From: Verrucomicrobiota bacterium
GTDB lineage: Bacteria > Verrucomicrobiota > Kiritimatiellia > CAIQIC01
Length of the DNA stretch: 64,000 nucleotides
Assembly (NCBI GenBank): GCA_004321905.1
Contig: SCQF01000053.1
Span: 39,192 to 103,191 of the forward strand
Reading direction: 5' to 3'
The stretch's first letter is position 1. Each line of letters begins with the position of its first letter. The translations under genes were made by a program, and so were the position numbers. Below are positions 1 through 64,000 of this stretch, one piece after another. A model generated the notes under the pieces. It did not search any database. It was not told where the DNA came from and saw only the letters and a list, made by a program, of their open reading frames with translations.

Positions 1-1053
1 GCACGACGAAACTTCCAGCCAGCCGTTCTGGCCCGGCGCCCAAAGTTCTATGTCGTAGCACTTGGCGGCGGCAAAGCTCATGTCGCCTTTGCACAGCAGC
101 AGCACGCGATAGCAGAGGCCGAGGCGCTGCAACACGGTCTCGGCATTGACCACAAGCTTCTCCAGTTCGTCATAGGAAGTTTCTGGCGTGACGAACTTGA
201 CCATCTCCACCTTGTCGAACTGATGTACGCGGATCAGGCCGCGCGTGCCCGCCCCGGCGGCCCCGGCCTCGCGACGGAAGCACGGTGAGTAGGCGGTCAG
301 GTAAACCGGCAGCGGCTTGGCGATGATCTCTTCGCGGTAGATGTTCGTGATCGGCACCTCCGCGGTCGGGATCAGCCAGAGATCGTCGGCGGTGACGTGA
401 TACATGTCCTCGGCCATCTTCGGGAGCTGGCCCGTGCCGGTCATCGAAGCGCGGTTGACGACGAACGGCGTGGAGACCTCGGTATAGCCGTGTTCGCGCG
501 TGTGCAGATCGAGCATGAACTGGATCAGCGCGCGTTCCAACCGCGCGCCAAGGCCCACATAGAGCGGGAAGCCCGCGCCGGTCAGACGCGTCGCGCGCTC
601 GAAATCGAGGATGCCGAGACTCTCGCTCAACTCGACGTGCGTCTTGGGTTTGAAGGCGAACGTCTTTGGCGTGCCGTGCTGGCGCGCCACGACGTTGCCG
701 CTGGCATCGGTGCCATCGGGCGCGGAAGAGTGGGGGATGTTCGGAATGCGGAGCAGGAGGTCTTGTAACTGCGCATCAATTTCGCCGCCACGTTTATCCA
801 TCTCGGTGATACGGTCGCCGAGTTCGCGCATCGTGACCTGCTGCGCGCTGATATCGCCGCCGGCCTTCTTGATCTCGCCAAGCTTTTTGGATTCTACGTT
901 ACGCTGGTTTTTGAGCGTCTCGACCTCGGTCAGCAGGCCGCGGCGTTCCTTGTCGAGCGCGATGATCGCATCCAGATTCACATCGCTACGCTTGAACTGC
1001 AGCGTCGCCCGCACATCCGCTTCCCGTTCCCGAATCGTTTTGATGTCCAACAT
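1..1053 (-). CDS. serS: Seryl-tRNA synthetase (3' end runs off the window)
   Basis: Reverse frame from ATG 1053 reads MLDIKTIRERE... and contains the class II motifs LIPTAEVPITN, FRREAGAAG..RGLIRVHQFDKVEMVK and YDIELWA. Confidence 0.96.
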   Translation of the reverse strand, partial: MLDIKTIREREADVRATLQFKRSDVNLDAIIALDKERRGLLTEVETLKNQRNVESKKLGEIKKAGGDISAQQVTMRELGDRITEMDKRGGEIDAQLQDLLLRIPNIPHSSAPDGTDASGNVVARQHGTPKTFAFKPKTHVELSESLGILDFERATRLTGAGFPLYVGLGARLERALIQFMLDLHTREHGYTEVSTPFVVNRASMTGTGQLPKMAEDMYHVTADDLWLIPTAEVPITNIYREEIIAKPLPVYLTAYSPCFRREAGAAGAGTRGLIRVHQFDKVEMVKFVTPETSYDELEKLVVNAETVLQRLGLCYRVLLLCKGDMSFAAAKCYDIELWAPGQNGWLEVSSC

Positions 1054-1437
1054 GGTGATTCCTTTTAGCTAGGCGTATTTTTAGGCCAGCCTGCCACCAA
1101 AAGCAAGGCGCGGCGGAGAGGTTTCACCAGCGCAGTTCAAGCTGTTGAGCGGGATAATCTACCAGCGGACGAAAACAGTGCAGAAAATCTCCGACGACAA
1201 TCAGGGTCGGCGGGTTGCTGTCGAGGCCGTCGAACTCACGTGGCCCGGTTGACCAAAGCGTACGTTTTATATAGGGGCTGCGCTGGTGACTCCCGAAGGG
1301 CACGGATATCGGGATCGTAAGCGATGTCCGTCTCCATCAAATCATGCAGGTCCTCAACGACCGCCCGCGTAAGCAACTCGGTTGACGCACGCCGGCGGAA
1401 AAAATGACGGACAATATCGTAAAATGAAATCGTGTGG

Positions 1438-1498
1438 CCAACAACCCACCCGACCGCCCGCGCGGTGCACTTGGTCCTTGCATCTGCCGCCTTGGAAA
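1438..1498. repeat. 61-bp dispersed repeat, copy 1
   Basis: 57/61 identical to 47960-48020; ends in a half-site (CCTTGGAAA) of the main palindrome. Confidence 0.9.
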
Positions 1499-1567
1499 AC
1501 TGCGCCGGGCCTTGACGCCGGGGGCCGGCATCGGCTAGGGTCTGCGCGCTTTTTCGGAAGACGCTCA

Positions 1568-2236
1568 ATGCCAAAAATTGTCATCATGCCGTCAATTCTC
1601 GCCGCCGACATGGGCCGGTTGGCGGAGGAGTGTCAGCGCGCGGAAGCGGCGGGCGCGGATGCCTTGCACCTGGACATCATGGATGGCCATTTTGTGCCGA
1701 ATTTGAGCATGGGGCCGGATGTGGTGAAGATGGCGCGCGCGGCAGTGAAGATTCCGCTCGATACGCACCTGATGGTGACGCATCCGCAAAATATGACCGC
1801 GGCGTTCATCAAGGCCGGTGCAAATCCGTTGCTGATTCATGTGGAAGCACAGTGCGATGTGCGCGCGGTGTTGCACGACATTCGGAAGCATAAACTCCGC
1901 GCGGGGCTGACGTTGAACCCAGAGACGCCGGTTGAGGCGCTGTTCCCGTATCTTGCGGACGTGGATGAGGTGCTGTTCATGTCGGTGCATCCGGGCTATG
2001 GCGGGCAGGCGTTCATTCCGCAGGTGCTGCCGAAGGTGGCCGAACTGCGGCGACGCGCGCCGGAACTGGATATCTCGATTGATGGCGGGATCAACCGCGC
2101 GACGACCATCCAAGCAGCGGAACACGGCGCGAATCTCTTTGTGGCCGGCACGTATCTTTTCGGCGCGGCGGATATGCAAGCCGAGATCGCCCACATGCGC
2201 GCCGCCATTCAAAACGCCTACGGCAAGAAAGTTTGA
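1568..2236 (+). CDS. rpe: Ribulose-phosphate 3-epimerase
   Basis: PSILAAD, HLDIMDGHFVPNLSMG, MSVHPGYGGQ and IDGGIN motifs; start moved to ATG 1568. Confidence 0.96.
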   Translation: MPKIVIMPSILAADMGRLAEECQRAEAAGADALHLDIMDGHFVPNLSMGPDVVKMARAAVKIPLDTHLMVTHPQNMTAAFIKAGANPLLIHVEAQCDVRAVLHDIRKHKLRAGLTLNPETPVEALFPYLADVDEVLFMSVHPGYGGQAFIPQVLPKVAELRRRAPELDISIDGGINRATTIQAAEHGANLFVAGTYLFGAADMQAEIAHMRAAIQNAYGKKV

Positions 2237-2246
2237 TCACCACACC

Positions 2247-4049
<1,803 letters not shown>

Positions 4050-4061
4050 GGTGGGGCGGCC

Positions 4062-4127
4062 CCAAGGTTTGGAGTTTTTTCCAAGCCTTGGAAAAACCGA
4101 CACCCGACTTTTCCAAGGCTTGGAAAA
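4062..4127. repeat. TTCCAA-N3-TTGGAA palindrome pair plus partial unit
   Basis: CCAA cores at 4081 and 4113 (32 bp apart), partial unit at 4062; ends 1 nt before the lepB ATG. Confidence 0.92.
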
Positions 4128-4128
4128 T

Positions 4129-5229
4129 ATGAACTTCTGGGAACGTCGAAAATACAAGAAACTGGTTGAAGCGCTTTTGCACGACGCGCAACACACGCGC
4201 GGGATGCGCGAAGACGTCGCCGATCCCGCCGACCTCGACCGGATGGAAGGCCTCGAACAGAAATTACGCGACGCCTTGAAGGCCCGGGACGCCAAAGGTG
4301 TAGACGCCTGCGCCGAAGAGCTTGGCCAGATGCGCATGAAGATTGCGCCGCCGCGCAAATATCCGGGTTGGCGCGAGAATATCGAGATGTTTATCGTCGT
4401 GCTGGCCGTCGCCACGGGCATCCGCGCCTATTTCATCTCGCCGTTCAAGATTCCCACCGGCTCGATGCAGCCGACGCTCAACGGCATCACCGCTGTGGCG
4501 CAAACAGAGCGCGGCTTGATGGATTACTTTCCGCTCAACATCGCCAGTTTTCTGCTGTTCGGCGAACGCTATGTTGAAGTGCGCGCACCGGAGTCCGGAG
4601 AAATCAACTACGTGCAGGGCGGCGAGGAATTTTATACGTTTGCCAACCAAGGACGCACCGTCCAAATTCCGAAAGCGTTTTTCGATGAAAGCAACCGCAG
4701 TACCTGTGTCTTTTTCCGTTATTTTGGAAGCGACGTGGTCGAGAAAGGGCAACTGCTGGCCGCCGGGCGCGTGCGCACCGGGGACATGATCATGGTGGAT
4801 CGTGTCCGGTACAATTTCCTGCCGCCAAAACGTGGCGATGTGATTGTGTTTCGAACGAAGAATGTCCATCATGCAGGTGTGCGTACGACCGATCATTATA
4901 TCAAGCGTCTGGTCGGCTTGCCGGGTGAAACCATCCGGATTGATCCGCCATATCTGGTCGTCAACGACAAGAAAGTTGAACAACCGTTTCCTTTCCACCG
5001 ACTGCTGACCGATCCGCGCTATGTTGGGTATACCTTGCCAGTCGGTTCAATGCTCGACACGCCCGCAGATTCGATTAAGGTCGGCTCCAACGAATTTCTG
5101 CCGTTTGGCGACAATACGCGATCGAGCCTTGACGGTCGCTACTTCGGGCCTGTGACCCGGAACGACTTACTCGGTCCAGCCTTTATGGTCTTCTGGCCAT
5201 TCACGGGACGCTGGGGCTTGGTTCGCTAG
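4129..5229 (+). CDS. lepB: Signal peptidase I with N-terminal helical extension
   Basis: PFKIPTGSMQPTL (catalytic Ser), YIKRLVGLPGE (catalytic Lys), GDNTRSSLDGRYFG; follows lepA. Confidence 0.95.
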   Translation: MNFWERRKYKKLVEALLHDAQHTRGMREDVADPADLDRMEGLEQKLRDALKARDAKGVDACAEELGQMRMKIAPPRKYPGWRENIEMFIVVLAVATGIRAYFISPFKIPTGSMQPTLNGITAVAQTERGLMDYFPLNIASFLLFGERYVEVRAPESGEINYVQGGEEFYTFANQGRTVQIPKAFFDESNRSTCVFFRYFGSDVVEKGQLLAAGRVRTGDMIMVDRVRYNFLPPKRGDVIVFRTKNVHHAGVRTTDHYIKRLVGLPGETIRIDPPYLVVNDKKVEQPFPFHRLLTDPRYVGYTLPVGSMLDTPADSIKVGSNEFLPFGDNTRSSLDGRYFGPVTRNDLLGPAFMVFWPFTGRWGLVR

Positions 5230-5320
5230 TTCATTCTCCAGCTTGCCTTGGAAGAGCAATCTACCGGAGAGCGCGCATCCTCACGCACTAAAACCATACG
5301 TGATGTTGGCCACGCGCCAC

Positions 5321-5372
5321 GTAGAAGCGACCTCCGGTCGCTTTTCCTGATGCGGACGGAGTCCGCATCTAC
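5321..5372. repeat. Inverted pair of GTAG-type REP-like hairpins
   Basis: GTAG-AAGCGACC-tcc-GGTCGCTT, and on the opposite strand GTAG-ATGCGGAC-tcc-GTCCGCATC. Confidence 0.7.
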
Positions 5373-5444
5373 GCCGGGGCTTCAGCCGGCCACATCATTT
5401 ATGGAAACGCTCTAAAGGTGACCTGCCACAGTTTCATCTATATA

Positions 5445-5472
5445 ACGTCGCATAATATATCTTATGTCTAGC
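5445..5472 (+). other. dif-like XerC/XerD recombination site
   Basis: ACGTCGCATAA-TATATC-TTATGTCTAGC has 11-6-11 geometry like E. coli dif (GGTGCGCATAA-TGTATA-TTATGTTAAAT); AT-rich convergent intergenic position. Confidence 0.7.
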
Positions 5473-5560
5473 ATATGATAGGTCGAACCGCAAGTAATTC
5501 GACTTTGGGTGGTTTCTGGGTTGCTTGGCTACTAGCGCGGGCCTGTTCGTAATTCTGCGA

Positions 5561-7027
5561 CTAAGTCTGCGGTAAGGCCTTCTTGGGCGCGATCTGATTA
5601 TAGATGTTGAGATATTCGCGTGCCGACTTGGTCCACGAGACATCTTGCTGCATGGCCCGAAGCATAAGGCTCTGCCACATCCCCGCCTTACAAAACCAAC
5701 CTAAGGCTTGATCGAGACTGGCCAACATAGCGGCGGGTTTATAGACGCTGAATTTGAACCCTGTCCCCTTGGTGCCGTCCGAACTGACCTGTTCGATGGT
5801 GTCATCCAGCCCCCCAACCGCCGTCACAAGCGGTATAGTGCCGTAGCGCATCGCATAGAGCTGGCTCAACCCGGACGGCTCGAACTTGGACGGCATCAGG
5901 AGCATGTCGGAGCCCGCGATGATCTTCCGGGCCAACGGCGTGTCGTAGTCCAGTTTAACGGCAAACCGATCGGGCCATTTCTGCGCCCATTGTCGGCATA
6001 GATCGTGATACTTCTGCATCCCCAAGCCCAAAATAACCAGCGACACATCGCGTTTCATGATCTCCGGCATGGCTTCCGCCAGCAAATCCATGCCTTTTTG
6101 GTCGGTCAGCCGTGTAATCATGCCGAGGATCGGTCGTTCCGCCTTCAGCGGCAGCCCCATCAGGTGTGCGAGGTTCAGACGGCAAGCCTGTTTACCTTCG
6201 AGTTTGCTCGGCTCGAAGCGCGCCGTGATCTGCTGGTCGGTACCAGGATCCCAATCGGCATAGTCCACGCCATTTTGGATGCCGACCAACTTCGGGCCGA
6301 GCCGGGAGAGCAACCCATGCAAGCCGCAGCCAAAAGCCTCGGTTTGGATTTCGCGCGCGTATGCGCGGCTGACGGTCGTCACGCAATCCGCCGACGTGAT
6401 CCCGGCCTTCATGCAACTCACGTTGCCGTAGAACTCAAAACCGTCCATATGAAAATAAAGAAACGGCAGATTGGTGATGCTATAGGCAGAGCCTGGGAAA
6501 ATGCCCTGAAAGGCCAGATTATGAATCGTGAACACCGTCCGTTCACGGGCCTCGCGCCCCATGCCACGCACGCCGTGACGTAGAAACAGCGGCAGCAAAC
6601 CGGTCTGCCAGTCATTACAATGCACCACGTCCGCCTTCAACTCCAGCGCATCAATCAACGCCACGACGGCTTTCTGAAAAAACACGAAGCGCTCAAAATT
6701 GTCGTCGTAATCCTTTTCCGGTGCGCCATACAGATGTGAGCGGTCAAAAAATTCGTCGCGGCGGATGAAGTACGTCGTGGGCGCCGGATCATCGGCGACC
6801 CAGATTTCCGCCGCGTAAGTCCGAAAGCCCACCGGCACTTCGATGCGCACGCCGGTGTCGCGCGGATGAAAACCGCGCTCGGCCACCAAATGGTACAGCG
6901 GCATGACGCGCCAGACTTCCACGCCCGGCTCGTGGGCCAGCGCCCGCGGCAGCGACCCGGCCACATCGGCCAGGCCGCCGGTGGAGGCGAAGGGATTGAT
7001 TTCACTGGCCGCGTACACGATTTTCAT
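5561..7027 (-). CDS. glgA: Glycogen synthase (GT5)
   Basis: STGGLADV, VVHCNDWQTG, FTIHNLAFQG and PSKFEPSGLSQLYAMRYG motifs. Confidence 0.95.
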   Translation of the reverse strand: MKIVYAASEINPFASTGGLADVAGSLPRALAHEPGVEVWRVMPLYHLVAERGFHPRDTGVRIEVPVGFRTYAAEIWVADDPAPTTYFIRRDEFFDRSHLYGAPEKDYDDNFERFVFFQKAVVALIDALELKADVVHCNDWQTGLLPLFLRHGVRGMGREARERTVFTIHNLAFQGIFPGSAYSITNLPFLYFHMDGFEFYGNVSCMKAGITSADCVTTVSRAYAREIQTEAFGCGLHGLLSRLGPKLVGIQNGVDYADWDPGTDQQITARFEPSKLEGKQACRLNLAHLMGLPLKAERPILGMITRLTDQKGMDLLAEAMPEIMKRDVSLVILGLGMQKYHDLCRQWAQKWPDRFAVKLDYDTPLARKIIAGSDMLLMPSKFEPSGLSQLYAMRYGTIPLVTAVGGLDDTIEQVSSDGTKGTGFKFSVYKPAAMLASLDQALGWFCKAGMWQSLMLRAMQQDVSWTKSAREYLNIYNQIAPKKALPQT

Positions 7028-7031
7028 AGTG

Positions 7032-7082
7032 TTTTCCAATCCTTGGAAATCGGCGGGCGCACTTTTTCCAAGCCTTGGAAAA
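7032..7082. repeat. TTCCAA-N3-TTGGAA palindrome pair
   Basis: Cores at 7036 and 7068 (32 bp); between divergent glgA and rnr. Confidence 0.92.
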
Positions 7083-7139
7083 CCCGCCGCGATTCCTATT
7101 CGTCAAACCATCGGCTTTGATTTATAATCCTTGAAACGC

Positions 7140-9086
7140 ATGAAGGCAAAGACTTTTGAGCAGCAAATTCTGGCGTGGCTGGCGCGACCGGGTTATCGCC
7201 CGCTCAAGCAGCACGAATTGGCGCGCGCGCTCGGCGTCACCGAGCGTGTGATTTTCCGCCGCACACTCTACGCGTTGGAACGCGCGGGTCGGATCGTCTG
7301 CCTTCGTAAAAACCGTTACGCGCTGCCGCCACCCGCCAAGGAGAAACTCCGTGGTGCCGCCGCCGAGGCTCCGCGCAGTGCGATCATCGTCGGACGGCTC
7401 ATGCGAAATCCGTATTACTGGTACGTGATGCCCGACCAAGCGCGGCGCAGGGCGCACAATGTCCGCGTCCGCGAATTCGCCGCCACGATCAAGCCGGTGG
7501 ATGGACACATCGTCGTATTGCGACTCGACGAAGCGCCGCACGCCGAGGAGCAGCCTGTCGGTGTGGTCATCGAAGACCTTGGACGCGCCGAAACACCGGG
7601 CGTGGATATGCTCCGCATCATCCGCCGGCGCGAGTTTGCCACGGACTTTCCGCTGGCCGCGCGTAGCCAGGCGGCGCACACCACCGTGCCCCCTGCCCCG
7701 GCCCTGCGCGCCGATGGCCGGCGTGATTTGCGCGACTGGACGACGTTCACGATTGATCCCGATGACGCCAAGGATTTTGATGACGCGCTGTCGCTGACCG
7801 CGCTGCCGGATGGCCGCTGGCAACTGGGCGTACACATCGCCGATGTCTCGCACTATGTGACGCCGGATTCGCCGATTGACCGCGAGGCGCGCGAACGCGG
7901 CAACACCATCTATCTCGTGGATCGCGCCATCACCATGTTGCCGCCCAATCTGACCGCCGACATATGCAGCCTTTTGCCACAGCAGGATCGGTTGACGCAT
8001 AGTGCGATGTTGACCTTTGACCGCCATCACCGCGTCGAGTCCGTGGAGACTTTTCCCGCGGTGATTCATTCTGCCGCCCGTCTGACCTACGGGCAGGTGG
8101 AGCTGTTGTTTGAGGGACATCACATTGACAAAATTCCGTCGGTGGTTCGGGAGCCACTGTTGCAACTGCGCCCCTTGGCACGTGAATGGCGGAAACGACG
8201 ACTGCAACATGGCGCGCTCGATCTGGCGGTGCCGGAGGTCAAGTGCATCATGGATGCGCACGGATACATCACCGCGATCAAGCAACGCGGCGACGCCGAA
8301 GCCTATCAAATGATCGAAGAATGTATGTTGCTCGCCAACGTCGCGGTCGCCGAACGGCTGCGCGCGGGTGGTGGCCCGGCACTCTATCGCATTCATGACG
8401 AGCCGGACGCCGAGCAATGGGACGAAATGCGCGAAGCGTTACGCGCCCTCGGCGCGCCCATGATTCCCGCGACACCCGATGATCTGAATAAATTATTACA
8501 TCGCGTCGCGGGCACGCCGCTCGCGGCAACATTGAACCTGATCGTCGTGCGCTGTCTCAAGCGGGCCATGTATTCCGCCGAGTTGCGTCCACACTTCGGG
8601 TTGGCGTTTCCGCGCTACACGCACTTCACCTCGCCGATCCGCCGCTATCCCGATCTCGTGGTGCATCGCTTGCTCAAAGCCGTGGAGCAAAGCGCTCCCC
8701 CACCCTACACCAAATCCGCACTCGCCCGTCTGGCCACGCATTGTTCCACCGCCGAAAAGGCTGCTGATGAGGCCGAAAATGAGAGTGTTGAGGTCAAACG
8801 CGTCGCTTACTACGAAGAGAAGCTGCGGCGTGGCGATATCGGTCCGTTCGCCGGCGTCGTGACCGGCCTGCTCGGTAAAGGTTTGATGGTGGAACTCCGC
8901 GACTCATTGCAACGCGGCCTGCTGCCGTTCGCCGCGCTCAAAAACGATTACTACGAGATGAATGCCGCGCGCACACACGTCAAAGGCAAGCGCCGTGGCG
9001 GCGGCTGGAAAATCGGCCAGCCGCTGGAGGTCGTGCTCACCCGCGTGGATACGGCCAACCGCTGGATGGATTTTGCGCTGCCCTGA
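7140..9086 (+). CDS. rnr: Ribonuclease R / RNB-family exoribonuclease
   Basis: FTIDPDDAKDFDDAL, HIADVSHYV, HFGLAFPRYTHFTSPIRRYPDLVVHR, C-terminal S1 domain; TATAAT at 7123. Confidence 0.92.
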   Translation: MKAKTFEQQILAWLARPGYRPLKQHELARALGVTERVIFRRTLYALERAGRIVCLRKNRYALPPPAKEKLRGAAAEAPRSAIIVGRLMRNPYYWYVMPDQARRRAHNVRVREFAATIKPVDGHIVVLRLDEAPHAEEQPVGVVIEDLGRAETPGVDMLRIIRRREFATDFPLAARSQAAHTTVPPAPALRADGRRDLRDWTTFTIDPDDAKDFDDALSLTALPDGRWQLGVHIADVSHYVTPDSPIDREARERGNTIYLVDRAITMLPPNLTADICSLLPQQDRLTHSAMLTFDRHHRVESVETFPAVIHSAARLTYGQVELLFEGHHIDKIPSVVREPLLQLRPLAREWRKRRLQHGALDLAVPEVKCIMDAHGYITAIKQRGDAEAYQMIEECMLLANVAVAERLRAGGGPALYRIHDEPDAEQWDEMREALRALGAPMIPATPDDLNKLLHRVAGTPLAATLNLIVVRCLKRAMYSAELRPHFGLAFPRYTHFTSPIRRYPDLVVHRLLKAVEQSAPPPYTKSALARLATHCSTAEKAADEAENESVEVKRVAYYEEKLRRGDIGPFAGVVTGLLGKGLMVELRDSLQRGLLPFAALKNDYYEMNAARTHVKGKRRGGGWKIGQPLEVVLTRVDTANRWMDFALP

Positions 9087-9097
9087 ACGCCGGGCAC

Positions 9098-10006
9098 TCA
9101 GCGGACGAAGTAAATCAGTTTCTGTGGTTTATTCCCGCGCTCGATATCGAACACCAGGGCGCTCAGGCGGTTCTGGAGAAATTCACCGATCAGGTATTCC
9201 GCGCGCTTCTGACTGGTCATGTTGATCGAATTGACCTGCCGCACGACGTCGCCATCCTGCATGCCCATGGCTTGGAAAAATTCCTTTTCACCTTCCATCC
9301 CCAGATGATAGCCGGTGATCTGTTGCTGTTGATTGTAGGAAGGTTTCAGCGAGTCGAACAACTGCAACACCCGCTCCGGGTCTTTGCGGAGGTCGTCGTA
9401 ATACTGCATCAGCGCCTCGCGACTGATCACCCAGCGGTTCTCGGCGATGCGTTTGCCGAAGCGGCTGGTGGAAAGCACGACTTCGTTCGTAGCCACCGTC
9501 CCCGCGGGTGCGGCACCACTGGCCACGCTATCGGTAAAGCTCAGTCGGAGTTCTTCTTCCTTGCCATTGATTTGCGCCGTCACACGGTCATGAAAAATTT
9601 TCAGCAACGTCAGGCCTGCGACCGCCTCGCCTTCGCGTAGCAGATATTCGCTTTGCTTTTGTAGGTCATCAATGACAGCCCGGCGCTCACCTGCGCTCTG
9701 CGCGGCGGTGCCATCGAACACGGAAAAAGTTCCCGCCAGCCGAAACCGTTGGGCGATGCCATTGAGTACCGTGATGCCACCTTTGCCCTGCACCCGCCGC
9801 ACCACCTCCAAGTCCGCTACTGGCGGCAGAACAGGCTTGGGCCAAGCCATGGTTCGGAGAGCCGTAGCAGACTTGATAGGTTGCGAACCAAGCGTCGGGC
9901 TGCGTAGTGCGAACAACACCCACGCCAACGCCAGAAGTGCCGCGCCCAGCCCAGCTGCTCCCGCCAAACCACGCACCCACCGCTCTTGAACTTCGGGCAT
10001 CATCAC
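9098..10006 (-). CDS. GspC-like type II secretion protein (TM, HR domain, PDZ)
   Basis: N-terminal TM, FRLAGT...RRAVI...LREGEAV, C-terminal PDZ-like GMQDGDVVRQVN..ERGNK. Confidence 0.7.
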   Translation of the reverse strand: MMMPEVQERWVRGLAGAAGLGAALLALAWVLFALRSPTLGSQPIKSATALRTMAWPKPVLPPVADLEVVRRVQGKGGITVLNGIAQRFRLAGTFSVFDGTAAQSAGERRAVIDDLQKQSEYLLREGEAVAGLTLLKIFHDRVTAQINGKEEELRLSFTDSVASGAAPAGTVATNEVVLSTSRFGKRIAENRWVISREALMQYYDDLRKDPERVLQLFDSLKPSYNQQQQITGYHLGMEGEKEFFQAMGMQDGDVVRQVNSINMTSQKRAEYLIGEFLQNRLSALVFDIERGNKPQKLIYFVR

Positions 10007-10046
10007 GGCATTCCATTCCTCATCACAAAATCACGCGTTGCAAAAG

Positions 10047-10420
10047 GCCGTGGCTGCGGGCCGTAAGCCGGATTCTGTTTCGACGGTCATTTATCTACGC
10101 GATCAACCCGAAGCTTACTCCGCTTGCGCGGAAACGCGGCGGGCCGCCGCTCGCTTCCTATTTGATCTTGCTCCGGATGGGGCTTGCCCTGCCCCCGCCG
10201 TTGCCGGCGGAGCGGTGGTCTCTTACACCACCTTTTCACCCTTATCCCACAACCGCTCGCGCGGCGTGGGACGGTATATTTTCTGTGGCGCTATCCGTAC
10301 CCTTCGATCTGGCAAAGGGCCTCCCGGGTTATCCCCGAGACATCCCGCCCTGCGGAGTCCGGACTTTCCTCCCTCCCCGACTCACGTCGGGGACAGCGAC
10401 CGTCCGCCCGCAACCACGGC
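10047..10420 (-). ncRNA. rnpB: RNase P RNA (type A)
   Basis: Minus strand has GAGGAAAGTCCGGACTC near the 5' end and AACAGAATCCGGCTTAC near the 3' end; ends pair as P1 (GCCGTGGTTGCGGGC / GCCCGCAGCCACGGC). Confidence 0.96.
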
Positions 10421-10426
10421 GCGGGG

Positions 10427-10455
10427 AGTATAGCCGCTCACACGATGGCGTACAA
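10427..10455 (-). promoter_or_regulatory. Sigma70-type promoter for rnpB
   Basis: TTGTAC-N17-TATACT on the minus strand, overlapping the 3' end of the upstream CDS. Confidence 0.7.
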
Positions 10456-11142
10456 CATGCGCCCGCAATAATTGCAGGTCGTGATGGTTTGCCCACGGCG
10501 CGCGTCATGAATCACGCTGGGCGGCAGGGTCATGTGGCAACCGCCACAGCAACTTTTTTCCACCGGCACCATCGCAAAGTTGCCGGTCTTCTGCAAAATA
10601 CGCTCATAACGCGCGAGCCACGTCGCGTCCACACCCGCGGTCAATGCGGTGCGCTCGGCGCGCAACTGATCAAGTTCCTGCTGAATATTTTTGACCCGCG
10701 TTTCCAGGGTTTGGAACTCGGCCAGCACCTGTTTTTCCTCGGCTTGGAAATCCTGCTGGTGTTCGCCTTGCGTTTTTTGCAACGCTTCCATCCGCTCCAT
10801 CGCCACGATTTCCTGGTCTTCCAGCCCGCGGATCACCTTCTGTACATTGGCGATTTCGTGTTCGAGGGCTTTATACTCCTCGTTTTTCTTGGCCTGCAAC
10901 TGCTGATCGCGGTACTTCTTGATCTGCTCTTTTTTGCCCTCAATCTCGACTTCGAGGTTCTTGAGCGTGGCGGTATGTTTTTTGATTTCTTCCTGCGAGG
11001 CCTTGAGCGATTCGTGGTGCGCTTGCAGGCGCGACTCGATCAATTGCTTGCGGGCGGGGACATCCTTCTGCTCGCGCAGCAACTGTAGCATTTTCCGGTC
11101 GCGGTCCTGGAGCGTCAGCATTTTTTCGATGAGCGGTGACAC
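10438..11142 (-). CDS. Coiled-coil plus C4 zinc-ribbon protein (CT398/HP0958-like)
   Basis: Long coiled coil followed by CGGCHM...CNYCGRMLY; RBS GAAAGGA before GTG. Confidence 0.88.
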   Translation of the reverse strand: MSPLIEKMLTLQDRDRKMLQLLREQKDVPARKQLIESRLQAHHESLKASQEEIKKHTATLKNLEVEIEGKKEQIKKYRDQQLQAKKNEEYKALEHEIANVQKVIRGLEDQEIVAMERMEALQKTQGEHQQDFQAEEKQVLAEFQTLETRVKNIQQELDQLRAERTALTAGVDATWLARYERILQKTGNFAMVPVEKSCCGGCHMTLPPSVIHDARRGQTITTCNYCGRMLYAIV

Positions 11143-11623
11143 GTGATATTCCTTTCAAAAAGAGCGCGGCGCACTCTATTCCTTGTCGGCGGATTCGTCA
11201 ACGCTGTAGCCGTGGTTGCCGACCCACGGCCACCGAAAGGCTTGAGCGCAGCGGGCCAACCGGCTATGTTGCCCCGACAAGAGGCATCGCGCATTTCAGC
11301 ACCGGCGTCGTGGCGGCAATACAGCGTGACGTTCGATATCGCGGAAAAGTTATTGCGTGTCCACATCGGCCCAATCGTTTCCACCGGCCAAGTCCCCATG
11401 CCCGCCACTGAACCGGCCCCGTCTGCATGACCTACGACGCCGCGACCAAGATCAATATCTTCGATGGTCCCACGATGGCGCTTGATCCCGATGGCGCGGG
11501 CGGCGTCATCCAGTATTTCCCGCCGTGGCACCGCGACTGGCGCACAGCCTCGTCATGGGCGGACTTTAAGCTGCACTCGGCGCGCTCACTTGGAACTGGC
11601 GCATGCTCGCTTCGTGATTTCAT

Positions 11624-11648
11624 GTAGGGGCGCAAGCGGCGCCTCTAC
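11624..11648. repeat. GTAG-type REP-like hairpin
   Basis: GTAGGGGCGC-aagcg-GCGCCTCTAC. Confidence 0.55.
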
Positions 11649-11656
11649 CAAACAGC

Positions 11657-11676
11657 TTTTCCAGGCCTTGGAAAAA
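11657..11676. repeat. TTCCAA-N3-TTGGAA palindrome, single
   Basis: TTTTCCAGGCCTTGGAAAAA abutting the PHP stop codon. Confidence 0.85.
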
Positions 11677-12516
11677 TTACGCTGGCCGGCGCGCTTCCAG
11701 CACCGGCAAGAGGTCATCAGGAACACGCAAGCTGCCAAAACCACGTCCCAGTTTGATGTCCGGCATCAGCGCGCCGTGAAAATCCGAACCACCAGTCACC
11801 GCGAGGCCGAGGTCCACGGCGAGCCGATGAAAAAGTTTCGCCTGCGACGAATTATGTTCGCTGTGATAGACCTCGACGCCTTCGAGTCCGGCATCGCGCA
11901 ATTCCAGCAGTAGCGCACGCAACATTTTTTGCCCCAGCTTGAGCGAGCACGGATGCGCCAGCACCGGCACACCCCCCGCTTCGCGGATCATCTGAATCGA
12001 GTCCGCTGGGGAGAGCCGAAAACGTTCGGCATAGGCGGGCTTGCCGCGCGCGAGAAATTTGGCGAAGGCCTCATCCTTGTCCTTCACATGGCCGCGGGCA
12101 ATCATCGCTCGCGCAAAATGCGGACGTCCGACCACCTCGCCGCCGGCCAGCGCATGGACTTCGTCCCAGGTCAATTCCAAGCCGAGTTCGTGCAGATGAT
12201 TCAGGATTTTTTGATTTCGCTCCGTACGCCCGGCGCGTAGTTGGGCGAGCTTTTCCTGCAAGCCGGCGTGGGCTGGATCGAAAAAATAACCAAGCATGTG
12301 CAGCGCGCCGGGATGATGTTCGGCGCTGATTTCGACGCCGGTAATGCCGCGCACACCGCTGGTTTTGGTGGCAGCGAAAAAGCGCGGCAAGCCTTCGGTG
12401 GTGTCGTGGTCGGTCAGCGCTACGACGGTGAGCTGGGCTTCCGCGGCGACGGCAACGAGTTCTTCCGGCGTCATCGAGCCGTCGGAAAAAACCGAATGGG
12501 TATGCAGATCAATCAC
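11677..12516 (-). CDS. PHP-domain phosphoesterase (TrpH/YciV-like)
   Basis: IDLHTHSVFSDG, ALTDHDT, GRPH, VLAHP and TGGSDFHG motifs. Confidence 0.92.
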   Translation of the reverse strand: MIDLHTHSVFSDGSMTPEELVAVAAEAQLTVVALTDHDTTEGLPRFFAATKTSGVRGITGVEISAEHHPGALHMLGYFFDPAHAGLQEKLAQLRAGRTERNQKILNHLHELGLELTWDEVHALAGGEVVGRPHFARAMIARGHVKDKDEAFAKFLARGKPAYAERFRLSPADSIQMIREAGGVPVLAHPCSLKLGQKMLRALLLELRDAGLEGVEVYHSEHNSSQAKLFHRLAVDLGLAVTGGSDFHGALMPDIKLGRGFGSLRVPDDLLPVLEARRPA

Positions 12517-12589
12517 GTGGAGAAGAAACCACGAAATCCACGAAATGGCACGAAATCTTTTTACAATCAGTGCTCAGCTTCAGAAAAAT

Positions 12590-12653
12590 GGCAGGGCGAA
12601 GCCTCTGGCTGAGCCGACAACCACCGCAGCTCGGCGGGACGCCTCGCCCTACC
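12590..12653. repeat. REP-like inverted doublet
   Basis: Minus strand reads GGTAGGGCGAGGCGTCCCGCCGAGC...GGCTCAGCCAGAGGCTTCGCCCTGCC. Confidence 0.7.
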
Positions 12654-12671
12654 CTCCCCTGCTTGACCCGA

Positions 12672-14666
12672 TTATTTCCGCGCGAGGAGCTTCTTGGCGG
12701 TTTCGACGATGTTCGCCGTCGTGAAGCCAAATTTCTCCGCCAGCACCTTGCCCGGTGCGGAGGCGCCGAAGTGGTCAATACCGACCACTTTACCGGTATT
12801 GCCGACGTACTTCTCCCAGCCCATCGCACAACCAGCCTCCACCGCCACGCGACGTTTGCAACCCGGCGGCAGCACATCGTTGCGATATTTCTTGGTCTGT
12901 TGCTCAAACAAATCCCACGAAGCCATGTTGACCACGCGAACGTTCGCACCTTCTGCCGCGAGTTGTTCGCCCGCCGCCAGGGTGATGGCCACTTCCGAGC
13001 CGCTGCCGATCAGGATGAGGTCCGGCGTCCCCTGCCCGCTCTGCCACAACGTATAAGCACCGTTGCGGATGCTGGAGGCTGCCGGGAATTTGCTGCGGTC
13101 GAGCACCGGCAATGCTTGGCGCGTCAAGAGCAGTGCCGTCGGGCCGTCGGTGCGCTCCAATGCGAGTTGCCACGCGGCGGCGGTTTCGGTCGGATCGCCG
13201 GGACGAAGGATCGAAACGTTCGGCATGCAGCGCAACGCCGCGATGTGCTCGATCGGCTCGTGCGTCGGGCCATCTTCGCCGACGAAAATGCTGTCGTGCG
13301 TCAGCACATAGAGCGCCGGAATCTTCATCAGAGCCGCGAGCCGGATCGCCGGACGGCAATAGTCGGTAAAGACGAAGAACGTCGCGCCATAGACAATCCA
13401 GCCGCCGTGCAGAATCATGCCGTTGATGATGCCCAGCATACCGTGTTCGCGCACACCAAAGTGCAGGTTACGGCCCAAGAACTGGCGCTTGCCGATATCG
13501 GCGAAGCCTTTGAGGTGCGTGTTGTTGCTCGGTGCGAGGTCGGCGGAACCGCCAATGAGATTCGGCAACACCTTGGCCAGCGCGTTGAGCGTTTCGCCAG
13601 ATGCTTGCCGCGTCGCCATCGGCTTGGTCGGATCGAACACCGGTAACGCCTTGGCGAGGTCCGCCGGCAATTTACGCTTCTGGTGGATGTCCCACTCTTG
13701 CGCCAGTTCCGGATTGACCTGCTTCCACGCGGCCAGTTTCTGCTTCCACGTGGCATTGGCCTGGGCCAGATCGGCGGCGCGGGCCACGAACATCGCGCGC
13801 ACTTCGTCCGGCACAAAGAAATCCTTATCCACCGGCATACCGAGCGCGGCCTTGGTCGCCTTGACCTCGTCGGTGCCGAGCGGTTCGCCGTGCGCCTTGT
13901 GGGAGTCGCGTTTGTTCGGGCTACCCTGCCCGATGTGCGTGTGACCAATGATCAGCGTCGGCTTCTCCTGCGACGTACGCGCTTGGGCCAGCGCCTGCTC
14001 GCACGCTGCCGCATCGTGACCATCAATCTCCAGCACGTTCCAGCCATAGGCATCGAAGCGCTTGCGGACGTCGTCGCTGGTAGCGAGGCTGGTTTTGCCT
14101 TCGATGGTAATCTCGTTGTAGTCGTAGAACGCGATCAGCTTGTTCAGCCCCAGATGCCCCGCCAGCGAGCACGCCTCGTGGCTGATGCCTTCCATCATGC
14201 AGCCATCCCCCATGATGGTGTAGGTGTAGTGATCCACGACGTTCTGGCCGTCCTTGTTGAACTTGGCCGCGAGCATCGCCTCGGCCAGCGCCATACCGAC
14301 CGCGTTGCTGATGCCGGCGCCGAGCGGGCCGGTCGTCGTTTCCACACCCACCGTGTGACCGAACTCCGGGTGACCCGGCGTCTTGCTGTCCCACTGCCGG
14401 AATTGCTGGAGTTGCTCGATCGGTAGCGCGTAGCCCGAAAGATGCAACATGCTATAGAGCAACATCGAACCGTGACCGGCGGAAAGGACGAAGCGGTCGC
14501 GGTCGGGCCACTGCGGGTCGGCGGGATCGTGCTTGAGATACTTCAGCCACAAAACACTGGCGAATTCGGCGCAACCCATCGGCATACCCGGATGCCCGGA
14601 GTTGGCTTTTTGTACGCCGTCCATGGCCAAGCCACGGATCGTATTGGCAGCGAGCGTGAGGTTCAT
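12672..14666 (-). CDS. tkt: Transketolase
   Basis: ANSGHPGMPMG, DRDRFVLSAGHGSMLLY, GDGCMMEG, THDSIFVGEDGPTH. Confidence 0.98.
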   Translation of the reverse strand: MNLTLAANTIRGLAMDGVQKANSGHPGMPMGCAEFASVLWLKYLKHDPADPQWPDRDRFVLSAGHGSMLLYSMLHLSGYALPIEQLQQFRQWDSKTPGHPEFGHTVGVETTTGPLGAGISNAVGMALAEAMLAAKFNKDGQNVVDHYTYTIMGDGCMMEGISHEACSLAGHLGLNKLIAFYDYNEITIEGKTSLATSDDVRKRFDAYGWNVLEIDGHDAAACEQALAQARTSQEKPTLIIGHTHIGQGSPNKRDSHKAHGEPLGTDEVKATKAALGMPVDKDFFVPDEVRAMFVARAADLAQANATWKQKLAAWKQVNPELAQEWDIHQKRKLPADLAKALPVFDPTKPMATRQASGETLNALAKVLPNLIGGSADLAPSNNTHLKGFADIGKRQFLGRNLHFGVREHGMLGIINGMILHGGWIVYGATFFVFTDYCRPAIRLAALMKIPALYVLTHDSIFVGEDGPTHEPIEHIAALRCMPNVSILRPGDPTETAAAWQLALERTDGPTALLLTRQALPVLDRSKFPAASSIRNGAYTLWQSGQGTPDLILIGSGSEVAITLAAGEQLAAEGANVRVVNMASWDLFEQQTKKYRNDVLPPGCKRRVAVEAGCAMGWEKYVGNTGKVVGIDHFGASAPGKVLAEKFGFTTANIVETAKKLLARK

Positions 14667-14807
14667 TTCGATTTTCCTTTTCGTTGAATGCGACGCAAAA
14701 ACGCGCTGTCGTTTAGCAGGCGACGCCCGCAAAGTCAAGGCAACGGCAACGCTTCACCGCCAAGTCGCCAAGGACGCCAAGATCGGACAAAACCTGCGCC
14801 GCCGAAC

Positions 14808-14891
14808 TTTTCCAAGGCCCGGAAATCGTGAAGCAAAGGTTTTCCAACCATTGGGAACCCCGCCAACTCTCTATTCCAATGATTGGGAAAA
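14808..14891. repeat. TTCCAA-N3-TTGGAA palindrome triple (degenerate)
   Basis: Cores at 14812, 14844 and 14876 (32 + 32 bp). Confidence 0.85.
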
Positions 14892-14897
14892 GCGTGG

Positions 14898-14955
14898 TTT
14901 TAACATTCCGCGTCATGCGCGCGGGTGCCGCGTCGCATGAACGCGGTTGTTGGCA
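14898..14955 (-). mobile_element. Integron attC-like site
   Basis: TGCCAAC-aa-CCGCGT-t-CATGCG-a-CGCGG-cac-CCGCG-CGCATG-ACGCGG-aat-GTTAAAA: AAC/GTT cores, imperfect palindrome with two unpaired bases, 4 nt after the ATPase stop codon. Confidence 0.78.
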
Positions 14956-14959
14956 TTCC

Positions 14960-16471
14960 TCATGATGACAGCGACTCCTCGATCTCTCTGAGAACGGCGA
15001 CGACCTCGGCAGCGGATGATTCAAATTCAGCGCGAAGAGTATCTTCGTTCTTTCCGATTGCGCCCTCAACTTCCTCAAGGAGAGCACGCTTGGCCTCGCG
15101 TTTGGCCTTCTTGTCTGCAAGCGCCTTCACCTGAGCCACTCGATCCGCAAAGCGCACGGGATAGTAGTCCTCAAAGTTGTGATTTGCCAATTGCTTGAAT
15201 TGTCTCCGATTCCATCCAGTACGGCCATAAAACTCTGCTAGTTGATCCACAATGGTCTTTTCGGCATCACCCCCGTCAACCAAAACCCACGCCTTGTTCT
15301 TGTACGCAGGCTCCAGATGAAGAAATACAAGTAGTTCGTTGAAGTCACGGAACCGGGGGGCAACTTCGGAGAGAGAATGTGCAGAGTAAGTCCGGAGCCT
15401 TGGGCCGAGCGACGGAACGAACCACGGTATGAGGTATTCGCGAATCATCTTCTCTGCGGATGATTCCTCGAGGATGAGCCATGCCGCCCACATATCTACA
15501 TCGTGAAGTTCGTAACCCAGCTCCGAGAGCACCTCCCGTCTACTATCAGGGGACGCGTCTATTTCTCTCACGCTTGACGTGGGCATCCTCTTGACTAGGG
15601 TTGAATCGACTCGGAGAACCTTGCACTCCGGGTACGACCCAAGGCGTTTCAGAACGATGTTTGAATGGGTCGTAAGGATGAACTGGTTCTCGGCTGACTT
15701 CTCACCGATGAGGTCGAGTAACGCCTTTAGAGCCTTTGGGTGGACATCATTCTCCGGTTCCTCGATAAGGAAAAGTTGGTTCTCGGCGATTGCCAAGTGA
15801 ACGACAAGACCAAGAATATTCATTACGCCCTCTCCCATTGCGAGCAAGGGGATTTGGTTCATATTGCGGACTGTGTACACGGCCCGCTTCCCTTGACCTG
15901 TATGGGCAGTTGTGACCCTGAACCCCAATATCTCGTCGCATGCACGCATGTACAAGGCATGCGCGGGAAGAAACTCGGGATTGGAGAGGCGGTCAATCTT
16001 GGCATTCAGATTCGTGAACGTCGAAGGAACTGCTTCAACAACGCCGTCGCTGACTTGCTCACCCAGTTGGGTTACTTTACGTTTCGAGACGAATGGGTAG
16101 ATGAAGTTCCCCGGCTCCTTTCCGGGAGGCTTGTGCACGTGTTCATGGTGGTTCGTTCCTTCAATAACCTCTAAAAGGGGGAAATCGTTATGATCCTTCC
16201 GGTATAGATACCGGGCTCGTGTGAGCTTCTTGTGAAAGTATTTCTGATCGCAGTCTCCGAACGTGATTTCAGCTCTCGCCTCGGTCTCCCCCAATCTCAC
16301 ATCCTCCGGCCTTGGATAGGGAAGACCATCCTGAAGACCGAGCAGAGGAAGAAGGATCGTGGACTTCCCTGCGTTGTTTGGCCCAACAAGGACGTTGATA
16401 CGCTTGGAGAAATCGACCTTCGCTTCTACAAAGGAGCGGATGTTCTTCAATATCAGCGACTGAATCCACAT
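14960..16471 (-). CDS. ABC-type ATPase with TOPRIM-like domain (OLD-family-like nuclease)
   Basis: Walker A GPNNAGKS, signature MGEG, Walker B LIEEPENDVHP, H-loop TTHS; C-terminal ILEESSAE...LVDGGD; more AT-rich than the flanks. Confidence 0.75.
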   Translation of the reverse strand: MWIQSLILKNIRSFVEAKVDFSKRINVLVGPNNAGKSTILLPLLGLQDGLPYPRPEDVRLGETEARAEITFGDCDQKYFHKKLTRARYLYRKDHNDFPLLEVIEGTNHHEHVHKPPGKEPGNFIYPFVSKRKVTQLGEQVSDGVVEAVPSTFTNLNAKIDRLSNPEFLPAHALYMRACDEILGFRVTTAHTGQGKRAVYTVRNMNQIPLLAMGEGVMNILGLVVHLAIAENQLFLIEEPENDVHPKALKALLDLIGEKSAENQFILTTHSNIVLKRLGSYPECKVLRVDSTLVKRMPTSSVREIDASPDSRREVLSELGYELHDVDMWAAWLILEESSAEKMIREYLIPWFVPSLGPRLRTYSAHSLSEVAPRFRDFNELLVFLHLEPAYKNKAWVLVDGGDAEKTIVDQLAEFYGRTGWNRRQFKQLANHNFEDYYPVRFADRVAQVKALADKKAKREAKRALLEEVEGAIGKNEDTLRAEFESSAAEVVAVLREIEESLSS

Positions 16472-16496
16472 AGCCGATCTTCCTCTTCTGTTCGTG

Positions 16497-16525
16497 TGGC
16501 AACAGTATTATTGAGCGAACTAAAG
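16497..16525 (-). mobile_element. Cassette 5' core / attI-like remnant
   Basis: Minus strand TTTAGTTCGCTCAATAATACT-GTTGCCA; GTTGCCA is 6/7 complementary to the attC inverse core TGCCAAC and lies 25 nt before the ATG. Confidence 0.55.
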
Positions 16526-16639
16526 GTTGTCTTTATACAGCCGTCCTTTCCGCGTCACGGTGGCAAGATAAGGCGGGCGACTTGTCTTGCCAAGCGGGAA
16601 AACATCTGTGCACAAAGAGAATCGAAAAGCAGTTCGTTG

Positions 16640-16657
16640 TTTCCACGCCTTGGAAAA
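16640..16657. repeat. TTCCAA-N3-TTGGAA palindrome, single
   Basis: TTTCCACGCCTTGGAAAA just upstream of TTGACG-N17-TAATGC. Confidence 0.8.
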
Positions 16658-16725
16658 GCGAAAGAAGCTTTGACGCTGCCGTTGGGTGGTGGTAATGCTC
16701 GCTGCGTTCTCAAAGGAGTTGAGTC

Positions 16726-17487
16726 ATGAGCAAGAATTTCAAACGGATTGCAATTGTGACGGGGGCGACGTCGGGGATTGGTGAAGCAACGGCGCGGAAA
16801 TTTGTTGCCGCCGGATTCGGCGTGGTCGGCAACGGGCGTAACGCCACGAAACTCGCGACGCTCGAAAAGGAGTTGGGACGTGCCTTCTGCGGCGTCGCTG
16901 GCAATGCCGCCGATGGTGCTGTGCTGGAGCAACTCTTTGCCGCAGCCACCAAGCATTTCGGCAAGTCGGCGGACATCGTCGTGGCCAACGCCGGGCGCGG
17001 GTTGGGCGGTTCGGTCAAGGACGCCGATTTGGTGCAATTTGAGGAAGTGCTCAAAACCAACGTCGCCGGTACGCTCGCCTTACTCCAAAAAGCTGCCCAG
17101 AAAATGCTGGATGGGCAACAGCGTACCTTCCCGAAGTCGGCGGCGGACATCGTCATCGTCGGGTCGGTAGTGGGACGGAACATCTCTCCGTTCAGCGCGG
17201 TCTATGGCGCCACCAAGTTCGCCGTGCATGCGCTGGCCGAAGGTTTACGACGCGAAATCGGACCGAAAGGTGTACGCGTTTCGCTGGTTGAGCCGGGGAT
17301 TCTGATCAGCGGATTCCAAGCCGTGGCCGGCTATAGCGATGCGATGGTGAACACCTTCAAAGAAAAATTCGGGCCGTTGGTCGAGACCACCGACGTAGCG
17401 AATGCCATCCACTATATCGTCACCCAACCGCCCCATGTGCATATCAGCGATATCACCATCCGCCCCACGCGGCAGGATTATCCCTGA
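16726..17487 (+). CDS. Short-chain dehydrogenase/reductase
   Basis: TGATSGIG, NAG and YGATK motifs; RBS AAGGAG. Confidence 0.92.
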   Translation: MSKNFKRIAIVTGATSGIGEATARKFVAAGFGVVGNGRNATKLATLEKELGRAFCGVAGNAADGAVLEQLFAAATKHFGKSADIVVANAGRGLGGSVKDADLVQFEEVLKTNVAGTLALLQKAAQKMLDGQQRTFPKSAADIVIVGSVVGRNISPFSAVYGATKFAVHALAEGLRREIGPKGVRVSLVEPGILISGFQAVAGYSDAMVNTFKEKFGPLVETTDVANAIHYIVTQPPHVHISDITIRPTRQDYP

Positions 17488-17496
17488 TTTCTTACC

Positions 17497-17565
17497 CTCT
17501 GCGAGCTTTGCGCGCTCCGCGCGAACCATTCGGATTTTCGCGCAGAGAACGCGGAGCACGCAAAG
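17497..17565. repeat. Inverted ~9-bp-period triad repeat between convergent genes
   Basis: CTCTGCGAGCTTTGCGCGCTCCGCGCGAA...TTCGCGCAGAGAACGCGGAGCACGCAAAG. Confidence 0.6.
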
Positions 17566-18087
17566 TTAGGAGGCGCTAAGTTCCCGTTGATAGGTCGCAA
17601 AGGCTTCGGGGCTGAAGGCAACGAAGGTGACTTGTTCCGGCAATTTCTTTTGAGCCAATTCCGCGCGGCAGGTTTCCACGGCGATGCGCGTGGCGCGGTC
17701 GAGCGGAAAGCGATAGACGCCGGTGCTGATGGCCGGAAACGCGATGGTACGGATGTTGTGTTCACGCGCGAGCTTCAGACTGCTGCGATAACACGAGGCC
17801 AGTAGTTCATCCTCGCCTTTACCGCCGCCACTCCACACCGGGCCGACGGTGTGGATGACCCACTTGGCGCGCAGTTTGAAGCCCGGTGTGATTTTGGCGT
17901 TGCCGGTGGCGCAGCCGCCGAGTTTGGCGCACTTGAGGAAGAGCCGCGTTCCCGCCGCGCGATGAATCGCGCCATCCACCCCACCCCCGCCCAGTAGCGT
18001 CGAGTTGGCGGCATTGACGAGGGCATCCACCGCGAGCGTGGTGATATCGCCTTCTATCACACGCAAGCGTTCGCTGGCGGGGTTCAT
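17566..18087 (-). CDS. Macro-domain O-acetyl-ADP-ribose deacetylase (YmdB-like)
   Basis: [42 protein letters not shown]. Confidence 0.93.
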
Positions 18088-18473
18088 TTGGCAAGCTTCT
18101 TGAGCAGCAGCGCAAAGCGCGGGTCGGTGTGGAGTGTTTCAAGGTTGTCGTCCTTGAGCAGCCAATCGCGGTCGGCATAGCCGAGCCGGACGGCATGGTC
18201 GAGCGCGTCAAACGCGTCATCGGATTTGCCGGTCAGCGCGTAGCTACATGCGAGGTTATACCAAACGTAGGGATCGCCGGGATGCGTCTGCGAAAGCGTC
18301 AAATCCAATTCCAATCCCTCTTCAAAACGCCCAATCTTGGTATAGAGGTCGCCGAGCACCTCGTTGACCGGACGGTAGGCGGGGCAACGTCGCCGCACCC
18401 GTTCCAGAAAATTCATTTCCACGCGCCGCGCGCGGCTGACGCCGGAGCTTGATTTTTTCGCAGGGCTTTTCAT
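18084..18473 (-). CDS. TPR-like protein
   Basis: YNLACSYAL...[13 protein letters not shown]...[13 protein letters not shown]. Confidence 0.8.
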
Positions 18474-18532
18474 GGCGCGGCAGAATATACACGGTTTGGA
18501 TTTATCCGCCAAGGGAGCGCTGCGGCCTGCAA

Positions 18533-18587
18533 GGTGGAACGCGTCGCCCTCGACGCGTTCAAGCGCGTTCAGTGAACGCGCTCCACC
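18533..18587. repeat. GTGG-type REP-like inverted doublet
   Basis: GGTGGAACGCGTCGCCCTCGACGCGTT...AAGCGCGTTCAGTGAACGCGCTCCACC. Confidence 0.7.
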
Positions 18588-18602
18588 AAGCTTGTGCCTG
18601 AC

Positions 18603-18652
18603 TTTTCCAAGGTCTGGAAAATCAAGCGACGCATTTTCCCAAACCTTGGAAA
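18603..18652. repeat. TTCCAA-N3-TTGGAA palindrome pair
   Basis: Cores at 18607 and 18639 (32 bp). Confidence 0.9.
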
Positions 18653-18726
18653 CTCGATTCCAAAGGTGGCCCGCGACGTCCCCGGCGCGGGTTTTTCCGC
18701 CGTCCAGAGGCCGGCGGCCACTTGCT

Positions 18727-19371
18727 TCAGCTTTGCTGCGGTGTGACGGCGGAAAGCGCCTGCGCCATTGGCGTAGGCGTCGCCGCGGCCGCGGGACGCG
18801 GTGCGGCTGCCGGGCGTGCGGGCGCGGGATGCGCCGGAGCTTGGCTGCCTTTGCTCTTGGTACGCGGAATGAGCATCATCAGAATGTTGCGGCCCATCAA
18901 GCGCGGTAATTGCTCGGCTTGGGCCACATCTTGTACATCACGGATAACGCGGTTCATCACCTCGAAGCCGATTTCCTGATGCGCGCTTTCGCGGCCCCGG
19001 AAGAAGAGAATGACTTTGACGCGATGGCCTTCGCCGATAAAATCGCGCAGGTGGCGCACTTTGGTTTGATAGTCGTGATCGCCGACGTTCGGGTGGAATT
19101 GGATTTCTTTGATCTTGGTGGCGGAGGAGTGCTGGCGCGCCTGCTTATCGCGCTTCTCCTGCTCGTAGCGGAATTTGCCGTAGTCGGTGATGCGGCAGAC
19201 CGGCGGCTGGGCGTTGGGCGAAATTTCGACCAAATCCAAGCCGGCTTGTTGGGCCCGTGAGAGGGCTTCGCGGGTCGGGACGACGCCAATCTGTTGGCCG
19301 TCCTCCCCGATCAGACGGACCTCGGGAACCCGGATCCGCATATTGATACGCACGTTTGTTTGTATGGTCAT
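18727..19371 (-). CDS. infC: Translation initiation factor IF-3 (Ala/Pro-rich C-terminal tail)
   Basis: RINMRIRVPEVRLIG, LDLVEISPNAQPPVCRITDYGKFRYE, KVILFFRGRE; start is ATG 19371 or ATA 19365. Confidence 0.96.
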   Translation of the reverse strand: MTIQTNVRINMRIRVPEVRLIGEDGQQIGVVPTREALSRAQQAGLDLVEISPNAQPPVCRITDYGKFRYEQEKRDKQARQHSSATKIKEIQFHPNVGDHDYQTKVRHLRDFIGEGHRVKVILFFRGRESAHQEIGFEVMNRVIRDVQDVAQAEQLPRLMGRNILMMLIPRTKSKGSQAPAHPAPARPAAAPRPAAAATPTPMAQALSAVTPQQS

Positions 19372-21179
19372 TTCTCCGCTGCGGCGGCGCACGTGGGCAC
19401 AGGCGCCGCCTGTTCTTGTTGCTTGTTCGCACCAGCGACGGGTTGCCCGCCGGGGCGGCCTTCCGCACGTAGCCGCTCCATGAACGCCGCCGGTGTCATC
19501 ACCCCCTGATCGCCAGCCGTACGGTGACGGACAGAGACCAAGCCCTGTTCCGCCTCCTTCGGACCGATGATCAGCATGTACGGAATCTTTTCCATCTGCG
19601 CGGCGCGGATTTTCGCACCGACCTTCTCATTGCGCTCGTCTACGGTGACGCGGAAGTCTTCTGCGTCGAACTGCCCCGCCAGGCTGCGGGCCAGTTCGTG
19701 CTGCTTCTCGGTCAACGGCAGGAGGCGCACCTGTTCCGGCGCGAGCCACAACGGAAACGCGCCGGCATAATGTTCCACCAGAATTCCAAAAAAGCGCTCA
19801 ATGCTGCCGAACAGCGCGCGATGCACCATATAGGGCTGATGCGGCTGGCCGTCGGCCCCGGTATAGGTCAGGTCGAACCGTTCCGGCAAATTGAAGTCGA
19901 ACTGGAACGTGCTGACCTGCCATTCGCGACCAATCGCGTCGCGCACCTTCAGGTCAATCTTCGGGCCATAGAACGCGCCACCGCCGGCATCCACCTCGTA
20001 GGGCACGCTTGCGGTCTGGAGCGCGTGTTCCAGCGACTGGGTCGCCTGCTCCCAGCGCGACTCCTCGCCCACGGCCTTGGCGGGACGCGTCGCGAGGTAG
20101 GCCTTGATCTCGGTGAAGCCAAAGATGTTCCAGATGCGTTTGGCGAACTGCATCACGCGCAGGATTTCACTCTCGATTTGTTCCGGCGTGCAAATGATGT
20201 GCGCATCGTCTTGCGTGAAGCCGCGGACGCGGAACAGTCCGGCCAGCACGCCCGCTTTTTCGTAGCGATAGACCGTGCCCAGTTCCGCCCACCGTAGTGG
20301 CAGGTCACGGTAACTGCGTTTCTGCGCCTGATAAATCTTGATGTGGAACGGGCAGTTCATCGGCTTGACGAAGTATTCTTCCTCGTCAATTTTCATCGGC
20401 GCGTACATGCCCTCGCGGTAGAAGCCCAAGTGTCCGCTGGTTTCCCAGAGATTTGCGCGTCCGATATGCGGCGAGTAGACCAGCTCGTAGCCGTTCTTCA
20501 GGTGCTCGCGGCGCCAGAAATCTTCGATCAGCAGGCGGACGCGCGCACCCTTCGGATGCCACAACACGAGGCCGGGACCGATCGTCTCCTCCGTCGAGAA
20601 CAGGTCAAGTTCGCGACCAATCTTGCGGTGGTCGCGCTTTTTCGCTTCCTCGATTTGCGTCAGATAAATGCGCAGGTCCTTCTCGGAGGGAAACGCCGTG
20701 CCATAGAGTCGCTGCAACATCGGATTGGTTTCCTTGCCGCGGTAGTAACTGCCGGCGACGCTCGTCAGCTTGAAAGCTTTGATCGCCGCCGTGCTTTTGA
20801 CGTGCGGGCCACGGCAGAGGTCCATGAAATCGCCGCAGCGATAGAAGCTGATCGTTTCGCCTTCCGGGATATCTGCAAGTCGTTCGAGTTTGAACTTCTG
20901 TCCGCGTTCGCGCAGGATTTTTTCTGCTTCGGCGCGGGTGAGTTCGACGCGCTCGAACGGGAGATCGGCCTTGATAAGCGCCGCCATCTCCTCCTCGATA
21001 CGCGCAAAATCCTCCGTATTCAAACGGTGCGGGAGATCGAAGTCGTAGTAGAAGCCGTCGTCGGTAGCGGGACCAATGTCGAGCTGGACATTTTCAAAGA
21101 CGCGGCAGACCGCCGCTGCCATCACATGCGCCGCGCTATGGCGCATTCGTTCCAAATCCGAAACCTTGTCGTCGTTCAT
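19368..21179 (-). CDS. thrS: Threonyl-tRNA synthetase (short form, no TGS domain)
   Basis: RHSAAHVMA, DLCRGPHV, RDHRKIG, KPMNCPFH, RVRGFTQDDAH, AFYGPKID. Confidence 0.98.
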   Translation of the reverse strand: MNDDKVSDLERMRHSAAHVMAAAVCRVFENVQLDIGPATDDGFYYDFDLPHRLNTEDFARIEEEMAALIKADLPFERVELTRAEAEKILRERGQKFKLERLADIPEGETISFYRCGDFMDLCRGPHVKSTAAIKAFKLTSVAGSYYRGKETNPMLQRLYGTAFPSEKDLRIYLTQIEEAKKRDHRKIGRELDLFSTEETIGPGLVLWHPKGARVRLLIEDFWRREHLKNGYELVYSPHIGRANLWETSGHLGFYREGMYAPMKIDEEEYFVKPMNCPFHIKIYQAQKRSYRDLPLRWAELGTVYRYEKAGVLAGLFRVRGFTQDDAHIICTPEQIESEILRVMQFAKRIWNIFGFTEIKAYLATRPAKAVGEESRWEQATQSLEHALQTASVPYEVDAGGGAFYGPKIDLKVRDAIGREWQVSTFQFDFNLPERFDLTYTGADGQPHQPYMVHRALFGSIERFFGILVEHYAGAFPLWLAPEQVRLLPLTEKQHELARSLAGQFDAEDFRVTVDERNEKVGAKIRAAQMEKIPYMLIIGPKEAEQGLVSVRHRTAGDQGVMTPAAFMERLRAEGRPGGQPVAGANKQQEQAAPVPTCAAAAEK

Positions 21180-21289
21180 CAAAAGTGCTTATAAACCTTT
21201 CCTGCGCACCGGTTACACGGTGCGGCAACGGGGCGGCAGTGTAATGCTTTCGCGCCCTGCGTCAAACGAAATCGGGCGATTTTACGCAG

Positions 21290-21309
21290 TTTTTCCAACC
21301 CGTGAAAAA
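21290..21309. repeat. Degenerate TTCCAA-N3-TTGGAA unit
   Basis: TTTTTCCAACCCGTGAAAAA. Confidence 0.5.
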
Positions 21310-21337
21310 GCCACCAGCGGTTCTGTCGAAATTATTG

Positions 21338-21366
21338 TTTACAGACTCGGGGGCATCCTGTATAAA
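21338..21366 (+). promoter_or_regulatory. Sigma70-type promoter for hppA
   Basis: TTTACA-N17-TATAAA. Confidence 0.65.
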
Positions 21367-21415
21367 ACCGCGCGTTTTTTTCCCACGCAAACAGAAGAAT
21401 GGAGCAAAGAAAAAC

Positions 21416-23926
21416 ATGAGCCTCACAACGAAAACAATGGGCTGGGCCTTGACACTTGCCGCGCTGTGCGCGACACCCGTCATGGCCAGCGAAGCGGACT
21501 TGGTGCTGCCCGATTTGGGCGTCAAGTTCTTCAACGGCGCGATTTCCGGTACCGCGTTGATGATGATCGGCATTTTGGTGTGCGCGGTCGGCTTGGTCTT
21601 CGGGTTGGTGCAATACACCAAAACGAAAAACCTGCCGGTGCACGCCTCGATGCGCGATGTTTCCAACATCATCTGGGAAACCTGCAAAAGCTACCTCGCC
21701 CAGCAAGGTAAGTTCCTCGCGATTCTCTGGGTGCTGATCGCCGCGTGCATGGTTTACTATTTCATGTTCCTGCAGAAGATGCCGACGACCAGCGTAGCCA
21801 TTATCCTTGGCGCTTCGATCCTCGGTATCCTCGGCTCCTACGGCGTCGCCTGGTTCGGCATGCGCATCAACACCTTCGCCAACAGCCGTAGCGCCTTCGC
21901 GGCGTTGCGCGGCACCCCGTGGGAAGCGCTGGCCATCCCGATGCGTTCGGGCATGAGCGTCGGCACCCTGCTGGTCGCGGTCGAACTGTTCTTCATGATC
22001 TGCATCCTGATTTTCCTCCCCAGCGAGCTGCGCGGCCCCTGCTTCATCGGCTTCGCGATCGGCGAATCGCTCGGCGCTTCGGCCCTGCGTATCTGCGGCG
22101 GTATCTTCACCAAGATCGCCGACATCGGTTCCGACCTGATGAAGATCGTCTTCAAGCTCCCGGAGGATGATCCCAAGAACCCCGGTGTCGTCGCGGATTG
22201 CACCGGTGACAACGCCGGCGACAGCGTCGGCCCGACCGCCGACGGCTTCGAGACTTACGGCGTGACCGGCGTCGCGCTGATCACCTTCCTCGCGCTCGTG
22301 CTCGGCGCGGGCGCGCTCTGCGCCCAGATGATCGTCTGGATCTTCGTCATGCGCATCCTGATGATCCTGACCTCGCTCGTTTCTTACTTCATCAACGACG
22401 TCTACTTCAGCGCAAAACTGAAAGACGCCAAGGCCTTCGACCCAGAAGAGCCCCTGACCGTGCTCGTGTGGCTGACCTCGATCGTCTCGATCATCGTCAC
22501 CTACGCCGCCAGCTACTTCCTGCTCCCGGCCGGCCCCGGCATTGATAAGAACCTCTGGTGGGTGCTCTCCACGATCATCTCCTGCGGCACGCTCGCGGGC
22601 GCGCTGATCCCGGAATTCACCAAGGTCTTCACCAGCACCAACGCCAAACACGTCAAGGAGGTGGTCACCGCATCCAAACAGGGCGGTGCTTCGCTGAACA
22701 TTCTCTCCGGTTTCGTGGCCGGTAACTTCAGCGCCTTCTGGGAAGGCCTGACGATGCTCGTACTGATGCTCGTCGCCGCCCTCTTGGCCATGAATCCCTC
22801 CGTAGCCAACCTGATGCCGGCGGGTCTCGAGTTTGCCGCGCCAATCTTCGCGTTCGGCCTCGTCGCCTTCGGCTTCCTCGGCATGGGCCCGGTGACCATC
22901 GCCGTGGATAGCTTTGGCCCGGTCTCCGACAACGCACAGAGTGTCTATGAACTCTCCCGAATTGAATCCATCCCGAACATCTCCAAGGAGATTGAGAAGG
23001 ACTTCGGTTTCAAGCCCGACTTCGAGAACGCCAAGCTTAACCTTGAGCGCAATGATGGCGCGGGCAATACCTTCAAAGCCACCGCCAAGCCCGTGCTGAT
23101 CGGCACCGCCGTAGTCGGCGCCACCACGATGATCTTCGGCATCATCCTGATGCTCGGCAAGGCCAAGGCGCTCGCGCTCGCGCAAGCGGCCGGCGTTTCC
23201 GTCGCGGAACACGTTCCGCTGACTGCCGCGCAGGTCAAGGCTGGCATTGACTTCGTCATCTCCAGCTTGAGCCTCGTGCGCCCAGAGATCGTCCTCGGCC
23301 TGCTGATGGGCGGCGCGGTCATCTACTGGTTCACCGGCGCGGCCACGCAGGCGGTCGTCACGGGTTCCTATCGTGCGGTCGTCTACATCAAAGAGAACAT
23401 GAACCTGAACGCGGCGACGGCCTCGATCGAGGACAGCAAGGAAGTCGTGAAGATTTGCACGATCTATGCCCAGAAAGGCATGTTCAACATCTTCGTGGCC
23501 GTCTTCTGTTTCGCCCTGTCGCTGGCGTTCTTCAACCCGTTCTTTTTCATCGGTTACCTGATTTCCATCGCGTTCTTCGGCCTCTATCAGGCCATCTTCA
23601 TGGCGAACGCCGGCGGTGCTTGGGACAACGCCAAGAAGATCGTCGAGGTTGACCTGCGCGCCAAGGGCACCGACCTGCACGCCGCGACCGTCGTCGGCGA
23701 CACCGTGGGCGATCCATTCAAGGACACCTCCTCGGTCGCCATGAACCCGATCATCAAGTTCACGACGCTGTTCGGTTTGCTTGCGACGGAAATTGCCGTG
23801 GCCATGACCAACAGTACGATGAAATACACCATCGGCGGCGTGATTTTCTTGATCGCCCTCGTCTTCGTGTACCGCTCCTTCTACGGGATGCGGATTCCTG
23901 AAGACAAGGCGACGGCCAAGACCTAA
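21416..23926 (+). CDS. hppA: Membrane-bound ion-translocating pyrophosphatase, divergent K+-independent type
   Basis: GGIFTKIADIGSDL, EDDPKNPGVVADCTGDNAGD, GNTFKATAK, GGAWDNAKK, GDTVGDPFKDT. Confidence 0.93.
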   Translation: MSLTTKTMGWALTLAALCATPVMASEADLVLPDLGVKFFNGAISGTALMMIGILVCAVGLVFGLVQYTKTKNLPVHASMRDVSNIIWETCKSYLAQQGKFLAILWVLIAACMVYYFMFLQKMPTTSVAIILGASILGILGSYGVAWFGMRINTFANSRSAFAALRGTPWEALAIPMRSGMSVGTLLVAVELFFMICILIFLPSELRGPCFIGFAIGESLGASALRICGGIFTKIADIGSDLMKIVFKLPEDDPKNPGVVADCTGDNAGDSVGPTADGFETYGVTGVALITFLALVLGAGALCAQMIVWIFVMRILMILTSLVSYFINDVYFSAKLKDAKAFDPEEPLTVLVWLTSIVSIIVTYAASYFLLPAGPGIDKNLWWVLSTIISCGTLAGALIPEFTKVFTSTNAKHVKEVVTASKQGGASLNILSGFVAGNFSAFWEGLTMLVLMLVAALLAMNPSVANLMPAGLEFAAPIFAFGLVAFGFLGMGPVTIAVDSFGPVSDNAQSVYELSRIESIPNISKEIEKDFGFKPDFENAKLNLERNDGAGNTFKATAKPVLIGTAVVGATTMIFGIILMLGKAKALALAQAAGVSVAEHVPLTAAQVKAGIDFVISSLSLVRPEIVLGLLMGGAVIYWFTGAATQAVVTGSYRAVVYIKENMNLNAATASIEDSKEVVKICTIYAQKGMFNIFVAVFCFALSLAFFNPFFFIGYLISIAFFGLYQAIFMANAGGAWDNAKKIVEVDLRAKGTDLHAATVVGDTVGDPFKDTSSVAMNPIIKFTTLFGLLATEIAVAMTNSTMKYTIGGVIFLIALVFVYRSFYGMRIPEDKATAKT

Positions 23927-23954
23927 GTCGCTCATCCGGTTCATCCGGAGTATG

Positions 23955-23995
23955 AACGGCCGCGCAGGATACTGCGCGGCCGTTTTGTTTTTTTT
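23955..23995 (+). terminator. Rho-independent terminator of hppA
   Basis: AACGGCCGCGCAG-gata-CTGCGCGGCCGTT followed by a T-run. Confidence 0.9.
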
Positions 23996-24493
23996 GAAGC
24001 CACGGCAGACGAAGATTAAATATGAACTCGATAAGCTGACCGGTATCCTCTACATCAGCCGCATGTTGCACAGTGCGGTCTCCATTATCCAAACAACTAC
24101 GGGTTTATTCCACAAACGCACTGCCGCGACCATGACCCGCTCGATATCCTCGTGCTCACGCAGGAGCCGGTGATTCCGGGATGCGTGATGAAAGCCAAGC
24201 CCATCGGCCTGCTGCCGATGCACGACACTGGGCAGGAGGACTTCAAGATCATTGCGGTCCATGCCGACGACCCGATCTATTCCGAATATAGCGACATCTC
24301 CCAACTCCCGCCGTACACGCTCCGCGAAATTCGCCATTTCTTCGAAATCTATAAAGAGCTGGAGAAGACCGGCAAGGTGCAGGTGGATGATTTCCGCGGA
24401 CGCATTGACGCGTTTAGTTGTATCCGTGAAGCAATGAAGGCCTACACCCGTTTCCGCGCGAAACTGCTTCAGTGTCAATATCCAGATTATTAG
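23996..24493 (+). pseudogene. ppa: Family I soluble inorganic pyrophosphatase, 5'-truncated and frameshifted
   Basis: KIKYELDKLTGILYISRMLHSAV in one frame; an extra TC near 24081; then HYPNNYGFIPQTHCRDHDPLDILVL...DFKIIAV...IRHFFEIYKELE in another frame. Confidence 0.85.
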
Positions 24494-24595
24494 ATAAATT
24501 TTGTTGGCGCCGCGGCTTCGTCACGCACTGCGGGGTTCAAGGATATCGGAGGGGAGCAGCATGGTTCCATGCCGTTGCCTGCAAAGAAACAAGAC

Positions 24596-24660
24596 TGACG
24601 CAAAATTGCACTACGCTGACGTAAATTAGTCGCTAGGAATGCCGACCTGAAGCCAGTAAA
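24596..24660 (+). promoter_or_regulatory. Putative AraC/XylR-type operator-promoter (21-bp-period direct repeat)
   Basis: TGACGCAAAATTGC...TGACGTAAATTAGTC; 46/65 identical to the minus strand of 40549-40613. Confidence 0.65.
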
Positions 24661-24732
24661 TATTACCTCAGTTTTTTCCGCCTGCGGAGCAATTGAGGCG
24701 ATGTTTTTACGGATCGGTAATGGAGAAAGACG

Positions 24733-26286
24733 GTGTGCTTTATGCCTTTTCTACCGGCCACCTGGCTGAAAACCGGCGGACTAGTTTTGATACTGACCGG
24801 CCTAGTCGGCCAATCGGCGCTTGCGTCGGAAACCCCCAGTCCCAGTGTACGTATTTCGCCGCTCCATTTCCGCCCACAGCAGGGCGGAGCTGGCGACACC
24901 ATCGCCTTCTACTGGCAAGGCGGTTATCATGTGTTTTATCTGAATAATGCGGGACAATGGGCGCATAATGTCAGCACCGACTTGATCCATTGGAAAGAAC
25001 TCCCGCCCGCCCTGTCACCCAGTACCGGTCCAGCCGGCCCGGATGCGGTCTGCTGGACTGGCAGTGTCGTCGAACACGCCGGAACGTTCTATCTCTTTTA
25101 CACCGGTCAAAATCTGAAAGACCCGAGAAACGACCAGAAGGTGATGCTGGCAACGAGCAAGGATTTGATTCATTGGGAAAAGCAGCCGGACCGCACCTTC
25201 TATCCCGATGGGAAAATATATTGGAGCAAGTCCATCAACGGGTCGGCCGGGAGTCTGGGCTATCATCACCAGGCTTTCCGCGATCCCGACGTCTTCTGGA
25301 ACGAGCAAGCGCAACAATGGTGGATGCTGCTTCATGCCCTGAAGGTCGAGGGGCACATCCCGTGCGTCGGCCTCTACACGTCTCCCGACCTGATGAAGTG
25401 GACGCCCCACTCCCCGTTGGTGACCGGCGTCTCCGCAGATTGTTCTCAAACCTTCCCCTTGCAGGGCCGCTGGTTTATCATCGGGGTGGCGACCGATTAT
25501 ATGTCCGCCCCCACTCCCGCCGGACCGTATCCGCAGGATTTGCAACTTTACAAGAACGGCGGTCGCCTGTCGGGTGAACCTTACGACTGTGGGGATCTCT
25601 TCGTGCCGAAATCCCTGTTCGACGGCAAGCGTCGCTTCCTGTGCGGCACGTTGCCACGGCGCGATTCGCCGCGCGACGACGGGACGAACGGTTGGTCCGG
25701 CCGCCTGCTGATCTATGAAATGTCGCGCCGCGCTGACGGCACACTCGGCGTACGTATCCCGCAGGAAGTCGAGGAGTCGTTTGGCACCTCGACCCCGGTC
25801 AGACTTCCCGAACATCCGTGCTGGCCTCGTACCGCAAGCGGCCTCCGCGTCGCTTCTGGGCAGGCCCACGCCAATCTGGGCCGTTTACCCACGCGGTGCT
25901 TGTTGAGCGCGCAACTCGTCGTGCCACCGACGGGACGCGCCGGTTTCTGGTTGGGCGGCAACGCCAAGGGCGAGCAGGCGTTTCGGCTGTTTGTAGATGT
26001 CGGGACACAACGGGTCATCTGGGATCGTGATACCCTACCTCTTGGTGCAGGCCCGGCCAAAGAACGCCCCTATCGTCCGCTGAAAATTCAGCCCGGCGAT
26101 AAAATTTCAGTCAAAATCGCGCTCGATGGCGATGCCGCCGTGGCCTGCATCAACGATACCGTTGGCCTTGCCACGCGCATCTATGACCGCCGCGACAATA
26201 CATTTGGAATGTGGTCGGACACGGTCGGAACCGAATTTAGCGACATAACTTTACGTTCTGTTCACGAACCAACGACCTCAAAATGA
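24733..26286 (+). CDS. Secreted GH32-like beta-propeller glycosidase
   Basis: Signal peptide; GDTIAF..YHVFYL, WAHNVSTDLIHW, CWTGSV, FRDPDVFW; beta-sandwich C-terminus. Confidence 0.85.
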   Translation: MCFMPFLPATWLKTGGLVLILTGLVGQSALASETPSPSVRISPLHFRPQQGGAGDTIAFYWQGGYHVFYLNNAGQWAHNVSTDLIHWKELPPALSPSTGPAGPDAVCWTGSVVEHAGTFYLFYTGQNLKDPRNDQKVMLATSKDLIHWEKQPDRTFYPDGKIYWSKSINGSAGSLGYHHQAFRDPDVFWNEQAQQWWMLLHALKVEGHIPCVGLYTSPDLMKWTPHSPLVTGVSADCSQTFPLQGRWFIIGVATDYMSAPTPAGPYPQDLQLYKNGGRLSGEPYDCGDLFVPKSLFDGKRRFLCGTLPRRDSPRDDGTNGWSGRLLIYEMSRRADGTLGVRIPQEVEESFGTSTPVRLPEHPCWPRTASGLRVASGQAHANLGRLPTRCLLSAQLVVPPTGRAGFWLGGNAKGEQAFRLFVDVGTQRVIWDRDTLPLGAGPAKERPYRPLKIQPGDKISVKIALDGDAAVACINDTVGLATRIYDRRDNTFGMWSDTVGTEFSDITLRSVHEPTTSK

Positions 26287-26291
26287 TAGAG

Positions 26292-26309
26292 TTTCCAAAC
26301 CTTGGAAAA
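26292..26309. repeat. TTCCAA-N3-TTGGAA palindrome, single
   Basis: TTTCCAAACCTTGGAAAA, intercistronic. Confidence 0.88.
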
Positions 26310-26327
26310 CAAGCACCGGAGAAAAAT

Positions 26328-28487
26328 ATGAAGCGAAAAATGAGACTGCTCTGGGCCGTGTTGCCGACTTTAGTCGGGATCGCCAATGCCCAGCTTGGCG
26401 ACAAAACGTTCGTCGTGTGGGTTGCGCCAGCCAATCTGACGCAACGCGGTGGTAGCGTGCTGACCATTGACAATCAACACAGTCATTTTGATGGCATCAT
26501 CTTCGGCGAAATTGCGCCAGCCCGCTGGATGGCGGGCAGCGACAACCTTAAACGCACGGAGCGGCAGCAGTCCCCTTGGCCTGTCGAGATCGCCGGGCCA
26601 GATGCAATGGTGCAGGTGGCCATCGCCTATCGCGGCAAGGAGATCACCCTTTATCGCGACGGAAAAGAATACGCACGTTATCCAATCCAACGACCAGAAG
26701 CGTTTGATGAGAAAAGCTTGGTCATCCTGGGTCCGCGCCACGTTCACAACCGCGATTTCTTCGCGGGTGCGATTGACGATGCACGCATTTATGATCGCGC
26801 GCTGACCGGCGAGCAAATCCGCGCGCTAAAACCGAACACCATGTCGGAGATCAAACCTTGGGCGTGGTGGACTTTTGATGACGCCGCTTGTACCGACCGC
26901 ATGGGGCGCTTCGTTGATACACGCCTGATTGATGGCGCATATGTGAAAGATGGCCAGTTGCACCTCGACGGGAAACAGGCCGCTTTTGCTGCCGCACAAG
27001 CAGTGCATGGTCTTGATTCCATCTGTCCGCCGCCGTTACCGCGTTCCATCGCCGAGCAGCCGAAGTTACCCGACGACATCGAAATCGTACGACGCTTTCG
27101 GAATCACCTGCTCGCCGATCCCTATCGTCCAACCTATCACTTCGCGATTCCGGAAGATTATGCGGGGCCATTCGATCCCAATGGCGCGATTTTTTGGCGC
27201 GGGCAATATCACCTGTTTCACATTTATCAGGAAAATCGCATGAATTGCTTTGGACATATTTCGAGCGTGGATTTGGTGCACTGGCGTCAACACCCGACGC
27301 CGCTCTATCCAACGGATAAAAGCATTGACCGTGGCATATCTAGCGGCAACTGCTTCATCAATAAGAAGGGCGAGGCGACGATGCTCTTCCACGGCGTTAA
27401 CGCTGGCAACTGTATCGCCACCAGCATGGACGACAATCTCGACCACTGGACCAAGTTGTCATCCAATCCGATCGTCCCTAATCCGTTGGGGAAGGAGCCT
27501 TATGCCTCGTGGGATCCCTGCGGCTGGGTGGAGGGCAACACCTACTACGCGATTTTTGGCGGCAATCCCGGCCACGGTAAACCCGCCTCAACGTTCAAGG
27601 CCACCGAACTCGATGGTTGGAAATACGTCGGCCCGTTCCTACACCACGAGATGCCGGGCGTCGCCACAAACGAAGACACTTCGTGTCCCGATTTCTTCAA
27701 ACTCGGCGGCAAGCGCGTCCTCATCTGTATCGCGCACAATCGGGGCAACCGTTATTACGTCGGCGATTGGAAGAACGAGCAGTTCGTTCCCGAAATCCAC
27801 GAGCGGATGAGCTGGGTGGACAATACCTACTTCGCGCCGGAATCGCTTGAGGCTCCCGATGGAAGGCGGATTTTGTGGGGCTGGATTTTCGACCAGCGCG
27901 ACGGAAAAACCCGGCTGGCCAGCGGCTGGTCCGGCGAGATGTCGCTGCCGCGTGAACTCTCGCTGGGCGACGACAACCGTCTCCGCCAAAAACCGATCAG
28001 GGAACTCGAATGCCTCCGTTACAACGGACAAACGCTAAAGGACATTACTGTGTCTGCCGGTCAGGACGTCGTGCTCGGAAAAATTTCCGGCAACACGATT
28101 GAACTGGAACTGGAGATCAAACCACAGGACGCTAAACAGGTTGGCGTCAAAGTCTGCCGTTCACCGGGCGGCGAAGAGCAAACCCTGATCTACTACGACG
28201 CAGCCGAAAAAGCGCTGAAGGTGGACGCGACAAAATCGAGTCTCACAGAGGGCAAACGAAATGTTGAATCCGCGCCATTTGCGCTCAAATCGCGCGAGCC
28301 GCTAAAGCTCCGCGTTTTCGTGGACCGCTCGGTCGTCGAGGTCTTTGCCAACGAACGCCAAGCCGTCGTACGGCGTATTTACCCCAGTCGGCCCGATAGC
28401 CTTGGTGTTTCCGTCTTTGCTAACGGCGGCGCAGTCAAAGTCCGCCAAGTCAAATCGTGGCAGATGGCGCCAAGTAACGCGTATTGA
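26328..28487 (+). CDS. Secreted LamG plus GH32-like glycosidase
   Basis: GGAG-N6-ATG; signal peptide; LamG (FAGAIDDARIYDRAL); RPTYHF..FDPNG..YHLF, WDP, SLPREL, LRVFVDRSVVEVF. Confidence 0.88.
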   Translation: MKRKMRLLWAVLPTLVGIANAQLGDKTFVVWVAPANLTQRGGSVLTIDNQHSHFDGIIFGEIAPARWMAGSDNLKRTERQQSPWPVEIAGPDAMVQVAIAYRGKEITLYRDGKEYARYPIQRPEAFDEKSLVILGPRHVHNRDFFAGAIDDARIYDRALTGEQIRALKPNTMSEIKPWAWWTFDDAACTDRMGRFVDTRLIDGAYVKDGQLHLDGKQAAFAAAQAVHGLDSICPPPLPRSIAEQPKLPDDIEIVRRFRNHLLADPYRPTYHFAIPEDYAGPFDPNGAIFWRGQYHLFHIYQENRMNCFGHISSVDLVHWRQHPTPLYPTDKSIDRGISSGNCFINKKGEATMLFHGVNAGNCIATSMDDNLDHWTKLSSNPIVPNPLGKEPYASWDPCGWVEGNTYYAIFGGNPGHGKPASTFKATELDGWKYVGPFLHHEMPGVATNEDTSCPDFFKLGGKRVLICIAHNRGNRYYVGDWKNEQFVPEIHERMSWVDNTYFAPESLEAPDGRRILWGWIFDQRDGKTRLASGWSGEMSLPRELSLGDDNRLRQKPIRELECLRYNGQTLKDITVSAGQDVVLGKISGNTIELELEIKPQDAKQVGVKVCRSPGGEEQTLIYYDAAEKALKVDATKSSLTEGKRNVESAPFALKSREPLKLRVFVDRSVVEVFANERQAVVRRIYPSRPDSLGVSVFANGGAVKVRQVKSWQMAPSNAY

Positions 28488-28578
28488 CCGGCTTTTCCTC
28501 TTTACCGAGGGCGGCGACGCCACCTTTGAAAATATCGAAATTCGACCGTGGGCACCCAGCACAACGATGGAGCAATGA
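28483..28578 (+). pseudogene. Relic 3' end of another GH32-type gene
   Basis: Reads IDRLFLFTEGGDATFENIEIRPWAPSTTMEQ*, resembling NKLGIWVEGGTLLVRDVTIRPL at the end of 33935-36955. Confidence 0.55.
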
Positions 28579-28579
28579 C

Positions 28580-29695
28580 ATGAAAATATTCCGAACACAA
28601 CTCTGCGCTTTCCAAACCTTGGAAATTAGGCACGCCACTTTTTCCAAGGCTTGGAAACGCCTCGCGGTCACCTTGATGGCCACGTTCCCGCTTGTTGCCG
28701 CGCCGCCCGCGCCAACGCCCCAACCGATTCCGAACGACACGACACCGGATGCTGACGCCTTGTTTGCCAGGTTGTTCGCCAATCCAAAACCTGCGCTCAA
28801 GATCACTCCTCAAGAAGGCATTGGCTTTGACGATCCGCAACATAGCTTCCAAGACCCCAGCAACGTCATCAAGGTCGGCGACACCTATTATGTCTGGCTC
28901 TCGTGGCGGCCGCTGGATGTGCATGTCTATAACTCGGTGATCCATTACGCCACATCCAAGGACGGCAAAAAGTGGACGCAGCAAGGCCTCGCGCTCGGTA
29001 AGGGCGCGCCGGGCCGTTGGGATGATTTCGGCGTGCTGACGCCCTACGTCGCGGAAGCCAACGGGAAGTTCTACCTGTTCTATACGGGGGCCGATCGGAA
29101 TTTCTTCAAGGGCAGTGGCAATGCCATCGGTCTGGCCGTCGCGGATAAACCCGAAGGCCCGTGGACGCGCGTTTCTGACCAACCGGTGCTCGCGCCACCA
29201 ACCAATCCGAAGGCATGGGACAGCCATATCAATGATGACGCGCACGTCATCAAGCGCGACGGAAAGTATTGGCTGTATTACAAAGGCCATCCGAGCGGCA
29301 AGCATTGGACCTTGACACAACAAGGCGTGGCTATCGCCGACAAAATCGAAGGACCGTATGTGAAATATACCGGCAACCCGGTCATCAAGAGCGGGCATTG
29401 CTGTTGCGTCTGGCCGCACGCGGATGGCGTCGCCGCCATCGCCGACATCCCCAAAGAACTGCTTTGGGCCAAGGACGGTCTGCATTTTGTCGTGGTGAAA
29501 AAGGGCGGCTATCCCGGTGCTGGCCCCGGGCCGTATGACCCCGACGCACACACCGATACGAAATTCGGTCACGGCATCACGTGGGGTGTCACGCAATTCG
29601 GCCAGCCGACGCTGGACAGCAAAGATCGCTCGGTGGTCGCACGTTTTGATATGGATTTGCGCGCACGCAGCGACGCAGAAAAGGAAATAAAATGA
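28580..29695 (+). CDS. Secreted GH117/GH43-like five-bladed propeller glycosidase
   Basis: GGAG RBS, ATG 28580; FQDPSNVIKVGDTYYVW, IHYATSKDG..W, NDDAHVIKRDGKYWLYYKG, GVAIADKIEGPY.K..GNPV. Confidence 0.8.
   Translation: MKIFRTQLCAFQTLEIRHATFSKAWKRLAVTLMATFPLVAAPPAPTPQPIPNDTTPDADALFARLFANPKPALKITPQEGIGFDDPQHSFQDPSNVIKVGDTYYVWLSWRPLDVHVYNSVIHYATSKDGKKWTQQGLALGKGAPGRWDDFGVLTPYVAEANGKFYLFYTGADRNFFKGSGNAIGLAVADKPEGPWTRVSDQPVLAPPTNPKAWDSHINDDAHVIKRDGKYWLYYKGHPSGKHWTLTQQGVAIADKIEGPYVKYTGNPVIKSGHCCCVWPHADGVAAIADIPKELLWAKDGLHFVVVKKGGYPGAGPGPYDPDAHTDTKFGHGITWGVTQFGQPTLDSKDRSVVARFDMDLRARSDAEKEIK
28609..28657. repeat. TTCCAA-N3-TTGGAA pair inside signal-peptide coding region
   Basis: Cores at 28612 and 28644 (32 bp); encodes FQTLE...FSKAWK. 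Confidence 0.92.
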
Positions 29696-32286
29696 ACAAC
29701 GCATCAACAAAAAATAGCTGTTTCCAAGGTTTGGAAAAACCACACCGTAGAGTTTCCAAGGCTTGGAAACTCCTCGTGGTCACCTTGATGGCCACGTTCC
29801 CGCTTGTTGCCGCGCCGCCCGCGTCCCCTCCCCAGCCGATCCCGAATGATACGACGCCGGATGCGGAGGCGTTATTCGCCAAGTTGTTCGCCAATCCGAA
29901 ACCGGAACGCAAAGTCAGTGTCAACGAGGGGATCGGTTATGACGATCTGCAACACAGTTTTCAAGACCCCAGCAACGTGATCAAGGTGGGCGATACCTAC
30001 TATGTCTGGGTTTCCTGGCGGCCGTTGGATGTACATCTTTACAATTCGGTGATCCACTATGCCACGTCCAAAGACGGAAAGAAATGGGAACAGAAAGGTC
30101 TCGCGCTTGGCAAGGGGCCGGAAGGCAGTTGGGATGATTGGGGGGTGTTGACGCCCTACGTTGCAGAAGCCAACGGGCGGTTCTACATGTTCTACACCGG
30201 CGCGGACCGGAATTTTCTCAAGGGGAGTGTCAACGCGATCGGTCTGGCGGTGGCCGACAAACCCGAAGGTCCGTGGACGCGCGTTTTCGACAAGCCTGTG
30301 CTCGCGCCGTCGGGCAATCCAAAGGACTGGGATAACCAAATGAACGACGACGCGCATGTCATCAAACGTGATGGAAAATATTGGCTCTACTTCAAAGGCC
30401 ATCAAAGGGGAAGGAAGTGGTTTTTGACACAGCAGGGTGTCGCGACCGCGGACAAGATAGAAGGGCCGTATGTGAAATATGAAGGCAATCCGGTGATCAA
30501 GAGCGGGCATTGTGTGTGCGTCTGGCCACACAAGGAAGGCGTGGCCGCCATCGCCGACATCCCTGGAGAAATTCTCTGGGCCAAGGACGGATTGCATTTT
30601 GTCGTGGTTAACAAGGGAGTTTGGCGTGGCGGGGCCGGCCCTGGTCCTTATGATCCCGATGCCCACACGGACACCAAGTCGGGCAGCGGAATCACATGGG
30701 GCGTCATCCAGTGTGGAGATCCATCCGCCGACAATAAAAAACGCAATGTGATTGCGCGTTTCGACTTGGATCTGCGGGCGCGTGAACCCGGCACGAATCC
30801 AGCCCCTGCCGTGTCAACGAGCAACACCGTGCCACCTGAAAACATAGTGCTCAATTTTCACCTCATGCATCCCGGCGGCGACAGTAACCCCGGCGATCCA
30901 AATGCCGCCTTCTATCTCGATGACGTTTATCATCTCCACTACATCCTCGCGCATCCGTGGCACGGCAAGACTTCGTTCTCCTTCGTTCACGTGACCAGCC
31001 CGGACATGCTGCATTGGACGTGGCAGAAAACGACGTTACAACCGGCCTTTACGGGCCACGGGATGTTCAGCGGCACCGGCTTTCTTACGAAGGAAGGCAA
31101 GCCGGCCATTATCTATCAAGGGCAGGCCTCGGGCCGGAACCAGATCGCGCTCGCGAAAGACCGGCAACTGGCGGCGTGGGAGCCGCCTTACCCCGTCGAG
31201 GTCAAGACGTCCGACGGCAAGGTGGCGAAGATCGGGTTTTGGGACCCGGATTGCTTTCGTATCGGCGATACCTACTATGCCATTTCGGGCGAAGAAAATC
31301 CACCGCTGATGAAATCCAAGGACCTGAAAAATTGGACCTTGGTGGGGGATTTCCTCCGGCACAACATGCCGGATGTGACTTGTGGAGAGGACATTTCATG
31401 CGCCAACTTCTTCCCGCTCGGCAACAAATGGATGCTGCTGTGCATTAGCCATGCGCTCGGCTGCCGCTACTATCTCGGCGAGTGGAACGAAAAAGCCGAG
31501 CAGTTCGTTCCAGAAAAACATGGCCGCATGAACTGGCGCAGGGACGGGCAAAGCATCTACGGTCGGCCACCATGGCGGGTTGATTTCTTTGCGCCGGAAA
31601 GTCTGCTCACCCCGGATGGCCGCCGCGTCATGTGGGCCTGGCTTGCGACCATCGGCATGAATGACGGAAAAATGAGCAGCCAAACCATCCAGTCGCTGCC
31701 CCGCGAGTTGAGCTTGCCGTCCGATGGCAACTTACGCCTCAAACCCCTGCGCGAACTTGAAGCGCTCCGTTTCGATCCCGTGACCCTCAACGACATCAAA
31801 ATTGGTGAACTCACCAAGGCCGTGATCCCGACCACGGCTCCCGTCGGGAAAAAGATTACCACACTGGACGGCGATGCCATTGAGGTTCGCATTACCGTTG
31901 CGCGTGAGCAGGCCGCGCGAAAACTCTTCGGATTCACGCTCTTTGCGGACGGCAAAGGTGGCGGACTACCCATCATGTTCCGCCCCGAAACCGGCACGCT
32001 ACGCGTCGGTACCGCCGAGGCGCCATTTATGATTAACGATCTACCCGCAGGCGAAGATGTGGAATTACGCATCTTCATAGACAAATATCTCGTCGAAGTC
32101 TTTGTCAATGACCGTCAAGCCATCGTCGCCAGCTATGCAGATTACCTCGGCAAGCCCGACCTCAGCGCCTTCACCGTCGGCGCTCCCACGACGATCAAGA
32201 AACTTGAAATTTGGAAACTCAAGCCTACCATCCAAGGCTTCCGCGAAGCGCAGCAGAACCGTATTTGGGAACCCTGCGTGAATTAA
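29692..32286 (+). CDS. Secreted GH117-like plus GH32-like fusion glycosidase
   Basis: ATGA overlap with the upstream gene; N-half is a close paralog of 28580-29695; C-half has GDPNAAF..YHLHY, MFSGTG, WDPD, QSLPREL, LRIFIDKYLVEVF. Confidence 0.85.
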   Translation: MNNASTKNSCFQGLEKPHRRVSKAWKLLVVTLMATFPLVAAPPASPPQPIPNDTTPDAEALFAKLFANPKPERKVSVNEGIGYDDLQHSFQDPSNVIKVGDTYYVWVSWRPLDVHLYNSVIHYATSKDGKKWEQKGLALGKGPEGSWDDWGVLTPYVAEANGRFYMFYTGADRNFLKGSVNAIGLAVADKPEGPWTRVFDKPVLAPSGNPKDWDNQMNDDAHVIKRDGKYWLYFKGHQRGRKWFLTQQGVATADKIEGPYVKYEGNPVIKSGHCVCVWPHKEGVAAIADIPGEILWAKDGLHFVVVNKGVWRGGAGPGPYDPDAHTDTKSGSGITWGVIQCGDPSADNKKRNVIARFDLDLRAREPGTNPAPAVSTSNTVPPENIVLNFHLMHPGGDSNPGDPNAAFYLDDVYHLHYILAHPWHGKTSFSFVHVTSPDMLHWTWQKTTLQPAFTGHGMFSGTGFLTKEGKPAIIYQGQASGRNQIALAKDRQLAAWEPPYPVEVKTSDGKVAKIGFWDPDCFRIGDTYYAISGEENPPLMKSKDLKNWTLVGDFLRHNMPDVTCGEDISCANFFPLGNKWMLLCISHALGCRYYLGEWNEKAEQFVPEKHGRMNWRRDGQSIYGRPPWRVDFFAPESLLTPDGRRVMWAWLATIGMNDGKMSSQTIQSLPRELSLPSDGNLRLKPLRELEALRFDPVTLNDIKIGELTKAVIPTTAPVGKKITTLDGDAIEVRITVAREQAARKLFGFTLFADGKGGGLPIMFRPETGTLRVGTAEAPFMINDLPAGEDVELRIFIDKYLVEVFVNDRQAIVASYADYLGKPDLSAFTVGAPTTIKKLEIWKLKPTIQGFREAQQNRIWEPCVN
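29721..29769. repeat. TTCCAA-N3-TTGGAA pair inside signal-peptide coding region
   Basis: Cores at 29724 and 29756 (32 bp); encodes FQGLE...VSKAWK. Confidence 0.92.
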
Positions 32287-32326
32287 GCAAGCAAGACCGT
32301 GCGAAGAAAAACAAAGGTGTTACAAA

Positions 32327-33907
32327 ATGAAAAGAAGATCGTTCATAAAAGGGTTGACCGCTGGAACGATGACCCTGCCTTTTGCGTTGAAGGGCTTGGT
32401 ACAGGGCAACGGCAGCCAGTCCGCGCCTAACTTTCTGGTGATCTGTTGCGATGCGCTCCAGTCCTATGCACTGGCCTGTAACGGCAACCCGGATGTAAAG
32501 ACCCCAAACATCGACCGATTGGCCCGCGAGGGCTGTACCTTCCGTCGCGCCTATTGCAATAATTCGGTCTGTATGCCGGCCCGCTCGACCATGCTCACCG
32601 GGCTTTATCCCCGGCAGCACGGCTGCATCACCAACGGAACCAAACTACCGCCAGCAGTCCCAACGCTGCCCCAGGTGCTTGCCCGGCATGGTTACCGCAC
32701 CCATGCGGTGGGCAAACTCCATCTACAGCCCTGGTCAACGCAAGATTCTTCCGAATCTCTACAGGGGTGGATGAGTGGTTCCATCACAGCACTGCCGAAA
32801 AACTATTACGGCTTCCAATCTTCCGACTTTGTGGGCGGACATGTGAGCTATTGTTTCGGCGACTATACAAACGAACTTCGCAAAACCCATCCGGGTGTTT
32901 TTGAACAATACAGCCGGAGCCGTGCCCCGTGGAGATCGGAAGGAAACAGTCAGACGTGGAAGACCGATGTACCGCCGGAGTTGCATTACAACACTTGGAT
33001 CGCGGAAAAGACGATCGGGTTTATGGAAGCATGTAATCGGGAGCCATTTTTTGTCTGGTGCTCCTTCCCCGATCCGCACATGCCCTTCGCCGCGAGTAAG
33101 CCCTATGCGGATATGTATGACCCCGGAAAACTTCATGTTGATCCGACGGCCTTTGAACCGCATCCGGAGCCGGAGACCCTGCAGCGGCGCCGCGAGTTTT
33201 TCAGTAAACAGTATGTGTTTGATGAGAAAACCTTACGCGAGATAGCCGCCGAGTACTATGGCATGATCAGCCACATTGATGCCAGTATCGGAAGAATCCT
33301 CGACGCGTTGGAGAAAAATAGGCTACAGGAGAATACCATTGTGGTTTTCATTGCCGACCATGGCGAATATCTCGGTTCGCATCACCTGCTCTACAAGGCC
33401 GAGTGGATGTACGAAGAACTGGTGCGCATCCCCATGATCTGGCGGGTTCCGCAAGCAATCCAGCCCGGGAAGGGTTCCGAGAGTGTAGTCAGTCAGGTTG
33501 ATCTGGTGCCGACGATCATTGACTATGCCGGCCTATCAACGTCGGAATTTGACACGCGCGGTGACTATAAGTCCAATGCGTTGACACTTCCGGGGCGTTC
33601 CTTGAAGCCGTTTCTCTCCAACGGAGTGCCGCTGGGAAACAAGCCGGCGTTCCTGGAATATGACGAAGACTGGTATCCAGGCGAATTCTATCGGGTGCGT
33701 ACACTGATCGGTCCGCAGTATAAGCTGATTGTCTATACCCATACCGGTGGCGGGCAACTGTTCGATCTACAGAACGACCCCCATGAACGGAAAAACCTTT
33801 GGGATAACACAGACTACAGCACGGTAAAGGCGCAAATGATGGAGGCTTTACTGCGCGAAGCCTCAACCTATGACCGTGAAGATCAGCGGCGATGGTGCGG
33901 AGCCTAG
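32327..33907 (+). CDS. Tat-exported Cys-type (S1) sulfatase
   Basis: MKRRSFIK twin-arginine leader; CMPARSTMLTG (CxPxR), GKLH, DPH, ADHGE. Confidence 0.92.
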   Translation: MKRRSFIKGLTAGTMTLPFALKGLVQGNGSQSAPNFLVICCDALQSYALACNGNPDVKTPNIDRLAREGCTFRRAYCNNSVCMPARSTMLTGLYPRQHGCITNGTKLPPAVPTLPQVLARHGYRTHAVGKLHLQPWSTQDSSESLQGWMSGSITALPKNYYGFQSSDFVGGHVSYCFGDYTNELRKTHPGVFEQYSRSRAPWRSEGNSQTWKTDVPPELHYNTWIAEKTIGFMEACNREPFFVWCSFPDPHMPFAASKPYADMYDPGKLHVDPTAFEPHPEPETLQRRREFFSKQYVFDEKTLREIAAEYYGMISHIDASIGRILDALEKNRLQENTIVVFIADHGEYLGSHHLLYKAEWMYEELVRIPMIWRVPQAIQPGKGSESVVSQVDLVPTIIDYAGLSTSEFDTRGDYKSNALTLPGRSLKPFLSNGVPLGNKPAFLEYDEDWYPGEFYRVRTLIGPQYKLIVYTHTGGGQLFDLQNDPHERKNLWDNTDYSTVKAQMMEALLREASTYDREDQRRWCGA

Positions 33908-33934
33908 CGCTGCCCCTGTGCGAAGGAAAAAGAA

Positions 33935-36900
33935 ATGAAAACAGTAAACAGCATGCGCCCGCGTTTCTGCCAAAGCTTGGAAGCCCCATGCGGTGTTTTT
34001 TCCAAGGCTTGGAACGCCCTTGTTTTCGCGCTCATCGCGATGGTGCCGATCTTTGCCGCGGCACCATTTAACGATGCTGCCGTGGTTTGGAATTTCACCA
34101 ACGAAAAGGATTCGGCGCAAAAATTTCCGCTGACCATTCACGGTAACGTACAATTAGGTGTTGGTTTGACAGCCGCCGCGCGCGCGGCATCGCTGGCGCG
34201 CGGTGGCGATGGCAAAGTGGCGCAATTTGACGGTGGCTATCTGGAGATTGGCGGGCCAGCCTTTGATCCACCCGGCGGAGAGTTCACGTTGTTGCTGCGC
34301 GTGCGGGATCCGCAGGGCGAGTGGAACGCACCGCTCTTTGGCAGCTACGGCGGTGACGGCGCGGTAAGTTTGTATCTGCATGGCGTGGATGGCGCGACGC
34401 TGCCGTTCGAGGACTACAACTACGGCGGCGGAAAAATGACCACGCCCGCCGCGTGGATGTTCGGCTGGCCGGAAGGCCCGCGGGCGATCCATGGCTCGCG
34501 TGGCGTGCTGGAGTTCCTTTGGGGCGCGAAGAATTGGCCGGTGCCTTTCGCGAAAATGCACATGCTGCCGCCCAAAAACCTGCCCAACTTGGAATCTGTG
34601 CCGCTCTATAGCGACGCGAAGAACGCCGTCATGCGCATCATGTTTCCGATGGAACCGCTGGGGCCGCGCGATTGGCACGATGTGATCGTGCGAGGCACGG
34701 GGCCGAAGTTACAACTCTGGATAGACGGCGTACTGCTCGATGAAGAATTTCCCCGCGGCACCACGCGGCCCGCGACCACGCCAAGATTTTTTGGCGCTGC
34801 ACAACTGGCCGATGGCCAGTTGCTCTCCGGCTTTCACGGGCAGATGGATCACGCGGCGCTATGGCATCGCGCCGTCACCGACGCAGAAATCGCCGCATTG
34901 AGCGGCGGTGAGAAATTATCGAAGCAGCGCGAACTGGCCGTGCTCGGCGCGCCGCCGGAACGAATGCAGTATTACCGACCCAGTGGCCACAATCTGAAGC
35001 CGGGCGATTGCATCCCGTGGTTTCACGATGGAACGTTCCACCTATTTTATCTGAACTTGCGACGCAACATGCACAGTAAATGGGACGGCGGTCACGGCGG
35101 ACTGGAGATCATGCATGCCTCGACTCGTGATTTGATCACATGGCGGCATCATCCGGTCGTTGCACCAATCTCCGAACCATGGGAGACGTGGAATGGCACC
35201 GGCGCGGCGGTATATCACGACGGGAAGTATTGGATGTTCTACCCCACCCCGGATTACTACGGCGACCACGGCGGCATTCAACTGGTCACCAGTCCGGATG
35301 GCGAACAGTGGACCAAGCAGTATCCGCATCCCTTTCTACCCGGCGGCGATTGCGAAATCTTCCCCGATCCCGATCCGGGCAAAAAACTTTTCCATATGAT
35401 CAAAATCGGCAAGACCTTTGGCAACACATTGCCAGAATTGAAGGATAAAACCCTGGTGGCATGGGTTTCGCCTGCCGATCTGGATCAGCATGGCGCGGGC
35501 ATACTGACTTTGGAAAGCAAGGCAGGACCTTTCGATTCGTTGGTCTTCGGCGAGTGCGTGCCACGGCGTTGGATGGCCGGCAGCGAGAACCTACAGCGCA
35601 CGCAGAAGGATCAGCAAAAGAATACGGAAGAGACGGCGAAAGCCGGCGAGTGGGTTCAGGTTGCCGCGGTTTATGCCGGCAAGACGGTTACGCTCTATCG
35701 CAACGGCGCACGCTATGCACAGTATGGTGTTGAGCAACCGCTGCACTTTGATGCTGGCGCGCGAATTCTGATCGGTCTGCGGCATTTCGCCATGCAGGAT
35801 GACGCCAAGGCGCACTTCCACGGTGCGATTGCCGATGCCCGCGTGTACAACGTGACATTAACCGATGCACAAATTGCGAAATTGCGCCCACATGAAGCCG
35901 CTGGCCCGAAGCCACTGGTCTGGTTCGATTTCAAAGCCGGCAATACCAGCGACCGCGCTGGTTTGCTCGCATCCGCCGAACTTAAAGGTGGCGCGGTGGT
36001 GTGCGACGGACGGTTGGTGCTCAACGGCGAAAAAGCCTATCTGGGGAGCAGCGGTCAGAAAGTAACGCTGGCGCATTGGATTTCGGAAGACCTCAAGGAT
36101 TGGAAGGAACTACCCGATCCGTTCTTGGAAACCGATGCGAACATCCACCCACAGATGTGCCCGAATTGGTTCCAGTGGAACGACTGGTATTATTTTGTCG
36201 GGGGTGGTGGTTACATCTGGAGATCGAAACAACCTTATGGTCCATGGACGATGCAATCACCCAGTCAGGTGGATTCGCTCGCCGTGCCGAAGGCGGCTGA
36301 ATTCCCCGGCAACCGCCGCATCTACGCGGGCTGGATGGGCGATGGCGGCTTCGGTGGCAACCTTGTTTTGCGTGACTTGGTGCAGTTCGAGGACGGTACG
36401 CTTGGCACCAAATTTGTGCCGGAAATGATTCCGCCCACCGGCGCACCAATCACGTTGAAAGAAACGGAACGCAACGCCCGGCTCGAAGCAAAATCAGGCC
36501 GCCAGCAAATCCTGCTCGACAATGTCCCCAATAATGCGCGCATCACGCTGACGATCGAACCGCAAGGCGTGATGAAAGCCTGCGGCTTGCGGCTGCGCAC
36601 CACCGATGGCGAACACGATGGCACGGAGTTCCGCCTCGACCCCCGCACCGCTCGCGCCTCCTATTCGCACAGCACGCACAGTGGCAGTGGCGGTCCGCTT
36701 GCCGGTGGCCGATCCATCGGCGGACTGCGCGGTCTCGGTAAGCCTGTGCAACTCGACGTCATTTGTCGCCACGATGTCGTGGATGTGGAAGTGGATGGAC
36801 GCCACACACTGGCCGGTTATTTTTGGAATCCAAAAGGCAACAAGCTCGGCATCTGGGTTGAAGGCGGCACGCTGCTCGTACGCGACGTGACGATCCGTCC

Positions 36901-36955
36901 GCTGCTTGAACAATTTGCGCCCGGCGCAATCCATACGCCGGAAATCAAAAAATAA
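33935..36955 (+). CDS. Secreted LamG plus GH32-like protein with a second LamG inserted in the propeller
   Basis: AAGGA RBS; LamG (FHGQMDHAALW), GDCIPWFHDGTFHLFY, internal DKTLVAWV...FHGAIADARVY, then resumes HWISEDLKDW...CPNWF. Confidence 0.82.
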   Translation: MKTVNSMRPRFCQSLEAPCGVFSKAWNALVFALIAMVPIFAAAPFNDAAVVWNFTNEKDSAQKFPLTIHGNVQLGVGLTAAARAASLARGGDGKVAQFDGGYLEIGGPAFDPPGGEFTLLLRVRDPQGEWNAPLFGSYGGDGAVSLYLHGVDGATLPFEDYNYGGGKMTTPAAWMFGWPEGPRAIHGSRGVLEFLWGAKNWPVPFAKMHMLPPKNLPNLESVPLYSDAKNAVMRIMFPMEPLGPRDWHDVIVRGTGPKLQLWIDGVLLDEEFPRGTTRPATTPRFFGAAQLADGQLLSGFHGQMDHAALWHRAVTDAEIAALSGGEKLSKQRELAVLGAPPERMQYYRPSGHNLKPGDCIPWFHDGTFHLFYLNLRRNMHSKWDGGHGGLEIMHASTRDLITWRHHPVVAPISEPWETWNGTGAAVYHDGKYWMFYPTPDYYGDHGGIQLVTSPDGEQWTKQYPHPFLPGGDCEIFPDPDPGKKLFHMIKIGKTFGNTLPELKDKTLVAWVSPADLDQHGAGILTLESKAGPFDSLVFGECVPRRWMAGSENLQRTQKDQQKNTEETAKAGEWVQVAAVYAGKTVTLYRNGARYAQYGVEQPLHFDAGARILIGLRHFAMQDDAKAHFHGAIADARVYNVTLTDAQIAKLRPHEAAGPKPLVWFDFKAGNTSDRAGLLASAELKGGAVVCDGRLVLNGEKAYLGSSGQKVTLAHWISEDLKDWKELPDPFLETDANIHPQMCPNWFQWNDWYYFVGGGGYIWRSKQPYGPWTMQSPSQVDSLAVPKAAEFPGNRRIYAGWMGDGGFGGNLVLRDLVQFEDGTLGTKFVPEMIPPTGAPITLKETERNARLEAKSGRQQILLDNVPNNARITLTIEPQGVMKACGLRLRTTDGEHDGTEFRLDPRTARASYSHSTHSGSGGPLAGGRSIGGLRGLGKPVQLDVICRHDVVDVEVDGRHTLAGYFWNPKGNKLGIWVEGGTLLVRDVTIRPLLEQFAPGAIHTPEIKK
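33964..34014. repeat. TTCCAA-N3-TTGGAA pair inside signal-peptide coding region
   Basis: Cores at 33970 and 34002 (32 bp); encodes FCQSLE...FSKAWN. Confidence 0.88.
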
Positions 36956-36962
36956 ACGCCGG

Positions 36963-37010
36963 TTTCCAAGGCTTGAAAAAGGGTCGTTTCTTTTTTCCAA
37001 GCCTTGGAAA
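36963..37010. repeat. TTCCAA-N3-TTGGAA palindrome pair
   Basis: Cores at 36966 and 36997 (31 bp). Confidence 0.88.
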
Positions 37011-37049
37011 CCGCGTGCCATTTCGCGCCATTCGTGGTTTATTCCTCCG

Positions 37050-37787
37050 GTGCTGCAACAAACTTTTTGTCATTTACCGGGCATCGGCACGACGACGGAG
37101 CGTCGCCTGTGGCGCGAAGGCATTCGCGATTGGCCGACGCTGATTACGGAAGGCCACCGGCTACTCCATGCCGGACGTGTTGACGCGGTTTGCCGCGTGG
37201 CGGAAGAAACCATCGCGCGCTTCGAGCGCCGCGACTGGACGTGGTTCGATGCCACCCTACCCTCCGCCGTCAAGTGGCGTGCGTTTGGCGAACTCGGCCA
37301 GCACGCGCTTTACGTGGATATCGAAACCGATGGCGGCTTTGGTGCAGAGGCGATCACCGTCATCGGGGCCTTTGATGGTGTGGCGACGCATATGTTTGTG
37401 GCCGACCGTAATCTGGAAGCAGCGCGTGAGTTGATCGAAGCCCACCCGTTGGTGGTCACGTTCAACGGTCAAGCGTTCGATATGCCGCTGATTCACGAAC
37501 GGTTCCGCCACAATCTTTTTAACCACATCCATGTTGATCTGCGCTTTCCATTGCGCAAGTTGGGACTGCATGGCGGATTGAAACTCATCGAGCAAATAGT
37601 CGGACTGGAGCGGGCTTTGCAAACACAGGGCCTGGATGGTTGGGCTGCGGTACGGCTATGGCAGGAATGGCAGGCCGGCAGTGCTGCTGCGTTGGACTTG
37701 TTGCTGGCCTATAATCGCGAAGACGTGGTCAATCTGGCTCCGCTAATGCGGCTGGCTTTCGACCGCTTGAAAAGCTCATCACCTTAG
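37050..37787 (+). CDS. YprB-like RNase H-fold (DEDD) exonuclease
   Basis: TFCHLPGIG...E..LW..GI, LYVDIETDG, VTFNGQAFD, GGLK.IE, YNREDV. Confidence 0.85.
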   Translation: MLQQTFCHLPGIGTTTERRLWREGIRDWPTLITEGHRLLHAGRVDAVCRVAEETIARFERRDWTWFDATLPSAVKWRAFGELGQHALYVDIETDGGFGAEAITVIGAFDGVATHMFVADRNLEAARELIEAHPLVVTFNGQAFDMPLIHERFRHNLFNHIHVDLRFPLRKLGLHGGLKLIEQIVGLERALQTQGLDGWAAVRLWQEWQAGSAAALDLLLAYNREDVVNLAPLMRLAFDRLKSSSP

Positions 37788-37841
37788 CGGCGCTTACCGC
37801 TTTTGCCTTGCCACCCGCGATTAACCCGGCAGAATGCCCAC

Positions 37842-38822
37842 ATGGTACGTTCGTTTATTTTCAGCCAAGGCAAGCTGGTCAGCCAAGACCCCGGTTTGGA
37901 TGTGTTGCGGCTGGTGCTCTACGACGAAGATGCGCAAATCTGGGTGGATTTGGAAAACCCGACCGAACAGGAAACCAAGGACCTGCTGGAAGGCGTTTTC
38001 AGTTTTCATCCGCTGGCCATCGAGGACTGCGTGACCTTGAGCGAACGGCCCAAGGCCGATGAATACGAGAACTATGTGTTCATGGTCATTCACTGCGTGG
38101 CCTATGATGCCGCCAAACGCGACATCTGCGCCACCGAGTTGAATATGTTCATCGGAAAAAACTTTCTGGTCACCTACCATCGCGAACCGATGCGCAGTGT
38201 CACGGCGACCATTGAGCGCGTACAGAAGAACGCGCCGCTGGTCGCCCGCGCGCCCGACCGCCTGACCTACCATTTGCTCGACGCCCTGTTCGAGCAGTAT
38301 GAACCCGGCTTGCAATCATTAGCATTGGATCTTGAGCAGTTGGAGGAACGCGTGTTGACCGCGCCGAGCACTGATATCGTTGGCGATGTGGTTGCGCTCA
38401 AAGGCGTGGTACAAAAATTAAGGCAAGTCGTCCTGCCGCAGCGCGAAGTCATCGCCCGCGTGGCCCACGGCGAGTTCAAGATTGTGCGCGTCCATTTGTT
38501 GCCCTATTTCCGCGATCTGCTCGACCGACTCGCGCATCTCAACGATGTGGCTGATAACTATCGCGAGGCGTTGACCGGGATTTTGCAGGTGCATCTCAAT
38601 TTACAGCAAATGCAGATCAACCAGATCATCAAAGTGCTGACCGTACTGGCAACCCTTTCACTACCGATTCTGGCGGTCACCAGTTTCTATGGCATGAACA
38701 TCAGGCACATGCCGAATACCGAATGGCCTTCGTGGGAATATGCCTATATTTGGATTCTCGGCATGGTCATCCTCTGGACCGCACTCATCTGGTGGTGGAT
38801 CAAGAAAAAAGGCTGGTACTAG
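37842..38822 (+). CDS. corA: CorA Mg2+/Co2+ transporter
   Basis: FHPLAIEDC, YFRDLLD, YGMN motif and two C-terminal TMs. Confidence 0.93.
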   Translation: MVRSFIFSQGKLVSQDPGLDVLRLVLYDEDAQIWVDLENPTEQETKDLLEGVFSFHPLAIEDCVTLSERPKADEYENYVFMVIHCVAYDAAKRDICATELNMFIGKNFLVTYHREPMRSVTATIERVQKNAPLVARAPDRLTYHLLDALFEQYEPGLQSLALDLEQLEERVLTAPSTDIVGDVVALKGVVQKLRQVVLPQREVIARVAHGEFKIVRVHLLPYFRDLLDRLAHLNDVADNYREALTGILQVHLNLQQMQINQIIKVLTVLATLSLPILAVTSFYGMNIRHMPNTEWPSWEYAYIWILGMVILWTALIWWWIKKKGWY

Positions 38823-38877
38823 GCGCGGTCGGTTTTCTTCGTCCGCAGTAGGATGGTAGCCAACAACGTGGTGGAAT

Positions 38878-38892
38878 CTCCAAGGGTTGGAA
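38878..38892. repeat. TTCCAA-N3-TTGGAA palindrome, single
   Basis: CTCCAAGGGTTGGAA. Confidence 0.6.
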
Positions 38893-38906
38893 GCGGCAAT
38901 CCGGCG

Positions 38907-38951
38907 TTGGTAGTCGCCCTTGTTGGCATCAAGGCTACCGAACAGGCCGGC
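38907..38951 (-). pseudogene. Possible xylose isomerase (XylA) relic
   Basis: 15 codons read AGLFGSLDANKGDYQ, matching the class II XylA motif GxxGSIDANRGD. Confidence 0.45.
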
Positions 38952-39024
38952 ACAACGCAGACACTCGCGGATGGTTATGCCGTTGATTTTCTGGACGGAA
39001 TTATACCACTTGAAGGCCAGTGGG

Positions 39025-39072
39025 TTCCTGGACTTGGGACCTACGAAAGCGATTTTTCCAATCTTGGGGAAA
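39025..39072. repeat. Degenerate palindrome pair
   Basis: TTCCTGGACTTGGGA and TTTTTCCAATCTTGGGGAAA, ~31 bp apart. Confidence 0.5.
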
Positions 39073-39121
39073 TATCACGATGGCCGATGACGGGTTGCAG
39101 GCCACCGCCACTGATGGTCCA

Positions 39122-40513
39122 TTACTCAATACCCAGCTCTTGCTGGATTTTTTCCAGCGTGATCCCTTTGGTTTCCGGCATAACGAGGATAACCCAGAAC
39201 AGTTGTCCCACCATGAACAGCGCATAGCAGGCGAAGGCCATCCAGCCGGCGGCTGCCGCAATCATGGGGAACGTCCATGAAATAACGGCATTCATGCCCC
39301 AATGGGTAAAACTACCCAACGCCTGACCGCGGGCGCGTACGCGATTCGGAAAGATTTCGCTGATGAACACCCAGATTACCGCGCCCTGCCCGAAGCCGTG
39401 GGCCGCGATAAAGACCAACAGGCTCCCCAAAAGCAGCCTGCCGTTACCCCCCGTATAGAAGGCGTAGGCCGCGCCGCACAAGCCGATGATGTAACCGATG
39501 GAACCCAGCAGCATCAAACGACGCCGTCCAACGTGGTCAATGATCACCAAGGCGGCCATGGTGAAGACCATCATGGTGAACCCGATAATCACCGATTGCA
39601 ACAGGGCCGACTCCACCCCGGCGCCTGCCATTTTGAAAATCGTGGGGGTGTAATAGAGCACCGCATTGATGCCGGAAAGCTGATTGAACGCTCCCATCGC
39701 CACCGCGAGGAGGATCGGTTTGAGGTATTTCTTGCAATAGAAGGGTTCCTGCATGGTGTGGTGTGTGAGATCCAACGAGGCTTGGATGTCCTTGATTTCA
39801 TCTTCCAAGTTGTCCGCGTCGGCACCGCATTGCTCCAGCACGCCACGCGCTTCATCCACCCGTTGTTTGGCGATGAGCCAACGTGGACTTTGCGGTGTGA
39901 AGAACAGCAGGAAGAAAAAGGCCGCGGCGGGGAGCGCCTGCACCCCGTACATCCAGCGGTACTGCAACTCACCGAGCATGGCGCCAGCCAAGCTGCTAAT
40001 CAAATAGTTGGAGAGGTAGGCCAGCAGAATGCCGAAGACTACGTTGAATTGTGTGACGGCCACCAACCGTCCGCGATATTTGGCCGGCGAAATTTCTGCA
40101 ATGTACATTGGCGAAACCACCGATGCACCGCCGACGGCCAAACCACCGAGAAAGCGGGAGATGAGGAAGGACCACCAGCTCCACGCTAACGCACAACCGA
40201 TGGCGGATATGAAATAAAACGCCGCCAAAACGAACAGGATGCTACGCCGACCAAACGCATCGGAGGGGCGCCCCACCGCGAGCGAGCCGATGATGGTGCC
40301 AATCAAGGCACTGGCTACCGTAAAACCCAGCAAAAAGGACGATAGCTGCCCTTCAGCGATGGTCGGAAAACTGGACTGTAGCTCGTGCGTGATTTGGGCC
40401 ACAAACCCCGTTTTGAGCCAATCCGTCGTCCCCGAAATAACCGCTGTATCAAATCCAAAGAGCAACCCGCCTAAAGCCGCAATGATCGTTATGCCAAGTA
40501 ATTTCCATTTCAT
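39122..40513 (-). CDS. MFS sugar porter
   Basis: AALGGLLFGFDTAVISG, DAFGRR, YIAEISPAKYRG, NQLSGINAVLYY, SEIFPNRVR, PETKG. Confidence 0.94.
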   Translation of the reverse strand: MKWKLLGITIIAALGGLLFGFDTAVISGTTDWLKTGFVAQITHELQSSFPTIAEGQLSSFLLGFTVASALIGTIIGSLAVGRPSDAFGRRSILFVLAAFYFISAIGCALAWSWWSFLISRFLGGLAVGGASVVSPMYIAEISPAKYRGRLVAVTQFNVVFGILLAYLSNYLISSLAGAMLGELQYRWMYGVQALPAAAFFFLLFFTPQSPRWLIAKQRVDEARGVLEQCGADADNLEDEIKDIQASLDLTHHTMQEPFYCKKYLKPILLAVAMGAFNQLSGINAVLYYTPTIFKMAGAGVESALLQSVIIGFTMMVFTMAALVIIDHVGRRRLMLLGSIGYIIGLCGAAYAFYTGGNGRLLLGSLLVFIAAHGFGQGAVIWVFISEIFPNRVRARGQALGSFTHWGMNAVISWTFPMIAAAAGWMAFACYALFMVGQLFWVILVMPETKGITLEKIQQELGIE

Positions 40514-40548
40514 GATGCTTCCTTGTTACTGGTAATTATTTCGATGCT

Positions 40549-40613
40549 TTTACCTGCTTCTGCGTGTGATTCCCAGAGACAAATTTGCGGCAGATCAGCG
40601 CCATTTTGCGCCA
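40549..40613 (-). promoter_or_regulatory. Putative AraC/XylR-type operator-promoter
   Basis: TGGCGCAAAATGGC...TGCCGCAAATTTGTC with 21-bp period, between the divergent MFS and regulator genes. Confidence 0.65.
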
Positions 40614-40681
40614 AAGTGGCTGGTGGTCAAACTTGCGCGCTTGCGTCAGCAATCCGACCCTGCCAAACTGCGTCGGTAAAC

Positions 40682-41854
40682 ATGATGCAATTGCCGCATA
40701 TTGCCGTTTTATTGGAGACTTCAATCGAATATGGACGGGGGCTGCTCCGTGGGATTGCGCGCTACTCACAACTGCACGGACCATGGTCGCTTTTAATTCT
40801 GCCCGGCGGTATGGATCAACAACTTCCCGCCCCAAGCTCACCCGGCTTTTCTGGAGTGATCGCCCGAATCTCGACACCAGCCCTGGCTCGGGCATTAAAA
40901 AAGAACGGCGTGCCCGTTGTGGCACTAGGGGCCTCCACGGACGAGATGGCGGCCGCCATTGCGCATTGCGGTTTTAGCGAATTACAAACCGAAGATGTCG
41001 CCATTGCGCGATTGGCCGCGGCGCATCTGATCGAGCGCGGATTCCGACATTTCGCGTTTTGCGGCTTTCCGTGCTGCCCGTGGTCACGAATCCGCGAGCA
41101 AACGTTTGCCGAGACCATTCGTAAACACGGGTTCCGTTGTGAAATTCTCGATGCCACCACGACCGCTTCAGGGCGGGTTTGGGAACATCGTCCCGCGCGG
41201 CTTTCGGCCTGGCTCAAGTCGCTACCGCACCCGGTCGGGATCATGGCGTGCAATGACGTGTGCGGCTGCGAGGTCTTGCAGGCTTGCAGTCTGGCCGGTC
41301 TGCGCGTGCCGGAGGAGGTTGCGGTTGTGGGTGCGGATAACGACGAACTGTTGTGCGAGACCGCTGCCACGCCACTGTCCAGCGTAACCTTTGACCTCGT
41401 AAAAACCGGTTACGAAGCCGCAGCGTTGTTAGGGCGGTTAATGCGGTCACCCGCGCCCCGCCAGCGGCAGATTATTCCTGTTAAACCGTTGCATGTGGTG
41501 GTGCGGCGTTCCAGTGATGTACTGGCCCAGAACGATCCGGTGGTCGCCTTGGCTTTGAGCTTTATCCGCGACCATGCGGGCCGGAATATTGGGGTACCCG
41601 ATGTGATCCAAGCCACCGGTCTCGCGCGGCGAACGCTCGAACGCCGGTTCAGCCAATACGTGGGACATTCCGTCCACACGGAAATTATTCGATGCCGTTT
41701 GGAACGCGCCAAGCGTTTGCTCCGCGAAACCGGCCTACCCATCTACCGCGTCGCCGAAGAAGCCGGTTTCGGTGAACTGCGCACCATGAATCGCGCCTTT
41801 CTACAGCACGATGACCGTCCACCTGGGTACTATCGTGCAAGATCAGACAGCTAA
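40682..41854 (+). CDS. XylR-type regulator (periplasmic-binding-fold sensor plus AraC HTH)
   Basis: YGRGLLRGIARY, GFRHFAFCG, GIMACND, VPEEVAVVGADND, RRTLERRF...AKRLL. Confidence 0.9.
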   Translation: MMQLPHIAVLLETSIEYGRGLLRGIARYSQLHGPWSLLILPGGMDQQLPAPSSPGFSGVIARISTPALARALKKNGVPVVALGASTDEMAAAIAHCGFSELQTEDVAIARLAAAHLIERGFRHFAFCGFPCCPWSRIREQTFAETIRKHGFRCEILDATTTASGRVWEHRPARLSAWLKSLPHPVGIMACNDVCGCEVLQACSLAGLRVPEEVAVVGADNDELLCETAATPLSSVTFDLVKTGYEAAALLGRLMRSPAPRQRQIIPVKPLHVVVRRSSDVLAQNDPVVALALSFIRDHAGRNIGVPDVIQATGLARRTLERRFSQYVGHSVHTEIIRCRLERAKRLLRETGLPIYRVAEEAGFGELRTMNRAFLQHDDRPPGYYRARSDS

Positions 41855-43371
41855 AGCTGCGGGAATATCGCGCGCAGGGTTGGATAGAGCTGACGGTAGA
41901 TCACATGGCGTTTAGTGTAGAAACGCGCAGATTTTGCGCTTGGCCGCAGCCGCTCCCGGACCGTCAGTGTTTGACGGCATGCCGCCGGTACACTCGGCCA
42001 AAGGCCGACACCGACACCACCGAGTAACGCGGCACCATAGGCCGCGGCATTCGGCGAATCCACGGTACAGGTTGTGGCGTTATAAATGTCGGTCTGTAGC
42101 TGTCGCCAAAAACGACTCTTGGCCCCGCCACCACCACAACGGACTTCACTGACCTTCACGCCAAGCTCACGCATCAACATCACTTGATCAGCCATGCCGA
42201 AGGTGACCCCTTCCATCACCGCGCGTGCCATGGCGGCGCGACCGTGACGGCGGCTCAATCCGATCCAGCCGGCCCGCGCCATTGGATCAGCGTGTGGGCA
42301 GCGCTCGCCATCAAGATAAGGCAGAAAAAACAAGCCTTCGCATCCGGGCGGTACACGCGCTAGTTCGGCATTCATCAAATCAAAGACGTTGCGAGATTTT
42401 GGTCGCGCATCGGCATAAAGCAAAGCTTTGGCCCACTCGAACGAACCACCAGCGGAGAGCATACAGCCGAAGACACACCACTTGCCCGGTACAGCATGAC
42501 AGAAACTTTGCAACACGCCGGCAGGGTTTGGCACCATTTTTTCGGCGTGCGCAAAAATGACACCGCTCGTCCCGAGCGTTGCCGAGACGATGCCCTCCTC
42601 CACCACACCCATGCCAACCGCGCCGGCGGGCTGGTCGCCCGCGCCACCAACCACCGGGATACCAGTGACAAGGCCTAACGCTTGCGCCGCCTCTGCGTTC
42701 AACGTACCGGTGACCTCAGGAGATTCATAGAGTTTTGGGAAAAGCTTCGCGTCAAGGTCGAGCTTGCGGAGCAGTGGCGCGCTCCAGCAGCGGTTTTTCA
42801 CGTCGAGCAGTAGCGTGCCCGCGGCGTCGGAGAACTCGGAGGCATAGTCACCGGTCAGCAGATAGCGGATGTAATCCTTAGGCAGTAGCACCTGCCGGAG
42901 TTGCGGGAACCGTTTCGGCTCGTTATCGCGCAGCCAGAGAATTTTCGGTGCCGTGAAGCCCGTCAGTGCAACGTTATTAACCAACGCGATGAGGCCTTTG
43001 GCGCCGCCGGCCGCTGCGGTAATGTCCGCGCACTGCTGGGCGGTGCGTTGGTCGTTCCAGAGCAGCGCGTTGCGCAGCACCTTGCCGCGCTCGTCAAGGA
43101 AGACGCTGCCGTGCATCTGACCGGAAAGACCGATGCCGGCAACTTCAGATGGCCTGAGGCCTGACTGACTCATGACGGCACGGCTGGTTTTGATCGTCGC
43201 CTGCCACCAGTCGGAAGGTGACTGTTCATTCCAACCAGGCTTGGGCGAGTGGAGCGGATAGGCCGCTGTCGCCTCCGCCACGATCCGGCCATTGGCCGCA
43301 ACCAGCAGCGTTTTGGTACTGCTGGTACCGATATCAACACCAAGCACAACGGGTTGTTTTTTCATGACCAT
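41851..43371 (-). CDS. xylB: Xylulokinase (FGGY family)
   Basis: LGVDIGTSSTK, GLSGQMHG, LWNDQRT, GAGDQPAGA, FLPYLDGERCP, GGGAKS. Confidence 0.88.
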   Translation of the reverse strand: MVMKKQPVVLGVDIGTSSTKTLLVAANGRIVAEATAAYPLHSPKPGWNEQSPSDWWQATIKTSRAVMSQSGLRPSEVAGIGLSGQMHGSVFLDERGKVLRNALLWNDQRTAQQCADITAAAGGAKGLIALVNNVALTGFTAPKILWLRDNEPKRFPQLRQVLLPKDYIRYLLTGDYASEFSDAAGTLLLDVKNRCWSAPLLRKLDLDAKLFPKLYESPEVTGTLNAEAAQALGLVTGIPVVGGAGDQPAGAVGMGVVEEGIVSATLGTSGVIFAHAEKMVPNPAGVLQSFCHAVPGKWCVFGCMLSAGGSFEWAKALLYADARPKSRNVFDLMNAELARVPPGCEGLFFLPYLDGERCPHADPMARAGWIGLSRRHGRAAMARAVMEGVTFGMADQVMLMRELGVKVSEVRCGGGGAKSRFWRQLQTDIYNATTCTVDSPNAAAYGAALLGGVGVGLWPSVPAACRQTLTVRERLRPSAKSARFYTKRHVIYRQLYPTLRAIFPQL

Positions 43372-43372
43372 C

Positions 43373-43406
43373 AAAAAAATGGGCTGGCGTATTTCGCCAG
43401 CCCATT
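43373..43406 (-). terminator. Rho-independent terminator of fba
   Basis: AATGGGCTGGCG-aaata-CGCCAGCCCATT followed by a T-run on the minus strand. Confidence 0.85.
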
Positions 43407-43442
43407 CATCAGTCGTATTGAACGTATCCGTTCACACGTGCT

Positions 43443-44396
43443 TTATTTTTTTGCAATAAAGGCACGAACGGCGTCGAGCTGCCCCGCGCTGCCAAGTTTC
43501 ACGTTCTTCGCGGCGATGAACTTGGCGTATTCCTTCATGAACACCTTTCCCGGAGGACGCAAGTCGAAGTTCGCCGGATCATCGCGGAACGCTTCGCGAT
43601 GCACGCGGCACCACACCAGGCGACCGTCGGTATCAATGTTGATCTTGGTCACGCCCAATGTGGCGGCGCGCTTGAACTCGTCGGCATTCACGCCCTTGGC
43701 GCCCTTGAGTTGGCCGCCGGCGGCGTTGATGCGCGCGACTTCGTCCTGCGGTACGCTGCTGGAGCCGTGCATGACCAGCGGGAAACCGGGTAGGCGCTTC
43801 TGGATTTCGGCGAGTACGTCGAAGTGCAAGCCCTGCGAGCCGCTGAACTTGAAGGCGCCGTGGCTGGTGCCGATCGCGCAGGCGAGGCTGTCGCAGCCGC
43901 TCTGCTTGACGAAAATTTCGGCTTCCTTCGGGTCGGTGAGGTGCGCATCGGCCTCGTTGACTGAAACGTGCTCCTCAACGCCGCCAAGCTTGCCGAGTTC
44001 CGCCTCGACCACGAGACCCTTGGCGTGGGCCGCATCCACGACGCGCTTGGTGATCTCAATGTTTTTTTGCAGCGGCTCCGCGCTGGCGTCAATCATCACG
44101 GAGCTATAGAACCCGCTGTTGATGCAATCCATGCAGGTCGCTTCGTCACCATGATCCAAGTGCACGGCGAAGATCGCGTCCGGGAAAATCTCGTTGGCCG
44201 TCTTGGTCATGGCCTCGAGCATTTTCTTGTTCGTATAGGAGCGCGCACCCTTGGAAAGCTGGATGATGAACGGCGCTTTGCTGTCCACGTTGCCCTGAAA
44301 CAGCCCCATGGTTTGCTCCAGGTTGTTGATGTTATAAGCCCCAATCGCATATTTGCCATAGGCATGCTGGAAGAGCTGTTTGGTTGTAACGATCAT
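43443..44396 (-). CDS. fba: Class II fructose-bisphosphate aldolase
   Basis: VHLDHG, SSVMIDAS, VEAELG, AIGTSHGAFK, LVMHGSS, KINIDTD. Confidence 0.96.
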   Translation of the reverse strand: MIVTTKQLFQHAYGKYAIGAYNINNLEQTMGLFQGNVDSKAPFIIQLSKGARSYTNKKMLEAMTKTANEIFPDAIFAVHLDHGDEATCMDCINSGFYSSVMIDASAEPLQKNIEITKRVVDAAHAKGLVVEAELGKLGGVEEHVSVNEADAHLTDPKEAEIFVKQSGCDSLACAIGTSHGAFKFSGSQGLHFDVLAEIQKRLPGFPLVMHGSSSVPQDEVARINAAGGQLKGAKGVNADEFKRAATLGVTKINIDTDGRLVWCRVHREAFRDDPANFDLRPPGKVFMKEYAKFIAAKNVKLGSAGQLDAVRAFIAKK

Positions 44397-44482
44397 GTAT
44401 TCCTTTCATTGCGACCCTATATCGCAAAAGCCTGCGGAAGCATAAGCAAAAAAGCCCCGCCGTCAAGCTCAGCGTCGGGAGC

Positions 44483-44531
44483 TTTTCCAAGCCTTGGAAA
44501 AACACGTTTCAATTTTCCAAGGTTTGGAAAA
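44483..44531. repeat. TTCCAA-N3-TTGGAA palindrome pair
   Basis: Cores at 44487 and 44517 (30 bp); abuts a stop codon. Confidence 0.9.
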
Positions 44532-44963
44532 TCAGCGCGGCGGAAACGCTGGCGGTCGGTCCGGCGGCAAACCGCGCGGTGGCGCGCCAGCGGCAAGGGG
44601 CGGATGGCGTTCCGCGACAAGCAGCCTGTATTTCTTTTGCTGCTCCGGTCGCAGAAGTTTTTTCATTTGCTGATCGGATTCGCGCAAAATCCGTTCGGAT
44701 TCGGGCGCGATGGTTTGTACGCGTAACCGCTCAAACTGTCGCCGCGTATCTTCCACAATGACGCGCACCAGCTTTTGTTGTGCCACATCCAAATCGAGGC
44801 GATGCGTCAAGTGCTGCACAATGAATTCGGCACCCGGCTGGATCGGCCCATGTAAGGCCTGACGGAAACGATGGGCCACGAAGCGGAAAGTCAGCAACGA
44901 CCCCGCGGCCATCCCCAGCAGAAAGACCACGAGAACACCCAGGATGATTTTTGTTTTATTCAT
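44532..44963 (-). CDS. Membrane-anchored periplasmic CpxP/Spy-like protein
   Basis: N-terminal TM, LDLDVAQQ and LLRPEQQKKY motifs; last gene of the ECF operon. Confidence 0.7.
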   Translation of the reverse strand: MNKTKIILGVLVVFLLGMAAGSLLTFRFVAHRFRQALHGPIQPGAEFIVQHLTHRLDLDVAQQKLVRVIVEDTRRQFERLRVQTIAPESERILRESDQQMKKLLRPEQQKKYRLLVAERHPPLAAGAPPRGLPPDRPPAFPPR

Positions 44964-45268
44964 GGCGTGGCACTCCCCGTCCAATGCGCGGCCAACGTTT
45001 GCTCCGTGGAAGCAATGGACACCCCTTGGGTAAAATCAGTTTCGGTGTTGTTCGGGGCCCACCAAGTCCACGCGGCCAATAGCAACACCAACGCGGCCAG
45101 CGCCGGCGCCAAGCGCCAACTCCACAGGCCCCACGCCGCGCCACGGTTCCGCTCATCCCGTAATCGCGCCAACAGGCGGGTCTCGAAACCGAACTCAACC
45201 GCCGCCGTATCCACCGGCGCGGCGCGCGCCGCGGCGAGCAGCTGATGCAGTTGTTCTTCGCTTTTCAT
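44960..45268 (-). CDS. Putative anti-sigma factor
   Basis: Small single-TM protein with FGFETRLLARLR, coupled (ATGA) to the ECF sigma gene. Confidence 0.7.
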   Translation of the reverse strand: MKSEEQLHQLLAAARAAPVDTAAVEFGFETRLLARLRDERNRGAAWGLWSWRLAPALAALVLLLAAWTWWAPNNTETDFTQGVSIASTEQTLAAHWTGSATP

Positions 45269-45807
45269 GATTGCCTCTCCAAAATCTTCCGCAAAGCCTG
45301 TCGCGCCCTAAACGCGCGGACTTTCACATTGCTCTCGCTCCAACCGGTCAGGTCCGCCACATCCTTCACGCTGCGCTCTTCCAATTCCAGCAGTGTAACC
45401 ACCAACCGCTCATCAGGCCGCAGTCGCGCCAGCGCTACCGCCACAATTTCCCGCGCTTGCTCCGGCGCGGGACTTTCCTTCGCCACCATATCCAAGTTTT
45501 CCAGCGGCGTCAGTACCGCGTCGCGGCGCACCCGCCGCAAATAGTCGTAACAAACCCGCACCGCAATCCGTATCAACCAATGTTCAAAGGGCGCGTCGTT
45601 TCGAAATCGCCGCAGATACCGCCACGCGTGTAAAAACGTTTCTTGTGCCAGATCGTCCAGCGCGTGGTGGTCGCGTGCAAAGCGAGCAGCCAAGCCGAGT
45701 ACCCGGCGCTTATGCCGCCCGACCAACACCGCGAACGCCCCGTCGTCGCCCGCGAGGGTCGCACAGACGAGGCGTTCATCGGTTGGCTCTTGTTGGGGCG
45801 CTGTCAT
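45265..45807 (-). CDS. ECF RNA polymerase sigma factor
   Basis: DDLAQETFLHAW, FEHWLIRIA, SVKDVADLTGWSESNVKVRAFRAR. Confidence 0.93.
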   Translation of the reverse strand: MTAPQQEPTDERLVCATLAGDDGAFAVLVGRHKRRVLGLAARFARDHHALDDLAQETFLHAWRYLRRFRNDAPFEHWLIRIAVRVCYDYLRRVRRDAVLTPLENLDMVAKESPAPEQAREIVAVALARLRPDERLVVTLLELEERSVKDVADLTGWSESNVKVRAFRARQALRKILERQS

Positions 45808-45819
45808 CGCGCCACAAGT

Positions 45820-46401
45820 TTACTGCTTTTCAGGCCGTTCGCCTACGGGCCCGTGTTCGTGCTCGGCTTTCATGCGGGCTTCCCGCTTCGCCTGCAGGTC
45901 TTTGGCCTTCTCCGCCTGTTCCGGCGTCAATATCGCGCGGATTTCCTGTCCAATCTTCGCCCGCGCCACGGCGGCATCGGCTTCCAATCCTGCCAGTTTG
46001 GCCACTTGGTCGCGAATGGCCTGCTCATCCAGCGTATCCGCCATAATGAGCTTTTGTAGCGCCTGCCGCTCCGGCCCGATCTTCTCCATCATGGCTTGCC
46101 CTTCGGCCTTATGCGACTCCATGATCTCCTTGACCTTGGCCTTCTGCTCGTCGGAGAGGTTGAGTTGCTCGAACACATAACCCATGACCTTCCGCCCAAT
46201 TTCTTCCCGTATACCCAGCGGGCCGGGGCCGTGCCGCATTTCACCACCACCCGGCCCCTCGTGCTTCTGGCACGTCGGACAGCCCTGCGGCTTCTTTGGT
46301 TCTGCACCAACCGCCTGATCATCTGCCGCACGCGCCACACCCACCAACCCCAGCGCCGCGACAACCGCCGCGGCCAACCACGTTTGTTTGTTTTTGTTCA
46401 T
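45820..46401 (-). CDS. Spy/CpxP-family periplasmic chaperone
   Basis: Signal peptide; LNLSDEQ and ILTPEQ (LTxxQ) motifs. Confidence 0.88.
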   Translation of the reverse strand: MNKNKQTWLAAAVVAALGLVGVARAADDQAVGAEPKKPQGCPTCQKHEGPGGGEMRHGPGPLGIREEIGRKVMGYVFEQLNLSDEQKAKVKEIMESHKAEGQAMMEKIGPERQALQKLIMADTLDEQAIRDQVAKLAGLEADAAVARAKIGQEIRAILTPEQAEKAKDLQAKREARMKAEHEHGPVGERPEKQ

Positions 46402-46454
46402 TGTAGGTCCCTTTCACCATCACCAGACGCCACCGGCCACCATTTGGTTACAAC

Positions 46455-46474
46455 TTTTTCCAAGCCTTGGAAAA
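46455..46474. repeat. TTCCAA-N3-TTGGAA palindrome, single
   Basis: TTTTTCCAAGCCTTGGAAAA just upstream of TTGACT-N17-TATTTT. Confidence 0.9.
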
Positions 46475-46518
46475 CCCTCGTGGTTGACTCGCCCCAGCGC
46501 TCCATCTATTTTGCCGCC

Positions 46519-47817
46519 ATGTCGCCGTTACAAAGTGATCTGGAGCGCTTGTTCACCCGCACGGGCCACGGCATCAAGTTTGGCCTCGAACCCACCGCTG
46601 CCCTACTCCACCGACTAGGCGATCCGCAGACGGCGTTGGCGCACGTACACGTCGCCGGCACCAACGGCAAAGGCTCCGTCTGCGCGCTGATCGAAAGCGT
46701 GCTACGCGCCGCCGGCCACCGCACCGCGCTCTATACCTCACCGCATCTCGTCCGCTTTAACGAGCGTATTCGCGTCAAGGGCCAGCCGATTGACGACGGG
46801 GCGCTCGCCGCCGTATTCCGCGACATCGAAGCCGCCGACCGTGCACAGGCCGCGACGCCCGGCGGACGCGAACTGACGTTTTTCGAGTTCACCACCGCGC
46901 TGGCGTTTGAATATTTCCGCCGCGTGGGCGCACAGATTTGCGTTTTGGAAACCGGTATGGGCGGACGACTCGACGCGACCAACGTGGTCACGCCGCTGGT
47001 TGCGGTGATTACAAGGATTGACCTTGAGCACACCGCTTTTCTTGGAAAAACACTGACGGAAATCGCCGGCGAAAAGGCCGGCATCATCAAGCCCGGACGG
47101 CCCGTCGTCTGCGGCCAGATGACGGAAGAAGCGCGCACGGTGATCCGCCGCGTCGCCCACGAACGCGGTGCGCGCTTTATCGCCGTCGAGGAAGCCGTCG
47201 GCGTGCGGCGGATGGCACAGACTTGGGATGGCCAGAAGGTGAAAATTGAGACGGCGAACGCCTCCTATCCGCCGATTACCGTACCGCTGCTCGGCGCGCA
47301 CCAACTGGAGAACATCGCGCTCGCCGCCGCCACGCTGGAATTACTGAACGATCTCTCACCGTTCGGCTGGGACGACAAAAGGTTGCGTACCGGTTTGGCG
47401 GACGTGCAGTGGCCGGGCCGCTGTCAGGTGCTTGAACGGCAACCGATCACGCTGCTCGACGTCGCGCACAATCCCAATGGTGCGACGGCCTTGGCCGCGA
47501 CGTTGCGCGAACTGGCCGGCAAAACGCCCGTCGGTTTGGTCTGCGGAATGTTGGGCGATAAAGATGCCGGCGGTTTCTTCAAGGCGCTCGCGCCACACGT
47601 GCAGAAGTGTTGGGCCGTACCGCTACCAAGCGAGCGTAATATGCCGGCGGCACAATTACGCGCCGCCATTGAAACAGCGGGACTGAAAGCCGATTTCCAA
47701 TCCTTGGAAAACGCACTCGCTGCTGCCCGCGCGTGGGCTGTGCAAAATCAAGGCCTCGTCTGCATCGCCGGCTCGCTCGTGCTCGCCGGCGAAGTGCTGC
47801 GCACGGCGGGCGCCTGA
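46519..47817 (+). CDS. folC: Folylpolyglutamate synthase / dihydrofolate synthase
   Basis: HVAGTNGKGS, YTSPHL..FNERI, ETGMGGRLDATN, EKAGIIK, WPGR, LDVAHN. Confidence 0.95.
   Translation: MSPLQSDLERLFTRTGHGIKFGLEPTAALLHRLGDPQTALAHVHVAGTNGKGSVCALIESVLRAAGHRTALYTSPHLVRFNERIRVKGQPIDDGALAAVFRDIEAADRAQAATPGGRELTFFEFTTALAFEYFRRVGAQICVLETGMGGRLDATNVVTPLVAVITRIDLEHTAFLGKTLTEIAGEKAGIIKPGRPVVCGQMTEEARTVIRRVAHERGARFIAVEEAVGVRRMAQTWDGQKVKIETANASYPPITVPLLGAHQLENIALAAATLELLNDLSPFGWDDKRLRTGLADVQWPGRCQVLERQPITLLDVAHNPNGATALAATLRELAGKTPVGLVCGMLGDKDAGGFFKALAPHVQKCWAVPLPSERNMPAAQLRAAIETAGLKADFQSLENALAAARAWAVQNQGLVCIAGSLVLAGEVLRTAGA
47694..47711. repeat. TTCCAA-N3-TTGGAA unit inside folC
   Basis: TTTCCAATCCTTGGAAAA encoding FQSLEN. 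Confidence 0.75.
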
Positions 47818-47959
47818 CTTCCCGGCGAATCAGGTGAGAGTAGCACCCTGCGCGCGCTCCAAGGTTGGTTCGCCGCGCTCCTGCTGCTGTGGGTCGGCGG
47901 CGCTTCCGCGATGACGCGGCCCATCGTGACGCCGGACCGGGCCAGCCGCGCGCCGGCCA

Positions 47960-48020
47960 CCAACAACCCACCCGACCGCCCACGTGGTGCACTTGGTCCT
48001 TGCATCGGCTGCCTTGGAAA
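47960..48020. repeat. 61-bp dispersed repeat, copy 2
   Basis: 57/61 identical to 1438-1498, same orientation. Confidence 0.9.
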
Positions 48021-48067
48021 TTCGCAAAAACTTGCCTCCGCCCAAAGCGCTGCCATAATCCGCCGCC

Positions 48068-48799
48068 ATGTCCACGGATGAACTAACCGGCGCGACGGGC
48101 GAAAAGCGCCCGCCGAATTTGCCGTTACGGCCCGACCAACTCATTTCGCTGGCGCGCGGTTTTGCGTGGATGGGCTGGGGTCTACTCGCGACTTTTCTAC
48201 TACTGCTCGGTTTGCTGGAATGGCATCTGCCGCGCCTGCTGGCCGGACTGCCATCTTACGCCATTGGCGCGACCCTCACGCTGTTCGGCGGCATGTTGTG
48301 GTGGCGCGCCGCTGAACAAACACGTCCATGGCAGCGCCACGCGCGCTTGGCCGTGGCGTTGGCCGCGCTGCAAATCTATTTTGCGCCGTTCGTGCGGTGG
48401 TGGCGCCACGATCTCAACGATATTCAACTTTATCTCAACAGCATGGCGCTGCCGGCCTGCCTGATGTTGCTGGCGTGGACTCTTGCGCGCCAAGCCGAGG
48501 AGACGGGCCGGATGCTCGCCGATCACGCGCTCGTGACGGAAGCGCGCCTCGGTCGCCGCACGTTGATTTTGCCGGTGTTGGCGCTGACGATGCTGCTCGC
48601 GGCCTACGAAACCGCCGTACTCGCCGATATGCCGCTGCCGAAGCCGATCTCCGTCGCACTGCCCGGCATGGCCATGCCGCCGTGGCTGATGGCAGCATAT
48701 TTGGGCGCAATTTCCATGACCGTCAGCCTCTGCTGGCGCGCCACGCATGCCTGCCACCACGCGCTGGTGCAATCCGCCAAGTTGTCGGGAAAATCATGA
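48068..48799 (+). CDS. Hypothetical multi-pass membrane protein
   Basis: Several hydrophobic segments; stop overlaps the next ATG. Confidence 0.7.
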   Translation: MSTDELTGATGEKRPPNLPLRPDQLISLARGFAWMGWGLLATFLLLLGLLEWHLPRLLAGLPSYAIGATLTLFGGMLWWRAAEQTRPWQRHARLAVALAALQIYFAPFVRWWRHDLNDIQLYLNSMALPACLMLLAWTLARQAEETGRMLADHALVTEARLGRRTLILPVLALTMLLAAYETAVLADMPLPKPISVALPGMAMPPWLMAAYLGAISMTVSLCWRATHACHHALVQSAKLSGKS

Positions 48800-49500
48800 G
48801 CGGCGCCATGTTGCGGTTTCTGAAATTTCTGATCGGGCTGGCGCTGATTCCGGCGTGCGTCGCGGCAACACGCGCGGCGCTCAAGCTGGTGCTGGCGCTC
48901 AAGCCGCTGGAAGGCTTCAACGCGTCAGCGTGGGGCTTCGTCATCGGCTTCGCGTTCTGGGTGTTCCTCTACCTTGCGCTATCCGCGCCAATCCGCACCT
49001 ATGTCCTCGCCCACGAACTGACCCACGCGCTCTGGGGCTTGGCGATGGGCGCGCGCGTCAAGCGGATGAAAGTTTCCAGCGCCGGCGGCAGCGTCACGCT
49101 GACCAAATCCAACGTACTCATCACGCTCGCGCCCTACTTTTTCCCGCTCTATACGATTCTCGTCGTCATCGCCTACCTGGCGTGCGGACGGTTCTTCGAC
49201 CTACGCACCTACCACCCGTTCTGGCTCGGCCTGATGGGCCTGACGTGGGCGTTCCACCTGACGTTCACGTTGCACGCGCTGCGGCAGCGCCAGCCTGACA
49301 TTTTGGAGCATGGCCGCGTTTTCTCGTGGACGCTGATCTACCTCATCAACATGCTGACGCTCGGCGTCTGGATCGTCGTCATCGCCTCGCCGTCGCTCGC
49401 CGACTTTGGCGGACTGCTCCTGCGCGAGTTGCGCTGGGCGCTTGAAGAATATACCGCGCTGCTGGATATCATCCGCCACGGCATTCATTTGCTGATTTGA
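48796..49500 (+). CDS. Membrane metalloprotease-like protein (M50B-like)
   Basis: YVLAHELTHA (HExxH), GGSV, LAPYF; multiple TMs. Confidence 0.72.
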   Translation: MSGAMLRFLKFLIGLALIPACVAATRAALKLVLALKPLEGFNASAWGFVIGFAFWVFLYLALSAPIRTYVLAHELTHALWGLAMGARVKRMKVSSAGGSVTLTKSNVLITLAPYFFPLYTILVVIAYLACGRFFDLRTYHPFWLGLMGLTWAFHLTFTLHALRQRQPDILEHGRVFSWTLIYLINMLTLGVWIVVIASPSLADFGGLLLRELRWALEEYTALLDIIRHGIHLLI

Positions 49501-49509
49501 AACGCACTG

Positions 49510-49556
49510 TTTCCAAGGCTTGGAAAAACCATCGTTTCACTTTTCCAACCCTTGGA
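49510..49556. repeat. TTCCAA-N3-TTGGAA palindrome pair
   Basis: Cores at 49513 and 49545 (32 bp). Confidence 0.9.
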
Positions 49557-49655
49557 CTTGTCCGCCGTAACTCTTGAGCGAAGGCGGAAAACCCGCCACC
49601 CGCGGTTGCACCGTCAAGGGCTTTGGCGTAAAATGCCGCAACAGGAGATGAAAAC

Positions 49656-50681
49656 ATGGACGTAAAAACAAAATGTTCCCATACCGGTTTTTGGATCGCT
49701 TTGATTTTGCTCGGCACCGGACTCGGCATCAGCGCGTTGATGAACCTCGGCCTCATCGTCGGCATGGCGGTCAGCCATGTGCCCCGACCGGATTTTGCCG
49801 CGCGCGGCGGCGAAGACGAATATCCCCGGCTGGTCGAGCGCTGGTCCTACGGCAAGGGACGAGCCAAAGCCATCCGCATCGAACTCGAAGGCGCGATCTT
49901 CCGCGAACGCGTGGACGGGCTGTTTTCCTCCTCGCGCTATGACAAGGTCGAGGAAATTTTGCGCCAGATTCGCGCCGCGCAAGCCGACGACACCGTACGC
50001 GCGATCATTCTGGAAGTGGATTCTCCCGGCGGTGCAATCACGCCGAGCGATGAAATTTATCGCGCACTGCAACACTTCAAGCAGAACGGCCACGAGCGCA
50101 AAGTCGTCGTATTTGTCCGCGATCTCGCGGCGTCCGGCGGCTACTATGTTTCCATGGCGGCGGACCGTATCATCGCCGAGCCAACCGCCGTGGTCGGTTC
50201 CATCGGCGTGATCGCACAGTCGCTCAACTGGAAAGGCTTGAGCGAAAAGATCGGCATCACCGATGTGACGATCAAATCCGGTGCGAACAAGGACCTGCTC
50301 AATCCGTTCCACGACGTACCCCCAGAACAGCGCGCGCTACTGCAAGCGCTGATTGACGATATGTATAACCGCTTCCTCGGTATCGTGGTCAAGGGTCGGA
50401 AGCTCGACGCGGCCTCCTTCAAGCCGCTCGCCGATGGCCGCGTCTTCACGGCCGACGAAGCGCTCAAACTTAAACTGGTGGATGAGCTCGGCTATTTCGA
50501 TCAAGCGCTCGCCGCCACGCGCAAGCTGCTGGGCGAAAAAAATCTGCGGGTGATGCGCTATGAGCAACCGTCCGACTTCTTTGGTCTCTTTGCCTCCGCG
50601 AGCGGCCCGCAACAGCTACTGCATAACTTGGATCCGCTACAGGCCGAGAAAGTTCGTCTGATGTATCTCTGGCGCCCTTGA
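49656..50681 (+). CDS. sppA: Signal peptide peptidase SppA (S49)
   Basis: VDSPGG, AASGGYY, GSIGVI, ADGRVFT, LVDELG. Confidence 0.92.
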   Translation: MDVKTKCSHTGFWIALILLGTGLGISALMNLGLIVGMAVSHVPRPDFAARGGEDEYPRLVERWSYGKGRAKAIRIELEGAIFRERVDGLFSSSRYDKVEEILRQIRAAQADDTVRAIILEVDSPGGAITPSDEIYRALQHFKQNGHERKVVVFVRDLAASGGYYVSMAADRIIAEPTAVVGSIGVIAQSLNWKGLSEKIGITDVTIKSGANKDLLNPFHDVPPEQRALLQALIDDMYNRFLGIVVKGRKLDAASFKPLADGRVFTADEALKLKLVDELGYFDQALAATRKLLGEKNLRVMRYEQPSDFFGLFASASGPQQLLHNLDPLQAEKVRLMYLWRP

Positions 50682-50782
50682 AGAATTTAGCCACGAAAAT
50701 GCACAAAAAGCTCAAGTTGCCTGACTCTTTTGTGTTGCTTGTGCTTCTTTGCGGCGATTTTGGGTTTCTATAAAGGAGCTGT

Positions 50783-51076
50783 ATGCATGTGACGTTGGTT
50801 CATGTTCAGGTCAAACCCGAACATGCCGTTGAATTCATCGCCGCCACCCGGCGCAACCACGCAGCTTCTGTTCGTGAACCGGGCAACCGCCGCTTCGATG
50901 TGCTGCAAGCACCGGACGATCCTTGCCGCTTCGTTCTCTACGAAGCCTATGCCACCGCCGCTGATGCCGCCGCGCACAAGCAAACCGCCCATTATCTCGC
51001 GTGGCGCGATACCGTCGCCCCCTGGATGGCCACCCCGCGCCGCGGCGAGCCGATGAAATGCCTCTGTCCGTCATGA
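50783..51076 (+). CDS. ABM-domain monooxygenase/isomerase (LsrG-like)
   Basis: REPGNRRFDVLQ, FVLYEAY, AAHKQTAHY..WRD; RBS AAGGAG. Confidence 0.85.
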   Translation: MHVTLVHVQVKPEHAVEFIAATRRNHAASVREPGNRRFDVLQAPDDPCRFVLYEAYATAADAAAHKQTAHYLAWRDTVAPWMATPRRGEPMKCLCPS

Positions 51077-51106
51077 TTTATTCGCTCGGCGGGTGTAGGT
51101 TATTAC

Positions 51107-52198
51107 ATGGAAAACAGCTCCTCCAGCGTGCCGACAAAATACTGGCACAAGTTGCCGGATGGGCGGGTGCAGTGCGACACCTGCCCACGCCATTGCCAAC
51201 TCAAGAATGGCCGGCGCGGTGTTTGTTTTGTCCGCGCCTGCGAAAACGACCAGATCGTTCTGACCACCTACGGCCGCTCCAGCGGTTTCTGCATTGATCC
51301 GATTGAAAAGAAACCGCTCAACCATTTTCTGCCCGGCACGGCGATCCTTTCCTTCGGCACCGCCGGCTGCAACCTGACCTGTAAATTCTGCCAGAACTGG
51401 CATATCAGCCATTCCCGCGAGATGGAAGTGCTGGCCGAAGCCGCCACGCCGGAAACCATCGCGCGCGCCGCCCAAACGCTCGGTTGCCGTAGTGTCGCCT
51501 TCACCTACAACGATCCGGTTGTCTTCCTCGAATACGCGGTGGATGTGGCCAAGGCCTGCCACGCGGTCGGCGTCAAAACCGTCGCCGTCACCGCCGGCTA
51601 TATCTGCGCCGAACCGCGTCGCGATTTTTTCGCTCACATGGACGCCGCCAACGTGGACCTCAAAGGTTTTACCGACGATTTCTACGCCAAATTTTGCGGC
51701 GCGCGTCTGACGCCGGTACTCGAAACGCTGATCTACCTCGTCCGCGAGACCAAGGTTTGGGTGGAACTCACCACGCTTCTGATCCCCAGCGCGAACGATT
51801 CCGACGCCGGGTTGGACGCCATGACCAAATGGATTTTCCGCGAACTCGGCCCGCACGTGCCGCTCCACTTCACCGCGTTCCATCCCGCCGGTCAGTTGCT
51901 GGATCGTCACCCCACCCCACCAGCGACGTTGACCCGCGCCCGCGAACTCGCGCTGAAAAACGGACTGCGTTACGTCTTCACCGGCAACGTCCGCGATCCC
52001 GCCGGTGCCGCGACCTATTGCCCCGCGTGCGGCAAGCTCGTCATCGGTCGCGACGGCTACGAGATCACCGCCTGGCATCTCACCGGCGGACGCTGCCAAT
52101 TTTGCGCCGCGCCGATTGCCGGCGTGTTCGAGGAGCAGGCCGGCGATTGGGGCGGCGACTGTGTACCGGTGGATATTGAGCGTTTCGTTAACGCGTGA
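51107..52198 (+). CDS. amrS: AmmeMemoRadiSam-system radical SAM enzyme
   Basis: N-terminal CDTCPRHC, DPIEKKPLNHF, GCNLTCKFCQNW, AFTYNDP, C-terminal TYCPACG. Confidence 0.88.
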   Translation: MENSSSSVPTKYWHKLPDGRVQCDTCPRHCQLKNGRRGVCFVRACENDQIVLTTYGRSSGFCIDPIEKKPLNHFLPGTAILSFGTAGCNLTCKFCQNWHISHSREMEVLAEAATPETIARAAQTLGCRSVAFTYNDPVVFLEYAVDVAKACHAVGVKTVAVTAGYICAEPRRDFFAHMDAANVDLKGFTDDFYAKFCGARLTPVLETLIYLVRETKVWVELTTLLIPSANDSDAGLDAMTKWIFRELGPHVPLHFTAFHPAGQLLDRHPTPPATLTRARELALKNGLRYVFTGNVRDPAGAATYCPACGKLVIGRDGYEITAWHLTGGRCQFCAAPIAGVFEEQAGDWGGDCVPVDIERFVNA

Positions 52199-52208
52199 GT
52201 TGCGCCAC

Positions 52209-52227
52209 TTTTCCAAGCCTTGGAAAA
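52209..52227. repeat. TTCCAA-N3-TTGGAA palindrome, single
   Basis: TTTTCCAAGCCTTGGAAAA. Confidence 0.9.
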
Positions 52228-52257
52228 TCAGCATAAACAATCTATTTTACCGCGCCG

Positions 52258-52806
52258 ATGAACGACGAACTTTTCGAGATTGTGGATGAATCCGGCAAAG
52301 TGCTCGGCCTCCGACCGCGCCGTGAGTGTCACGGCAATCCGGCGCTGATTCACCAAGCCGTACACGTATTGGTCTTCAACCAGCGTGGTGATTTATTTTT
52401 GCAGAGGCGCGCCCTGACGAAGGATATTCAGCCGGGCAAATGGGATTCATCCGTCGGCGGCCACCTGCAGCCGGGCGAGACGCCGGAACAGGCCGCGCGC
52501 CGCGAAGCCGAGGAAGAATTGGGGCTGCGCAACACTGCGTTGCGCTTTGCCTATCAATATCTCTGGCGCTCGCCGCGCGAGACGGAATTGATTCGCACGT
52601 TTATGGCCTGCAGCGAGGGCCCTTTTCAATTGCAGGCGGAAGAAATTGATGAAGGCCGCTTTTGGTCGCTCGCGGAAATTGAAGCACAACTGGACCGGGA
52701 TTGCTTCACACCCAATTTTGAGCACGAGTTCCGCACCTATTCCGCCCAAGTTGGGAAGGCAGCCGCTTTCTGTCAACGGGGTTTTGTTTGCGCAATCCAT
52801 CGTTGA
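52258..52806 (+). CDS. NUDIX hydrolase (IDI-like)
   Basis: HQAVHVLVFN, LQRR..KDIQPGKWD, GET...AARREAEEELG. Confidence 0.9.
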   Translation: MNDELFEIVDESGKVLGLRPRRECHGNPALIHQAVHVLVFNQRGDLFLQRRALTKDIQPGKWDSSVGGHLQPGETPEQAARREAEEELGLRNTALRFAYQYLWRSPRETELIRTFMACSEGPFQLQAEEIDEGRFWSLAEIEAQLDRDCFTPNFEHEFRTYSAQVGKAAAFCQRGFVCAIHR

Positions 52807-52842
52807 CCTCCGCTCGATCCGGTCTCATGCTGGCGCCGACGC

Positions 52843-53877
52843 ATGACAACCACACAACCTAACGACAAAGCCATGCGGCCGCTACTGGAGTGGCTGCTAG
52901 CGCAGTATCCTGATACGCCAAAGACACGAGCCAAACAATGGATCGCCGCGGGCCGCGTGAGTGTGAACGGGAAAATCATCCGCCTGCCCCATCAATTGCT
53001 ATCCAATCCCGCAGGCACCTTGGAATTACACGATCGGCGCGCCACGGCGTTGGAGTGCGGACCGACCGGCTGGCAAATTCATCCGCGCGTTACGCTGCTC
53101 CACATTGATGCCGCGCTGGCCGTCGTGAACAAAGGCCCGGGCCTGCTTGCGGTACCGGCCCAGCACGACGACACCTCCGCGCTCGGCCTGCTGGCTGATT
53201 TTTTGACCGGTGCTTTGCGCGCCAATACTCGCGGCGCGGGCGGACGCGGATATTCTTTACCGCCCGCCTATCGCCGACTCCATCCGCTACCCGTACACCG
53301 GCTCGACCAGTACACCAGCGGCGTCTTTTGTATGGCCATGAATCCAAGCGCACGCCAGCACTTGATCGCCCAACTGCAGACCCGCGCCATGCGCCGCGAG
53401 TACGTGGCCTATGTGGAAGGCCGCCCCACCCAACCCCGGGGTACCTGGCGGAACTGGTTGAAACTGCGCGACGATGAAATGCGCCAGTTCGTCATCACCG
53501 ATACAGAGGCCCAGTTGGCCGGAGACGCCGCGGTCGAGGCGATCACGCACTACGAAGTGCTGACGGAGTTTCCGCTGACCGGCGGCGCCGGCATCGTCAG
53601 CAAACTACGCTTTCGACTGGAAACCGGCTGCAAGCACCAGATTCGCGCCCAAGCCGCCTACGCGGGCCTGCCGTTGGTGGGCGATCATGTTTATAACCGA
53701 AAATATCGCGAAAACGCCCCCCAAACTCCGCGGATTAATTTTCCGCGTCAGGCCCTGCATGCCGCCATGCTGAGTCTGGAGCACCCTGCACCACCCCATG
53801 AACGCAGGACGTGGACCGCCGCCTTGCCGAAGGATTTATTCAAGCTCGAAACCTTGCTCCGCACCGGCCGCATCTAA
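52843..53877 (+). CDS. RluA-family pseudouridine synthase
   Basis: S4-like N-terminus, NKGPGL, VHRLDQYTSG, LETG.KHQIR, GD..Y, RQALHA. Confidence 0.9.
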   Translation: MTTTQPNDKAMRPLLEWLLAQYPDTPKTRAKQWIAAGRVSVNGKIIRLPHQLLSNPAGTLELHDRRATALECGPTGWQIHPRVTLLHIDAALAVVNKGPGLLAVPAQHDDTSALGLLADFLTGALRANTRGAGGRGYSLPPAYRRLHPLPVHRLDQYTSGVFCMAMNPSARQHLIAQLQTRAMRREYVAYVEGRPTQPRGTWRNWLKLRDDEMRQFVITDTEAQLAGDAAVEAITHYEVLTEFPLTGGAGIVSKLRFRLETGCKHQIRAQAAYAGLPLVGDHVYNRKYRENAPQTPRINFPRQALHAAMLSLEHPAPPHERRTWTAALPKDLFKLETLLRTGRI

Positions 53878-53889
53878 CGTCACGCTGGA

Positions 53890-53939
53890 TTTTCCAAGGC
53901 TTGGAAACGGGAATATGTCGTTTTCCCAAACCTTGGAAA
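53890..53939. repeat. TTCCAA-N3-TTGGAA palindrome pair
   Basis: Cores at 53894 and 53926 (32 bp). Confidence 0.9.
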
Positions 53940-54032
53940 CCCCTGAAAAACTTTCGTCGTATCACCGCTTTGTTGGCATGTTCACTGCTTAAAATTAAAG
54001 ACGAAGCTCAAATTTCGCACGAAAGGTTACTT

Positions 54033-54410
54033 ATGGTAAACACGCTATTGGTCATAGATGACGGCGAGAACATGGAAGCGCTGCTCGGCAGGGCGGCCCA
54101 GCTATATATGCCCGACCTGAAAATCATCGGCGCGAAGACGGGCGCGGAGGGGTTGGGAAAAGCCCGCGCAGCGCAGCCGCAGGCGGTGGTGCTGGACGTC
54201 AAACTTCCGGATGTTGATGGGTTCGAGGTCTGCCGCCAACTGCGCGCGGATCCGCTCACCAAAAACGCATGTATCATTATGATTTCCGGCGTGGCCCGCG
54301 AACCCAGCGACGTCGTAAAAGGCGAAAGAGCCGGTGCTGATGATTATATTTTCAAACCCTTTAACATCACCGACCTGCTAACACGCCTGGAAAAACTGCT
54401 GAAACGCTAA
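54033..54410 (+). CDS. Single-domain response regulator
   Basis: LVIDD, VVLDVKLPDVDG, GADDYIFKPF. Confidence 0.9.
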   Translation: MVNTLLVIDDGENMEALLGRAAQLYMPDLKIIGAKTGAEGLGKARAAQPQAVVLDVKLPDVDGFEVCRQLRADPLTKNACIIMISGVAREPSDVVKGERAGADDYIFKPFNITDLLTRLEKLLKR

Positions 54411-54444
54411 TTCGTCTGTCCCGCCCCGGCAATTGCGTAGAAAG

Positions 54445-54495
54445 TTTTCCAATCCTTGAAAACATACGGCGTGAAATTTCCCAAACCTTGGAAAA
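54445..54495. repeat. TTCCAA-N3-TTGGAA palindrome pair
   Basis: Cores at 54449 and 54481 (32 bp); abuts the gatB stop. Confidence 0.9.
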
Positions 54496-55920
54496 TCAGG
54501 ATAGCTTGCGTTTGAGCAGATCGTTGACAAGACCGGGGTTGGCTTTGCCCTTGCTGAGCTTCATCACTTGGCCGATGAGGGCTTTCAGGGCGGCTTCTTT
54601 GCCGCCTTTATAGTCGGCGACGGTCTTGGCGTTGGCGGCGATGGCTTCGTCCACAAACTTTTCGATTGCGCCGGTGTCGCTGACTTGGGCAAGGCCCTTG
54701 GCTTTGACGATCTCCTCCGGCTCCCCGCCCTGTGCGAACATGATTTCAAAAACTTCTTTCGCCGTGGAGATGTTGATGATCTTGACCTCGACGAGATTGA
54801 CGAGGCTCGCAAGTTGCGCGGGCGTGATCTTGAGTTCGCCGATGGCCAGATGCTGTTCGGTAAGCTTCGCGAGTACCGTGGTCATGATCCAGTTGGAGGC
54901 GGACTTGGCGCTCTTGGAAAGTTTGGCGGTGGCTTCAAAGTAATTGGCCACGGCCTGATCGACGGCGAGGACGTTGGCATCATATTCGGGGATGCCGTAG
55001 TCGCGCATCATCCGAGCGCGGCGGTTTTCGGGCAGTTCCGGCAAAGCCCTGGCCCAGTCGTCAATCTGCGCCGGCGTCAGCACAATCGGGAGCAGGTCGG
55101 GTTCGGGAAAATAGCGGTAGTCGTGGGCTTCTTCCTTGCTGCGCATCGCGAGCGTCACACCGGCGAGATCGTCCCAGCGGCGCGTCTCCTGCCGGATGCG
55201 GCCACCTTTTTCCAACTCAGAAATCTGGCGGGTGATTTCATAGGAAAGCGCGCGATAAACGCCCTTGAAGGTGTTCATGTTCTTCAGCTCGGTCTTCGTG
55301 CCAAGCTTGTCCTGTCCGACCGGGCGGACGGAGGAATTCACGTCGCACCGTAGGTTGCCTTCTTCGAGGTTCACATCACTAACGCCGCCGTAGGCGAGAA
55401 TTTCCTTGAGCGCTTCGAGAAACGCCAGCGCCTCATCGGCACTGGCGATATCAGGCTCGGTGACGATCTCCATCAGCGGCGTGCCGGCGCGGTTGAAGTC
55501 AATGCCGCTGGAGGCGGCGAAATGCATGTTCTTGCCCACGTCTTCCTCGATGTGGATGCGGGTGAGACCAATCATTTTCTTGGAACCATCGGCCAGCTTG
55601 ATCTCGATGCCGCCACCGAGGCAGAGCGGCTGGTCATATTGCGAGATTTGGTAGTTCTTGGGCATGTCCGGATAATAATAGTTCTTCCGGTCCATTTTGC
55701 TGTACGGATTGATTTTGCAGCCGAGCATCAGGCCGGAAAAAACGGTGAGACGGATCGCCTCCGAATTCATCGCGGGCATCGCGCCGGGATAGCCGAGGCA
55801 GACCGGGCAGACGCGGGTGTTTGGCGGCGCGCCGAAGGTCGTCGGGCAGCCGCAGAATATCTTCGTCCGTGTCTTCAATTGAACGTGTACTTCCAGACCA
55901 ATGTTGGCGACAAAGTTCAT
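54496..55920 (-). CDS. gatB: Asp/Glu-tRNA amidotransferase subunit B
   Basis: IGLEVHVQL, DRKNYYYPD, RIHIEEDVGK, NRAGTPLMEIV, DYRYFPEPDL. Confidence 0.98.
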   Translation of the reverse strand: MNFVANIGLEVHVQLKTRTKIFCGCPTTFGAPPNTRVCPVCLGYPGAMPAMNSEAIRLTVFSGLMLGCKINPYSKMDRKNYYYPDMPKNYQISQYDQPLCLGGGIEIKLADGSKKMIGLTRIHIEEDVGKNMHFAASSGIDFNRAGTPLMEIVTEPDIASADEALAFLEALKEILAYGGVSDVNLEEGNLRCDVNSSVRPVGQDKLGTKTELKNMNTFKGVYRALSYEITRQISELEKGGRIRQETRRWDDLAGVTLAMRSKEEAHDYRYFPEPDLLPIVLTPAQIDDWARALPELPENRRARMMRDYGIPEYDANVLAVDQAVANYFEATAKLSKSAKSASNWIMTTVLAKLTEQHLAIGELKITPAQLASLVNLVEVKIINISTAKEVFEIMFAQGGEPEEIVKAKGLAQVSDTGAIEKFVDEAIAANAKTVADYKGGKEAALKALIGQVMKLSKGKANPGLVNDLLKRKLS

Positions 55921-55939
55921 GATGATTGTTAGCTGAAGG

Positions 55940-57403
55940 CTATCCGCTGATCTCTGGCTTTTCTTTATGCCACGGCGTCGCCTGTTCGTAGGCGTGGCCG
56001 ATTTTCAGAATCACATTTTCCCCCAGCGCGGGCCCGATCACTTGCAAGCCGACCGGTAGTTTCTCGGAGGTGAAGCCACACGGTACGCTGACGCCGCAGA
56101 TGCCGGCGAGGTTGACCGGGATCGTGAAAATATCGCCGAGATACATCTTGAGCGGATCAGCGAGCTTCTCGCCAAACTTATAGGCGGCGGTGGGTGCGAC
56201 GGGCGTCAGGATCGCATCACATTGTTTGAACGCGGCCTCGAAATCACGGCGGATCAGGGTCCGCACTTTTTGGGCGCGGAGATAATAGGCGTCGTGATAG
56301 CCGCTGGAGAGGACGTAGGTGCCGAGGATGATGCGACGCTTCACTTCCTGCCCGAAGCCGGCGGCGCGGGTCTTGCCGTATTGGTCAAGCGGGTCTTCCC
56401 CGTCCACGCGCAGGCCGTAGCGGACGCCATCGAAGCGCGCAAGGTTCGCGGAGGCTTCCGCCGTGGCGATGATGTAATAGACCGCGACCGCATATTTCGA
56501 GTGCGGCAGGCTGATCTCGACAATCTCCGCGCCGAGTTCACGACACTTGGCCACGGCGACGCGGACGGACTGTTCCACTTCCGCATCGAGTCCTTCGATA
56601 AAGTATTCCCTCGGCAGACCAAGACGCAACCCCTTGAGATCGCCGCCGAGTTGTGCGACGTAATCCGGCACCGGGACATCGAGAGAGGTGGAATCCATTT
56701 CGTCGCGACCCGAAATCGCGCCGAGCAGCAAAGCCGAGTCGCGGACGGTTTTGGTCAGCGGGCCGATTTGATCAAGCGAGGAGGCGAAGGCGGTCAGGCC
56801 GTAACGGGAGACGCGGCCATAGGTCGGCTTGAGGCCCACGCAACCACAGAAGCCCGCCGGCTGGCGGATCGAGCCGCCAGTATCGGAGCCAAGTGTCGCA
56901 AGGGCTTCATCGGCGGCGACGGCGGCGGCGCTGCCACCGCTGGAGCCGCCCGGCACGCGCGACAAATCCCACGGATTACGGGTGGGCTGATAAGCGGAAT
57001 TCTCCGTGCTGCCGCCCATCGCAAACTCATCCATGTTCAGACGTCCGAGAAGCACTGCACCAGCCGCGCGCAGTTTCGCAACAACCGTGGCGTCGTAGGG
57101 CGCAACATACCCGTTGAGAATCTTCGAGGCGCAGGTACAGGGTTGTCTTTTGACGTTGAGTAAATCCTTCATTCCAATCGGCACGCCAAGCAGTGGCTTG
57201 TTTTCGCCCTTCGTACGCGCCGTATCGGCCGCGCGCGCCTGCGCGAGGGCGGACTCGGCATCCACCGTGAGATAAGCACCGACTTGCTTATCGGTCTTCT
57301 CGATGGAAGAGAGCACCGCGCGGACAATGTCCTCGGAACTACATGCACGCTTTGCGAGTTTTTCCGCCGCTTCCGCAACGGTCAGTTGATTCAAATTCGC
57401 CAT
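55940..57403 (-). CDS. gatA: Asp/Glu-tRNA amidotransferase subunit A
   Basis: [41 protein letters not shown]. Confidence 0.98.
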
Positions 57404-57406
57404 AGC

Positions 57407-57712
57407 TCACTCAATAATTTTGGGCACAATGAACTGTCCTTCGCGGGCGAGCGGGGCGTTCTTCATCGCTGCGTCGTGGTCGAGGCATTCACGGACCTCG
57501 TCGGCGCGAAAGACATTCTGCACCGGGATGGCGTGGGCGGTGGGCTCGATGCCTTCGACGTTGAGTTCGTTGAGCTGGCGGACGTAGCCGACGATCTGCT
57601 CAAGCTGCGGCTGCAGGCGGGCGATCTCGTCATCGGCCAGATGCATCCGCGCCAGATGCGCCACATAACGCACATCAATCCGACCGGACGGTTTATTTTC
57701 TGCTGATGTCAT
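57407..57712 (-). CDS. gatC: Asp/Glu-tRNA amidotransferase subunit C
   Basis: YVAHLARM, GIEPTAH, NVFRAD, NAP...FIVPKII. Confidence 0.95.
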   Translation of the reverse strand: MTSAENKPSGRIDVRYVAHLARMHLADDEIARLQPQLEQIVGYVRQLNELNVEGIEPTAHAIPVQNVFRADEVRECLDHDAAMKNAPLAREGQFIVPKIIE

Positions 57713-57790
57713 GCGGTAACCTCAAAAAAACGCACGGCAGTATAAGCAGATGCGCCTATAATTCAACAGGGAACAAACTCACGCCCACCA

Positions 57791-57827
57791 AAAGACAATA
57801 AGCGCGCAACATTATTCGTTGCGCGCT
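57791..57827 (-). terminator. Hairpin terminator after the PEP-CTERM relic
   Basis: AGCGCGCAAC-gaataat-GTTGCGCGCT followed by TATTGTCTTT. Confidence 0.55.
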
Positions 57828-57850
57828 CGTTGGCCGTTTTTCGCGCGATA

Positions 57851-58030
57851 TTATACAGGCCGTTTTAGCTTCCGCATCCGTTGACGCTGGAAGAACGCCA
57901 ACCCGGCCAAACCCGCTAACACAATCGTCGAGGGTTCGGGGATGGTGTAGATATATTGGACATACCCATTCAAACCCGCATGTGACAACTGATCAAGCTG
58001 AACGTTGCCACCACCGCCCCATTTTGTTTT
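57851..58030 (-). pseudogene. Truncated PEP-CTERM protein (C-terminal sorting signal only)
   Basis: ...YIYTIPEPSTIVLAGLAGLAFFQRQRMRK; no signal peptide or protein body; divergent gene starts at 58071. Confidence 0.7.
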
Positions 58031-58070
58031 CGGCGTTGACCGGTCGCGTGGCACACGTCATTCTTGACCC

Positions 58071-58544
58071 ATGCCTGATGCGAAACGAGTACGCCCGGAT
58101 TGGGACACCTATTTCATGGACATCGCGCACACCGTGGCGCGGCGCAGCAACTGCTGCCGCCGCCAAGTGGCCGCCTTGATCGTCAGCGAGCAGCGGATCA
58201 TCTCCACCGGTTATAACGGCACCCCACGCGGCGTGAAGAACTGCATGGAAGGCGGTTGCCCGCGCTGCGCCGGCGACGCCGCTTCCGGCGCACACCTCGG
58301 CGAGTGCCTCTGCTCGCATGCCGAAGAGAACGCCATCGTACAAGCCGCCTACCACGGCATTGCCGTCCGTGGCGGAACACTCTATTCCACGATCAGCCCG
58401 TGCTTGCTCTGCGCCAAAATGATCATCAATGCCGGCCTGCGCGAAGTTGTCTATGAGGATGAGTATCACTTTTCGGCGCAGACCCGCGCGTTGCTGCGCA
58501 CCGCCGGCGTCAAATGCCGCCGCTTTCGGCGGAAAAGCGGTTGA
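58071..58544 (+). CDS. dCMP deaminase / ComEB-like deaminase
   Basis: RPDWDTYFM, RSNC.RRQV, TGYNG, HAEENAI, PCLLC. Confidence 0.92.
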   Translation: MPDAKRVRPDWDTYFMDIAHTVARRSNCCRRQVAALIVSEQRIISTGYNGTPRGVKNCMEGGCPRCAGDAASGAHLGECLCSHAEENAIVQAAYHGIAVRGGTLYSTISPCLLCAKMIINAGLREVVYEDEYHFSAQTRALLRTAGVKCRRFRRKSG

Positions 58545-58586
58545 CGTTCCCGTTGTGCGCCGGCCGAATGAAAAGCAACAGGCCGA

Positions 58587-58635
58587 TTTCCCAACCTTGA
58601 AAAACCGGCCGGCTGCTTTTTCCAACCCTTGGAAA
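58587..58635. repeat. TTCCAA-N3-TTGGAA palindrome pair
   Basis: Cores at 58590 (degenerate) and 58622 (32 bp). Confidence 0.85.
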
Positions 58636-58645
58636 CGCGTTGCGC

Positions 58646-59212
58646 TTAATGCGGCAAATTGATCCCCAACTTGGAAATCAGGACCACGATGAACGCGAAA
58701 TATATAATCATGAATAGGATGGTGGCGATGAACATCAAAATGTAGCCCCAGCCAACCAGCTTGAAAGATTTCAGCAGTTTTTCGAGAAAGGGATTCATAG
58801 GGGCGTCCACCGTGGCGATCCCGCTCAGCAGATTCTTCGCCCCCAGCAAGGCCGCGCCACCCATAATCATCGGGACACCGTAGATCAACCCAATGCAGGA
58901 GAGACAGGCAAAGACGCCCATGATGATGTGCACCACGCCCACGAACGTCATCCAACCCAAGCCGGCAAGCGCGGTGCTATTACCGCTCGCCGATGCGGGT
59001 GTCGCCGCTATACCGATTAGCGTGGCGCCTAGCGCGGTAGGCGCTTGCAGGGCGGCGACGCTGCTCGCGGATACCCAGTTGGCCAGGCCTTCGCTCCAGA
59101 CGAGTGTGCTGGTGGGGATTTGATTGCCGGTGAGCAAGCGTTGCAATTCGTGTTCCGGCACCGGCCCTTTTTTCTCCTGCCCATCCGCTGAATAGTACCA
59201 TTTTTTTTCCAT
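58646..59212 (-). CDS. GYF_2 (DUF4339) membrane protein
   Basis: WYYS..GQEKKGP...TLVWSEGLANW; C-terminal TMs. Confidence 0.82.
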   Translation of the reverse strand: MEKKWYYSADGQEKKGPVPEHELQRLLTGNQIPTSTLVWSEGLANWVSASSVAALQAPTALGATLIGIAATPASASGNSTALAGLGWMTFVGVVHIIMGVFACLSCIGLIYGVPMIMGGAALLGAKNLLSGIATVDAPMNPFLEKLLKSFKLVGWGYILMFIATILFMIIYFAFIVVLISKLGINLPH

Positions 59213-59276
59213 GGCTGGCTCCTGCCGTTAAGTTGCAAAAAGTGTAGCCGATGGCAGGCCGCGGGGCAAGCACAGG

Positions 59277-60458
59277 TCAGGGCAAGTGGAAACTTGTGCC
59301 GCGGGGCAGCGATGGCAAGCCGAAGAAGCTGGCGAGGGTTTGTGCGACATCGAAAAATCCTTGGCGGATGCCGAGATTATGTCCCGATCGGCCAGGCTGA
59401 TAAACCAACAGTGGAGCGAATTCGCGCGTGTGGTCGGTGCCGCGAAACGTCGGATCGTTGCCATGATCGGCGGTAATGATGAGCAAATCCTGCGGGGTGA
59501 GCAGCGGCAGGAAATCGCGAAGAAAAGCGTCGGTTTGTTCCAGCGCGGCGGCAAAACCGCGCGCATCGCGCCGATGGCCATAAAGCATGTCGAAGTCAAT
59601 GAAGTTGGCCATAATCAACCCGCGACTTTTTTCGCGGCAGAAACGGATGACCTGCTCCTGCGCGGCGCTGGTATGGCCGGTGTGCACGCTTTCGGTGATA
59701 CCACGATGCGCGTAGATGTCTTCGATTTTTCCGACCGCAAAGACCGGCACACCAAAATCTTTCAGCCGTTCCAGCACGGTTGGCTCTTCGGGGCGATAGG
59801 CATAGTCGCGGCGATCCTCGGTGCGCGTAAACGCGCCGGGCCGGCCAATGAACGGACGCGCGATCACACGCCCGACCTTGAGCGGATCGCATAATTCGCG
59901 AGCAATTTCGCAACCACGATAGAGTTCGGCCAGCGGAATCACGTCGGTGTGCGCCGCAAGTTGAAATACGGAATCGGCGCTAGTGTAGGCGATCCACGCG
60001 CCGGTACGCAAATGCTCCGGACCGAGTTCCTCAATAATCGCGATGCCGCTGGCGGCCTTGTTGCCGATGGTCTTGCGCTTGGTGCGACGCTCGAACTCCG
60101 CAATAAATTCCGGCGGAAACGAAGGATAGTCGTGTGGAAACAAATGGAACGGCGGATGAATTTTTAGTCCGGCCATTTCCCAATGGCCGGTGATGGTGTC
60201 CTTGCCGTCGGAAATTTCGCGCATCGCGCCGTAGCCACCCATCGGCTGCGCGACCGGCGGCACACCGGCAATCGGCAAGCCGCCGGGTAGCAGCGCCGGG
60301 ATGTTACCGAGTCCTAGTTTTTGGAACGTCGGCAACTTCAGCCCACCGATGGCGGCAGCGCAGTGCGGCAGCGTAGCGGAACCGGCGTCACCGTAGTCCG
60401 CCGCGTCCGGCGCGGCGCCGATACCGACGGAATCCAGCACGATGAGGACAGCCTTCAT
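59277..60458 (-). CDS. deoB: Phosphopentomutase
   Basis: IVLDSVGIG..PDAADYGD.G, GKDTITGHWEM, YTSADSVFQ, GRVIARPF, YGHRRD, TADHGNDP, DHTRE. Confidence 0.96.
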   Translation of the reverse strand: MKAVLIVLDSVGIGAAPDAADYGDAGSATLPHCAAAIGGLKLPTFQKLGLGNIPALLPGGLPIAGVPPVAQPMGGYGAMREISDGKDTITGHWEMAGLKIHPPFHLFPHDYPSFPPEFIAEFERRTKRKTIGNKAASGIAIIEELGPEHLRTGAWIAYTSADSVFQLAAHTDVIPLAELYRGCEIARELCDPLKVGRVIARPFIGRPGAFTRTEDRRDYAYRPEEPTVLERLKDFGVPVFAVGKIEDIYAHRGITESVHTGHTSAAQEQVIRFCREKSRGLIMANFIDFDMLYGHRRDARGFAAALEQTDAFLRDFLPLLTPQDLLIITADHGNDPTFRGTDHTREFAPLLVYQPGRSGHNLGIRQGFFDVAQTLASFFGLPSLPRGTSFHLP

Positions 60459-60485
60459 GCTTGAAAAATAGCAAAGCAATGGCGC

Positions 60486-60506
60486 TTTTCCAAGGCTTGG
60501 AAAAAA
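60486..60506. repeat. TTCCAA-N3-TTGGAA palindrome, single
   Basis: TTTTCCAAGGCTTGGAAAAAA. Confidence 0.9.
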
Positions 60507-60579
60507 CAAAAAAGGAGGGCGCCGCACGCCAAGGAGGTCGGGGTGAGGAACCCCATAGGTTGCATGCGAACGCCCTCGG
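60507..60579 (-). ncRNA. Candidate small structured RNA or terminated leader
   Basis: TTGAAA-N17-TAGTTT promoter (60612-60584), long closing stem, inner GGGGT/ACCCC hairpin, T-run. Confidence 0.45.
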
Positions 60580-60651
60580 CGTTAAACTACTGCGCCACTT
60601 GTTCTTTTTCAAGTGACGACTTTACCTTTTTTCTATAAGCGAAGGAAACGA

Positions 60652-61782
60652 TTGAACACATTCACGATCACGCACCACGACGGCGGCACACAAGCACGAT
60701 GCGGCGTTTTACACACCACGCACGGCCCGGTGGAGACGCCGGTTTTCATGCCCGTGGGGACACAGGCCACCGTCAAGGCGATGACGCCGGCCGAATTGGT
60801 GGAACTCGACTATCAGATCATCCTCGGCAACACCTATCACCTCTTCGTGCGGCCCGGCGTGGAACTGATCGAGCGGTGTGGCGGACTGCACCGCTTCATG
60901 GGTTGGGAGCGCGCGATCCTCACCGATAGTGGCGGCTTTCAGGTGATGAGTTTGGCCAAGTTGCGCAAGGTGACGGACGAGGGCGTGCATTTTCAGTCGC
61001 ACCTCGACGGTACGCGGTTGTTTCTCGGCCCCAAGGAGGCGATGGAAATCCAGCGGCGGCTGGGTTCGGATATCGCCATGGTGCTGGACGAATGCCCGCC
61101 CTACCCTTGCGACCGCGAATACGCTTGCCAAGCCGTGGAACGCACCCTATCGTGGGCGGCTCTTTGTGCCCGTCAGCCACGTGCGGATGGGCAATGGGTC
61201 TTTGGCATTGTGCAAGGCGGCGTGCATCGCGATTTGCGCGCGAGTTGCGCCACGGAATTGGTCAAGCTGGGCTTCGATGGTTATGCCATCGGCGGCGTCA
61301 GCGTCGGCGAAGGGCCGGAGCTGATCGCGCAAGGCGTGGCCGATAGCGTGGATCATCTGCCGTGGGAGCGACCGCGCTATCTGATGGGTGTGGGTATGTT
61401 CGGCCAGATGGTTGCAGCGGTGGCGCGTGGTGTGGATATGTTTGACTGCGTGACGCCGACGCGCTTGGCGCGGCATGGCACGGCGTTCACGCGGCTGGGG
61501 CGCGTGGCGATCAAAGCCGCCGTTTGGAAAGAGGATCAACGCCCGATCGAGGAAGGCTGCGGCTGTTATGCCTGCACGCATTTTTCACGGGCGTATGTGC
61601 GACACCTGCTGAACGCCAACGAAGTGCTGGGGGTGCGGTTGCTTTCCATGCACAATTTATATCGGTTTGGGGAGTTCGTCGGCGAGATGCGCGCGGCGAT
61701 TCGCGCCAATACATTCGCAACGTTTTGCGAACGGCACCGTGATGTGGATCGCGTCGTACCGGCGGCGGAACTCATGGATTGA
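60652..61782 (+). CDS. tgt: Queuine tRNA-ribosyltransferase
   Basis: TPVFMPVGTQATVK, ILTDSGGFQV, FGIVQGG, PRYLMGVG, DMFDCV, CGCYAC; TTG start after GAAGGA. Confidence 0.97.
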   Translation: MNTFTITHHDGGTQARCGVLHTTHGPVETPVFMPVGTQATVKAMTPAELVELDYQIILGNTYHLFVRPGVELIERCGGLHRFMGWERAILTDSGGFQVMSLAKLRKVTDEGVHFQSHLDGTRLFLGPKEAMEIQRRLGSDIAMVLDECPPYPCDREYACQAVERTLSWAALCARQPRADGQWVFGIVQGGVHRDLRASCATELVKLGFDGYAIGGVSVGEGPELIAQGVADSVDHLPWERPRYLMGVGMFGQMVAAVARGVDMFDCVTPTRLARHGTAFTRLGRVAIKAAVWKEDQRPIEEGCGCYACTHFSRAYVRHLLNANEVLGVRLLSMHNLYRFGEFVGEMRAAIRANTFATFCERHRDVDRVVPAAELMD

Positions 61783-61799
61783 ATATAAAAAGGAGATAG

Positions 61800-62153
61800 A
61801 TGATGAACTTGGTTACCTTGGCAATGGCAGCACCGCAAGGCGGTGGCGCCGGCGGACAGCAACAGTCGCCCGCCTTCATGATCGGCTGGCTGGTATTGAT
61901 GGTCGGTATTTTCTATTTCATGATGATCCGTCCGCAACAGCGTCGCGAGAAGGAACGGCGCGCTTTATTGGATGCCGTCAAGAGCGGCGACCGCGTGATT
62001 TTCTCCGGCGGCATTCTCGGTATCGTGACCAACGTCAAAGACAAGCTGCTCGTCGTCAAAATCGCCGAGAATGTGAAAGTGGAAGTTGTCCGCAGCGCTG
62101 TCTCGCAAGTGCTCGGCAAGGATGAAGAACCCGCCGCCGAAGCGAAAAAATAA
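61800..62153 (+). CDS. yajC: Preprotein translocase subunit YajC
   Basis: FYFMMIRPQQRR, GDRVIFSGGILG. Confidence 0.95.
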   Translation: MMNLVTLAMAAPQGGGAGGQQQSPAFMIGWLVLMVGIFYFMMIRPQQRREKERRALLDAVKSGDRVIFSGGILGIVTNVKDKLLVVKIAENVKVEVVRSAVSQVLGKDEEPAAEAKK

Positions 62154-62192
62154 CGACCCGGTTGGTGCGTAATTTTCAGGAGGACTGCATTC

Positions 62193-64000
62193 ATGGAGAC
62201 CAGAAACAAACTCAAATGGCTGCTGCTTTTGGTGCTGACGGGCCTTTCGCTCGCCTTGGTCACACCGGAACACATTCTTAAATTCCGCAAGCCCCTACCG
62301 AGCGACAAGAAGCCCATCACGCTGGGCCTCGACCTCGTCGGCGGGCTACGTTATGTCTTTGAGGTGGACGCCACCAAACTCGGCGGGCACAGCGTCAAGG
62401 ACGCCCAAGCCCGCGCGATGGAAGTGATCCGCAATCGTGTGGACGCCATGGGCACCACCGAGCCGAACATTCAAGCCGAGGGCGATGACCGCATCATCGT
62501 GGAGTTGCCGAACCTGCAGGCCTCGGATCAAGAGCGCGCGCTGGACGTTCTACAAAGCATTGCTTTTCTTGAATTTCGCATGGTGCATCCGAAGAACTCC
62601 GAATTGATCCGGCAGCTCTTTGAACGCGATCAAGTGCCGCCGGGCTTCAGCCTTGCCGTGGTCGAAGACCCCAACCAACCCGGTCAAAGTCACGATTACT
62701 TGCGGCGCGATTACACCAAAGATGTGCCCGGCACCACGAACACGGAAGCTACCGTTCGCGAGCAGATTGCCACGTTCCATGCGCCGCCGGGCCACGAGTT
62801 GTTGCTGGAAAAGCATATCATCGCCGGCCAGACCTATTATGAACCGGCTTTCGTCAACAAAACGCCTGAACTCAAGGGTGAAAACCTCAAGAGCGCCGGC
62901 TACGAATATGACCAGTTGAACCGTCCCTATGTGACGTTGGAATTGGATAGCTCGGCCAAGAAAAAATTCTGGAATCTGACCAAGCGCTATGCCGAACACG
63001 GCAGTGAGAACGAAAACCCCAACATTTCGCGCCGCCTCGCCATCGTGCTCGACGGTAATTTGATCTCCGCGCCCCACTTGCTCAGCGAGATTCCGGACGG
63101 GCGCGCAACCATCACCGGCAACTTCACCTTCAAAGAAGTTCAGGACCTTTCCATCGTGTTGAAAGCTGGCGCCCTGCCCGCGCCGATCAAAATCGTGCAA
63201 GCCCTCGTGGTTGACCCCATGCTTGGTGCCGACTCCATCGCCAGCGGCAAAAACGCCACGCTCATCGGCTGTATCGCCGTCATGGTCTTCATGGCCGGCT
63301 ACTATTTCCTGCCCGGCATGGTGGCGAACTTCGCGTTGATCTGGAACGTGGTGCTGCTGCCATTTGCGCTCTGGGTGGTGGGTGCACTGCTCAGCATGCT
63401 TGATCCCAGCACCGTCGGTGGCGCCATCAGCCTGCCCACCTTGACGCTGCCCGGCATCGCCGGCATCGTGCTGACCGTCGGTATGGCGGTGGACGCCAAC
63501 GTGCTGATTTATGAACGTATCCGCGAGGAACAGCATCTTGGCAAAGACCTGAAAGCTGTGCTGTCCGCGGGCTATCATAAAGCGTTCAGCGCGATTTTCG
63601 ACTCGCACATGACCACCATTTTCTCGGCCTTCATCCTGTTCTGGCTCGGCTCCGGCGCCGTGCGCGGTTTCGCCGTCACGCTCGCCGCCGGTATCGCGTT
63701 GAGCCTCTACACCTCGCTGGTGGTCACCCGCATGGTGTTCAACCTCATCGAAAATCACACCCACCTGACGCGCTTCCGCATGTTGGAGTTGTTCAAAAAT
63801 ATTCCGCACATCAACTTCATCGGCGCGTGGAAAATTTGCGCCATCATTTCCACGGTAGTCATCGTCGGCAGTTGGGGGGTGTTGCTGAAACGCGGCAAGG
63901 CCAACCTCGGCGTGGACTTCACCGGCGGCACCTCGCTCTCGTTCCAATTCCGGCAAAAAGTGCCGGTGGATAAAATCCGTGCCACGGTGGCAGCCGCCGG
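62193..64000 (+). CDS. secD: SecDF fusion protein (3' end runs off the window)
   Basis: ATG 62193 METRNK...; LGLDLVGG, IRNRVD..G..EP, LAIVLDG, LTLPGIAGIVLTVGMAVDANVLIYERIREE; continues in frame into SecF-type LGVDFTGG. Confidence 0.94.
   Translation, partial: METRNKLKWLLLLVLTGLSLALVTPEHILKFRKPLPSDKKPITLGLDLVGGLRYVFEVDATKLGGHSVKDAQARAMEVIRNRVDAMGTTEPNIQAEGDDRIIVELPNLQASDQERALDVLQSIAFLEFRMVHPKNSELIRQLFERDQVPPGFSLAVVEDPNQPGQSHDYLRRDYTKDVPGTTNTEATVREQIATFHAPPGHELLLEKHIIAGQTYYEPAFVNKTPELKGENLKSAGYEYDQLNRPYVTLELDSSAKKKFWNLTKRYAEHGSENENPNISRRLAIVLDGNLISAPHLLSEIPDGRATITGNFTFKEVQDLSIVLKAGALPAPIKIVQALVVDPMLGADSIASGKNATLIGCIAVMVFMAGYYFLPGMVANFALIWNVVLLPFALWVVGALLSMLDPSTVGGAISLPTLTLPGIAGIVLTVGMAVDANVLIYERIREEQHLGKDLKAVLSAGYHKAFSAIFDSHMTTIFSAFILFWLGSGAVRGFAVTLAAGIALSLYTSLVVTRMVFNLIENHTHLTRFRMLELFKNIPHINFIGAWKICAIISTVVIVGSWGVLLKRGKANLGVDFTGGTSLSFQFRQKVPVDKIRATVAAA

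Follow-up and report, generated by a model that had tools for sequence, protein, structure and literature searches.

In the window, that is, the whole 64-kb stretch of DNA that was analysed, a palindromic unit was found singly, in pairs and in one triple, between genes as well as inside them. The loci are given below without strand of their own, with the distance between paired units; the gene names were taken from Pfam.

4077..4127: pair at 32 bp, both units perfect, in the intergenic region from lepA (2247-4049) to the signal-peptidase gene (about 4128-5229), starting 28 nt past the lepA stop
7032..7082: pair at 32 bp, between the divergent glycogen synthase gene (5561-7039, minus strand) and an RNase R/II-type RNB gene (7140-9086, plus strand)
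10700..10753: degenerate pair at 33 bp, with 1 and 2 core mismatches, within ORF 10438-11142 (minus strand)
11657..11675: single; its last base lies 1 nt short of the stop-codon end of minus-strand gene 11677-12516
14808..14890: triple at 32 + 32 bp, units degenerate, between minus-strand genes 12672-14666 and 14960-16471
16639..16657: single, in the divergent spacer of 14960-16471 (minus strand) and 16726-17487 (plus strand)
18603..18653: pair at 32 bp, between minus-strand genes 18084-18422 and 18727-19371
26291..26309: single, 4 nt past the stop of gene 24742-26286 and upstream of the GH32 gene (26340-28487)
28608..28658: pair at 32 bp, between the GH32 gene 26340-28487 and a GH43/GH32-like gene, the called start of which (28619) falls within the pair
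29720..29770: pair at 32 bp, 24 nt past the stop at 29695 and followed after 5 nt by the called start 29776
33966..34016: pair at 32 bp, at the 5' end of a 992-aa GH32/LamG gene (ORF 33935-36955); a genome of the same genus has, at the orthologous position, an array of 5 units that is read into the N-terminus
36962..37011: pair at 31 bp, 6 nt past the stop at 36955
44483..44531: pair at 30 bp, between minus-strand genes 43443-44396 and 44532-44984, abutting the stop of the latter
46456..46474: single, perfect, 44 nt upstream of the folC start (ATG 46519)
47693..47711: single, inside folC, read as DFQSLEN
49509..49559: pair at 32 bp, 8 nt past the stop at 49500
52209..52227: single, perfect, 10 nt past the stop at 52198
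53890..53940: pair at 32 bp, 12 nt past the stop of a pseudouridine synthase gene (52873-53877)
54445..54495: pair at 32 bp, filling the convergent spacer of 54033-54410 (plus strand) and gatB (54496-55920, minus strand)
58586..58636: pair at 32 bp, filling the convergent spacer of 58071-58544 (plus strand) and 58646-59212 (minus strand)
60486..60504: single, perfect, in the divergent spacer of 59277-60458 (minus strand) and 60730-61782 (plus strand)

The original prediction of a dense palindrome family, with about 38 units at 23 loci, was borne out. The window was found to contain 20 exact TTCCAA-N3-TTGGAA cores against 0.01 expected, a number reached in 0 of 100 shuffles, and 41 cores at ≤2 mismatches against 2.57 expected and a shuffle maximum of 6. 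Scoring of the full 19-mer, with ≤4 of 18 mismatches allowed, gave 37 units in 24 clusters (12 singles, 11 pairs and 1 triple). The small genome (2.53 Mb) of this lake bacterium of the Kiritimatiellales contained about 1,314 units of TTTTCCAAGSCTTGGAAAA at 810 loci, 491 of them pairs, and the paired palindrome is a real feature of it. Exact cores numbered 856, with the centre triplets GGC (220), GCC (216), ACC (94), GGT (92), GGG (53) and CCC (39), as expected of a centre predicted to be mostly nCC or GGn, and all four predicted settings (tandem, convergent and divergent gene pairs and coding sequences) were confirmed. No published description of the motif was found, its 15-mers were absent from the searched literature and a search for Kiritimatiell* plus palindrom* gave no relevant link, so that the statement that it is not a recognised described system stands.

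In the core scan at ≤2 mismatches, whose core starts plus 2 correspond to the positions used in the original prediction, 14 window loci contained 2-3 units and yielded 15 intervals. Twelve were 32 bp, as predicted, whereas the other three, predicted as 31, 31 and 30 bp, were found to be 33 (10702/10735), 31 and 30 bp. The genome-wide histogram of neighbour intervals (n=1,436), which had been proposed as a check, contained the 31-32 bp peak (32 bp, 443; 31 bp, 58), followed by 33 bp (4) and 30 bp (3), and almost all paired loci were 32 or 31 bp apart with a 13-nt spacer. The spacer had been claimed to be free; its information content was about 0.05 bit per position, but a weak family around a single ancestral spacer was found, so it is not wholly free. 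Spacers with 0-1 differences were shared by unrelated loci, and spacer pairs with ≤3 differences numbered 307 against 101 in shuffles. The claim of conserved geometry with a free spacer held in at least eight named assemblies as well. Units had been described as occurring in either relative orientation, and all combinations were indeed present but in non-random proportions, with the centre bases G then C in 241 of 483 pairs, followed by GG (88), CG (69) and CC (64), which gives 310 inverted against 152 direct combinations. The pair as a whole was found to be dyad-symmetric, with inner flanks better kept than outer ones (mismatches 57 vs 165 and 95 vs 182). Changes in the arms were single-sided and compensatory double changes were almost absent. 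No conserved foot or flank was found outside the 19 bases, and variant bases common to both units of a pair were not found beyond chance. The conservation of the arms at the level of sequence, together with the dyad symmetry, fits a protein that reads duplex DNA as a dimer of dimers.

About three quarters of the loci were found in non-coding DNA, which makes up 12% of the genome. The distance from stop codon to element was 0-9 nt in 271 of 611 cases, and elements in tandem spacers were closer to the stop in 260 and closer to the start in 104; loci were also found to fill convergent spacers. The gaps between loci had a coefficient of variation of 0.65; uniform placement gave 0.98 ± 0.03, and placement at random gene ends 0.86 ± 0.03. 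Another 153 loci lay deep inside genes, where the surrounding gaps were larger (6,293 bp vs 5,066 bp expected) and 68% of the in-gene loci occupied the middle half of their gap (KS p = 0.033). The largest motif-free gap, of 19 kb, was an island of 46-57% GC, and the nine 5-kb windows below 54% GC contained 0-0.75 loci per 10 kb, whereas typical windows had 3.4-3.6. A regulon-specific operator, doubted in the original prediction, was ruled out by the 810 evenly spaced loci.

The units inside folC, aroB, hydF and a phosphodiesterase gene were formed in place by substitutions. FolC of the genome studied (G000) contained ADFQSLENAL where four aligned orthologues of equal length contained ADY(L/A)PL. 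The aroB pair was found inside the Pfam domain DHQS_C, matched over 1-144 of 144, and the same stretch in a low-copy genus was the native LFQTLEA...AQPWG, with 6 and 8 mismatches to the motif. The hydF and phosphodiesterase pairs had motif-free orthologues of equal length, and no length change was found in 4 of the 6 gene cases examined. Rickettsia palindromic elements are likewise in-frame repeats read through in protein-coding genes, adding peptide segments, but those are insertions. All six reading frames of the element are open, its 51 bases making 17 codons, and the in-gene units have enriched the proteome, relative to the reversed peptide, in FQxLE (124 vs 2), FPxLGK (32 vs 0) and FSKxWK (29 vs 0). 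An ordinary MITE was ruled out, in line with the original prediction, by the absence of target duplications, of spacer-flank similarity and of length change in genes. Some copying also occurs, as identical spacers are present at unrelated loci and arrays grow by whole units.

The motif was found to be common to related species, with variant centres. Among 54 conserved gene junctions it was present in both species at 6, in neither at 45 and in one only at 3; it was kept at orthologous sites between species with only about 64% protein identity, the phosphodiesterase pair was kept in another family too, and array size differed between species by whole units. Within a six-genome family, ComEC was found in G000, G001 and G002 but not in G003, G004 and G005, in searches with the family model and with the G000 protein (completeness of these three genomes 94, 87 and 82%). 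Units at ≤2 mismatches numbered about 368, 327, 116, 40, 3.5 and 2.3 per Mb in G000 to G005, respectively, and the exact share among units at ≤3 mismatches was 19% in G001 and 9% in G002 against 5, 4 and 5% in G003, G004 and G005. Density and fidelity of the motif thus track ComEC in this family, a contrast of six related genomes with perhaps only two loss events. ComEC was present in 5 of 5 further motif-bearing genomes and in 38 of 41 relatives; most of the latter contained few or no motif copies, so ComEC is not sufficient. A ComEA-type helix-hairpin-helix domain did not exceed the cut-off in G000 or G001, the two richest genomes, and was found in G002, G003 and G005.

The TTTTCCAAGSCTTGGAAAA unit and its 31-32 bp dyad, which spans three helical turns, are best explained as a putative clade-wide recognition signal on duplex DNA, probably made and kept in place by a directional process rather than inserted as a mobile element. 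The abundance, geometry, placement, in-place origin, orthologous conservation and regular spacing of the motif are shown by the data, as are its lack in atypical DNA and its decay in three relatives; the existence of a reader protein, its role in DNA uptake and biased uptake as the driving force are inferred. The motif would then be a DNA-uptake-type self-recognition signal, its dyad recognised by a dimer of dimers and its spread due to biased fixation, a tentative reading to which we assign a probability of about 0.4. A receptor of the uptake machinery, probably a dimer of dimers, would prefer signal-bearing fragments, so that alleles closer to the signal would be taken up and recombined more often and would spread until about every 3 kb of native DNA has a site. 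Sites would settle where they cost least, that is, right after stop codons, in convergent spacers and, within genes, in linkers and further stretches of low conservation, all six frames being open. The original prediction of phased sites for a dimeric binding protein (organiser, insulator or uptake signal) agrees with the geometry, dyad and arm evidence, and among these roles uptake is favoured over an organiser only moderately.

Counted in favour of uptake were the in-place origin, the peptide imprint, the regular spacing, the absence from atypical DNA, the position right after genes, the sharing among species and the tracking of ComEC, together with a match to the properties of known uptake sequences in the available part of PMC2817400. 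As described there, USS of Pasteurellaceae and DUS of Neisseriaceae have hundreds to thousands of copies with variant forms across related species, are spaced more evenly than chance, are rarer in coding sequence (there at poorly conserved positions, with the encoded peptides enriched), often form dyad pairs just downstream of genes and are absent from recently acquired genes. Their cores of 9-12 bases are, by the same account, not palindromic, whereas a 19-base palindrome mostly paired at 31-32 bp is present here. The host belongs to the PVC group, for which no uptake signal was found in print; the available part of bioRxiv 10.1101/2025.10.24.684340 names uptake signals for two proteobacterial families only, those of USS and DUS. 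No literature linking natural transformation with an uptake sequence in Verrucomicrobi* was found, and this was counted against uptake, as were the missing ComEA-type domain in G000 and G001, the small ComEC contrast and the insufficiency of ComEC. Also counted against it were the shortness and non-palindromic form of known uptake sequences, the roughly 36 bases specified per pair here, far above the apparent need of uptake specificity, a non-coding bias much stronger than that reported for USS and DUS, and the copying indicated by spacer identity and whole-unit array growth.

A strict dyad across three helical turns is what textbooks describe for a cooperative DNA-binding regulator or nucleoid protein; to our knowledge no known uptake receptor has this geometry, which was likewise counted against uptake. 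In NrdR boxes and Lrp/FFRP sites, two palindromes have their centres 31-32 bp apart and a free spacer between them, and cooperating dimers bind them from one face of the helix; such operators serve a handful of promoters, whereas about 810 loci, mostly at gene ends but also inside genes, are present here. The main rival reading, a serious possibility if an unlikely one, is that of phased sites for an abundant sequence-specific nucleoid-associated or insulator-type protein, one dimer per palindrome and two dimers cooperating across three helical turns, with ordinary selection keeping sites where transcription units end and at regular intervals, for instance as topological or domain boundaries. 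The palindromic unit, the dyad with its better-kept inner flanks, the strict distance despite a free spacer, and the gene-end placement, regular spacing and deep orthologous conservation all fit it, and the single-sided arm changes suggest that sequence, not structure, is read. No candidate protein was identified, however; several hundred loci would each need selection to maintain some 36 specified bases, sites were driven into the coding sequence of essential genes although this changed amino acids and although a bound roadblock there should do harm, and the decay in the three genomes where ComEC was not found would be a coincidence. A parallel debate exists for the cyanobacterial HIP1 (GCGATCGC), for which a nucleoid role is argued in the available part of PMC5861425. 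HIP1, too, is palindromic; it is hyper-abundant both inside genes and between them, is conserved at orthologous positions and recurs quasi-regularly along the chromosome, and nucleoid structure and recognition in DNA uptake are competing proposals for its function (available parts of PMC5861425 and PMC13756078). Its link to gene-transfer machinery was, as far as these texts go, drawn from phylogenetic correlation, as attempted here with ComEC, but HIP1 consists of 8 bases, is not organised in pairs and has two cognate methylases, against 19 bases in fixed-distance pairs here and no C5 methylase found in G000.

It is improbable that the motif is a REPIN-like selfish hairpin, in which the single-stranded 51-bp pair folds and is copied or converted by a putative hairpin-specific enzyme, old copies retaining their arms by continued conversion while loops drift. 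Four window pairs, taken as single strands, folded to a stem of 19-22 bp with a loop of about 13 nt (-14 to -23 kcal/mol, z-scores -3.8 to -9.0); the excess of inverted centres, the near-identical spacers at unrelated loci and the whole-unit array differences would also suit such an element, and the genome encodes several RAYT-like Y1 proteins and three small GIY-YIG proteins. Yet Y1 genes were flanked on both sides by units in 0 of 5 cases in G000 and 0 of 5 in relatives, the best Y1 gene being flanked by a different palindrome with only 3 genome copies, and RAYT-like homologues were found in 34 of 41 relatives regardless of motif content. REP/BIME and REPIN-RAYT systems likewise consist of hundreds of short palindromes, mostly intergenic and located past the 3' ends of genes, many of them in inverted doublets that can fold into a single long hairpin, and the long vertical persistence of REPINs is a further likeness. 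Here, in contrast, no GTAG-type or other conserved foot was found, paired units did not share variants beyond chance, 153 loci lay deep in genes, in-gene copies arose without length change (4 of 6 cases) and the same sequence was kept across genera and families. REP/RAYT and Ssn elements were ruled out by the absence of target duplications, of a flanked transposase or nuclease gene and of compensatory stem changes. The Neisseria dRS3/NTS, as described in the available part of PMC11893778, is likewise palindromic and abundant, about 20 bases long and similar in its outer arms (ATTCCC-N8-GGGAAT); it forms a hairpin and, together with the single-strand nuclease Ssn, has a link to natural transformation. 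The NTS-ssnA-NTS arrangement that defines that system was not seen here, the three small GIY-YIG genes being flanked on both sides by units in 0 of 3 cases and sitting in tRNA duplications, and NTS has an oriented non-palindromic flank, whereas nothing outside the 19 bases is conserved here.

An action at the RNA level, in which a hairpin at the 3' end would stop transcription or shield the message upstream of it, like enterobacterial REP, is very improbable. Loci right after stop codons and in convergent spacers would suit it, as would the same hairpin formed from both strands, as expected of a two-way terminator, but the stem ends are A/T-rich with a T run before the stem and an A run after it, and no unit in 24000-43999 was called terminator-like, the terminator-like sites there being no commoner than in shuffles (25 vs 24.7). 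Pairs also lie inside operons (lepA-lepB), in divergent spacers (105 of 245) and in essential genes, and the stems lack compensatory changes.

Methylation with biased repair has at times been proposed for short iterated palindromes, and we know of no repair system that reads 19 bases. That the motif is a by-product of such sequence-specific methylation can hardly be credited, for although it contains CCWWGG-type sub-palindromes and HIP1 is tied to two methylases in the available parts of PMC4390886 and PMC13756078, no C5 DNA methylase domain was found in the motif-rich G000, and N6/N4 methylase domains were found in 6 of 6 family genomes regardless of motif content.

With about 1,300 copies, including copies formed by point changes in essential genes, the motif looks like a 'self' signal read by a protein and not like a jumping element.

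The window was found to contain 20 exact copies of the core TTCCAA-N3-TTGGAA against an expectation of 0.01, and 41 cores at up to 2 mismatches against 2.6, in agreement with the dense palindrome family proposed in the original prediction. In the whole assembly (G000; 2.53 Mb, 85 contigs, 59% G+C) 856 exact cores were found, and the 32-bp period claimed for the window was recovered genome-wide, with 443 of 1,436 neighbour intervals at 32 bp and 58 at 31 bp. The consensus logo was found to be the 19-base palindrome TTTTCCAAGSCTTGGAAAA, and no conservation was found beyond those 19 bases (~0.05 bit). With 18 positions scored and up to 4 mismatches allowed, G000 contained 1,314 units, compared with 14 for the reversed motif. 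These were grouped into 810 loci (491 pairs, 304 singles, 14 triples and one quadruple), a count that leaves out 161 of the 971 clusters, namely lone sites with two core mismatches. A decayed partner at 31-33 bp was found in 2%, 5% and 1% of the tested flanks of intergenic singles, and in essentially none inside genes, so the singles are mostly true singles. The palindrome was the main repeat of the genome, the other high-copy words being a CRISPR-type repeat and G+C-rich simple sequence. The CRISPR-type repeat, about 28 bases long, occurred about 38 times on several contigs.

The centre bases of the two units were found to be G followed by C in 241 of 483 pairs, with 88, 69 and 64 pairs in the other three combinations; the paired units thus show a preferred orientation, against the earlier statement that either relative orientation is used. 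The flanks towards the spacer were kept better than the outer flanks and the centre-adjacent base was kept better on the outer side, an asymmetry which indicates that the 51-bp pair is one dyad-symmetric object. Variant bases common to both units were found at chance level (direct 55 and inverted 73, against 58 and 72 in shuffles), so the two units of a pair did not arise recently from one another. A CRISPR-like array, in which the direct repeats are duplicated whenever a spacer is gained, was rejected on this inverted arrangement, on the lack of shared variants (55 against 58 expected) and on the presence of arrays of 1-5 units at about 810 loci.

The 13-nt spacer contained about 0.05 bit per position. 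Its similarity to the flanks, direct or inverted, was not above that of shuffled sequence, which argues against both a target duplication and a 32-bp tandem duplication, and no signal of self-complementarity was found within it. Spacer pairs with at most 3 differences numbered 307 against 101 in column shuffles, and an oriented spacer model gave 2.65 bits against 1.9-2.0 in controls. Identical or near-identical spacers were found at a few unrelated loci, forming a weak spacer family, which points to some copying of whole pairs, mostly long ago. The free spacer of the original prediction therefore stands as regards information per position, but is not wholly random.

Genes were called with our own crude codon-usage caller, the starts of which overshoot (by 423 nt in folC), and the 45 loci whose distance from a called start was at most 50 codons were therefore set apart from the deep in-gene class. 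The 810 loci were found to lie between genes (612), close to a called start as just defined (45) or deeper in genes (153). Convergent, divergent and tandem junctions were all occupied, as had been claimed, at 113 of 229, 105 of 245 and 360 of 1,564 junctions, respectively. The distance from stop codon to element was 0-9 nt in 271 of 611 cases (median 11), and the median distance from element to start was 75. In tandem spacers 260 elements were closer to the stop and 104 closer to the start; convergent spacers were filled (medians 9 and 11 nt) and divergent ones were occupied mid-way. The following features were recorded in the window and on other contigs of G000 (C-numbers):

Window: palindrome units inside the lepA-lepB operon, between the divergent glgA and RNB nuclease genes, and adjoining gatB
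Window 24742-37787: run of GH32/43 and LamG-type genes, with palindrome units at nearly every gene junction
Window 10048-10415 (-): bacterial class A RNase P RNA gene, 230 bits
G000:C18:41119-60223: low-GC island of 19 kb (46-57% G+C, weak coding scores), the largest unit-free gap
G000:C66:96906-122381: at least 10 paralogous sulfatase genes, each with a pair between a twin-arginine-type signal peptide and the mature domain

The GH32/43 gene run likely serves fructan use. An Rfam search of the window returned the RNase P RNA and no family at the palindrome units. The loci were found to be evenly spread: gaps averaged 2.86 kb and had a CV of 0.65, where simulations gave 0.98 and 0.86, and the in-gene loci occupied the larger gaps, near the gap middle. 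Low-GC windows were depleted in loci (only 9 windows below 54% GC), and the island on C18 is probably recently acquired DNA.

The unit was found to be open in all six reading frames and the 51 bases of a pair make 17 codons; about 90 pairs form an uninterrupted in-frame part of a gene, the coding signature being present to either side. The in-gene pairs are not clean insertions, and in four of the six gene cases compared they had arisen in place, without a change of length. In folC of the window, ADFQSLENAL was found against ADY(L/A)PL.. in four aligned orthologues of equal length, so several codons were altered to build the left arm. The aroB pair was contained in the Pfam domain DHQS_C (1-144 of 144 matched), and in the low-copy sister genus native sequence occupied the same stretch, 6 and 8 mismatches away from the motif. 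Motif-free orthologues of the same length were found for the hydF and phosphodiesterase pairs, the latter pair being present also in a genome of another family. The murC case was mixed, and the orthologues aligned for rluD were all motif-bearing. Arrays were also found to differ by whole units, with four units in rluD of one species and three in murC of two species, and a five-unit array lengthens one N-terminus. In-gene pairs were located in linkers between Pfam domains or straight after signal peptides, and several of the 153 deep loci fall in Pfam-confirmed genes. The sulfatase pair is read as about 17 residues (e.g. FPRLGK....FQGLEK), the sulfatase domain being confirmed for one gene. In the proteome, the forward peptides exceeded the reversed ones for FQxLE (124 against 2), FPxLGK (32 against 0) and FSKxWK (29 against 0).

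A MITE was rejected, as predicted originally: no target-site duplication was found, spacers and flanks were no more alike than shuffled sequence, the spacer family was weak, and in-gene copies were present without length change. A phage origin was rejected since only 5 viral contigs carried an exact site, one site each. In REP/BIME and REPIN-RAYT systems the Y1 genes are the defining partner, and units flanked on both sides none of the 5 such genes of G000 and none of the 5 from relatives; in addition, no conserved tetranucleotide foot was found (~0.05 bit outside the 19 bases), compensatory doubles numbered 0-3 per core stem position, and the 153 of 810 loci at a depth of over 50 codons in called genes do not fit an extragenic element. 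For the NTS/SRM-Ssn type, none of three single-domain GIY-YIG genes was flanked on both sides by the repeat, and one of the three had a palindrome pair about 100 bp downstream. The mobile-element, REP/RAYT and Ssn/NTS readings thus each failed on tests that define them. Genes of these classes were recorded in G000 as follows:

C53:24539-27835, outside the window: alanyl-tRNA synthetase ORF (1,098 aa) with an embedded Y1-transposase/RAYT-like domain (PF01797 at 25904-26194)
C53:15271-16557: second RAYT-like domain, fused to an RdgB/HAM1-like ORF
C36:73341-73793 (locus L101): IS200-type Y1 transposase gene with its own G+C-rich flanking palindrome, present in only 3 genome copies and unrelated to the main motif
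C79:41536-41790, C79:78886-79146 and C9:3030-3356: small single-domain GIY-YIG ORFs beside tRNA genes

For both C79 ORFs a second copy of the tRNA 3' part was present beyond the ORF, a layout that looks like the insertion of small islets into tRNA genes.

Palindromes of the HIP1 type have cognate orphan DNA methylases. Here no methylase correlation was found: N6/N4 methylase domains were present in 6 of 6 genomes of the family whatever the motif content, and a C5 methylase domain was not found in G000. As a single strand, a pair folds as one long hairpin, with 19-22 bp in the stem and about 13 nt in the loop. A role at the RNA level is hard to square with the presence of sites in essential genes and in divergent spacers. 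Arm changes were found on one side only, with 0-3 compensatory doubles at each core stem position (n=1,314 units). No strand preference for G.U-compatible centre triplets was found (sense GGT 63, ACC 80), a comparison that is uninformative, as the centre forms the loop. The palindrome did not resemble an intrinsic terminator, which has a G+C-rich stem with a T run behind it: in 24000-43999 no unit was called and terminator-like sites numbered 25 against 24.7 in shuffles.

Among relatives, the four genomes G000-G003, which make up the genus, contained 231, 420, 111 and 27 exact 19-mers, the two of the sister genus 1 each and the remaining genomes of the order 0-9; the controls gave 0. In G011, a genome of another family, no abundant 12-mer was found in the 400 kb searched. 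At least 96 matching stretches were found in species-representative genomes, and among the matches listed nearly all were lake metagenome-assembled genomes with titles naming Lentisphaerae, Kiritimatiellaeota/-ales or Verrucomicrobiota; the motif-bearing organisms are known only as metagenome-assembled genomes. The geometry expected in related genomes was recovered, the 31/32-bp spacing being found again in at least 8 assemblies among the matches listed. An exception was one metagenome-assembled genome of 54% G+C (loci L030, L053 and L098), with palindromes 52-65 bp apart; one of these loci contained a G+C-rich hairpin between its two units. Five further genomes contained 50-406 units at up to 2 mismatches, and other centre triplets were favoured in some of them, as dialects.

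For orthology, 52 loci of one genome of the same genus were compared with G000 (167 genes with a match, median protein identity 64%). At 54 conserved gene junctions the element was found in both genomes at 6, in neither at 45 and in one only at 3, about half of the "neither" junctions being too short for an element. At shared junctions the arms were preserved and the spacers had diverged. Density and fidelity were found to drop together within the six-genome family, and the genome G003 was the most or nearly the most degenerate in each of five orthologous in-gene pairs. Of 41 relatives, only three gave no ComEC hit, whether the family model or the protein was used, and these are the three low-end genomes of the family, G003 among them; the contrast is based on six related genomes. 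ComEC was present in all five further motif-bearing genomes. Synteny around ComEC, sought for a clean deletion in G003, was not conserved, even in G002. G000 measures 2.5 Mb at 94% completeness and the other three genomes of the genus 5.3-7.2 Mb, which reflects either strong genome reduction or a heterogeneous genus.

This leaves a sequence that is read in double-stranded DNA, probably by a dimer of dimers, and kept by a directional force. By analogy, the palindrome may be a DNA-uptake signal, a tentative reading to which we give a probability of about 0.4. It is put first on the match of its properties with those described for uptake sequences (PMC2817400), namely even spacing, dyad pairs after genes, peptide enrichment, substitutional spread at tolerant coding positions, a lack of sites in foreign DNA, dialects in related genomes and decay in the genomes in which ComEC was not found. 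USS and DUS occur in hundreds to thousands of copies shared by relatives, as do the 1,314 units (14 reversed); their even spacing and scarcity in acquired DNA are matched by the CV of 0.65 (against 0.98/0.86) and by the depletion in low-GC sequence (9 windows), and their accumulation in coding sequence by substitution is matched in folC, aroB, hydF and the phosphodiesterase gene and by FQxLE (124 against 2). ComEC, DprA and secretins were found in G000.

Against the uptake reading, neither of the two richest genomes, G000 and G001, gave a hit for a ComEA-type HHH domain, and the ComEC contrast comes from six related genomes. Known uptake sequences have a short asymmetric core of about 9-12 bases, in contrast to the mostly paired 19-base unit, and a three-turn dyad is the classical geometry of cooperative DNA-binding proteins. 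On these points the main rival, phased sites for a nucleoid or insulator protein, keeps its place, and is judged only somewhat less likely than the uptake reading. Like HIP1 of cyanobacteria, the palindrome is hyper-abundant in and between genes and is conserved at orthologous positions; for HIP1 the same two readings, uptake and nucleoid, are under debate (PMC5861425, PMC13756078), and phylogenetic correlation across genomes has been applied (PMC13756078). The full claim for the uptake reading, advanced more tentatively than the reading itself, is that the palindrome would be the first uptake (self-recognition) signal outside Proteobacteria except for the debated HIP1, a 19-base three-turn dyad implying a dimer-of-dimers receptor, which rewrites linkers and loops of essential proteins, imprints FQxLE, FPxLGK and FSKxWK on the proteome and decays on ComEC loss.

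The palindrome is classed with the genome-saturating recognition signals, with a new architecture and in a phylum without a known case. To our knowledge, such signals are known from very few groups, namely two proteobacterial families and the cyanobacteria, and they have taught how bacteria tell their own from foreign DNA, or fold their chromosomes. No description of the motif sequence was found in the literature searched, and no relevant publication was found for Kiritimatiell* with palindromes, nor one joining natural transformation, uptake sequences and Verrucomicrobia. The present case is unusually clean and extreme: each site specifies about 36 bases in a fixed three-turn geometry, 2.5 Mb contain about 1,300 units, and within essential genes the units are shown to have arisen in place. 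The family ranges from full fidelity to relics, a natural experiment in which phylogenetic correlation could single out the reader protein. Under either reading the finding has value for annotation, since these genomes owe the form of many of their gene starts and "insertions" to the palindrome. If the nucleoid reading is true, few chromosome-organising sites known in bacteria would equal these in sequence specificity and regular placement. If the uptake reading is true, uncultured freshwater Kiritimatiellales would be naturally transformable and would police their own gene exchange, and natural transformation with self-preference would reach the PVC group and uncultured lake bacteria.

Follow-up and report, generated by a model that had tools for sequence, protein, structure and literature searches.

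Organization of the locus

The analysed window, a 64,000-nt stretch of contig C5, belongs to a draft genome of 2.5 Mb (94% complete, 85 contigs, 59.0% GC). Within it, a gene encoding an OLD-like protein of 503 aa (P0001) lies between tkt and an SDR gene, with a predicted attC site on one side and a sequence resembling an attI site on the other (Table 1). Both flanking genes had been named in a preliminary description of this DNA, and Pfam identified them as transketolase and adh_short, respectively.

Table 1. Position, strand and supporting evidence of the features found at the locus
Feature	Position in window	Strand	Evidence
tkt, transketolase gene	12672..14666	-	Pfam; 86-87% identity to relatives
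Palindrome of the TTCCAA-N4-TTGGAA type, two copies	14842..14889	.	Genome-wide repeat; lies between attC and the tkt promoter
attC site	14898..14955	-	R'' TGCCAAC at 14949-14955, R' GTT at 14902-14904; model R1 and fold
Gene cassette, G/TT to G/TT, 1599 bp with a 31-nt leader	14904..16502	-	Coordinates; same type of 5' boundary in homologues
OLD-like gene, 503 aa (P0001): ABC ATPase, Toprim-like domain, C-terminal helices	14960..16471	-	ORF, Pfam, AF2
Toprim-like beta-alpha core (residues ~325-430) and helical C-terminus (433-503), predicted	14963..15499	-	Fold of the predicted model
ABC ATPase domain (residues 1-280)	15632..16471	-	Pfam; invariant residues in 39 homologues
attI remnant, crossover G at 16503	16503..16604	-	Homology to intI-adjacent sequence of G001 and G002
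SDR gene, divergent from the cassette	16726..17487	+	Pfam adh_short, E 4e-39
Macro-domain gene	17566..18087	-	Pfam Macro, E 3e-47

The OLD-like gene had been called compositionally foreign, and its base composition agrees with this: its GC content was 52.2% against 59.0% for the genome, and its GC3 was 59.5% against 78% for tkt and 70% for the SDR gene. Positions 14300-17900 were spanned by one independently assembled contig with zero differences. No joints indicating cassette-free population variants were seen among the compared contigs, which drop rare variants. The stretch was found in a single DNA run, labelled groundwater metagenome, which may be its source; no RNA run was listed. A further copy of the TTCCAA-N4-TTGGAA type palindrome was present at 16640-16655.

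A comparison with relatives at an empty site, as proposed in the preliminary description, was made with the congener G001. There, an orthologue of the macro-domain gene (84% identity, tblastx) is located directly upstream of tkt, separated by a short intergenic stretch only, and the region upstream of tkt is common to both genomes as far as about position 14739. The gap is real but larger than the cassette, since the segment missing from G001 amounts to ~2.8 kb and comprises the cassette together with the SDR gene. The SDR gene occupies the position held by intI in congeners, and its best match across five relatives had 37% identity. No orthologue of the OLD-like gene was found among 40 relatives.

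attC site

A hairpin begins 4 nt past the stop codon of the OLD-like gene. Folded as DNA, it had a free energy of -24 kcal/mol (z -4.5); none of 200 shuffled sequences was as stable. Its outermost pairs are AACA/TGTT. Two unpaired A are present on the 3' arm, so the earlier mention of two unpaired bases on one arm was roughly right, while the 5' arm also contains single-base bulges. The geometry is stem, bulge, stem, bulge, stem, with a 2-nt spacer on one side and a 3-nt spacer on the other, as in attC sites of this lineage.

For detection of attC sites, we used a home-made, lineage-specific covariance model (R1), built from 25 attC sites that adjoin integron-integrase genes in three further genomes of this order and without the site of the window. 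Compensatory changes were observed at 13 of the 14 predicted pairs of the training alignment. R1 matched positions 14898-14955 over its full length (model positions 1-66) with 24.9 bits and an E-value, roughly calibrated for this model, of 3.3e-5; the runner-up in the window scored 14.4 bits. This was the only match at E<=1 in the 2.5-Mb genome, in which 150 of 1559 first-look candidates were scored. For attC sites beside intI that were not in the training set, scores ranged over 16-66 bits; in G001, a genome of the same genus, the range was 19-36.7 bits. The site in the window is therefore at the low end of the true-site range, and it lacks two invariants of the training set, TA after the second stem and C before GTT. 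The full-length match and a score within the range of same-genus intI-adjacent sites nevertheless support the attC architecture ascribed to the hairpin.

A second copy of the hairpin was absent from the genome, which ruled out a REP-type repeat. Rfam gave nothing relevant at E<=10 for positions 14000-17500. No attC was detected by R1 in the regions upstream of tkt in four relatives (G001, G002, G003 and G005; top score 10.7 bits). An inverted repeat at ~17490-17560, between the macro-domain and SDR genes, was considered as a second attC and rejected, as no R1 match was listed for it at E<=10.

attI remnant and cassette boundaries

The motif GTTGCCA is located at 16497-16503 (minus strand), 25 nt before the ATG, and is complementary at six of seven positions to the inverse core TGCCAAC at 14949-14955; the coordinates bear out what had been described here. 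It differs from the core GTTGGCA of the homologues. The 40 nt before the crossover G were identical to G001 at 38/40 positions and to G002 at 32/40, and beyond the TT the identity dropped to 7/40 and 8/40, respectively. When the intI-adjacent segment of G001 was compared with the window genome by dc-megablast, the sole match was 104 nt long with 78% identity. Such a break in homology to intI-adjacent sequence, exactly at G/TT, is characteristic of an attI crossover. The stretch previously noted as attI-like thus has homology to the sequence next to intI in two congeners, and this homology ends where that of an attI should. The span of 14898-16525 given earlier contains the cassette, but its limits had to be redrawn when counted from G/TT to G/TT (Table 1).

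The element has an attC site, G/TT boundaries and occurrences of the same cassette in other contexts, as a gene cassette should; of the parts that adjoin cassettes in a complete integron, it has an attI site and lacks intI. We are confident that the locus is a genuine integron gene cassette with an attI remnant.

Search for an integrase

No intI was found at the locus, where the SDR gene is in its place. The genome-wide search proposed in the preliminary description gave no integron integrase above the TIGR02249 cut-off of 265 bits, the best score being 83 bits. Matches to PF00589 were present on contigs C38, C85, C26, C27, C69, C18 and C65, with none on C5; a tyrosine recombinase gene is accordingly absent from the window, as had been stated. 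Contig C65 carries a decayed intI-like fragment. Among 55 genomes of the order, 27, including members of the same genus, encode integron integrases above the cut-off, and arrays of attC sites adjoin them. In relatives, 11 of 15 stretches end at a contig end near intI.

Occurrence of the cassette and its homologues

Close homologues of the OLD-like gene (64-82% identity) were found on three distinct contigs, all with R1 matches of 24.7-42.5 bits within ~1.4 kb on the same strand. At the locus with 82% identity (L149), attC matches lie downstream of the gene. At that with 70% identity (L150), an attC of 29.1 bits overlaps the end of the coding region and opens with the same 13 nt as the attC of the window, TGCCAACAACCGC. 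At L151/L153 (64% identity), an attC of 42.5 bits is located 186 nt upstream. L149, L150 and L151 each have G/TTGGCA 18-25 nt before the ATG, the exact complement of R'' in the window. A TIR-domain ORF is present in the neighbourhood of L149, and an RM pair, a HEPN cassette, Schlafen and HepT in that of L151.

R1 gave 0 matches at E<=1 in 929 kb around distant homologues (80 loci, 37-61% identity), and only 12-13 bits at eight of these loci rescanned with filters off. Hairpins downstream of the distant homologues were unrelated to each other. No neighbour gene recurred across the 80 loci except alaS in six Nostocales, and a conserved partner gene was ruled out by this lack of recurrence. Of 82 sampled neighbour ORFs of these distant homologues, only 12 matched PADLOC at E<=1e-10, as a raw count.

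Domains and conserved residues of the OLD-like protein

The AF2 model of P0001 had a pLDDT of 90.6. Residues 1-280 matched Pfam AAA_15 (E 5.5e-26) and AAA_21 (E 1.8e-20), as well as SMC_N. Within this part, G30, K36, Q47, E237, E238 and H269 were invariant in 39 homologues. We take G30 to K36 to be the Walker A motif, E237-E238 the Walker B motif, and Q47 and H269 likewise to be motif residues of ABC ATPases. P0001 thus has, at its N-terminus, the ABC ATPase that characterizes the OLD family, and its nucleotide-binding motifs are intact.

The assignment of the C-terminal domain rests on the predicted fold (pLDDT 95.3). Its sequence gave nothing meaningful against PDB chains, and none of 44 C-terminal domains matched any Toprim family of Pfam, PF20469 included, at E<=10. 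Foldseek, run as proposed beforehand, gave no match to this domain alone at E<=1e-3 (6nk8_A was seventh at E 0.05), and with the full-length model its matches were dominated by the ATPase. Yet the top three folds found for the predicted domain by VIA-align among 48,161 chains were Toprim regions of OLD and GajA proteins: 6nk8_B (Z 10.4), GajA 8u7i_A (Z 9.0) and TsOLD 6p74_A (Z 9.0), compared with 6.8 for a small Toprim protein and 6.7 for T7 primase. Atlas feature matches of the domain were to PF20469 clusters (score 0.94).

The motifs EE (335-336) and DGGD (399-402), described earlier as atypical for TOPRIM, were present and largely invariant: E335, E336, E340, D399 and G401 did not vary in the 39 homologues, and E434 was conserved. 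E336 follows the strand 330-334 and D399 the strand 394-398, while the second Asp position of DxD is the invariant Gly401. In TsOLD and BpOLD, this second Asp is described as a metal-A ligand (PMC7049728, in the text available). Its replacement by an invariant Gly makes nuclease activity uncertain. From the Pfam matches of the ATPase and the modelled fold of the remainder, it is very likely that P0001 is an OLD-like ATPase-Toprim protein, as first suggested.

Comparison with known systems

With Class 1 OLD proteins (P2 Old, Thermus scotoductus OLD, Vibrio cholerae OLD), P0001 shares a C-terminal fold similar in the model to that of TsOLD. It differs from them in the lack of a sequence match to OLD Toprim profiles and in having D-G-G with an invariant Gly for DxD, and its model contains a C-terminal helical bundle, whereas TsOLD is reported to have none (PMC7049728, in part). 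The best structural matches, 6nk8 (C-terminal region of BpOLD) and 8u7i (GajA of Gabija), belong to Class 2 OLD and include the helical region past the Toprim core. The spacing of E336 and E340 resembles the ExxxE of E400/E404 reported for BpOLD (same source) when compared by secondary-structure position rather than by superposition. In contrast to Gabija, no gajB gene for a UvrD/PcrA-like helicase or other conserved neighbour was found at the 80 loci, and P0001 is ~75 residues shorter than GajA chains (575-598 residues). Class 4 OLD (PARIS AriA/AriB) has ATPase and Toprim in separate adjacent genes, and P0001 combines both in one protein. The PADLOC run suggested in the preliminary description did return matches, the best being AriA, but over the ATPase part only.

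Origin of the single-attC element

The locus would be what is left of a chromosomal integron: ~100 nt of attI, a single cassette of 1599 bp and an attC typical of the lineage. The cassette would have been captured by attI x attC recombination while an IntI was present and then fixed through the loss of intI, the SDR gene now standing in its place. The attC model match, the attI homology and the lack of intI at the locus agree with the one-cassette, integrase-less remnant originally proposed. Taken together, a remnant chromosomal integron carrying one OLD-like gene cassette, probably for an ATP-controlled defence nuclease, is the likely identity of the locus.

A reading in which the gene came by another route and its hairpin is a normal transcription terminator, or a palindrome that arose by chance, is extremely improbable. 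GC-rich hairpins are common downstream of stop codons, as the unrelated ones behind many distant homologues illustrate, but here the terminator scan made no call, because there is no T-run after the hairpin. Moreover, the attC model covers its full length, its first 13 nt are identical in the attC of the 70% homologue, and the other flank of the locus is an attI; the terminator and chance-palindrome readings were dropped in view of the model match and the homology to attI. Insertion of the cassette at an ordinary genomic site (attG-type, giving a SALIN) by an integrase acting in trans is also very improbable, though slightly less so. Single-attC cassettes in isolation are common, and experiments have demonstrated insertion outside att sites, according to the accessible text of bioRxiv 10.1101/2022.09.11.507474; the locus is without intI, and congeners encode integrases able to act in trans. 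However, the upstream 100 nt share homology with the region next to intI in two congeners, and this homology stops exactly at G/TT, which fits the prediction for an attI and argues against a random GWT target. A somewhat greater, still low probability belongs to an intact integron integrase that is present in the organism but unassembled, with a cassette still mobile in the living cell. The genome is an incomplete draft, most stretches of the relatives break off near intI, and C65 holds the decayed fragment; against this, the top TIGR02249 score is far below the cut-off and the locus is contiguous, with the SDR gene where intI would be.

SALIN and CALIN elements, as characterized in the available parts of 10.1101/2022.09.11.507474 and PMC9024848, consist of one attC and one ORF with no integrase nearby. 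The locus in the window resembles them in all three respects and differs in the attI remnant still attached to it, which points to origin by loss of intI and not by insertion at a genomic site. The origin of most such single-attC elements is left open in the accessible text of the former study. As a remnant of a decayed integron, the locus would be a clear case from nature of a single-attC element that arose other than by random-site insertion.

Possible function

Like Class 1 OLD proteins, P0001 would probably function on its own and cleave the nucleic acid of invading phages or plasmids under the control of ATP, with putative catalysis via the conserved acidic cluster E336/E340/D399/E434. 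The invariance or near invariance of these residues speaks for a functional metal site. Whether stand-alone OLD proteins defend alone is treated as an open question in a 2023 review (PMC10568477, in the portion available). We consider anti-phage defence to be the rather more probable role of the OLD-like protein.

A role other than that of a defence nuclease has an appreciable but clearly lower probability: the Toprim domain may be catalytically dead with the ATPase acting alone, or the protein may have a housekeeping function at DNA or chromatin, as Cran1 does. The Gly401 substitution across the family is in line with a dead domain. The Toprim domain of E. coli YbjD is reportedly dispensable (PMC13261556, accessible text), and the archaeal OLD-family ATPase Cran1 is reported to have a function in cell-cycle progression and, apparently, none in antiviral defence (PMC12796447, accessible text). 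A housekeeping role, however, poorly matches the patchy distribution of the gene, its carriage on an integron cassette and the defence-type neighbours of its closest homologues.

Integron cassettes are known to encode anti-phage systems (10.1101/2024.07.02.601686; 10.1101/2024.07.02.601719, both in the parts available). The cassette in the window is similar in carrying a compact candidate defence gene and differs in that its host lineage is uncultured. OLD, Gabija and Toprim do not occur in the main text of the first of these studies, the supplements of which may list such systems. If P0001 is a defence protein, the defence-type cargo of cassettes would gain an OLD-like ATPase-Toprim gene from a lineage remote from Vibrio and clinical integrons.

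More tentatively, and with less likelihood than not of being correct as a whole, the ~500-aa family may form a distinct uncharacterised OLD-like class acting as a one-gene anti-phage system, one clade of which is packaged in cassettes, with the copy in the window fixed by integrase loss. If true, proteins of this class would be encoded by a lone gene as in Class 1, have a helical C-terminus like that of Class 2 and possess a rewired metal site (E-x3-E, D-G-G, E). The locus would then represent a chromosomally fixed defence cassette of an uncultured integron-rich lineage, with another gene taking the position of intI. The analysis in any case draws attention to a widespread family of small proteins (503 aa, one gene) with a C-terminal putative nuclease domain that escapes sequence profiles and is without the second Asp of DxD. 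This domain occurs in at least 650 clusters at 50% identity, from many phyla; nearly all of the 150 best of 650 representatives are ~500 aa long, with the domain at the C-terminus.

Identification of the orphan cassette

The locus is a real, well-supported case of an orphan integron cassette that still has an attI remnant beside it; its cargo is a divergent OLD-like gene (coordinates in the table). The preliminary description called the gene compositionally foreign, and its composition agreed: GC content was 52.2% vs. 59.0% for the genome, and GC3 was 59.5%, with 78% in the transketolase gene (tkt) and 70% in the SDR gene that flank it. A long imperfect hairpin began 4 bases past the stop codon (DNA fold −24 kcal/mol, z −4.5; 0 of 200 shuffles equal), and the motif GTTGCCA was situated 25 nt 5′ of the ATG; both features were confirmed as first described. 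No second copy of the hairpin was found in the genome. A T-run was absent 3′ of it, and the terminator scan made no call there. A reading of it as a terminator-like palindrome was considered and dropped after a TIGR02249 search had turned up integron integrases across the order.

Coordinates of features at the locus and of related loci (window positions unless a contig or locus is named; G000, genome of the window; G001, a congener)
Feature	Position	Strand	Remark
Segment extra relative to G001	about 14740–17565		~2.8 kb
Host palindrome copies	14842–14857, 14874–14889, 16640–16655		
attC (hairpin)	14898–14955	minus	
Cassette	14904–16502	minus	G/TT to G/TT
OLD-like ORF	14960–16471	minus	503 residues
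attI remnant	16503–16604	minus	crossover G at 16503
Weak sigma-70-like match	16593–16565	minus	consensus match only; inside attI remnant
SDR gene	16726–17487	plus	
Long inverted repeat	17490–17560		
Macro-domain gene	17566–18087		
Decayed integrase-like fragment	G000 C65:16837–17359	minus	loci L008, L012, L013
Integron of G001	L133 (G001:C16) 142–3822		
Corresponding empty site in G000	C81:80866–81015		flanking genes ~150 nt apart
Region around metagenomic homologue, 82% identity	L149 2406–7109		
Defence-type gene cluster around metagenomic homologue, 64% identity	L151 (= L153) 222–8169		

Arrays of 58–71-nt repeats with the classical attC layout adjoin intI in three genomes from other families of the order (L136, L142, L144). 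Alignment A3 comprised 25 attC repeats from these arrays, for which RNAalifold gave 14 pairs, 13 of them with compensatory changes. Covariance model R1 was built from the 25 sites with R''/R' pairs added to the structure and the window site left out. With filters off, it matched the hairpin over all 66 model positions with 24.9 bits (E 3.3e-5; R1 E-values are rough), identifying it as attC. The runner-up in the 64 kb was an unstructured match of 14.4 bits, and the hairpin was the only match at E ≤ 1 in the 2.53-Mb genome (150 of 1559 first-look candidates scored). Under the same model, non-training attC sites beside intI in other genomes scored 16–66 bits, and four sites of G001 scored 19.0, 25.2, 26.2, and 36.7 bits; no match at E ≤ 1 was obtained in 929 kb of unrelated loci used as the negative control (default filters). 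The window site has the 11-nt start AATGCCAACAA in common with one attC site of G001 and lacks two positions invariant in the training set.

The 40 nt upstream of the cassette were identical to intI-adjacent sequence at 38/40 positions in G001 and 32/40 in a second congener, G002; in the 40 nt past the TT, identity to the window was 7/40 and 8/40, respectively. G001 and G002 agreed with each other at 34/40 positions before the crossover and 10/40 after it (alignment A4). The homology of the stretch first described as attI-like thus breaks at G/TT. Since the three genomes have a common site with three different first cassettes joined at G/TT, the pattern fits attI × attC recombination. The G001 attI segment had its sole match in the whole genome here (104 nt at 78%), and upstream homology faded ~100 nt out, where a host palindrome copy lies close by. 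The SDR gene, on the other strand, begins 223 nt away from the crossover; judged by eye in A4, a possible intI start codon of G001 and G002 falls at this position. Comparison therefore gives the locus an attI, both cassette ends, and an attC with no intI, as in the one-cassette, integrase-less remnant proposed initially.

Integron integrases in the order

TIGR02249 scored above its curated cut-off in 27 of 55 genomes of the order, including 2 of the 3 other genomes of the same genus, and in 0 of 14 control genomes. No tyrosine recombinase had been seen in the window, and a Phage_integrase match was absent from the whole contig. Genome-wide, no intI above the cut-off was found either (best TIGR02249 score 83 bits vs. 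265). A decayed integron-integrase-like fragment on another contig of the genome aligned with an IntI of the order in two pieces of ~40 residues, at 47–57% identity, and contained in-frame stop codons; no attC was found near it (best 10.7 bits).

Repeated attC sites break short-read assemblies. In 11 of 15 cases (L134, L135, L137–L141, L143, L145–L147), the cassette-side stretch next to intI was cut off by the end of the contig after no more than a few kb, and the cassette arrays of the order are therefore probably much larger than visible.

Comparison with congeners

The macro-domain gene has an orthologue in G001 (84% identity) that directly precedes tkt there, with only a short intergenic stretch between them, so the window carries, relative to G001, an extra segment containing the SDR gene, the attI remnant, the cassette, and several host palindromes. 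No SDR orthologue was found in five relatives (best match 37% identity). In the G001 integron, intI, interrupted by one in-frame stop, is accompanied by attI, two attC sites, and another stretch which, by eye, is a candidate small antitoxin–toxin pair. The integron platform thus occupies different chromosomal places in the two congeners, and the site filled in one is empty in the other. A 9.4-kb contig from another assembler, which may derive from the same reads, spans 14300–17900 with no difference or joint.

The host palindrome TTCCAA-N4-TTGGAA (consensus about TTTnCnAnGnnTnGnAAA) had 1857 matches with ≤2 mismatches in 2.53 Mb, many being the same site with the register shifted by one base; shuffled sequence of 1 Mb had 23. 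Copies were typically 31 nt apart (252 cases), and the same clusters were present in G001. The window contains 54 matches, with copies at both ends of the region holding the integron remnant. The macro-domain and SDR genes are convergent, and the long inverted repeat that separates them resembles a bidirectional terminator; no R1 match was listed there. The draft genome, estimated to be 94% complete, measures 2.53 Mb vs. 5.3–7.2 Mb in the three other genomes of the genus; either it is strongly reduced, or the marker-based figure overstates the assembled part.

Domains and predicted fold of the OLD-like protein

The preliminary reading of an OLD-like ATPase-TOPRIM protein held, the ATPase by Pfam and the Toprim-like domain by predicted fold. 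Residues 1–280 matched AAA_15 (E 5.5e-26), AAA_21, and SMC_N; PADLOC, NCBIfam, and PDB sequence matches (AriA, GajA, PtuA, MAD3, Rad50) covered the ATPase part only, and its nucleotide-binding residues were invariant among 39 homologues. The last 220 residues had no Pfam family match in any of 44 members and no PDB sequence match. The C-terminal domain was modeled (pLDDT 95.3) as a beta-hairpin, four beta-alpha units, and a helical bundle. With this domain as query, no Foldseek match reached E ≤ 1e-3, and the OLD C-terminal region 6nk8_A came seventh. When 48,161 chains were searched exhaustively with VIA-align, three OLD-family C-terminal regions ranked top: BpOLD (6nk8_B; Z 10.4, 152 aligned residues, rmsd 3.4), GajA (8u7i_A; Z 9.0), and TsOLD (6p74_A; Z 9.0). 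Other Toprim proteins scored 7.8 (retron Eco2), 6.8 (a small Toprim protein), 6.7 (T7 primase), and 5.7 (Topo VI), interspersed with generic Rossmann-like folds at about Z 6. Since unmatched models typically reach a best score of Z 7–8, the OLD margin for the predicted model is real but not large. In the protein atlas, the best feature matches of residues 283–503 (0.94) were clusters with 82% and 98% of members carrying PF20469 (OLD-like_TOPRIM), and structure matches were OLD/GajA-type clusters (TM 0.56–0.66).

Reported metal ligands are E377, D431, and D433 (metal A) and D381, S478, and E480 (metal B) in TsOLD, equivalent to E400, D455, D457 and E404, T506, E508 in BpOLD (PMC7049728). Putative counterparts, assigned from secondary structure and not superposition, are E336 after strand 330–334, E340 four residues on, D399 after strand 394–398, and E434 after strand 425–427, all invariant. 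The Toprim motifs are atypical, as noticed earlier: the second-Asp position is the invariant Gly401, D402 varies, and E404 is nearly invariant.

Distribution and gene context of the family

Of the 8000 candidates scored in a word-based protein search, at least 1396 reached E ≤ 1e-3. The genome scan gave 283 confirmed relatives in Verrucomicrobiota, Planctomycetota, Cyanobacteria, Bacteroidota, Chloroflexota, Actinomycetota, candidate phyla, and Proteobacteria. With a C-terminal-domain profile, 650 representatives of 50%-identity clusters were found at E ≤ 1e-3; of the 150 best, almost all were ~500 aa long with the domain C-terminal, and shorter ones may be fragments. An orthologue was not found in 40 relatives of the order, three of which gave weak matches, all in the ATPase region. 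Some family members are named 'ATP-dependent nuclease' in NCBI and UniRef, so their OLD-like nature has already been recognized by annotation. OLD classes 1–5 have been described (PMC10568477, PMC12796447, PMC12392090).

No neighbour gene recurred in 80 loci, except alaS in six related Nostocales, and the gene is therefore stand-alone in its genomic context. In these loci it had neither the helicase partner of Gabija nor the reverse transcriptase of retrons, and it is unsplit, unlike the split genes of PARIS. Among 82 neighbour ORFs (the longest on each side of a homologue, L021–L072), 12 had PADLOC matches at E ≤ 1e-10, including retron RT-Toprim, SspH, PD-T4-6, type II methylases, and a phospholipase effector; no enrichment is claimed.

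The metagenome scan with the protein gave nine loci, to which R1 was applied with filters off. In L150 (70% identity), a 29.1-bit attC overlaps the end of the coding region; its first 13 nt, TGCCAACAACCGC, are shared with the window attC. L151 and L153 (64%), whose visible parts are identical, have a 42.5-bit attC 186 nt upstream of the gene, directly after a HEPN ORF. In L149 (82%), an AT-rich degenerate attC-like stretch from GCCAACAA directly follows the stop. In all three distinct contigs, G/TTGGCA stands 18–25 nt 5′ of the ATG and is perfectly complementary to the window R'' TGCCAAC; the window 5′ core GTTGCCA is one change away from GTTGGCA. R1 matches were absent in five metagenome loci of 49–53% identity and in 80 genome loci of 37–61% identity. 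As attC matches occurred only near homologues of 64–82% identity, one clade travels as a cassette and the wider family does not, at least with this attC type.

A DDE transposase ORF precedes the homologue in L149, and a TIR-domain ORF and a further ORF follow it. These two downstream ORFs each end near an R1 match (14.8 and 24.7 bits), so the stretch is a small cassette array. In L151, the homologue lies amid defence-type genes: DNA methylase, BglII-type endonuclease, RiboL-PSP HEPN, Schlafen/AlbA_2-HATPase_c_4, and a HepT-like ORF.

Proposed history and function

Isolated single-attC cassettes (SALIN) and degraded integrons (CALIN) have been described (10.1101/2022.09.11.507474; PMC9024848), as have defence systems on integron cassettes (10.1101/2024.07.02.601686, 10.1101/2024.07.02.601719). 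The main text of 10.1101/2024.07.02.601686 does not contain OLD, Gabija, or Toprim as whole words; its supplements may list such systems. At the present locus, IntI would once have put a circular cassette into attI through recombination at G/TT, acting on the bottom strand of attC in its folded form; intI would later have been lost and replaced, which would have frozen the cassette. The protein may act like Class 1 OLD enzymes, as a Toprim nuclease whose cleavage of phage or host nucleic acid is gated by ATP binding or hydrolysis. The cassette gene would be transcribed from outside the cassette, and a weak sigma-70-like match lies on its upstream side.

Follow-up and report, generated by a model that had tools for sequence, protein, structure and literature searches.

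The paired palindrome that is read in frame near the 5' ends of three genes in the window, the 64,000-nucleotide stretch of DNA analysed here, is probably a genome-wide DNA site recognised by a putative protein and tolerated in leaders, and not a leader peptide. The three genes and their palindromes are as follows.

28580..29695, plus strand: GH43-like glycoside hydrolase gene, 371 aa; GGAG and ATG; signal peptide with a 27-residue n-region
28608..28658, no strand assigned: paired palindrome 1, two 19-mers with a 13-nt spacer; codons 10-27 of the 28580 gene, FQTLE-IRHAT-FSKAWK
29692..32286, plus strand: GH43-like and GH32 two-domain hydrolase gene, 864 aa; ATGA start/stop overlap
29720..29770, no strand assigned: paired palindrome 2; codons 10-27 of the 29692 gene, FQGLE-KPHRR-VSKAWK
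33935..36955, plus strand: Laminin_G_3 / GH32-like protein gene, 1006 aa; AGGA and ATG; signal peptide holding the element
33966..34016, no strand assigned: paired palindrome 3, first copy with 1 mismatch; codons 11-28 of the 33935 gene, FCQSLE-APCGV-FSKAWN

The three N-termini were found exactly as quoted in the initial annotation, namely an ATG with a Shine-Dalgarno sequence, the element and then a hydrophobic core. Each start has the following support: GGAG lies at 28569-28572, 7 nt 5' of the ATG at 28580; AGGA lies at 29682-29685, 6 nt 5' of the ATG at 29692, which shares bases with the upstream gene's TGA (ATGA); and AGGA lies at 33924-33927, 7 nt 5' of the ATG at 33935. In 3/3 genes, the first palindrome begins at codon 10-11 and reads F(C)QxLE, and the second reads SKAW(K/N) and is followed at once by a hydrophobic stretch. 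The component 15-mers, at 28610/28642, 29722/29754 and 33968 (1 mismatch)/34000, are exactly 32 bp apart in each pair. Pair 2 lies 25 nt past the stop codon of the upstream gene, and pair 3 lies 59 nt past that of a sulfatase gene. From the second palindrome to the hydrophobic core, none of the three genes has an in-frame ATG, GTG or TTG. An in-frame TTG is present inside the first palindrome; if translation began there, the second palindrome alone would be translated. The Shine-Dalgarno sequences and the lack of a later start before the core indicate that translation of the three genes probably begins at the ATG 5' of the element; hence, the element would be passively translated as a long, positively charged n-region.

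The N-terminal domain encoded by the 29692 gene is a paralogue of the 28580 protein, and DNA homology between the two genes begins only at the second palindrome. The 28580 and 33935 proteins have nothing in common but the stretch encoded by the element and a distant GH32/43-type core, in agreement with the earlier claim that the third N-terminus is not homologous to the first. No orthologue of the 28580 gene was detected among 40 relatives, in which matches had about 40% identity or less. Hence, we used database homologues for the N-terminus comparison. The closest one (72% identity) has a short ordinary signal peptide (MK and a hydrophobic core), and such element-free homologues carry ordinary short leaders before the same mature sequence. 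The membership in a secreted family, the short leader of the homologue and the lack of a start between the second palindrome and the core support the proposal that the element is hosted in a cleavable leader.

The features observed directly are the anatomy of the element, its copy number, the location, phasing, even spacing and conservation of the copies, their imprint at the codon level, and the fact that they are read in frame. The unit is a 19-bp palindrome, TTTTCCAAG[G/C]CTTGGAAAA, mostly paired 32 bp apart. We counted 1240 copies (856 exact) in about 809 loci of the 2.53-Mb genome, with 415 pairs; single palindromes were also common. The distances between neighbours were exactly 32 bp in 374 pairs, 31 bp in 43 and 21-22 bp in 6. 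Eight triple arrays were present, and relatives carried arrays of 3-7 units with periods of 22 and 31-32 bp. A reversed control pattern gave 0 copies in each genome searched, and the numbers of copies with 0/1/2 mismatches were 856/384/253 as against 0-1/7-13/85-157 for controls. The mismatches spared the CC/GG core. Neither the 13-nt spacer nor the flanks showed a consensus or self-complementarity, and no GTAG or CGTC tag was found at the repeat end. The stem ends in A/T, and A-runs and unconserved sequence come after it, with no U-tract. In the window, TTCCAANNNTTGGAA was matched 34 times with at most 1 mismatch (0.15 expected; maximum 2 in 100 shuffles). The copies outside the three leaders are listed below.

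26293..26307, no strand assigned: single palindrome, 5' end of the GH32 gene 26283-28487; the longest ORF reads it as FPNLGK
4079..60502, no strand assigned: span of the remaining window copies, pairs and singles
4079/4111, 7034/7066, 14842/14874, 18605/18637 and 36964/36995, no strand assigned: pairs
44485/44515, 49511/49543, 53892/53924 and 54447/54479, no strand assigned: pairs
10702, 11659, 16641, 38878, 46458, 47695, 52211, 58620 and 60488, no strand assigned: singles

In the genome as a whole, 581 of the 809 loci (about 72%) were intergenic, typically 1-14 nt past a stop codon; 280 palindromes began at this distance and 0 overlapped a stop codon. An element occupied 29 of the 43 short convergent gaps of 20-60 nt (67%) and 37% of the divergent gaps. 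Ribosomal-protein operons also host it (rpsL/rpsG, L24/L5 and S13/S11). The mean spacing of loci was 2.85 kb, and its coefficient of variation, 0.65 as against 0.92 +/- 0.03 in 300 simulations (minimum 0.84), shows that they are spread more evenly than by chance. Furthermore, loci deep in coding sequence (CDS) had a median distance of 2094 nt to the nearest intergenic locus, compared with 1240 +/- 119 nt for random CDS positions. The longest stretch free of the motif was a 19-kb low-GC Wzm/Wzt polysaccharide island, which is likely to be acquired DNA. The neighbours of the eight triples and of the relatives' arrays were unrelated housekeeping genes, with no shared DNA-binding neighbour among them.

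The remaining 228 of the 809 loci lie within predicted CDS, where all three frames are used (92/34/33 for the deep copies). Among the host genes are those of AroB, PlsY and other cytoplasmic or membrane proteins, together with an array of Tat-signal sulfatases. Beyond codon 50, FQxLE occurred 94 times (5.9 expected), and 81 of these 94 used exactly TTC CAA NNN TTG GAA (3.5 expected). Among 30 aligned orthologues of AroB, the pair was at the same place in 4/4 genomes of the genus; in PlsY, 6/30 orthologues had the pair and 3/30 a single palindrome, across four families. In both genes the first palindrome arises from native codons without insertion, and the second comes with an in-frame insert of 7-9 residues. 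The AroB site was made in situ out of a similar native stretch, FFxWLE becoming FQxLE.

The motif is common to a bacterial class within Verrucomicrobiota, and its in-gene positions are kept across genera and families. Genomes of the class hold 0 to about 1000 copies, with tens to about 1000 in many families, and those of other classes at most 1. A search of the full text of articles returned no description of the motif; in the accessible text of PMC3733652, the sole mention was of GTAG repeats in O. terrae.

These results are best explained by a sequence-specific protein that would bind each palindrome as a dimer, with neighbouring sites presumably bound cooperatively on one face of the helix, 32 bp being three helical turns and 21-22 bp two. 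The sites would be maintained at roughly one per 2.8 kb of chromosome, where they are least harmful: right after stop codons, in intercistronic gaps, or else in tolerant parts of CDS. The element would persist in signal peptides because these tolerate extra residues, and in the three leaders the FQxLE...SKAWK n-region would be removed together with the leader. Candidate outcomes of binding are nucleoid organisation or regulation, and a DNA-uptake or self signal. Palindromes with centres an integer number of helical turns apart are found in tandem NrdR boxes and Lrp sites, and the studied centres are likewise 21-22 or 31-32 bp apart. However, the degenerate sites of NrdR and Lrp regulons lie upstream of genes and number from a few to some hundreds, whereas here about 800 near-perfect sites are mostly post-stop and also inside genes. 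An AsnC/Lrp-type binder was considered and rejected: a full-length copy is encoded in nearly every genome with or without the motif, and a short second copy follows phylogeny rather than the motif. Within one genus, the density of copies differs by a factor of more than ten (714 copies in 2.5 Mb as against 162 in 7.2 Mb), which is odd for an essential architectural site and counts against the favoured explanation. In the available text of PMC13756078 and bioRxiv 10.1101/2024.09.10.611283, HIP1 (GCGATCGC) of cyanobacteria is described as a palindrome of a large clade with a 'quasi-periodic distribution' in coding and non-coding DNA, whose function is still debated and has been linked to DNA exchange. 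The studied palindrome is similarly clade-wide, evenly spaced, and coding as well as non-coding; HIP1, however, is an 8-mer tied to methylases, and the studied site is a paired and phased 19-mer.

A special case of such recognition is a DNA-uptake or 'self' signal. The natural-transformation machinery would prefer DNA with the palindrome, so that uptake bias followed by recombination would build up copies at tolerant places, as with USS, DUS and perhaps HIP1; our analysis makes this unlikely, although several observations fit it. The USS of Pasteurellaceae and the DUS of Neisseriaceae occur about once per 1-3 kb, evenly spaced in genic and intergenic DNA, leave a frame and peptide imprint on the proteome and often form inverted pairs just after genes. 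The studied site is also dense (about one locus per 2.8 kb), evenly spaced, present in and between genes and frame-biased, with a strong peptide imprint. The formation of sites in place from near-matching native sequence, the class-wide motif with its very uneven density, and the likely acquired island as the largest motif-free stretch point in the same direction. In family f1, ComEC was found in the motif-rich genomes G000, G001 and G002 and was not found, by the family model or the G000 protein, in the motif-poor genomes G003, G004 and G005. However, the latter are 82-94% complete and represent at most two loss events; comEC does not adjoin rpsB in G001 or G002, which makes synteny with rpsB uninformative about the loss. 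ComEC is encoded in 148/151 genomes of the class, many of them motif-free, and hence does not explain the distribution of the motif. DprA was found in 5/5 relatives tested, and ComEA (HHH_3) was uninformative. To our knowledge, no uptake sequence consists of palindromes set a constant 32 bp apart, which counts against this reading; unlike USS and DUS, the studied site is palindromic in itself, with its copies paired at a constant helical phase and set in arrays.

An RNA-level element of the REP type, whose hairpin would protect the upstream mRNA from 3' exonucleases, be a processing site or act as an attenuator, is decidedly unlikely. The pair folds as a predicted RNA hairpin of -20 to -31 kcal/mol (-23 to -31 kcal/mol with z-scores of -3.3 to -8 in 4/5 tested). 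Its position 1-14 nt past stop codons resembles that of REP elements, which keeps an RNA role in consideration, and the occupation of 67% of short convergent gaps and of intercistronic sites in long operons accords with such a role. In the window scan, canonical promoters and terminators were at chance level (20 terminators against 22.9 expected in 20 kb), which also leaves room for it. An intrinsic (Rho-independent) terminator was rejected because of the missing U-tract and the sites inside the rpsL/rpsG, L24/L5 and S13/S11 operons, AroB and PlsY. The lack of a U-tract after the stem also weighs against an RNA element in general, and the fixed 12-13-nt loop together with the 21-22-bp class fits helical phasing rather than the needs of a hairpin. 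Furthermore, we observed no G.U-compatible excess on the transcribed strand (45 wobble against 38 A.C in co-directional gaps; 27 against 39 in CDS) and little covariation at the centre positions, where the bases of the two copies pair at 0.62 against 0.54 expected, a slight excess. The occupation of 37% of divergent gaps, the pairs conserved within the AroB and PlsY CDS and the many single palindromes argue against this reading as well.

REP, BIME and REPIN sequences resemble the studied element in being short, mostly extragenic palindromes with hundreds of copies, often in inverted doublets with a variable spacer, placed after genes and between cistrons. A selfish miniature mobile element of this REPIN/MITE-like kind, which a tyrosine (RAYT) or other transposase would copy and place in frame at tolerant sites, is nevertheless very improbable. 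The inverted doublets, the high copy number, the in-frame inserts at the second palindrome in AroB and PlsY, and the strong density difference between close relatives are what it would predict. The genome also has five Y1-transposase-like genes or domains, and similar spacers were found in 228 locus pairs at 3 or fewer differences (69 in a column shuffle). However, three stand-alone RAYT-like genes are each flanked by their own different palindrome doublets, one of them GTAG-tagged, and the palindrome flanking an IS200-like gene is different again; the studied element flanks none of the four, in contrast to REPINs with their cognate RAYT. RAYT-like genes were present in 34/41 relatives, including motif-free ones, and thus do not track the motif; the RAYT link was therefore rejected. 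The spacers without consensus, the first palindromes made from native codons, the sites persisting across families, and the even spacing with filling of gaps are unexpected of transposition. Moreover, the studied element lacks the GTAG/CGTC tag of REP sequences described in the accessible text of PMC3733652. It also differs from them in its perfect AT-ended palindrome, fixed 32-bp phase, class-wide sequence, conserved CDS copies and even spacing. The initial annotation had cited Rickettsia palindromic elements as a precedent. The comparison is apt for a palindromic repeat read in frame within intact protein genes; it breaks down for size and make-up. The Rickettsia elements are inserts of roughly 100-150 bp with a conserved internal sequence in one genus, whereas the present unit has 19 bp (51 bp when paired), a free 13-nt spacer, parts derived from native codons and a majority of intergenic copies.

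The initial annotation further proposed domestication of the element into a leader (FQxLE-x6-SKAW), possibly one that times export. By our own crude gene caller and hydrophobicity rule, 18 of the 23 element-bearing N-termini with ATG and Shine-Dalgarno starts were signal-peptide-like, compared with a base rate of 43% (Fisher p about 0.001). The proportion was 10/15 (p 0.07) without one paralogous sulfatase array, and 23/57 against a base rate of 35%, that is, no enrichment, when all predicted starts were used and the array was left out. The enrichment for signal-peptide-like N-termini is thus weak and hinges on the one sulfatase array. The peptide motif occurred in 23 predicted proteins, within the first 30 residues in 10 (5 of these followed by a hydrophobic core) and far from the N-terminus in the other 13. 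According to our own tally, 10 pairs lie directly before a signal-type core, 5 in the SKAWK-last frame, 5 in the FPRLGK-last frame and 0 in the FQGLE-last frame; in some proteins the element comes before the core and in others after it. A dedicated leader module with an export role, such as an mRNA hairpin timing targeting, is hardly credible: at least 30 genes hold the element in a Sec or Tat signal region (own tally) and its lysine-ending frames do precede hydrophobic cores, but most of the about 809 loci are intergenic (581) or in non-secreted proteins, three frames and cytoplasmic hosts are used, and homologues of the 28580 protein are exported via ordinary short leaders.

Returning to the protein-recognised DNA site, a near-perfect, phased and evenly spaced palindrome that has lasted as long as a bacterial class and has been forced into CDS suggests that this poorly studied, mostly uncultured group has a global DNA-reading system not recognised so far, and the 19-bp palindrome is a concrete bait for finding the putative reader. 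We tentatively suggest that it may be a class-wide, helically phased and evenly spaced mark, read by a putative nucleoid organiser or an uptake/self-recognition protein, with a pressure for one site per few kilobases that is strong enough to write sites into CDS. If so, signal peptides, membrane-protein loops and enzyme helices would have been reshaped by it, FQxLE being raised sixteen-fold in the proteome.

The element also bears on annotation, as hundreds of genes of the class have their 5' ends beside or across it. Sec and Tat leaders can carry 17 extra residues dictated by the DNA, which is useful for signal-peptide prediction, and true long n-regions such as those of the 28580, 29692 and 33935 proteins may be wrongly trimmed. 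A degenerate remnant at 32387 in the window's sulfatase gene (4 mismatches) was too weak to call. Longest-ORF calls, in turn, yield false N-termini such as FPNLGK at the 26293 palindrome; an ordinary signal peptide (MKRKMRLLWAVL...) begins about 45 nt 3' of this palindrome, which is therefore probably 5' untranslated.

The three N-termini at 28580, 29692, and 33935, which the initial annotation had described as signal peptides with a paired palindrome in their n-regions, were translated exactly as it gave, and a Shine-Dalgarno-like (SD) motif was present 6–7 nt before each of the three ATGs.

Starts of the three secreted-hydrolase genes and their 15-mer palindrome cores, 32 bp apart
28580, + strand: ATG of gene 1; GGAG at 28569–28572; cores at 28610 and 28642
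29692, + strand: ATG of gene 2, overlapping the TGA of the upstream gene; AGGA at 29682–29685; cores at 29722 and 29754
33935, + strand: ATG of gene 3; AGGA at 33924–33927; cores at 33968 and 34000

In all three genes, the first copy encodes F(C)QxLE, the second copy encodes SKAW(K/N), and a hydrophobic stretch with an AxA-like end follows at once. No in-frame ATG, GTG, or TTG was found between the second palindrome and the hydrophobic stretch; hence, a protein that keeps this core must translate at least the second palindrome. The sole alternative start was an in-frame TTG within the first palindrome. The genes encode glycoside hydrolases (gene 1, GH43-like; gene 2, GH43-like and GH32; gene 3, Laminin_G_3 and GH32-like). 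The closest database homologue of gene 1 (72% identity) had an ordinary short signal peptide followed by the same mature sequence, PIPNDTTPDAEALFARLFANP, and short leaders were also seen in most of the other gene 1 homologues inspected. Accordingly, the gene 1 family is exported, with a leader n-region of about 27 residues in this genome. Genes 1 and 2, paralogues with 79% identity, show DNA similarity that begins only at the second palindrome; the first palindrome was intact in both although the DNA around it (codons 1–10 and the spacer) was unrelated. The element lies 120, 25, and 59 nt from the preceding stop codon in genes 1, 2, and 3, respectively, within a dense sugar-utilisation cluster; this is its usual after-stop zone, here already coding. 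At 26283–26330 of the window, the longest ORF of a GH32 gene (MIEFPNLGK...) begins within a single palindrome; this start is probably false because an ordinary signal peptide (MKRKMRLLWAVLPTLVGIANA) begins 15 codons later.

The palindrome is not special to these three genes. With at most one mismatch, TTCCAANNNTTGGAA had 34 matches in the window against 0.15 expected, and the whole genome (2.53 Mb, 85 contigs, 59% G+C) contained 1240 palindromes, of which 856 were exact. The full unit was TTTTCCAAG[G/C]CTTGGAAAA. The separation of successive copies was exactly 32 bp for 374, 31 bp for 43, and 21–22 bp for 6, other short distances being rare, and neither a consensus in the 13-nt spacer or the flanks nor self-complementarity of the spacer was found. 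Grouping gave 809 loci, comprising 415 pairs, 8 triples, and 386 singles; for 108 of the singles, a degenerate partner lay at the expected distance, compared with 4–6 at a control distance. Copies with 0, 1, and 2 mismatches numbered 856, 384, and 253, whereas control patterns gave 0–1, 7–13, and 85–157; this spectrum indicates that the copies are kept near-perfect and do not decay freely. A palindrome was also located about 130–150 nt into contigs C3 (151), C5 (134), and C9 (130), and the repeat may contribute to assembly breaks.

Placement was analysed with our own rough gene calls (codon-usage scoring with SD/ATG weighting; 1978 genes), by which 581 loci were intergenic and 228 lay within predicted coding sequence. 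As many as 280 palindromes started 1–14 nt after a stop codon and none overlapped one. For 69% of 335 loci in co-directional gaps, the stop was closer to the element than the following start was; the element mostly lay 20–100 nt before that start. Gap occupancy was 38% for convergent, 37% for divergent, and 24% for co-directional gaps overall, and 29 of the 43 convergent gaps of 20–60 nt were occupied. The element was also present inside ribosomal-protein operons (rpsL/rpsG, L24/L5, and S13/S11), and no T-run followed the palindrome stem; these positions and the missing T-run indicate that it is not an ordinary terminator. A textbook intrinsic terminator, with a 14-bp G+C-rich stem and then a T-run, occurs at 23954–23995 of the window, so canonical terminators exist in this genome beside the palindrome.

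The loci were more evenly spaced than expected by chance. Distances between loci averaged 2.85 kb, and their coefficient of variation was 0.65, whereas random placement of the same numbers in gaps and genes gave 0.92 ± 0.03 (minimum 0.84 in 300 trials). Furthermore, the coding copies fill stretches without a usable gap: the median distance from deep in-gene loci to the nearest intergenic locus was 2094 nt, compared with 1240 ± 119 nt (maximum 1548 in 200 trials) for random coding positions. The longest motif-free stretch (contig C18, 41151–60223; 19 kb) had 53.5% G+C against 59% for the genome and encoded Wzm/Wzt ABC export, methyltransferases, glycosyltransferases, and a DegT aminotransferase; this polysaccharide gene cluster is likely acquired DNA. 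Other long motif-free stretches were rpoBC and the S10-spc operon. Contigs C13 (5.6 kb, 38% G+C) and C2 (6.5 kb, 51% G+C), which have no palindrome and an atypical composition, may be foreign or mis-binned DNA.

The coding copies are real and old. Among the 159 loci lying more than 150 nt inside predicted genes, 92 read FQxLE, 34 FPxLGK, and 33 SKxWK. Beyond codon 50, FQxLE occurred 94 times, compared with 5.9 expected from composition and 3–7 in six shuffled-order controls, and 81 of the 94 used exactly TTC CAA NNN TTG GAA, for which codon usage predicted 3.5. In AroB, all four genomes of the genus carried the pair at one and the same position; the two genomes of the sister genus retained a weaker first copy, and two of another family had a perfect first copy made from a native FFxWLE. 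The second AroB copy lay within a 7-residue insert specific to the family. Among 30 PlsY orthologues from four families, six had a pair and three a single copy at one loop position, consisting of a native FPxL motif and an 8–9-residue insert that was absent from the family without the motif. The element upstream of aroE was likewise present both in this genome and in one genome of another family. Moreover, 13 Tat-signal sulfatase paralogues, 12 of them in an array on contig C66 and the other on C18, carried FPRLGKSxxAxFQGLEK after the hydrophobic core. A further sulfatase, which lies between genes 2 and 3 of the window (32327–33907), has a Tat-like start (MKRRSFIKGL...) but only a remnant of the element, with four mismatches at 32387, where these 13 hold a near-perfect pair at the equivalent place.

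By our count, a Sec or Tat signal region contained the element in at least 30 genes. Ten pairs lay directly before a signal-type hydrophobic core; five of them ended in SKAWK, five in FPRLGK, and none in FQGLE(K). Lysine-ending frames at this position fit the need for positive charge before the core, which argues that these copies are really translated. The association of the element with secreted proteins was weak and depended on the starts considered. With ATG and SD starts, 18 of 23 element-bearing N-termini resembled Sec, Tat, or TM leaders (base 43%; odds ratio about 5, p about 0.001), and the proportion was 10 of 15 without the sulfatase array (base 43%; p 0.07); with all predicted starts and without the array, 23 of 57 (base 35%) was not significant. 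The exact peptide pattern, FQxLE-x6-SKAW, occurred in 23 predicted proteins, in 10 of these within the first 30 residues, and a hydrophobic core then followed in only 5. The initial annotation had proposed an element hosted in, or domesticated as, a leader. The hosting is supported by the exported family and by the lack of an in-frame start between the second palindrome and the core, whereas domestication is not supported, given the weak enrichment and the genome-wide occurrence. In the simplest account, the site would be wanted at gene boundaries, and a copy within a gene would persist only at a place that can absorb 17 arbitrary residues without harm; leaders, being cut off, would be such a place.

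As RNA, the paired element could form a 17–19-bp stem (−20 to −31 kcal/mol). The pair distances were quantised, at either two or three helical turns; the would-be loop had a fixed length and a free sequence. The centre bases of the two copies paired at a frequency of 0.62 against 0.54 by chance, only a slight excess. Single mismatches avoided the CC/GG core and showed no preference for G·U compatibility on the transcribed strand (compatible versus not, 45 versus 38 in co-directional gaps and 27 versus 39 in genes). Taken together with the common singles and the in-gene copies, the quantised distances, weak centre pairing, and lack of G·U preference favour recognition of double-stranded DNA by a putative protein over an RNA hairpin.

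Copy number ranged from 0 to 1014 in 40 relatives of the order, with more than 400 in a genus of family f4, and 24 of 41 genomes (the host genome and these 40) had at least one copy; a reversed control pattern had no copy in any of the 41. In a phylum sample of 251 genomes, many families of the same class had tens to hundreds of copies, and genomes of other classes never had more than one. In relatives, three to seven copies also formed arrays, the periods being 22 and 30–32 bp, and some lineages preferred a different central triplet (TGA/TCA). Public MAG records with the label Lentisphaerae or Verrucomicrobiota contained exact copies of the pair. The host genome (2.53 Mb at 94% completeness) had the highest palindrome density; its same-genus genomes G001–G003 are listed at 5.3–7.2 Mb. 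The palindrome is class-wide, phased, evenly spaced, and near-perfect, and it leaves its imprint in proteins as well. REPs, uptake sequences, and HIP1 each share different features with it, but the tests run for membership of REP/RAYT, terminators, and Rickettsia-type elements placed it in none of them, and full-text searches found no description of it in the literature. It would serve either as a site for a nucleoid or regulatory protein or as a signal for uptake or self-recognition.

An uptake signal is hinted at by ComEC, which was present in 38 of the 41 genomes of the order. Neither the family model nor the protein of the host genome found it in G003, G004, and G005, which are the motif-poor members of the host's family (162 copies in 7.2 Mb, 5, and 1, respectively) and which retain DprA, whereas the three motif-rich members have ComEC. 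However, of 151 genomes of the class, 148 have ComEC, including many that lack the motif, and the three ComEC-less genomes represent at most two loss events; hence, we treat this link only as a hint. Candidate readers were examined one gene family at a time, and AsnC/Lrp-type genes were rejected because they do not track the motif. RAYT was also rejected: Y1-transposase-like genes, of which the host genome has five (genes or domains), also occur in motif-free relatives, and the stand-alone RAYT-like genes are flanked in REP fashion by other palindromes, each gene having its own doublets, with a GTAG tag (GTAGGAGCCCGGCCCCGCCGGGC...) in one case.

Y1-transposase-like genes of the host genome with palindromes of their own
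Contig C53, 9800–11000 (L086): stand-alone RAYT-like gene, own palindrome doublets on both sides
Contig C48, 54800–55900 (L087): stand-alone RAYT-like gene, own palindrome doublets on both sides
Contig C27, 20600–22000 (L088): stand-alone RAYT-like gene, own palindrome doublets on both sides
Contig C36, 73341–73826: IS200-like TnpA, 83 bits to Y1_Tnp, flanking palindrome GCCTAGGGC-n3-GCCCTAGGC

The three stand-alone loci resemble classical REP/RAYT systems that are distinct from the TTCCAA palindrome. Two further RAYT-like domains were noticed on contig C53, outside the window. A Y1-transposase/RAYT-like domain with an HUH motif lies in frame within an alanyl-tRNA synthetase frame (24536–27835) of 1099 aa without stops, and the RAYT query also hit long frames of this kind in G003, G004, G005, and a further relative, G020. 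An RdgB/HAM1-like NTP pyrophosphatase (15271–16566) has a C-terminal fusion to a RAYT-like domain, which showed 55% identity to the stand-alone RAYT-like gene at 10153–10677.
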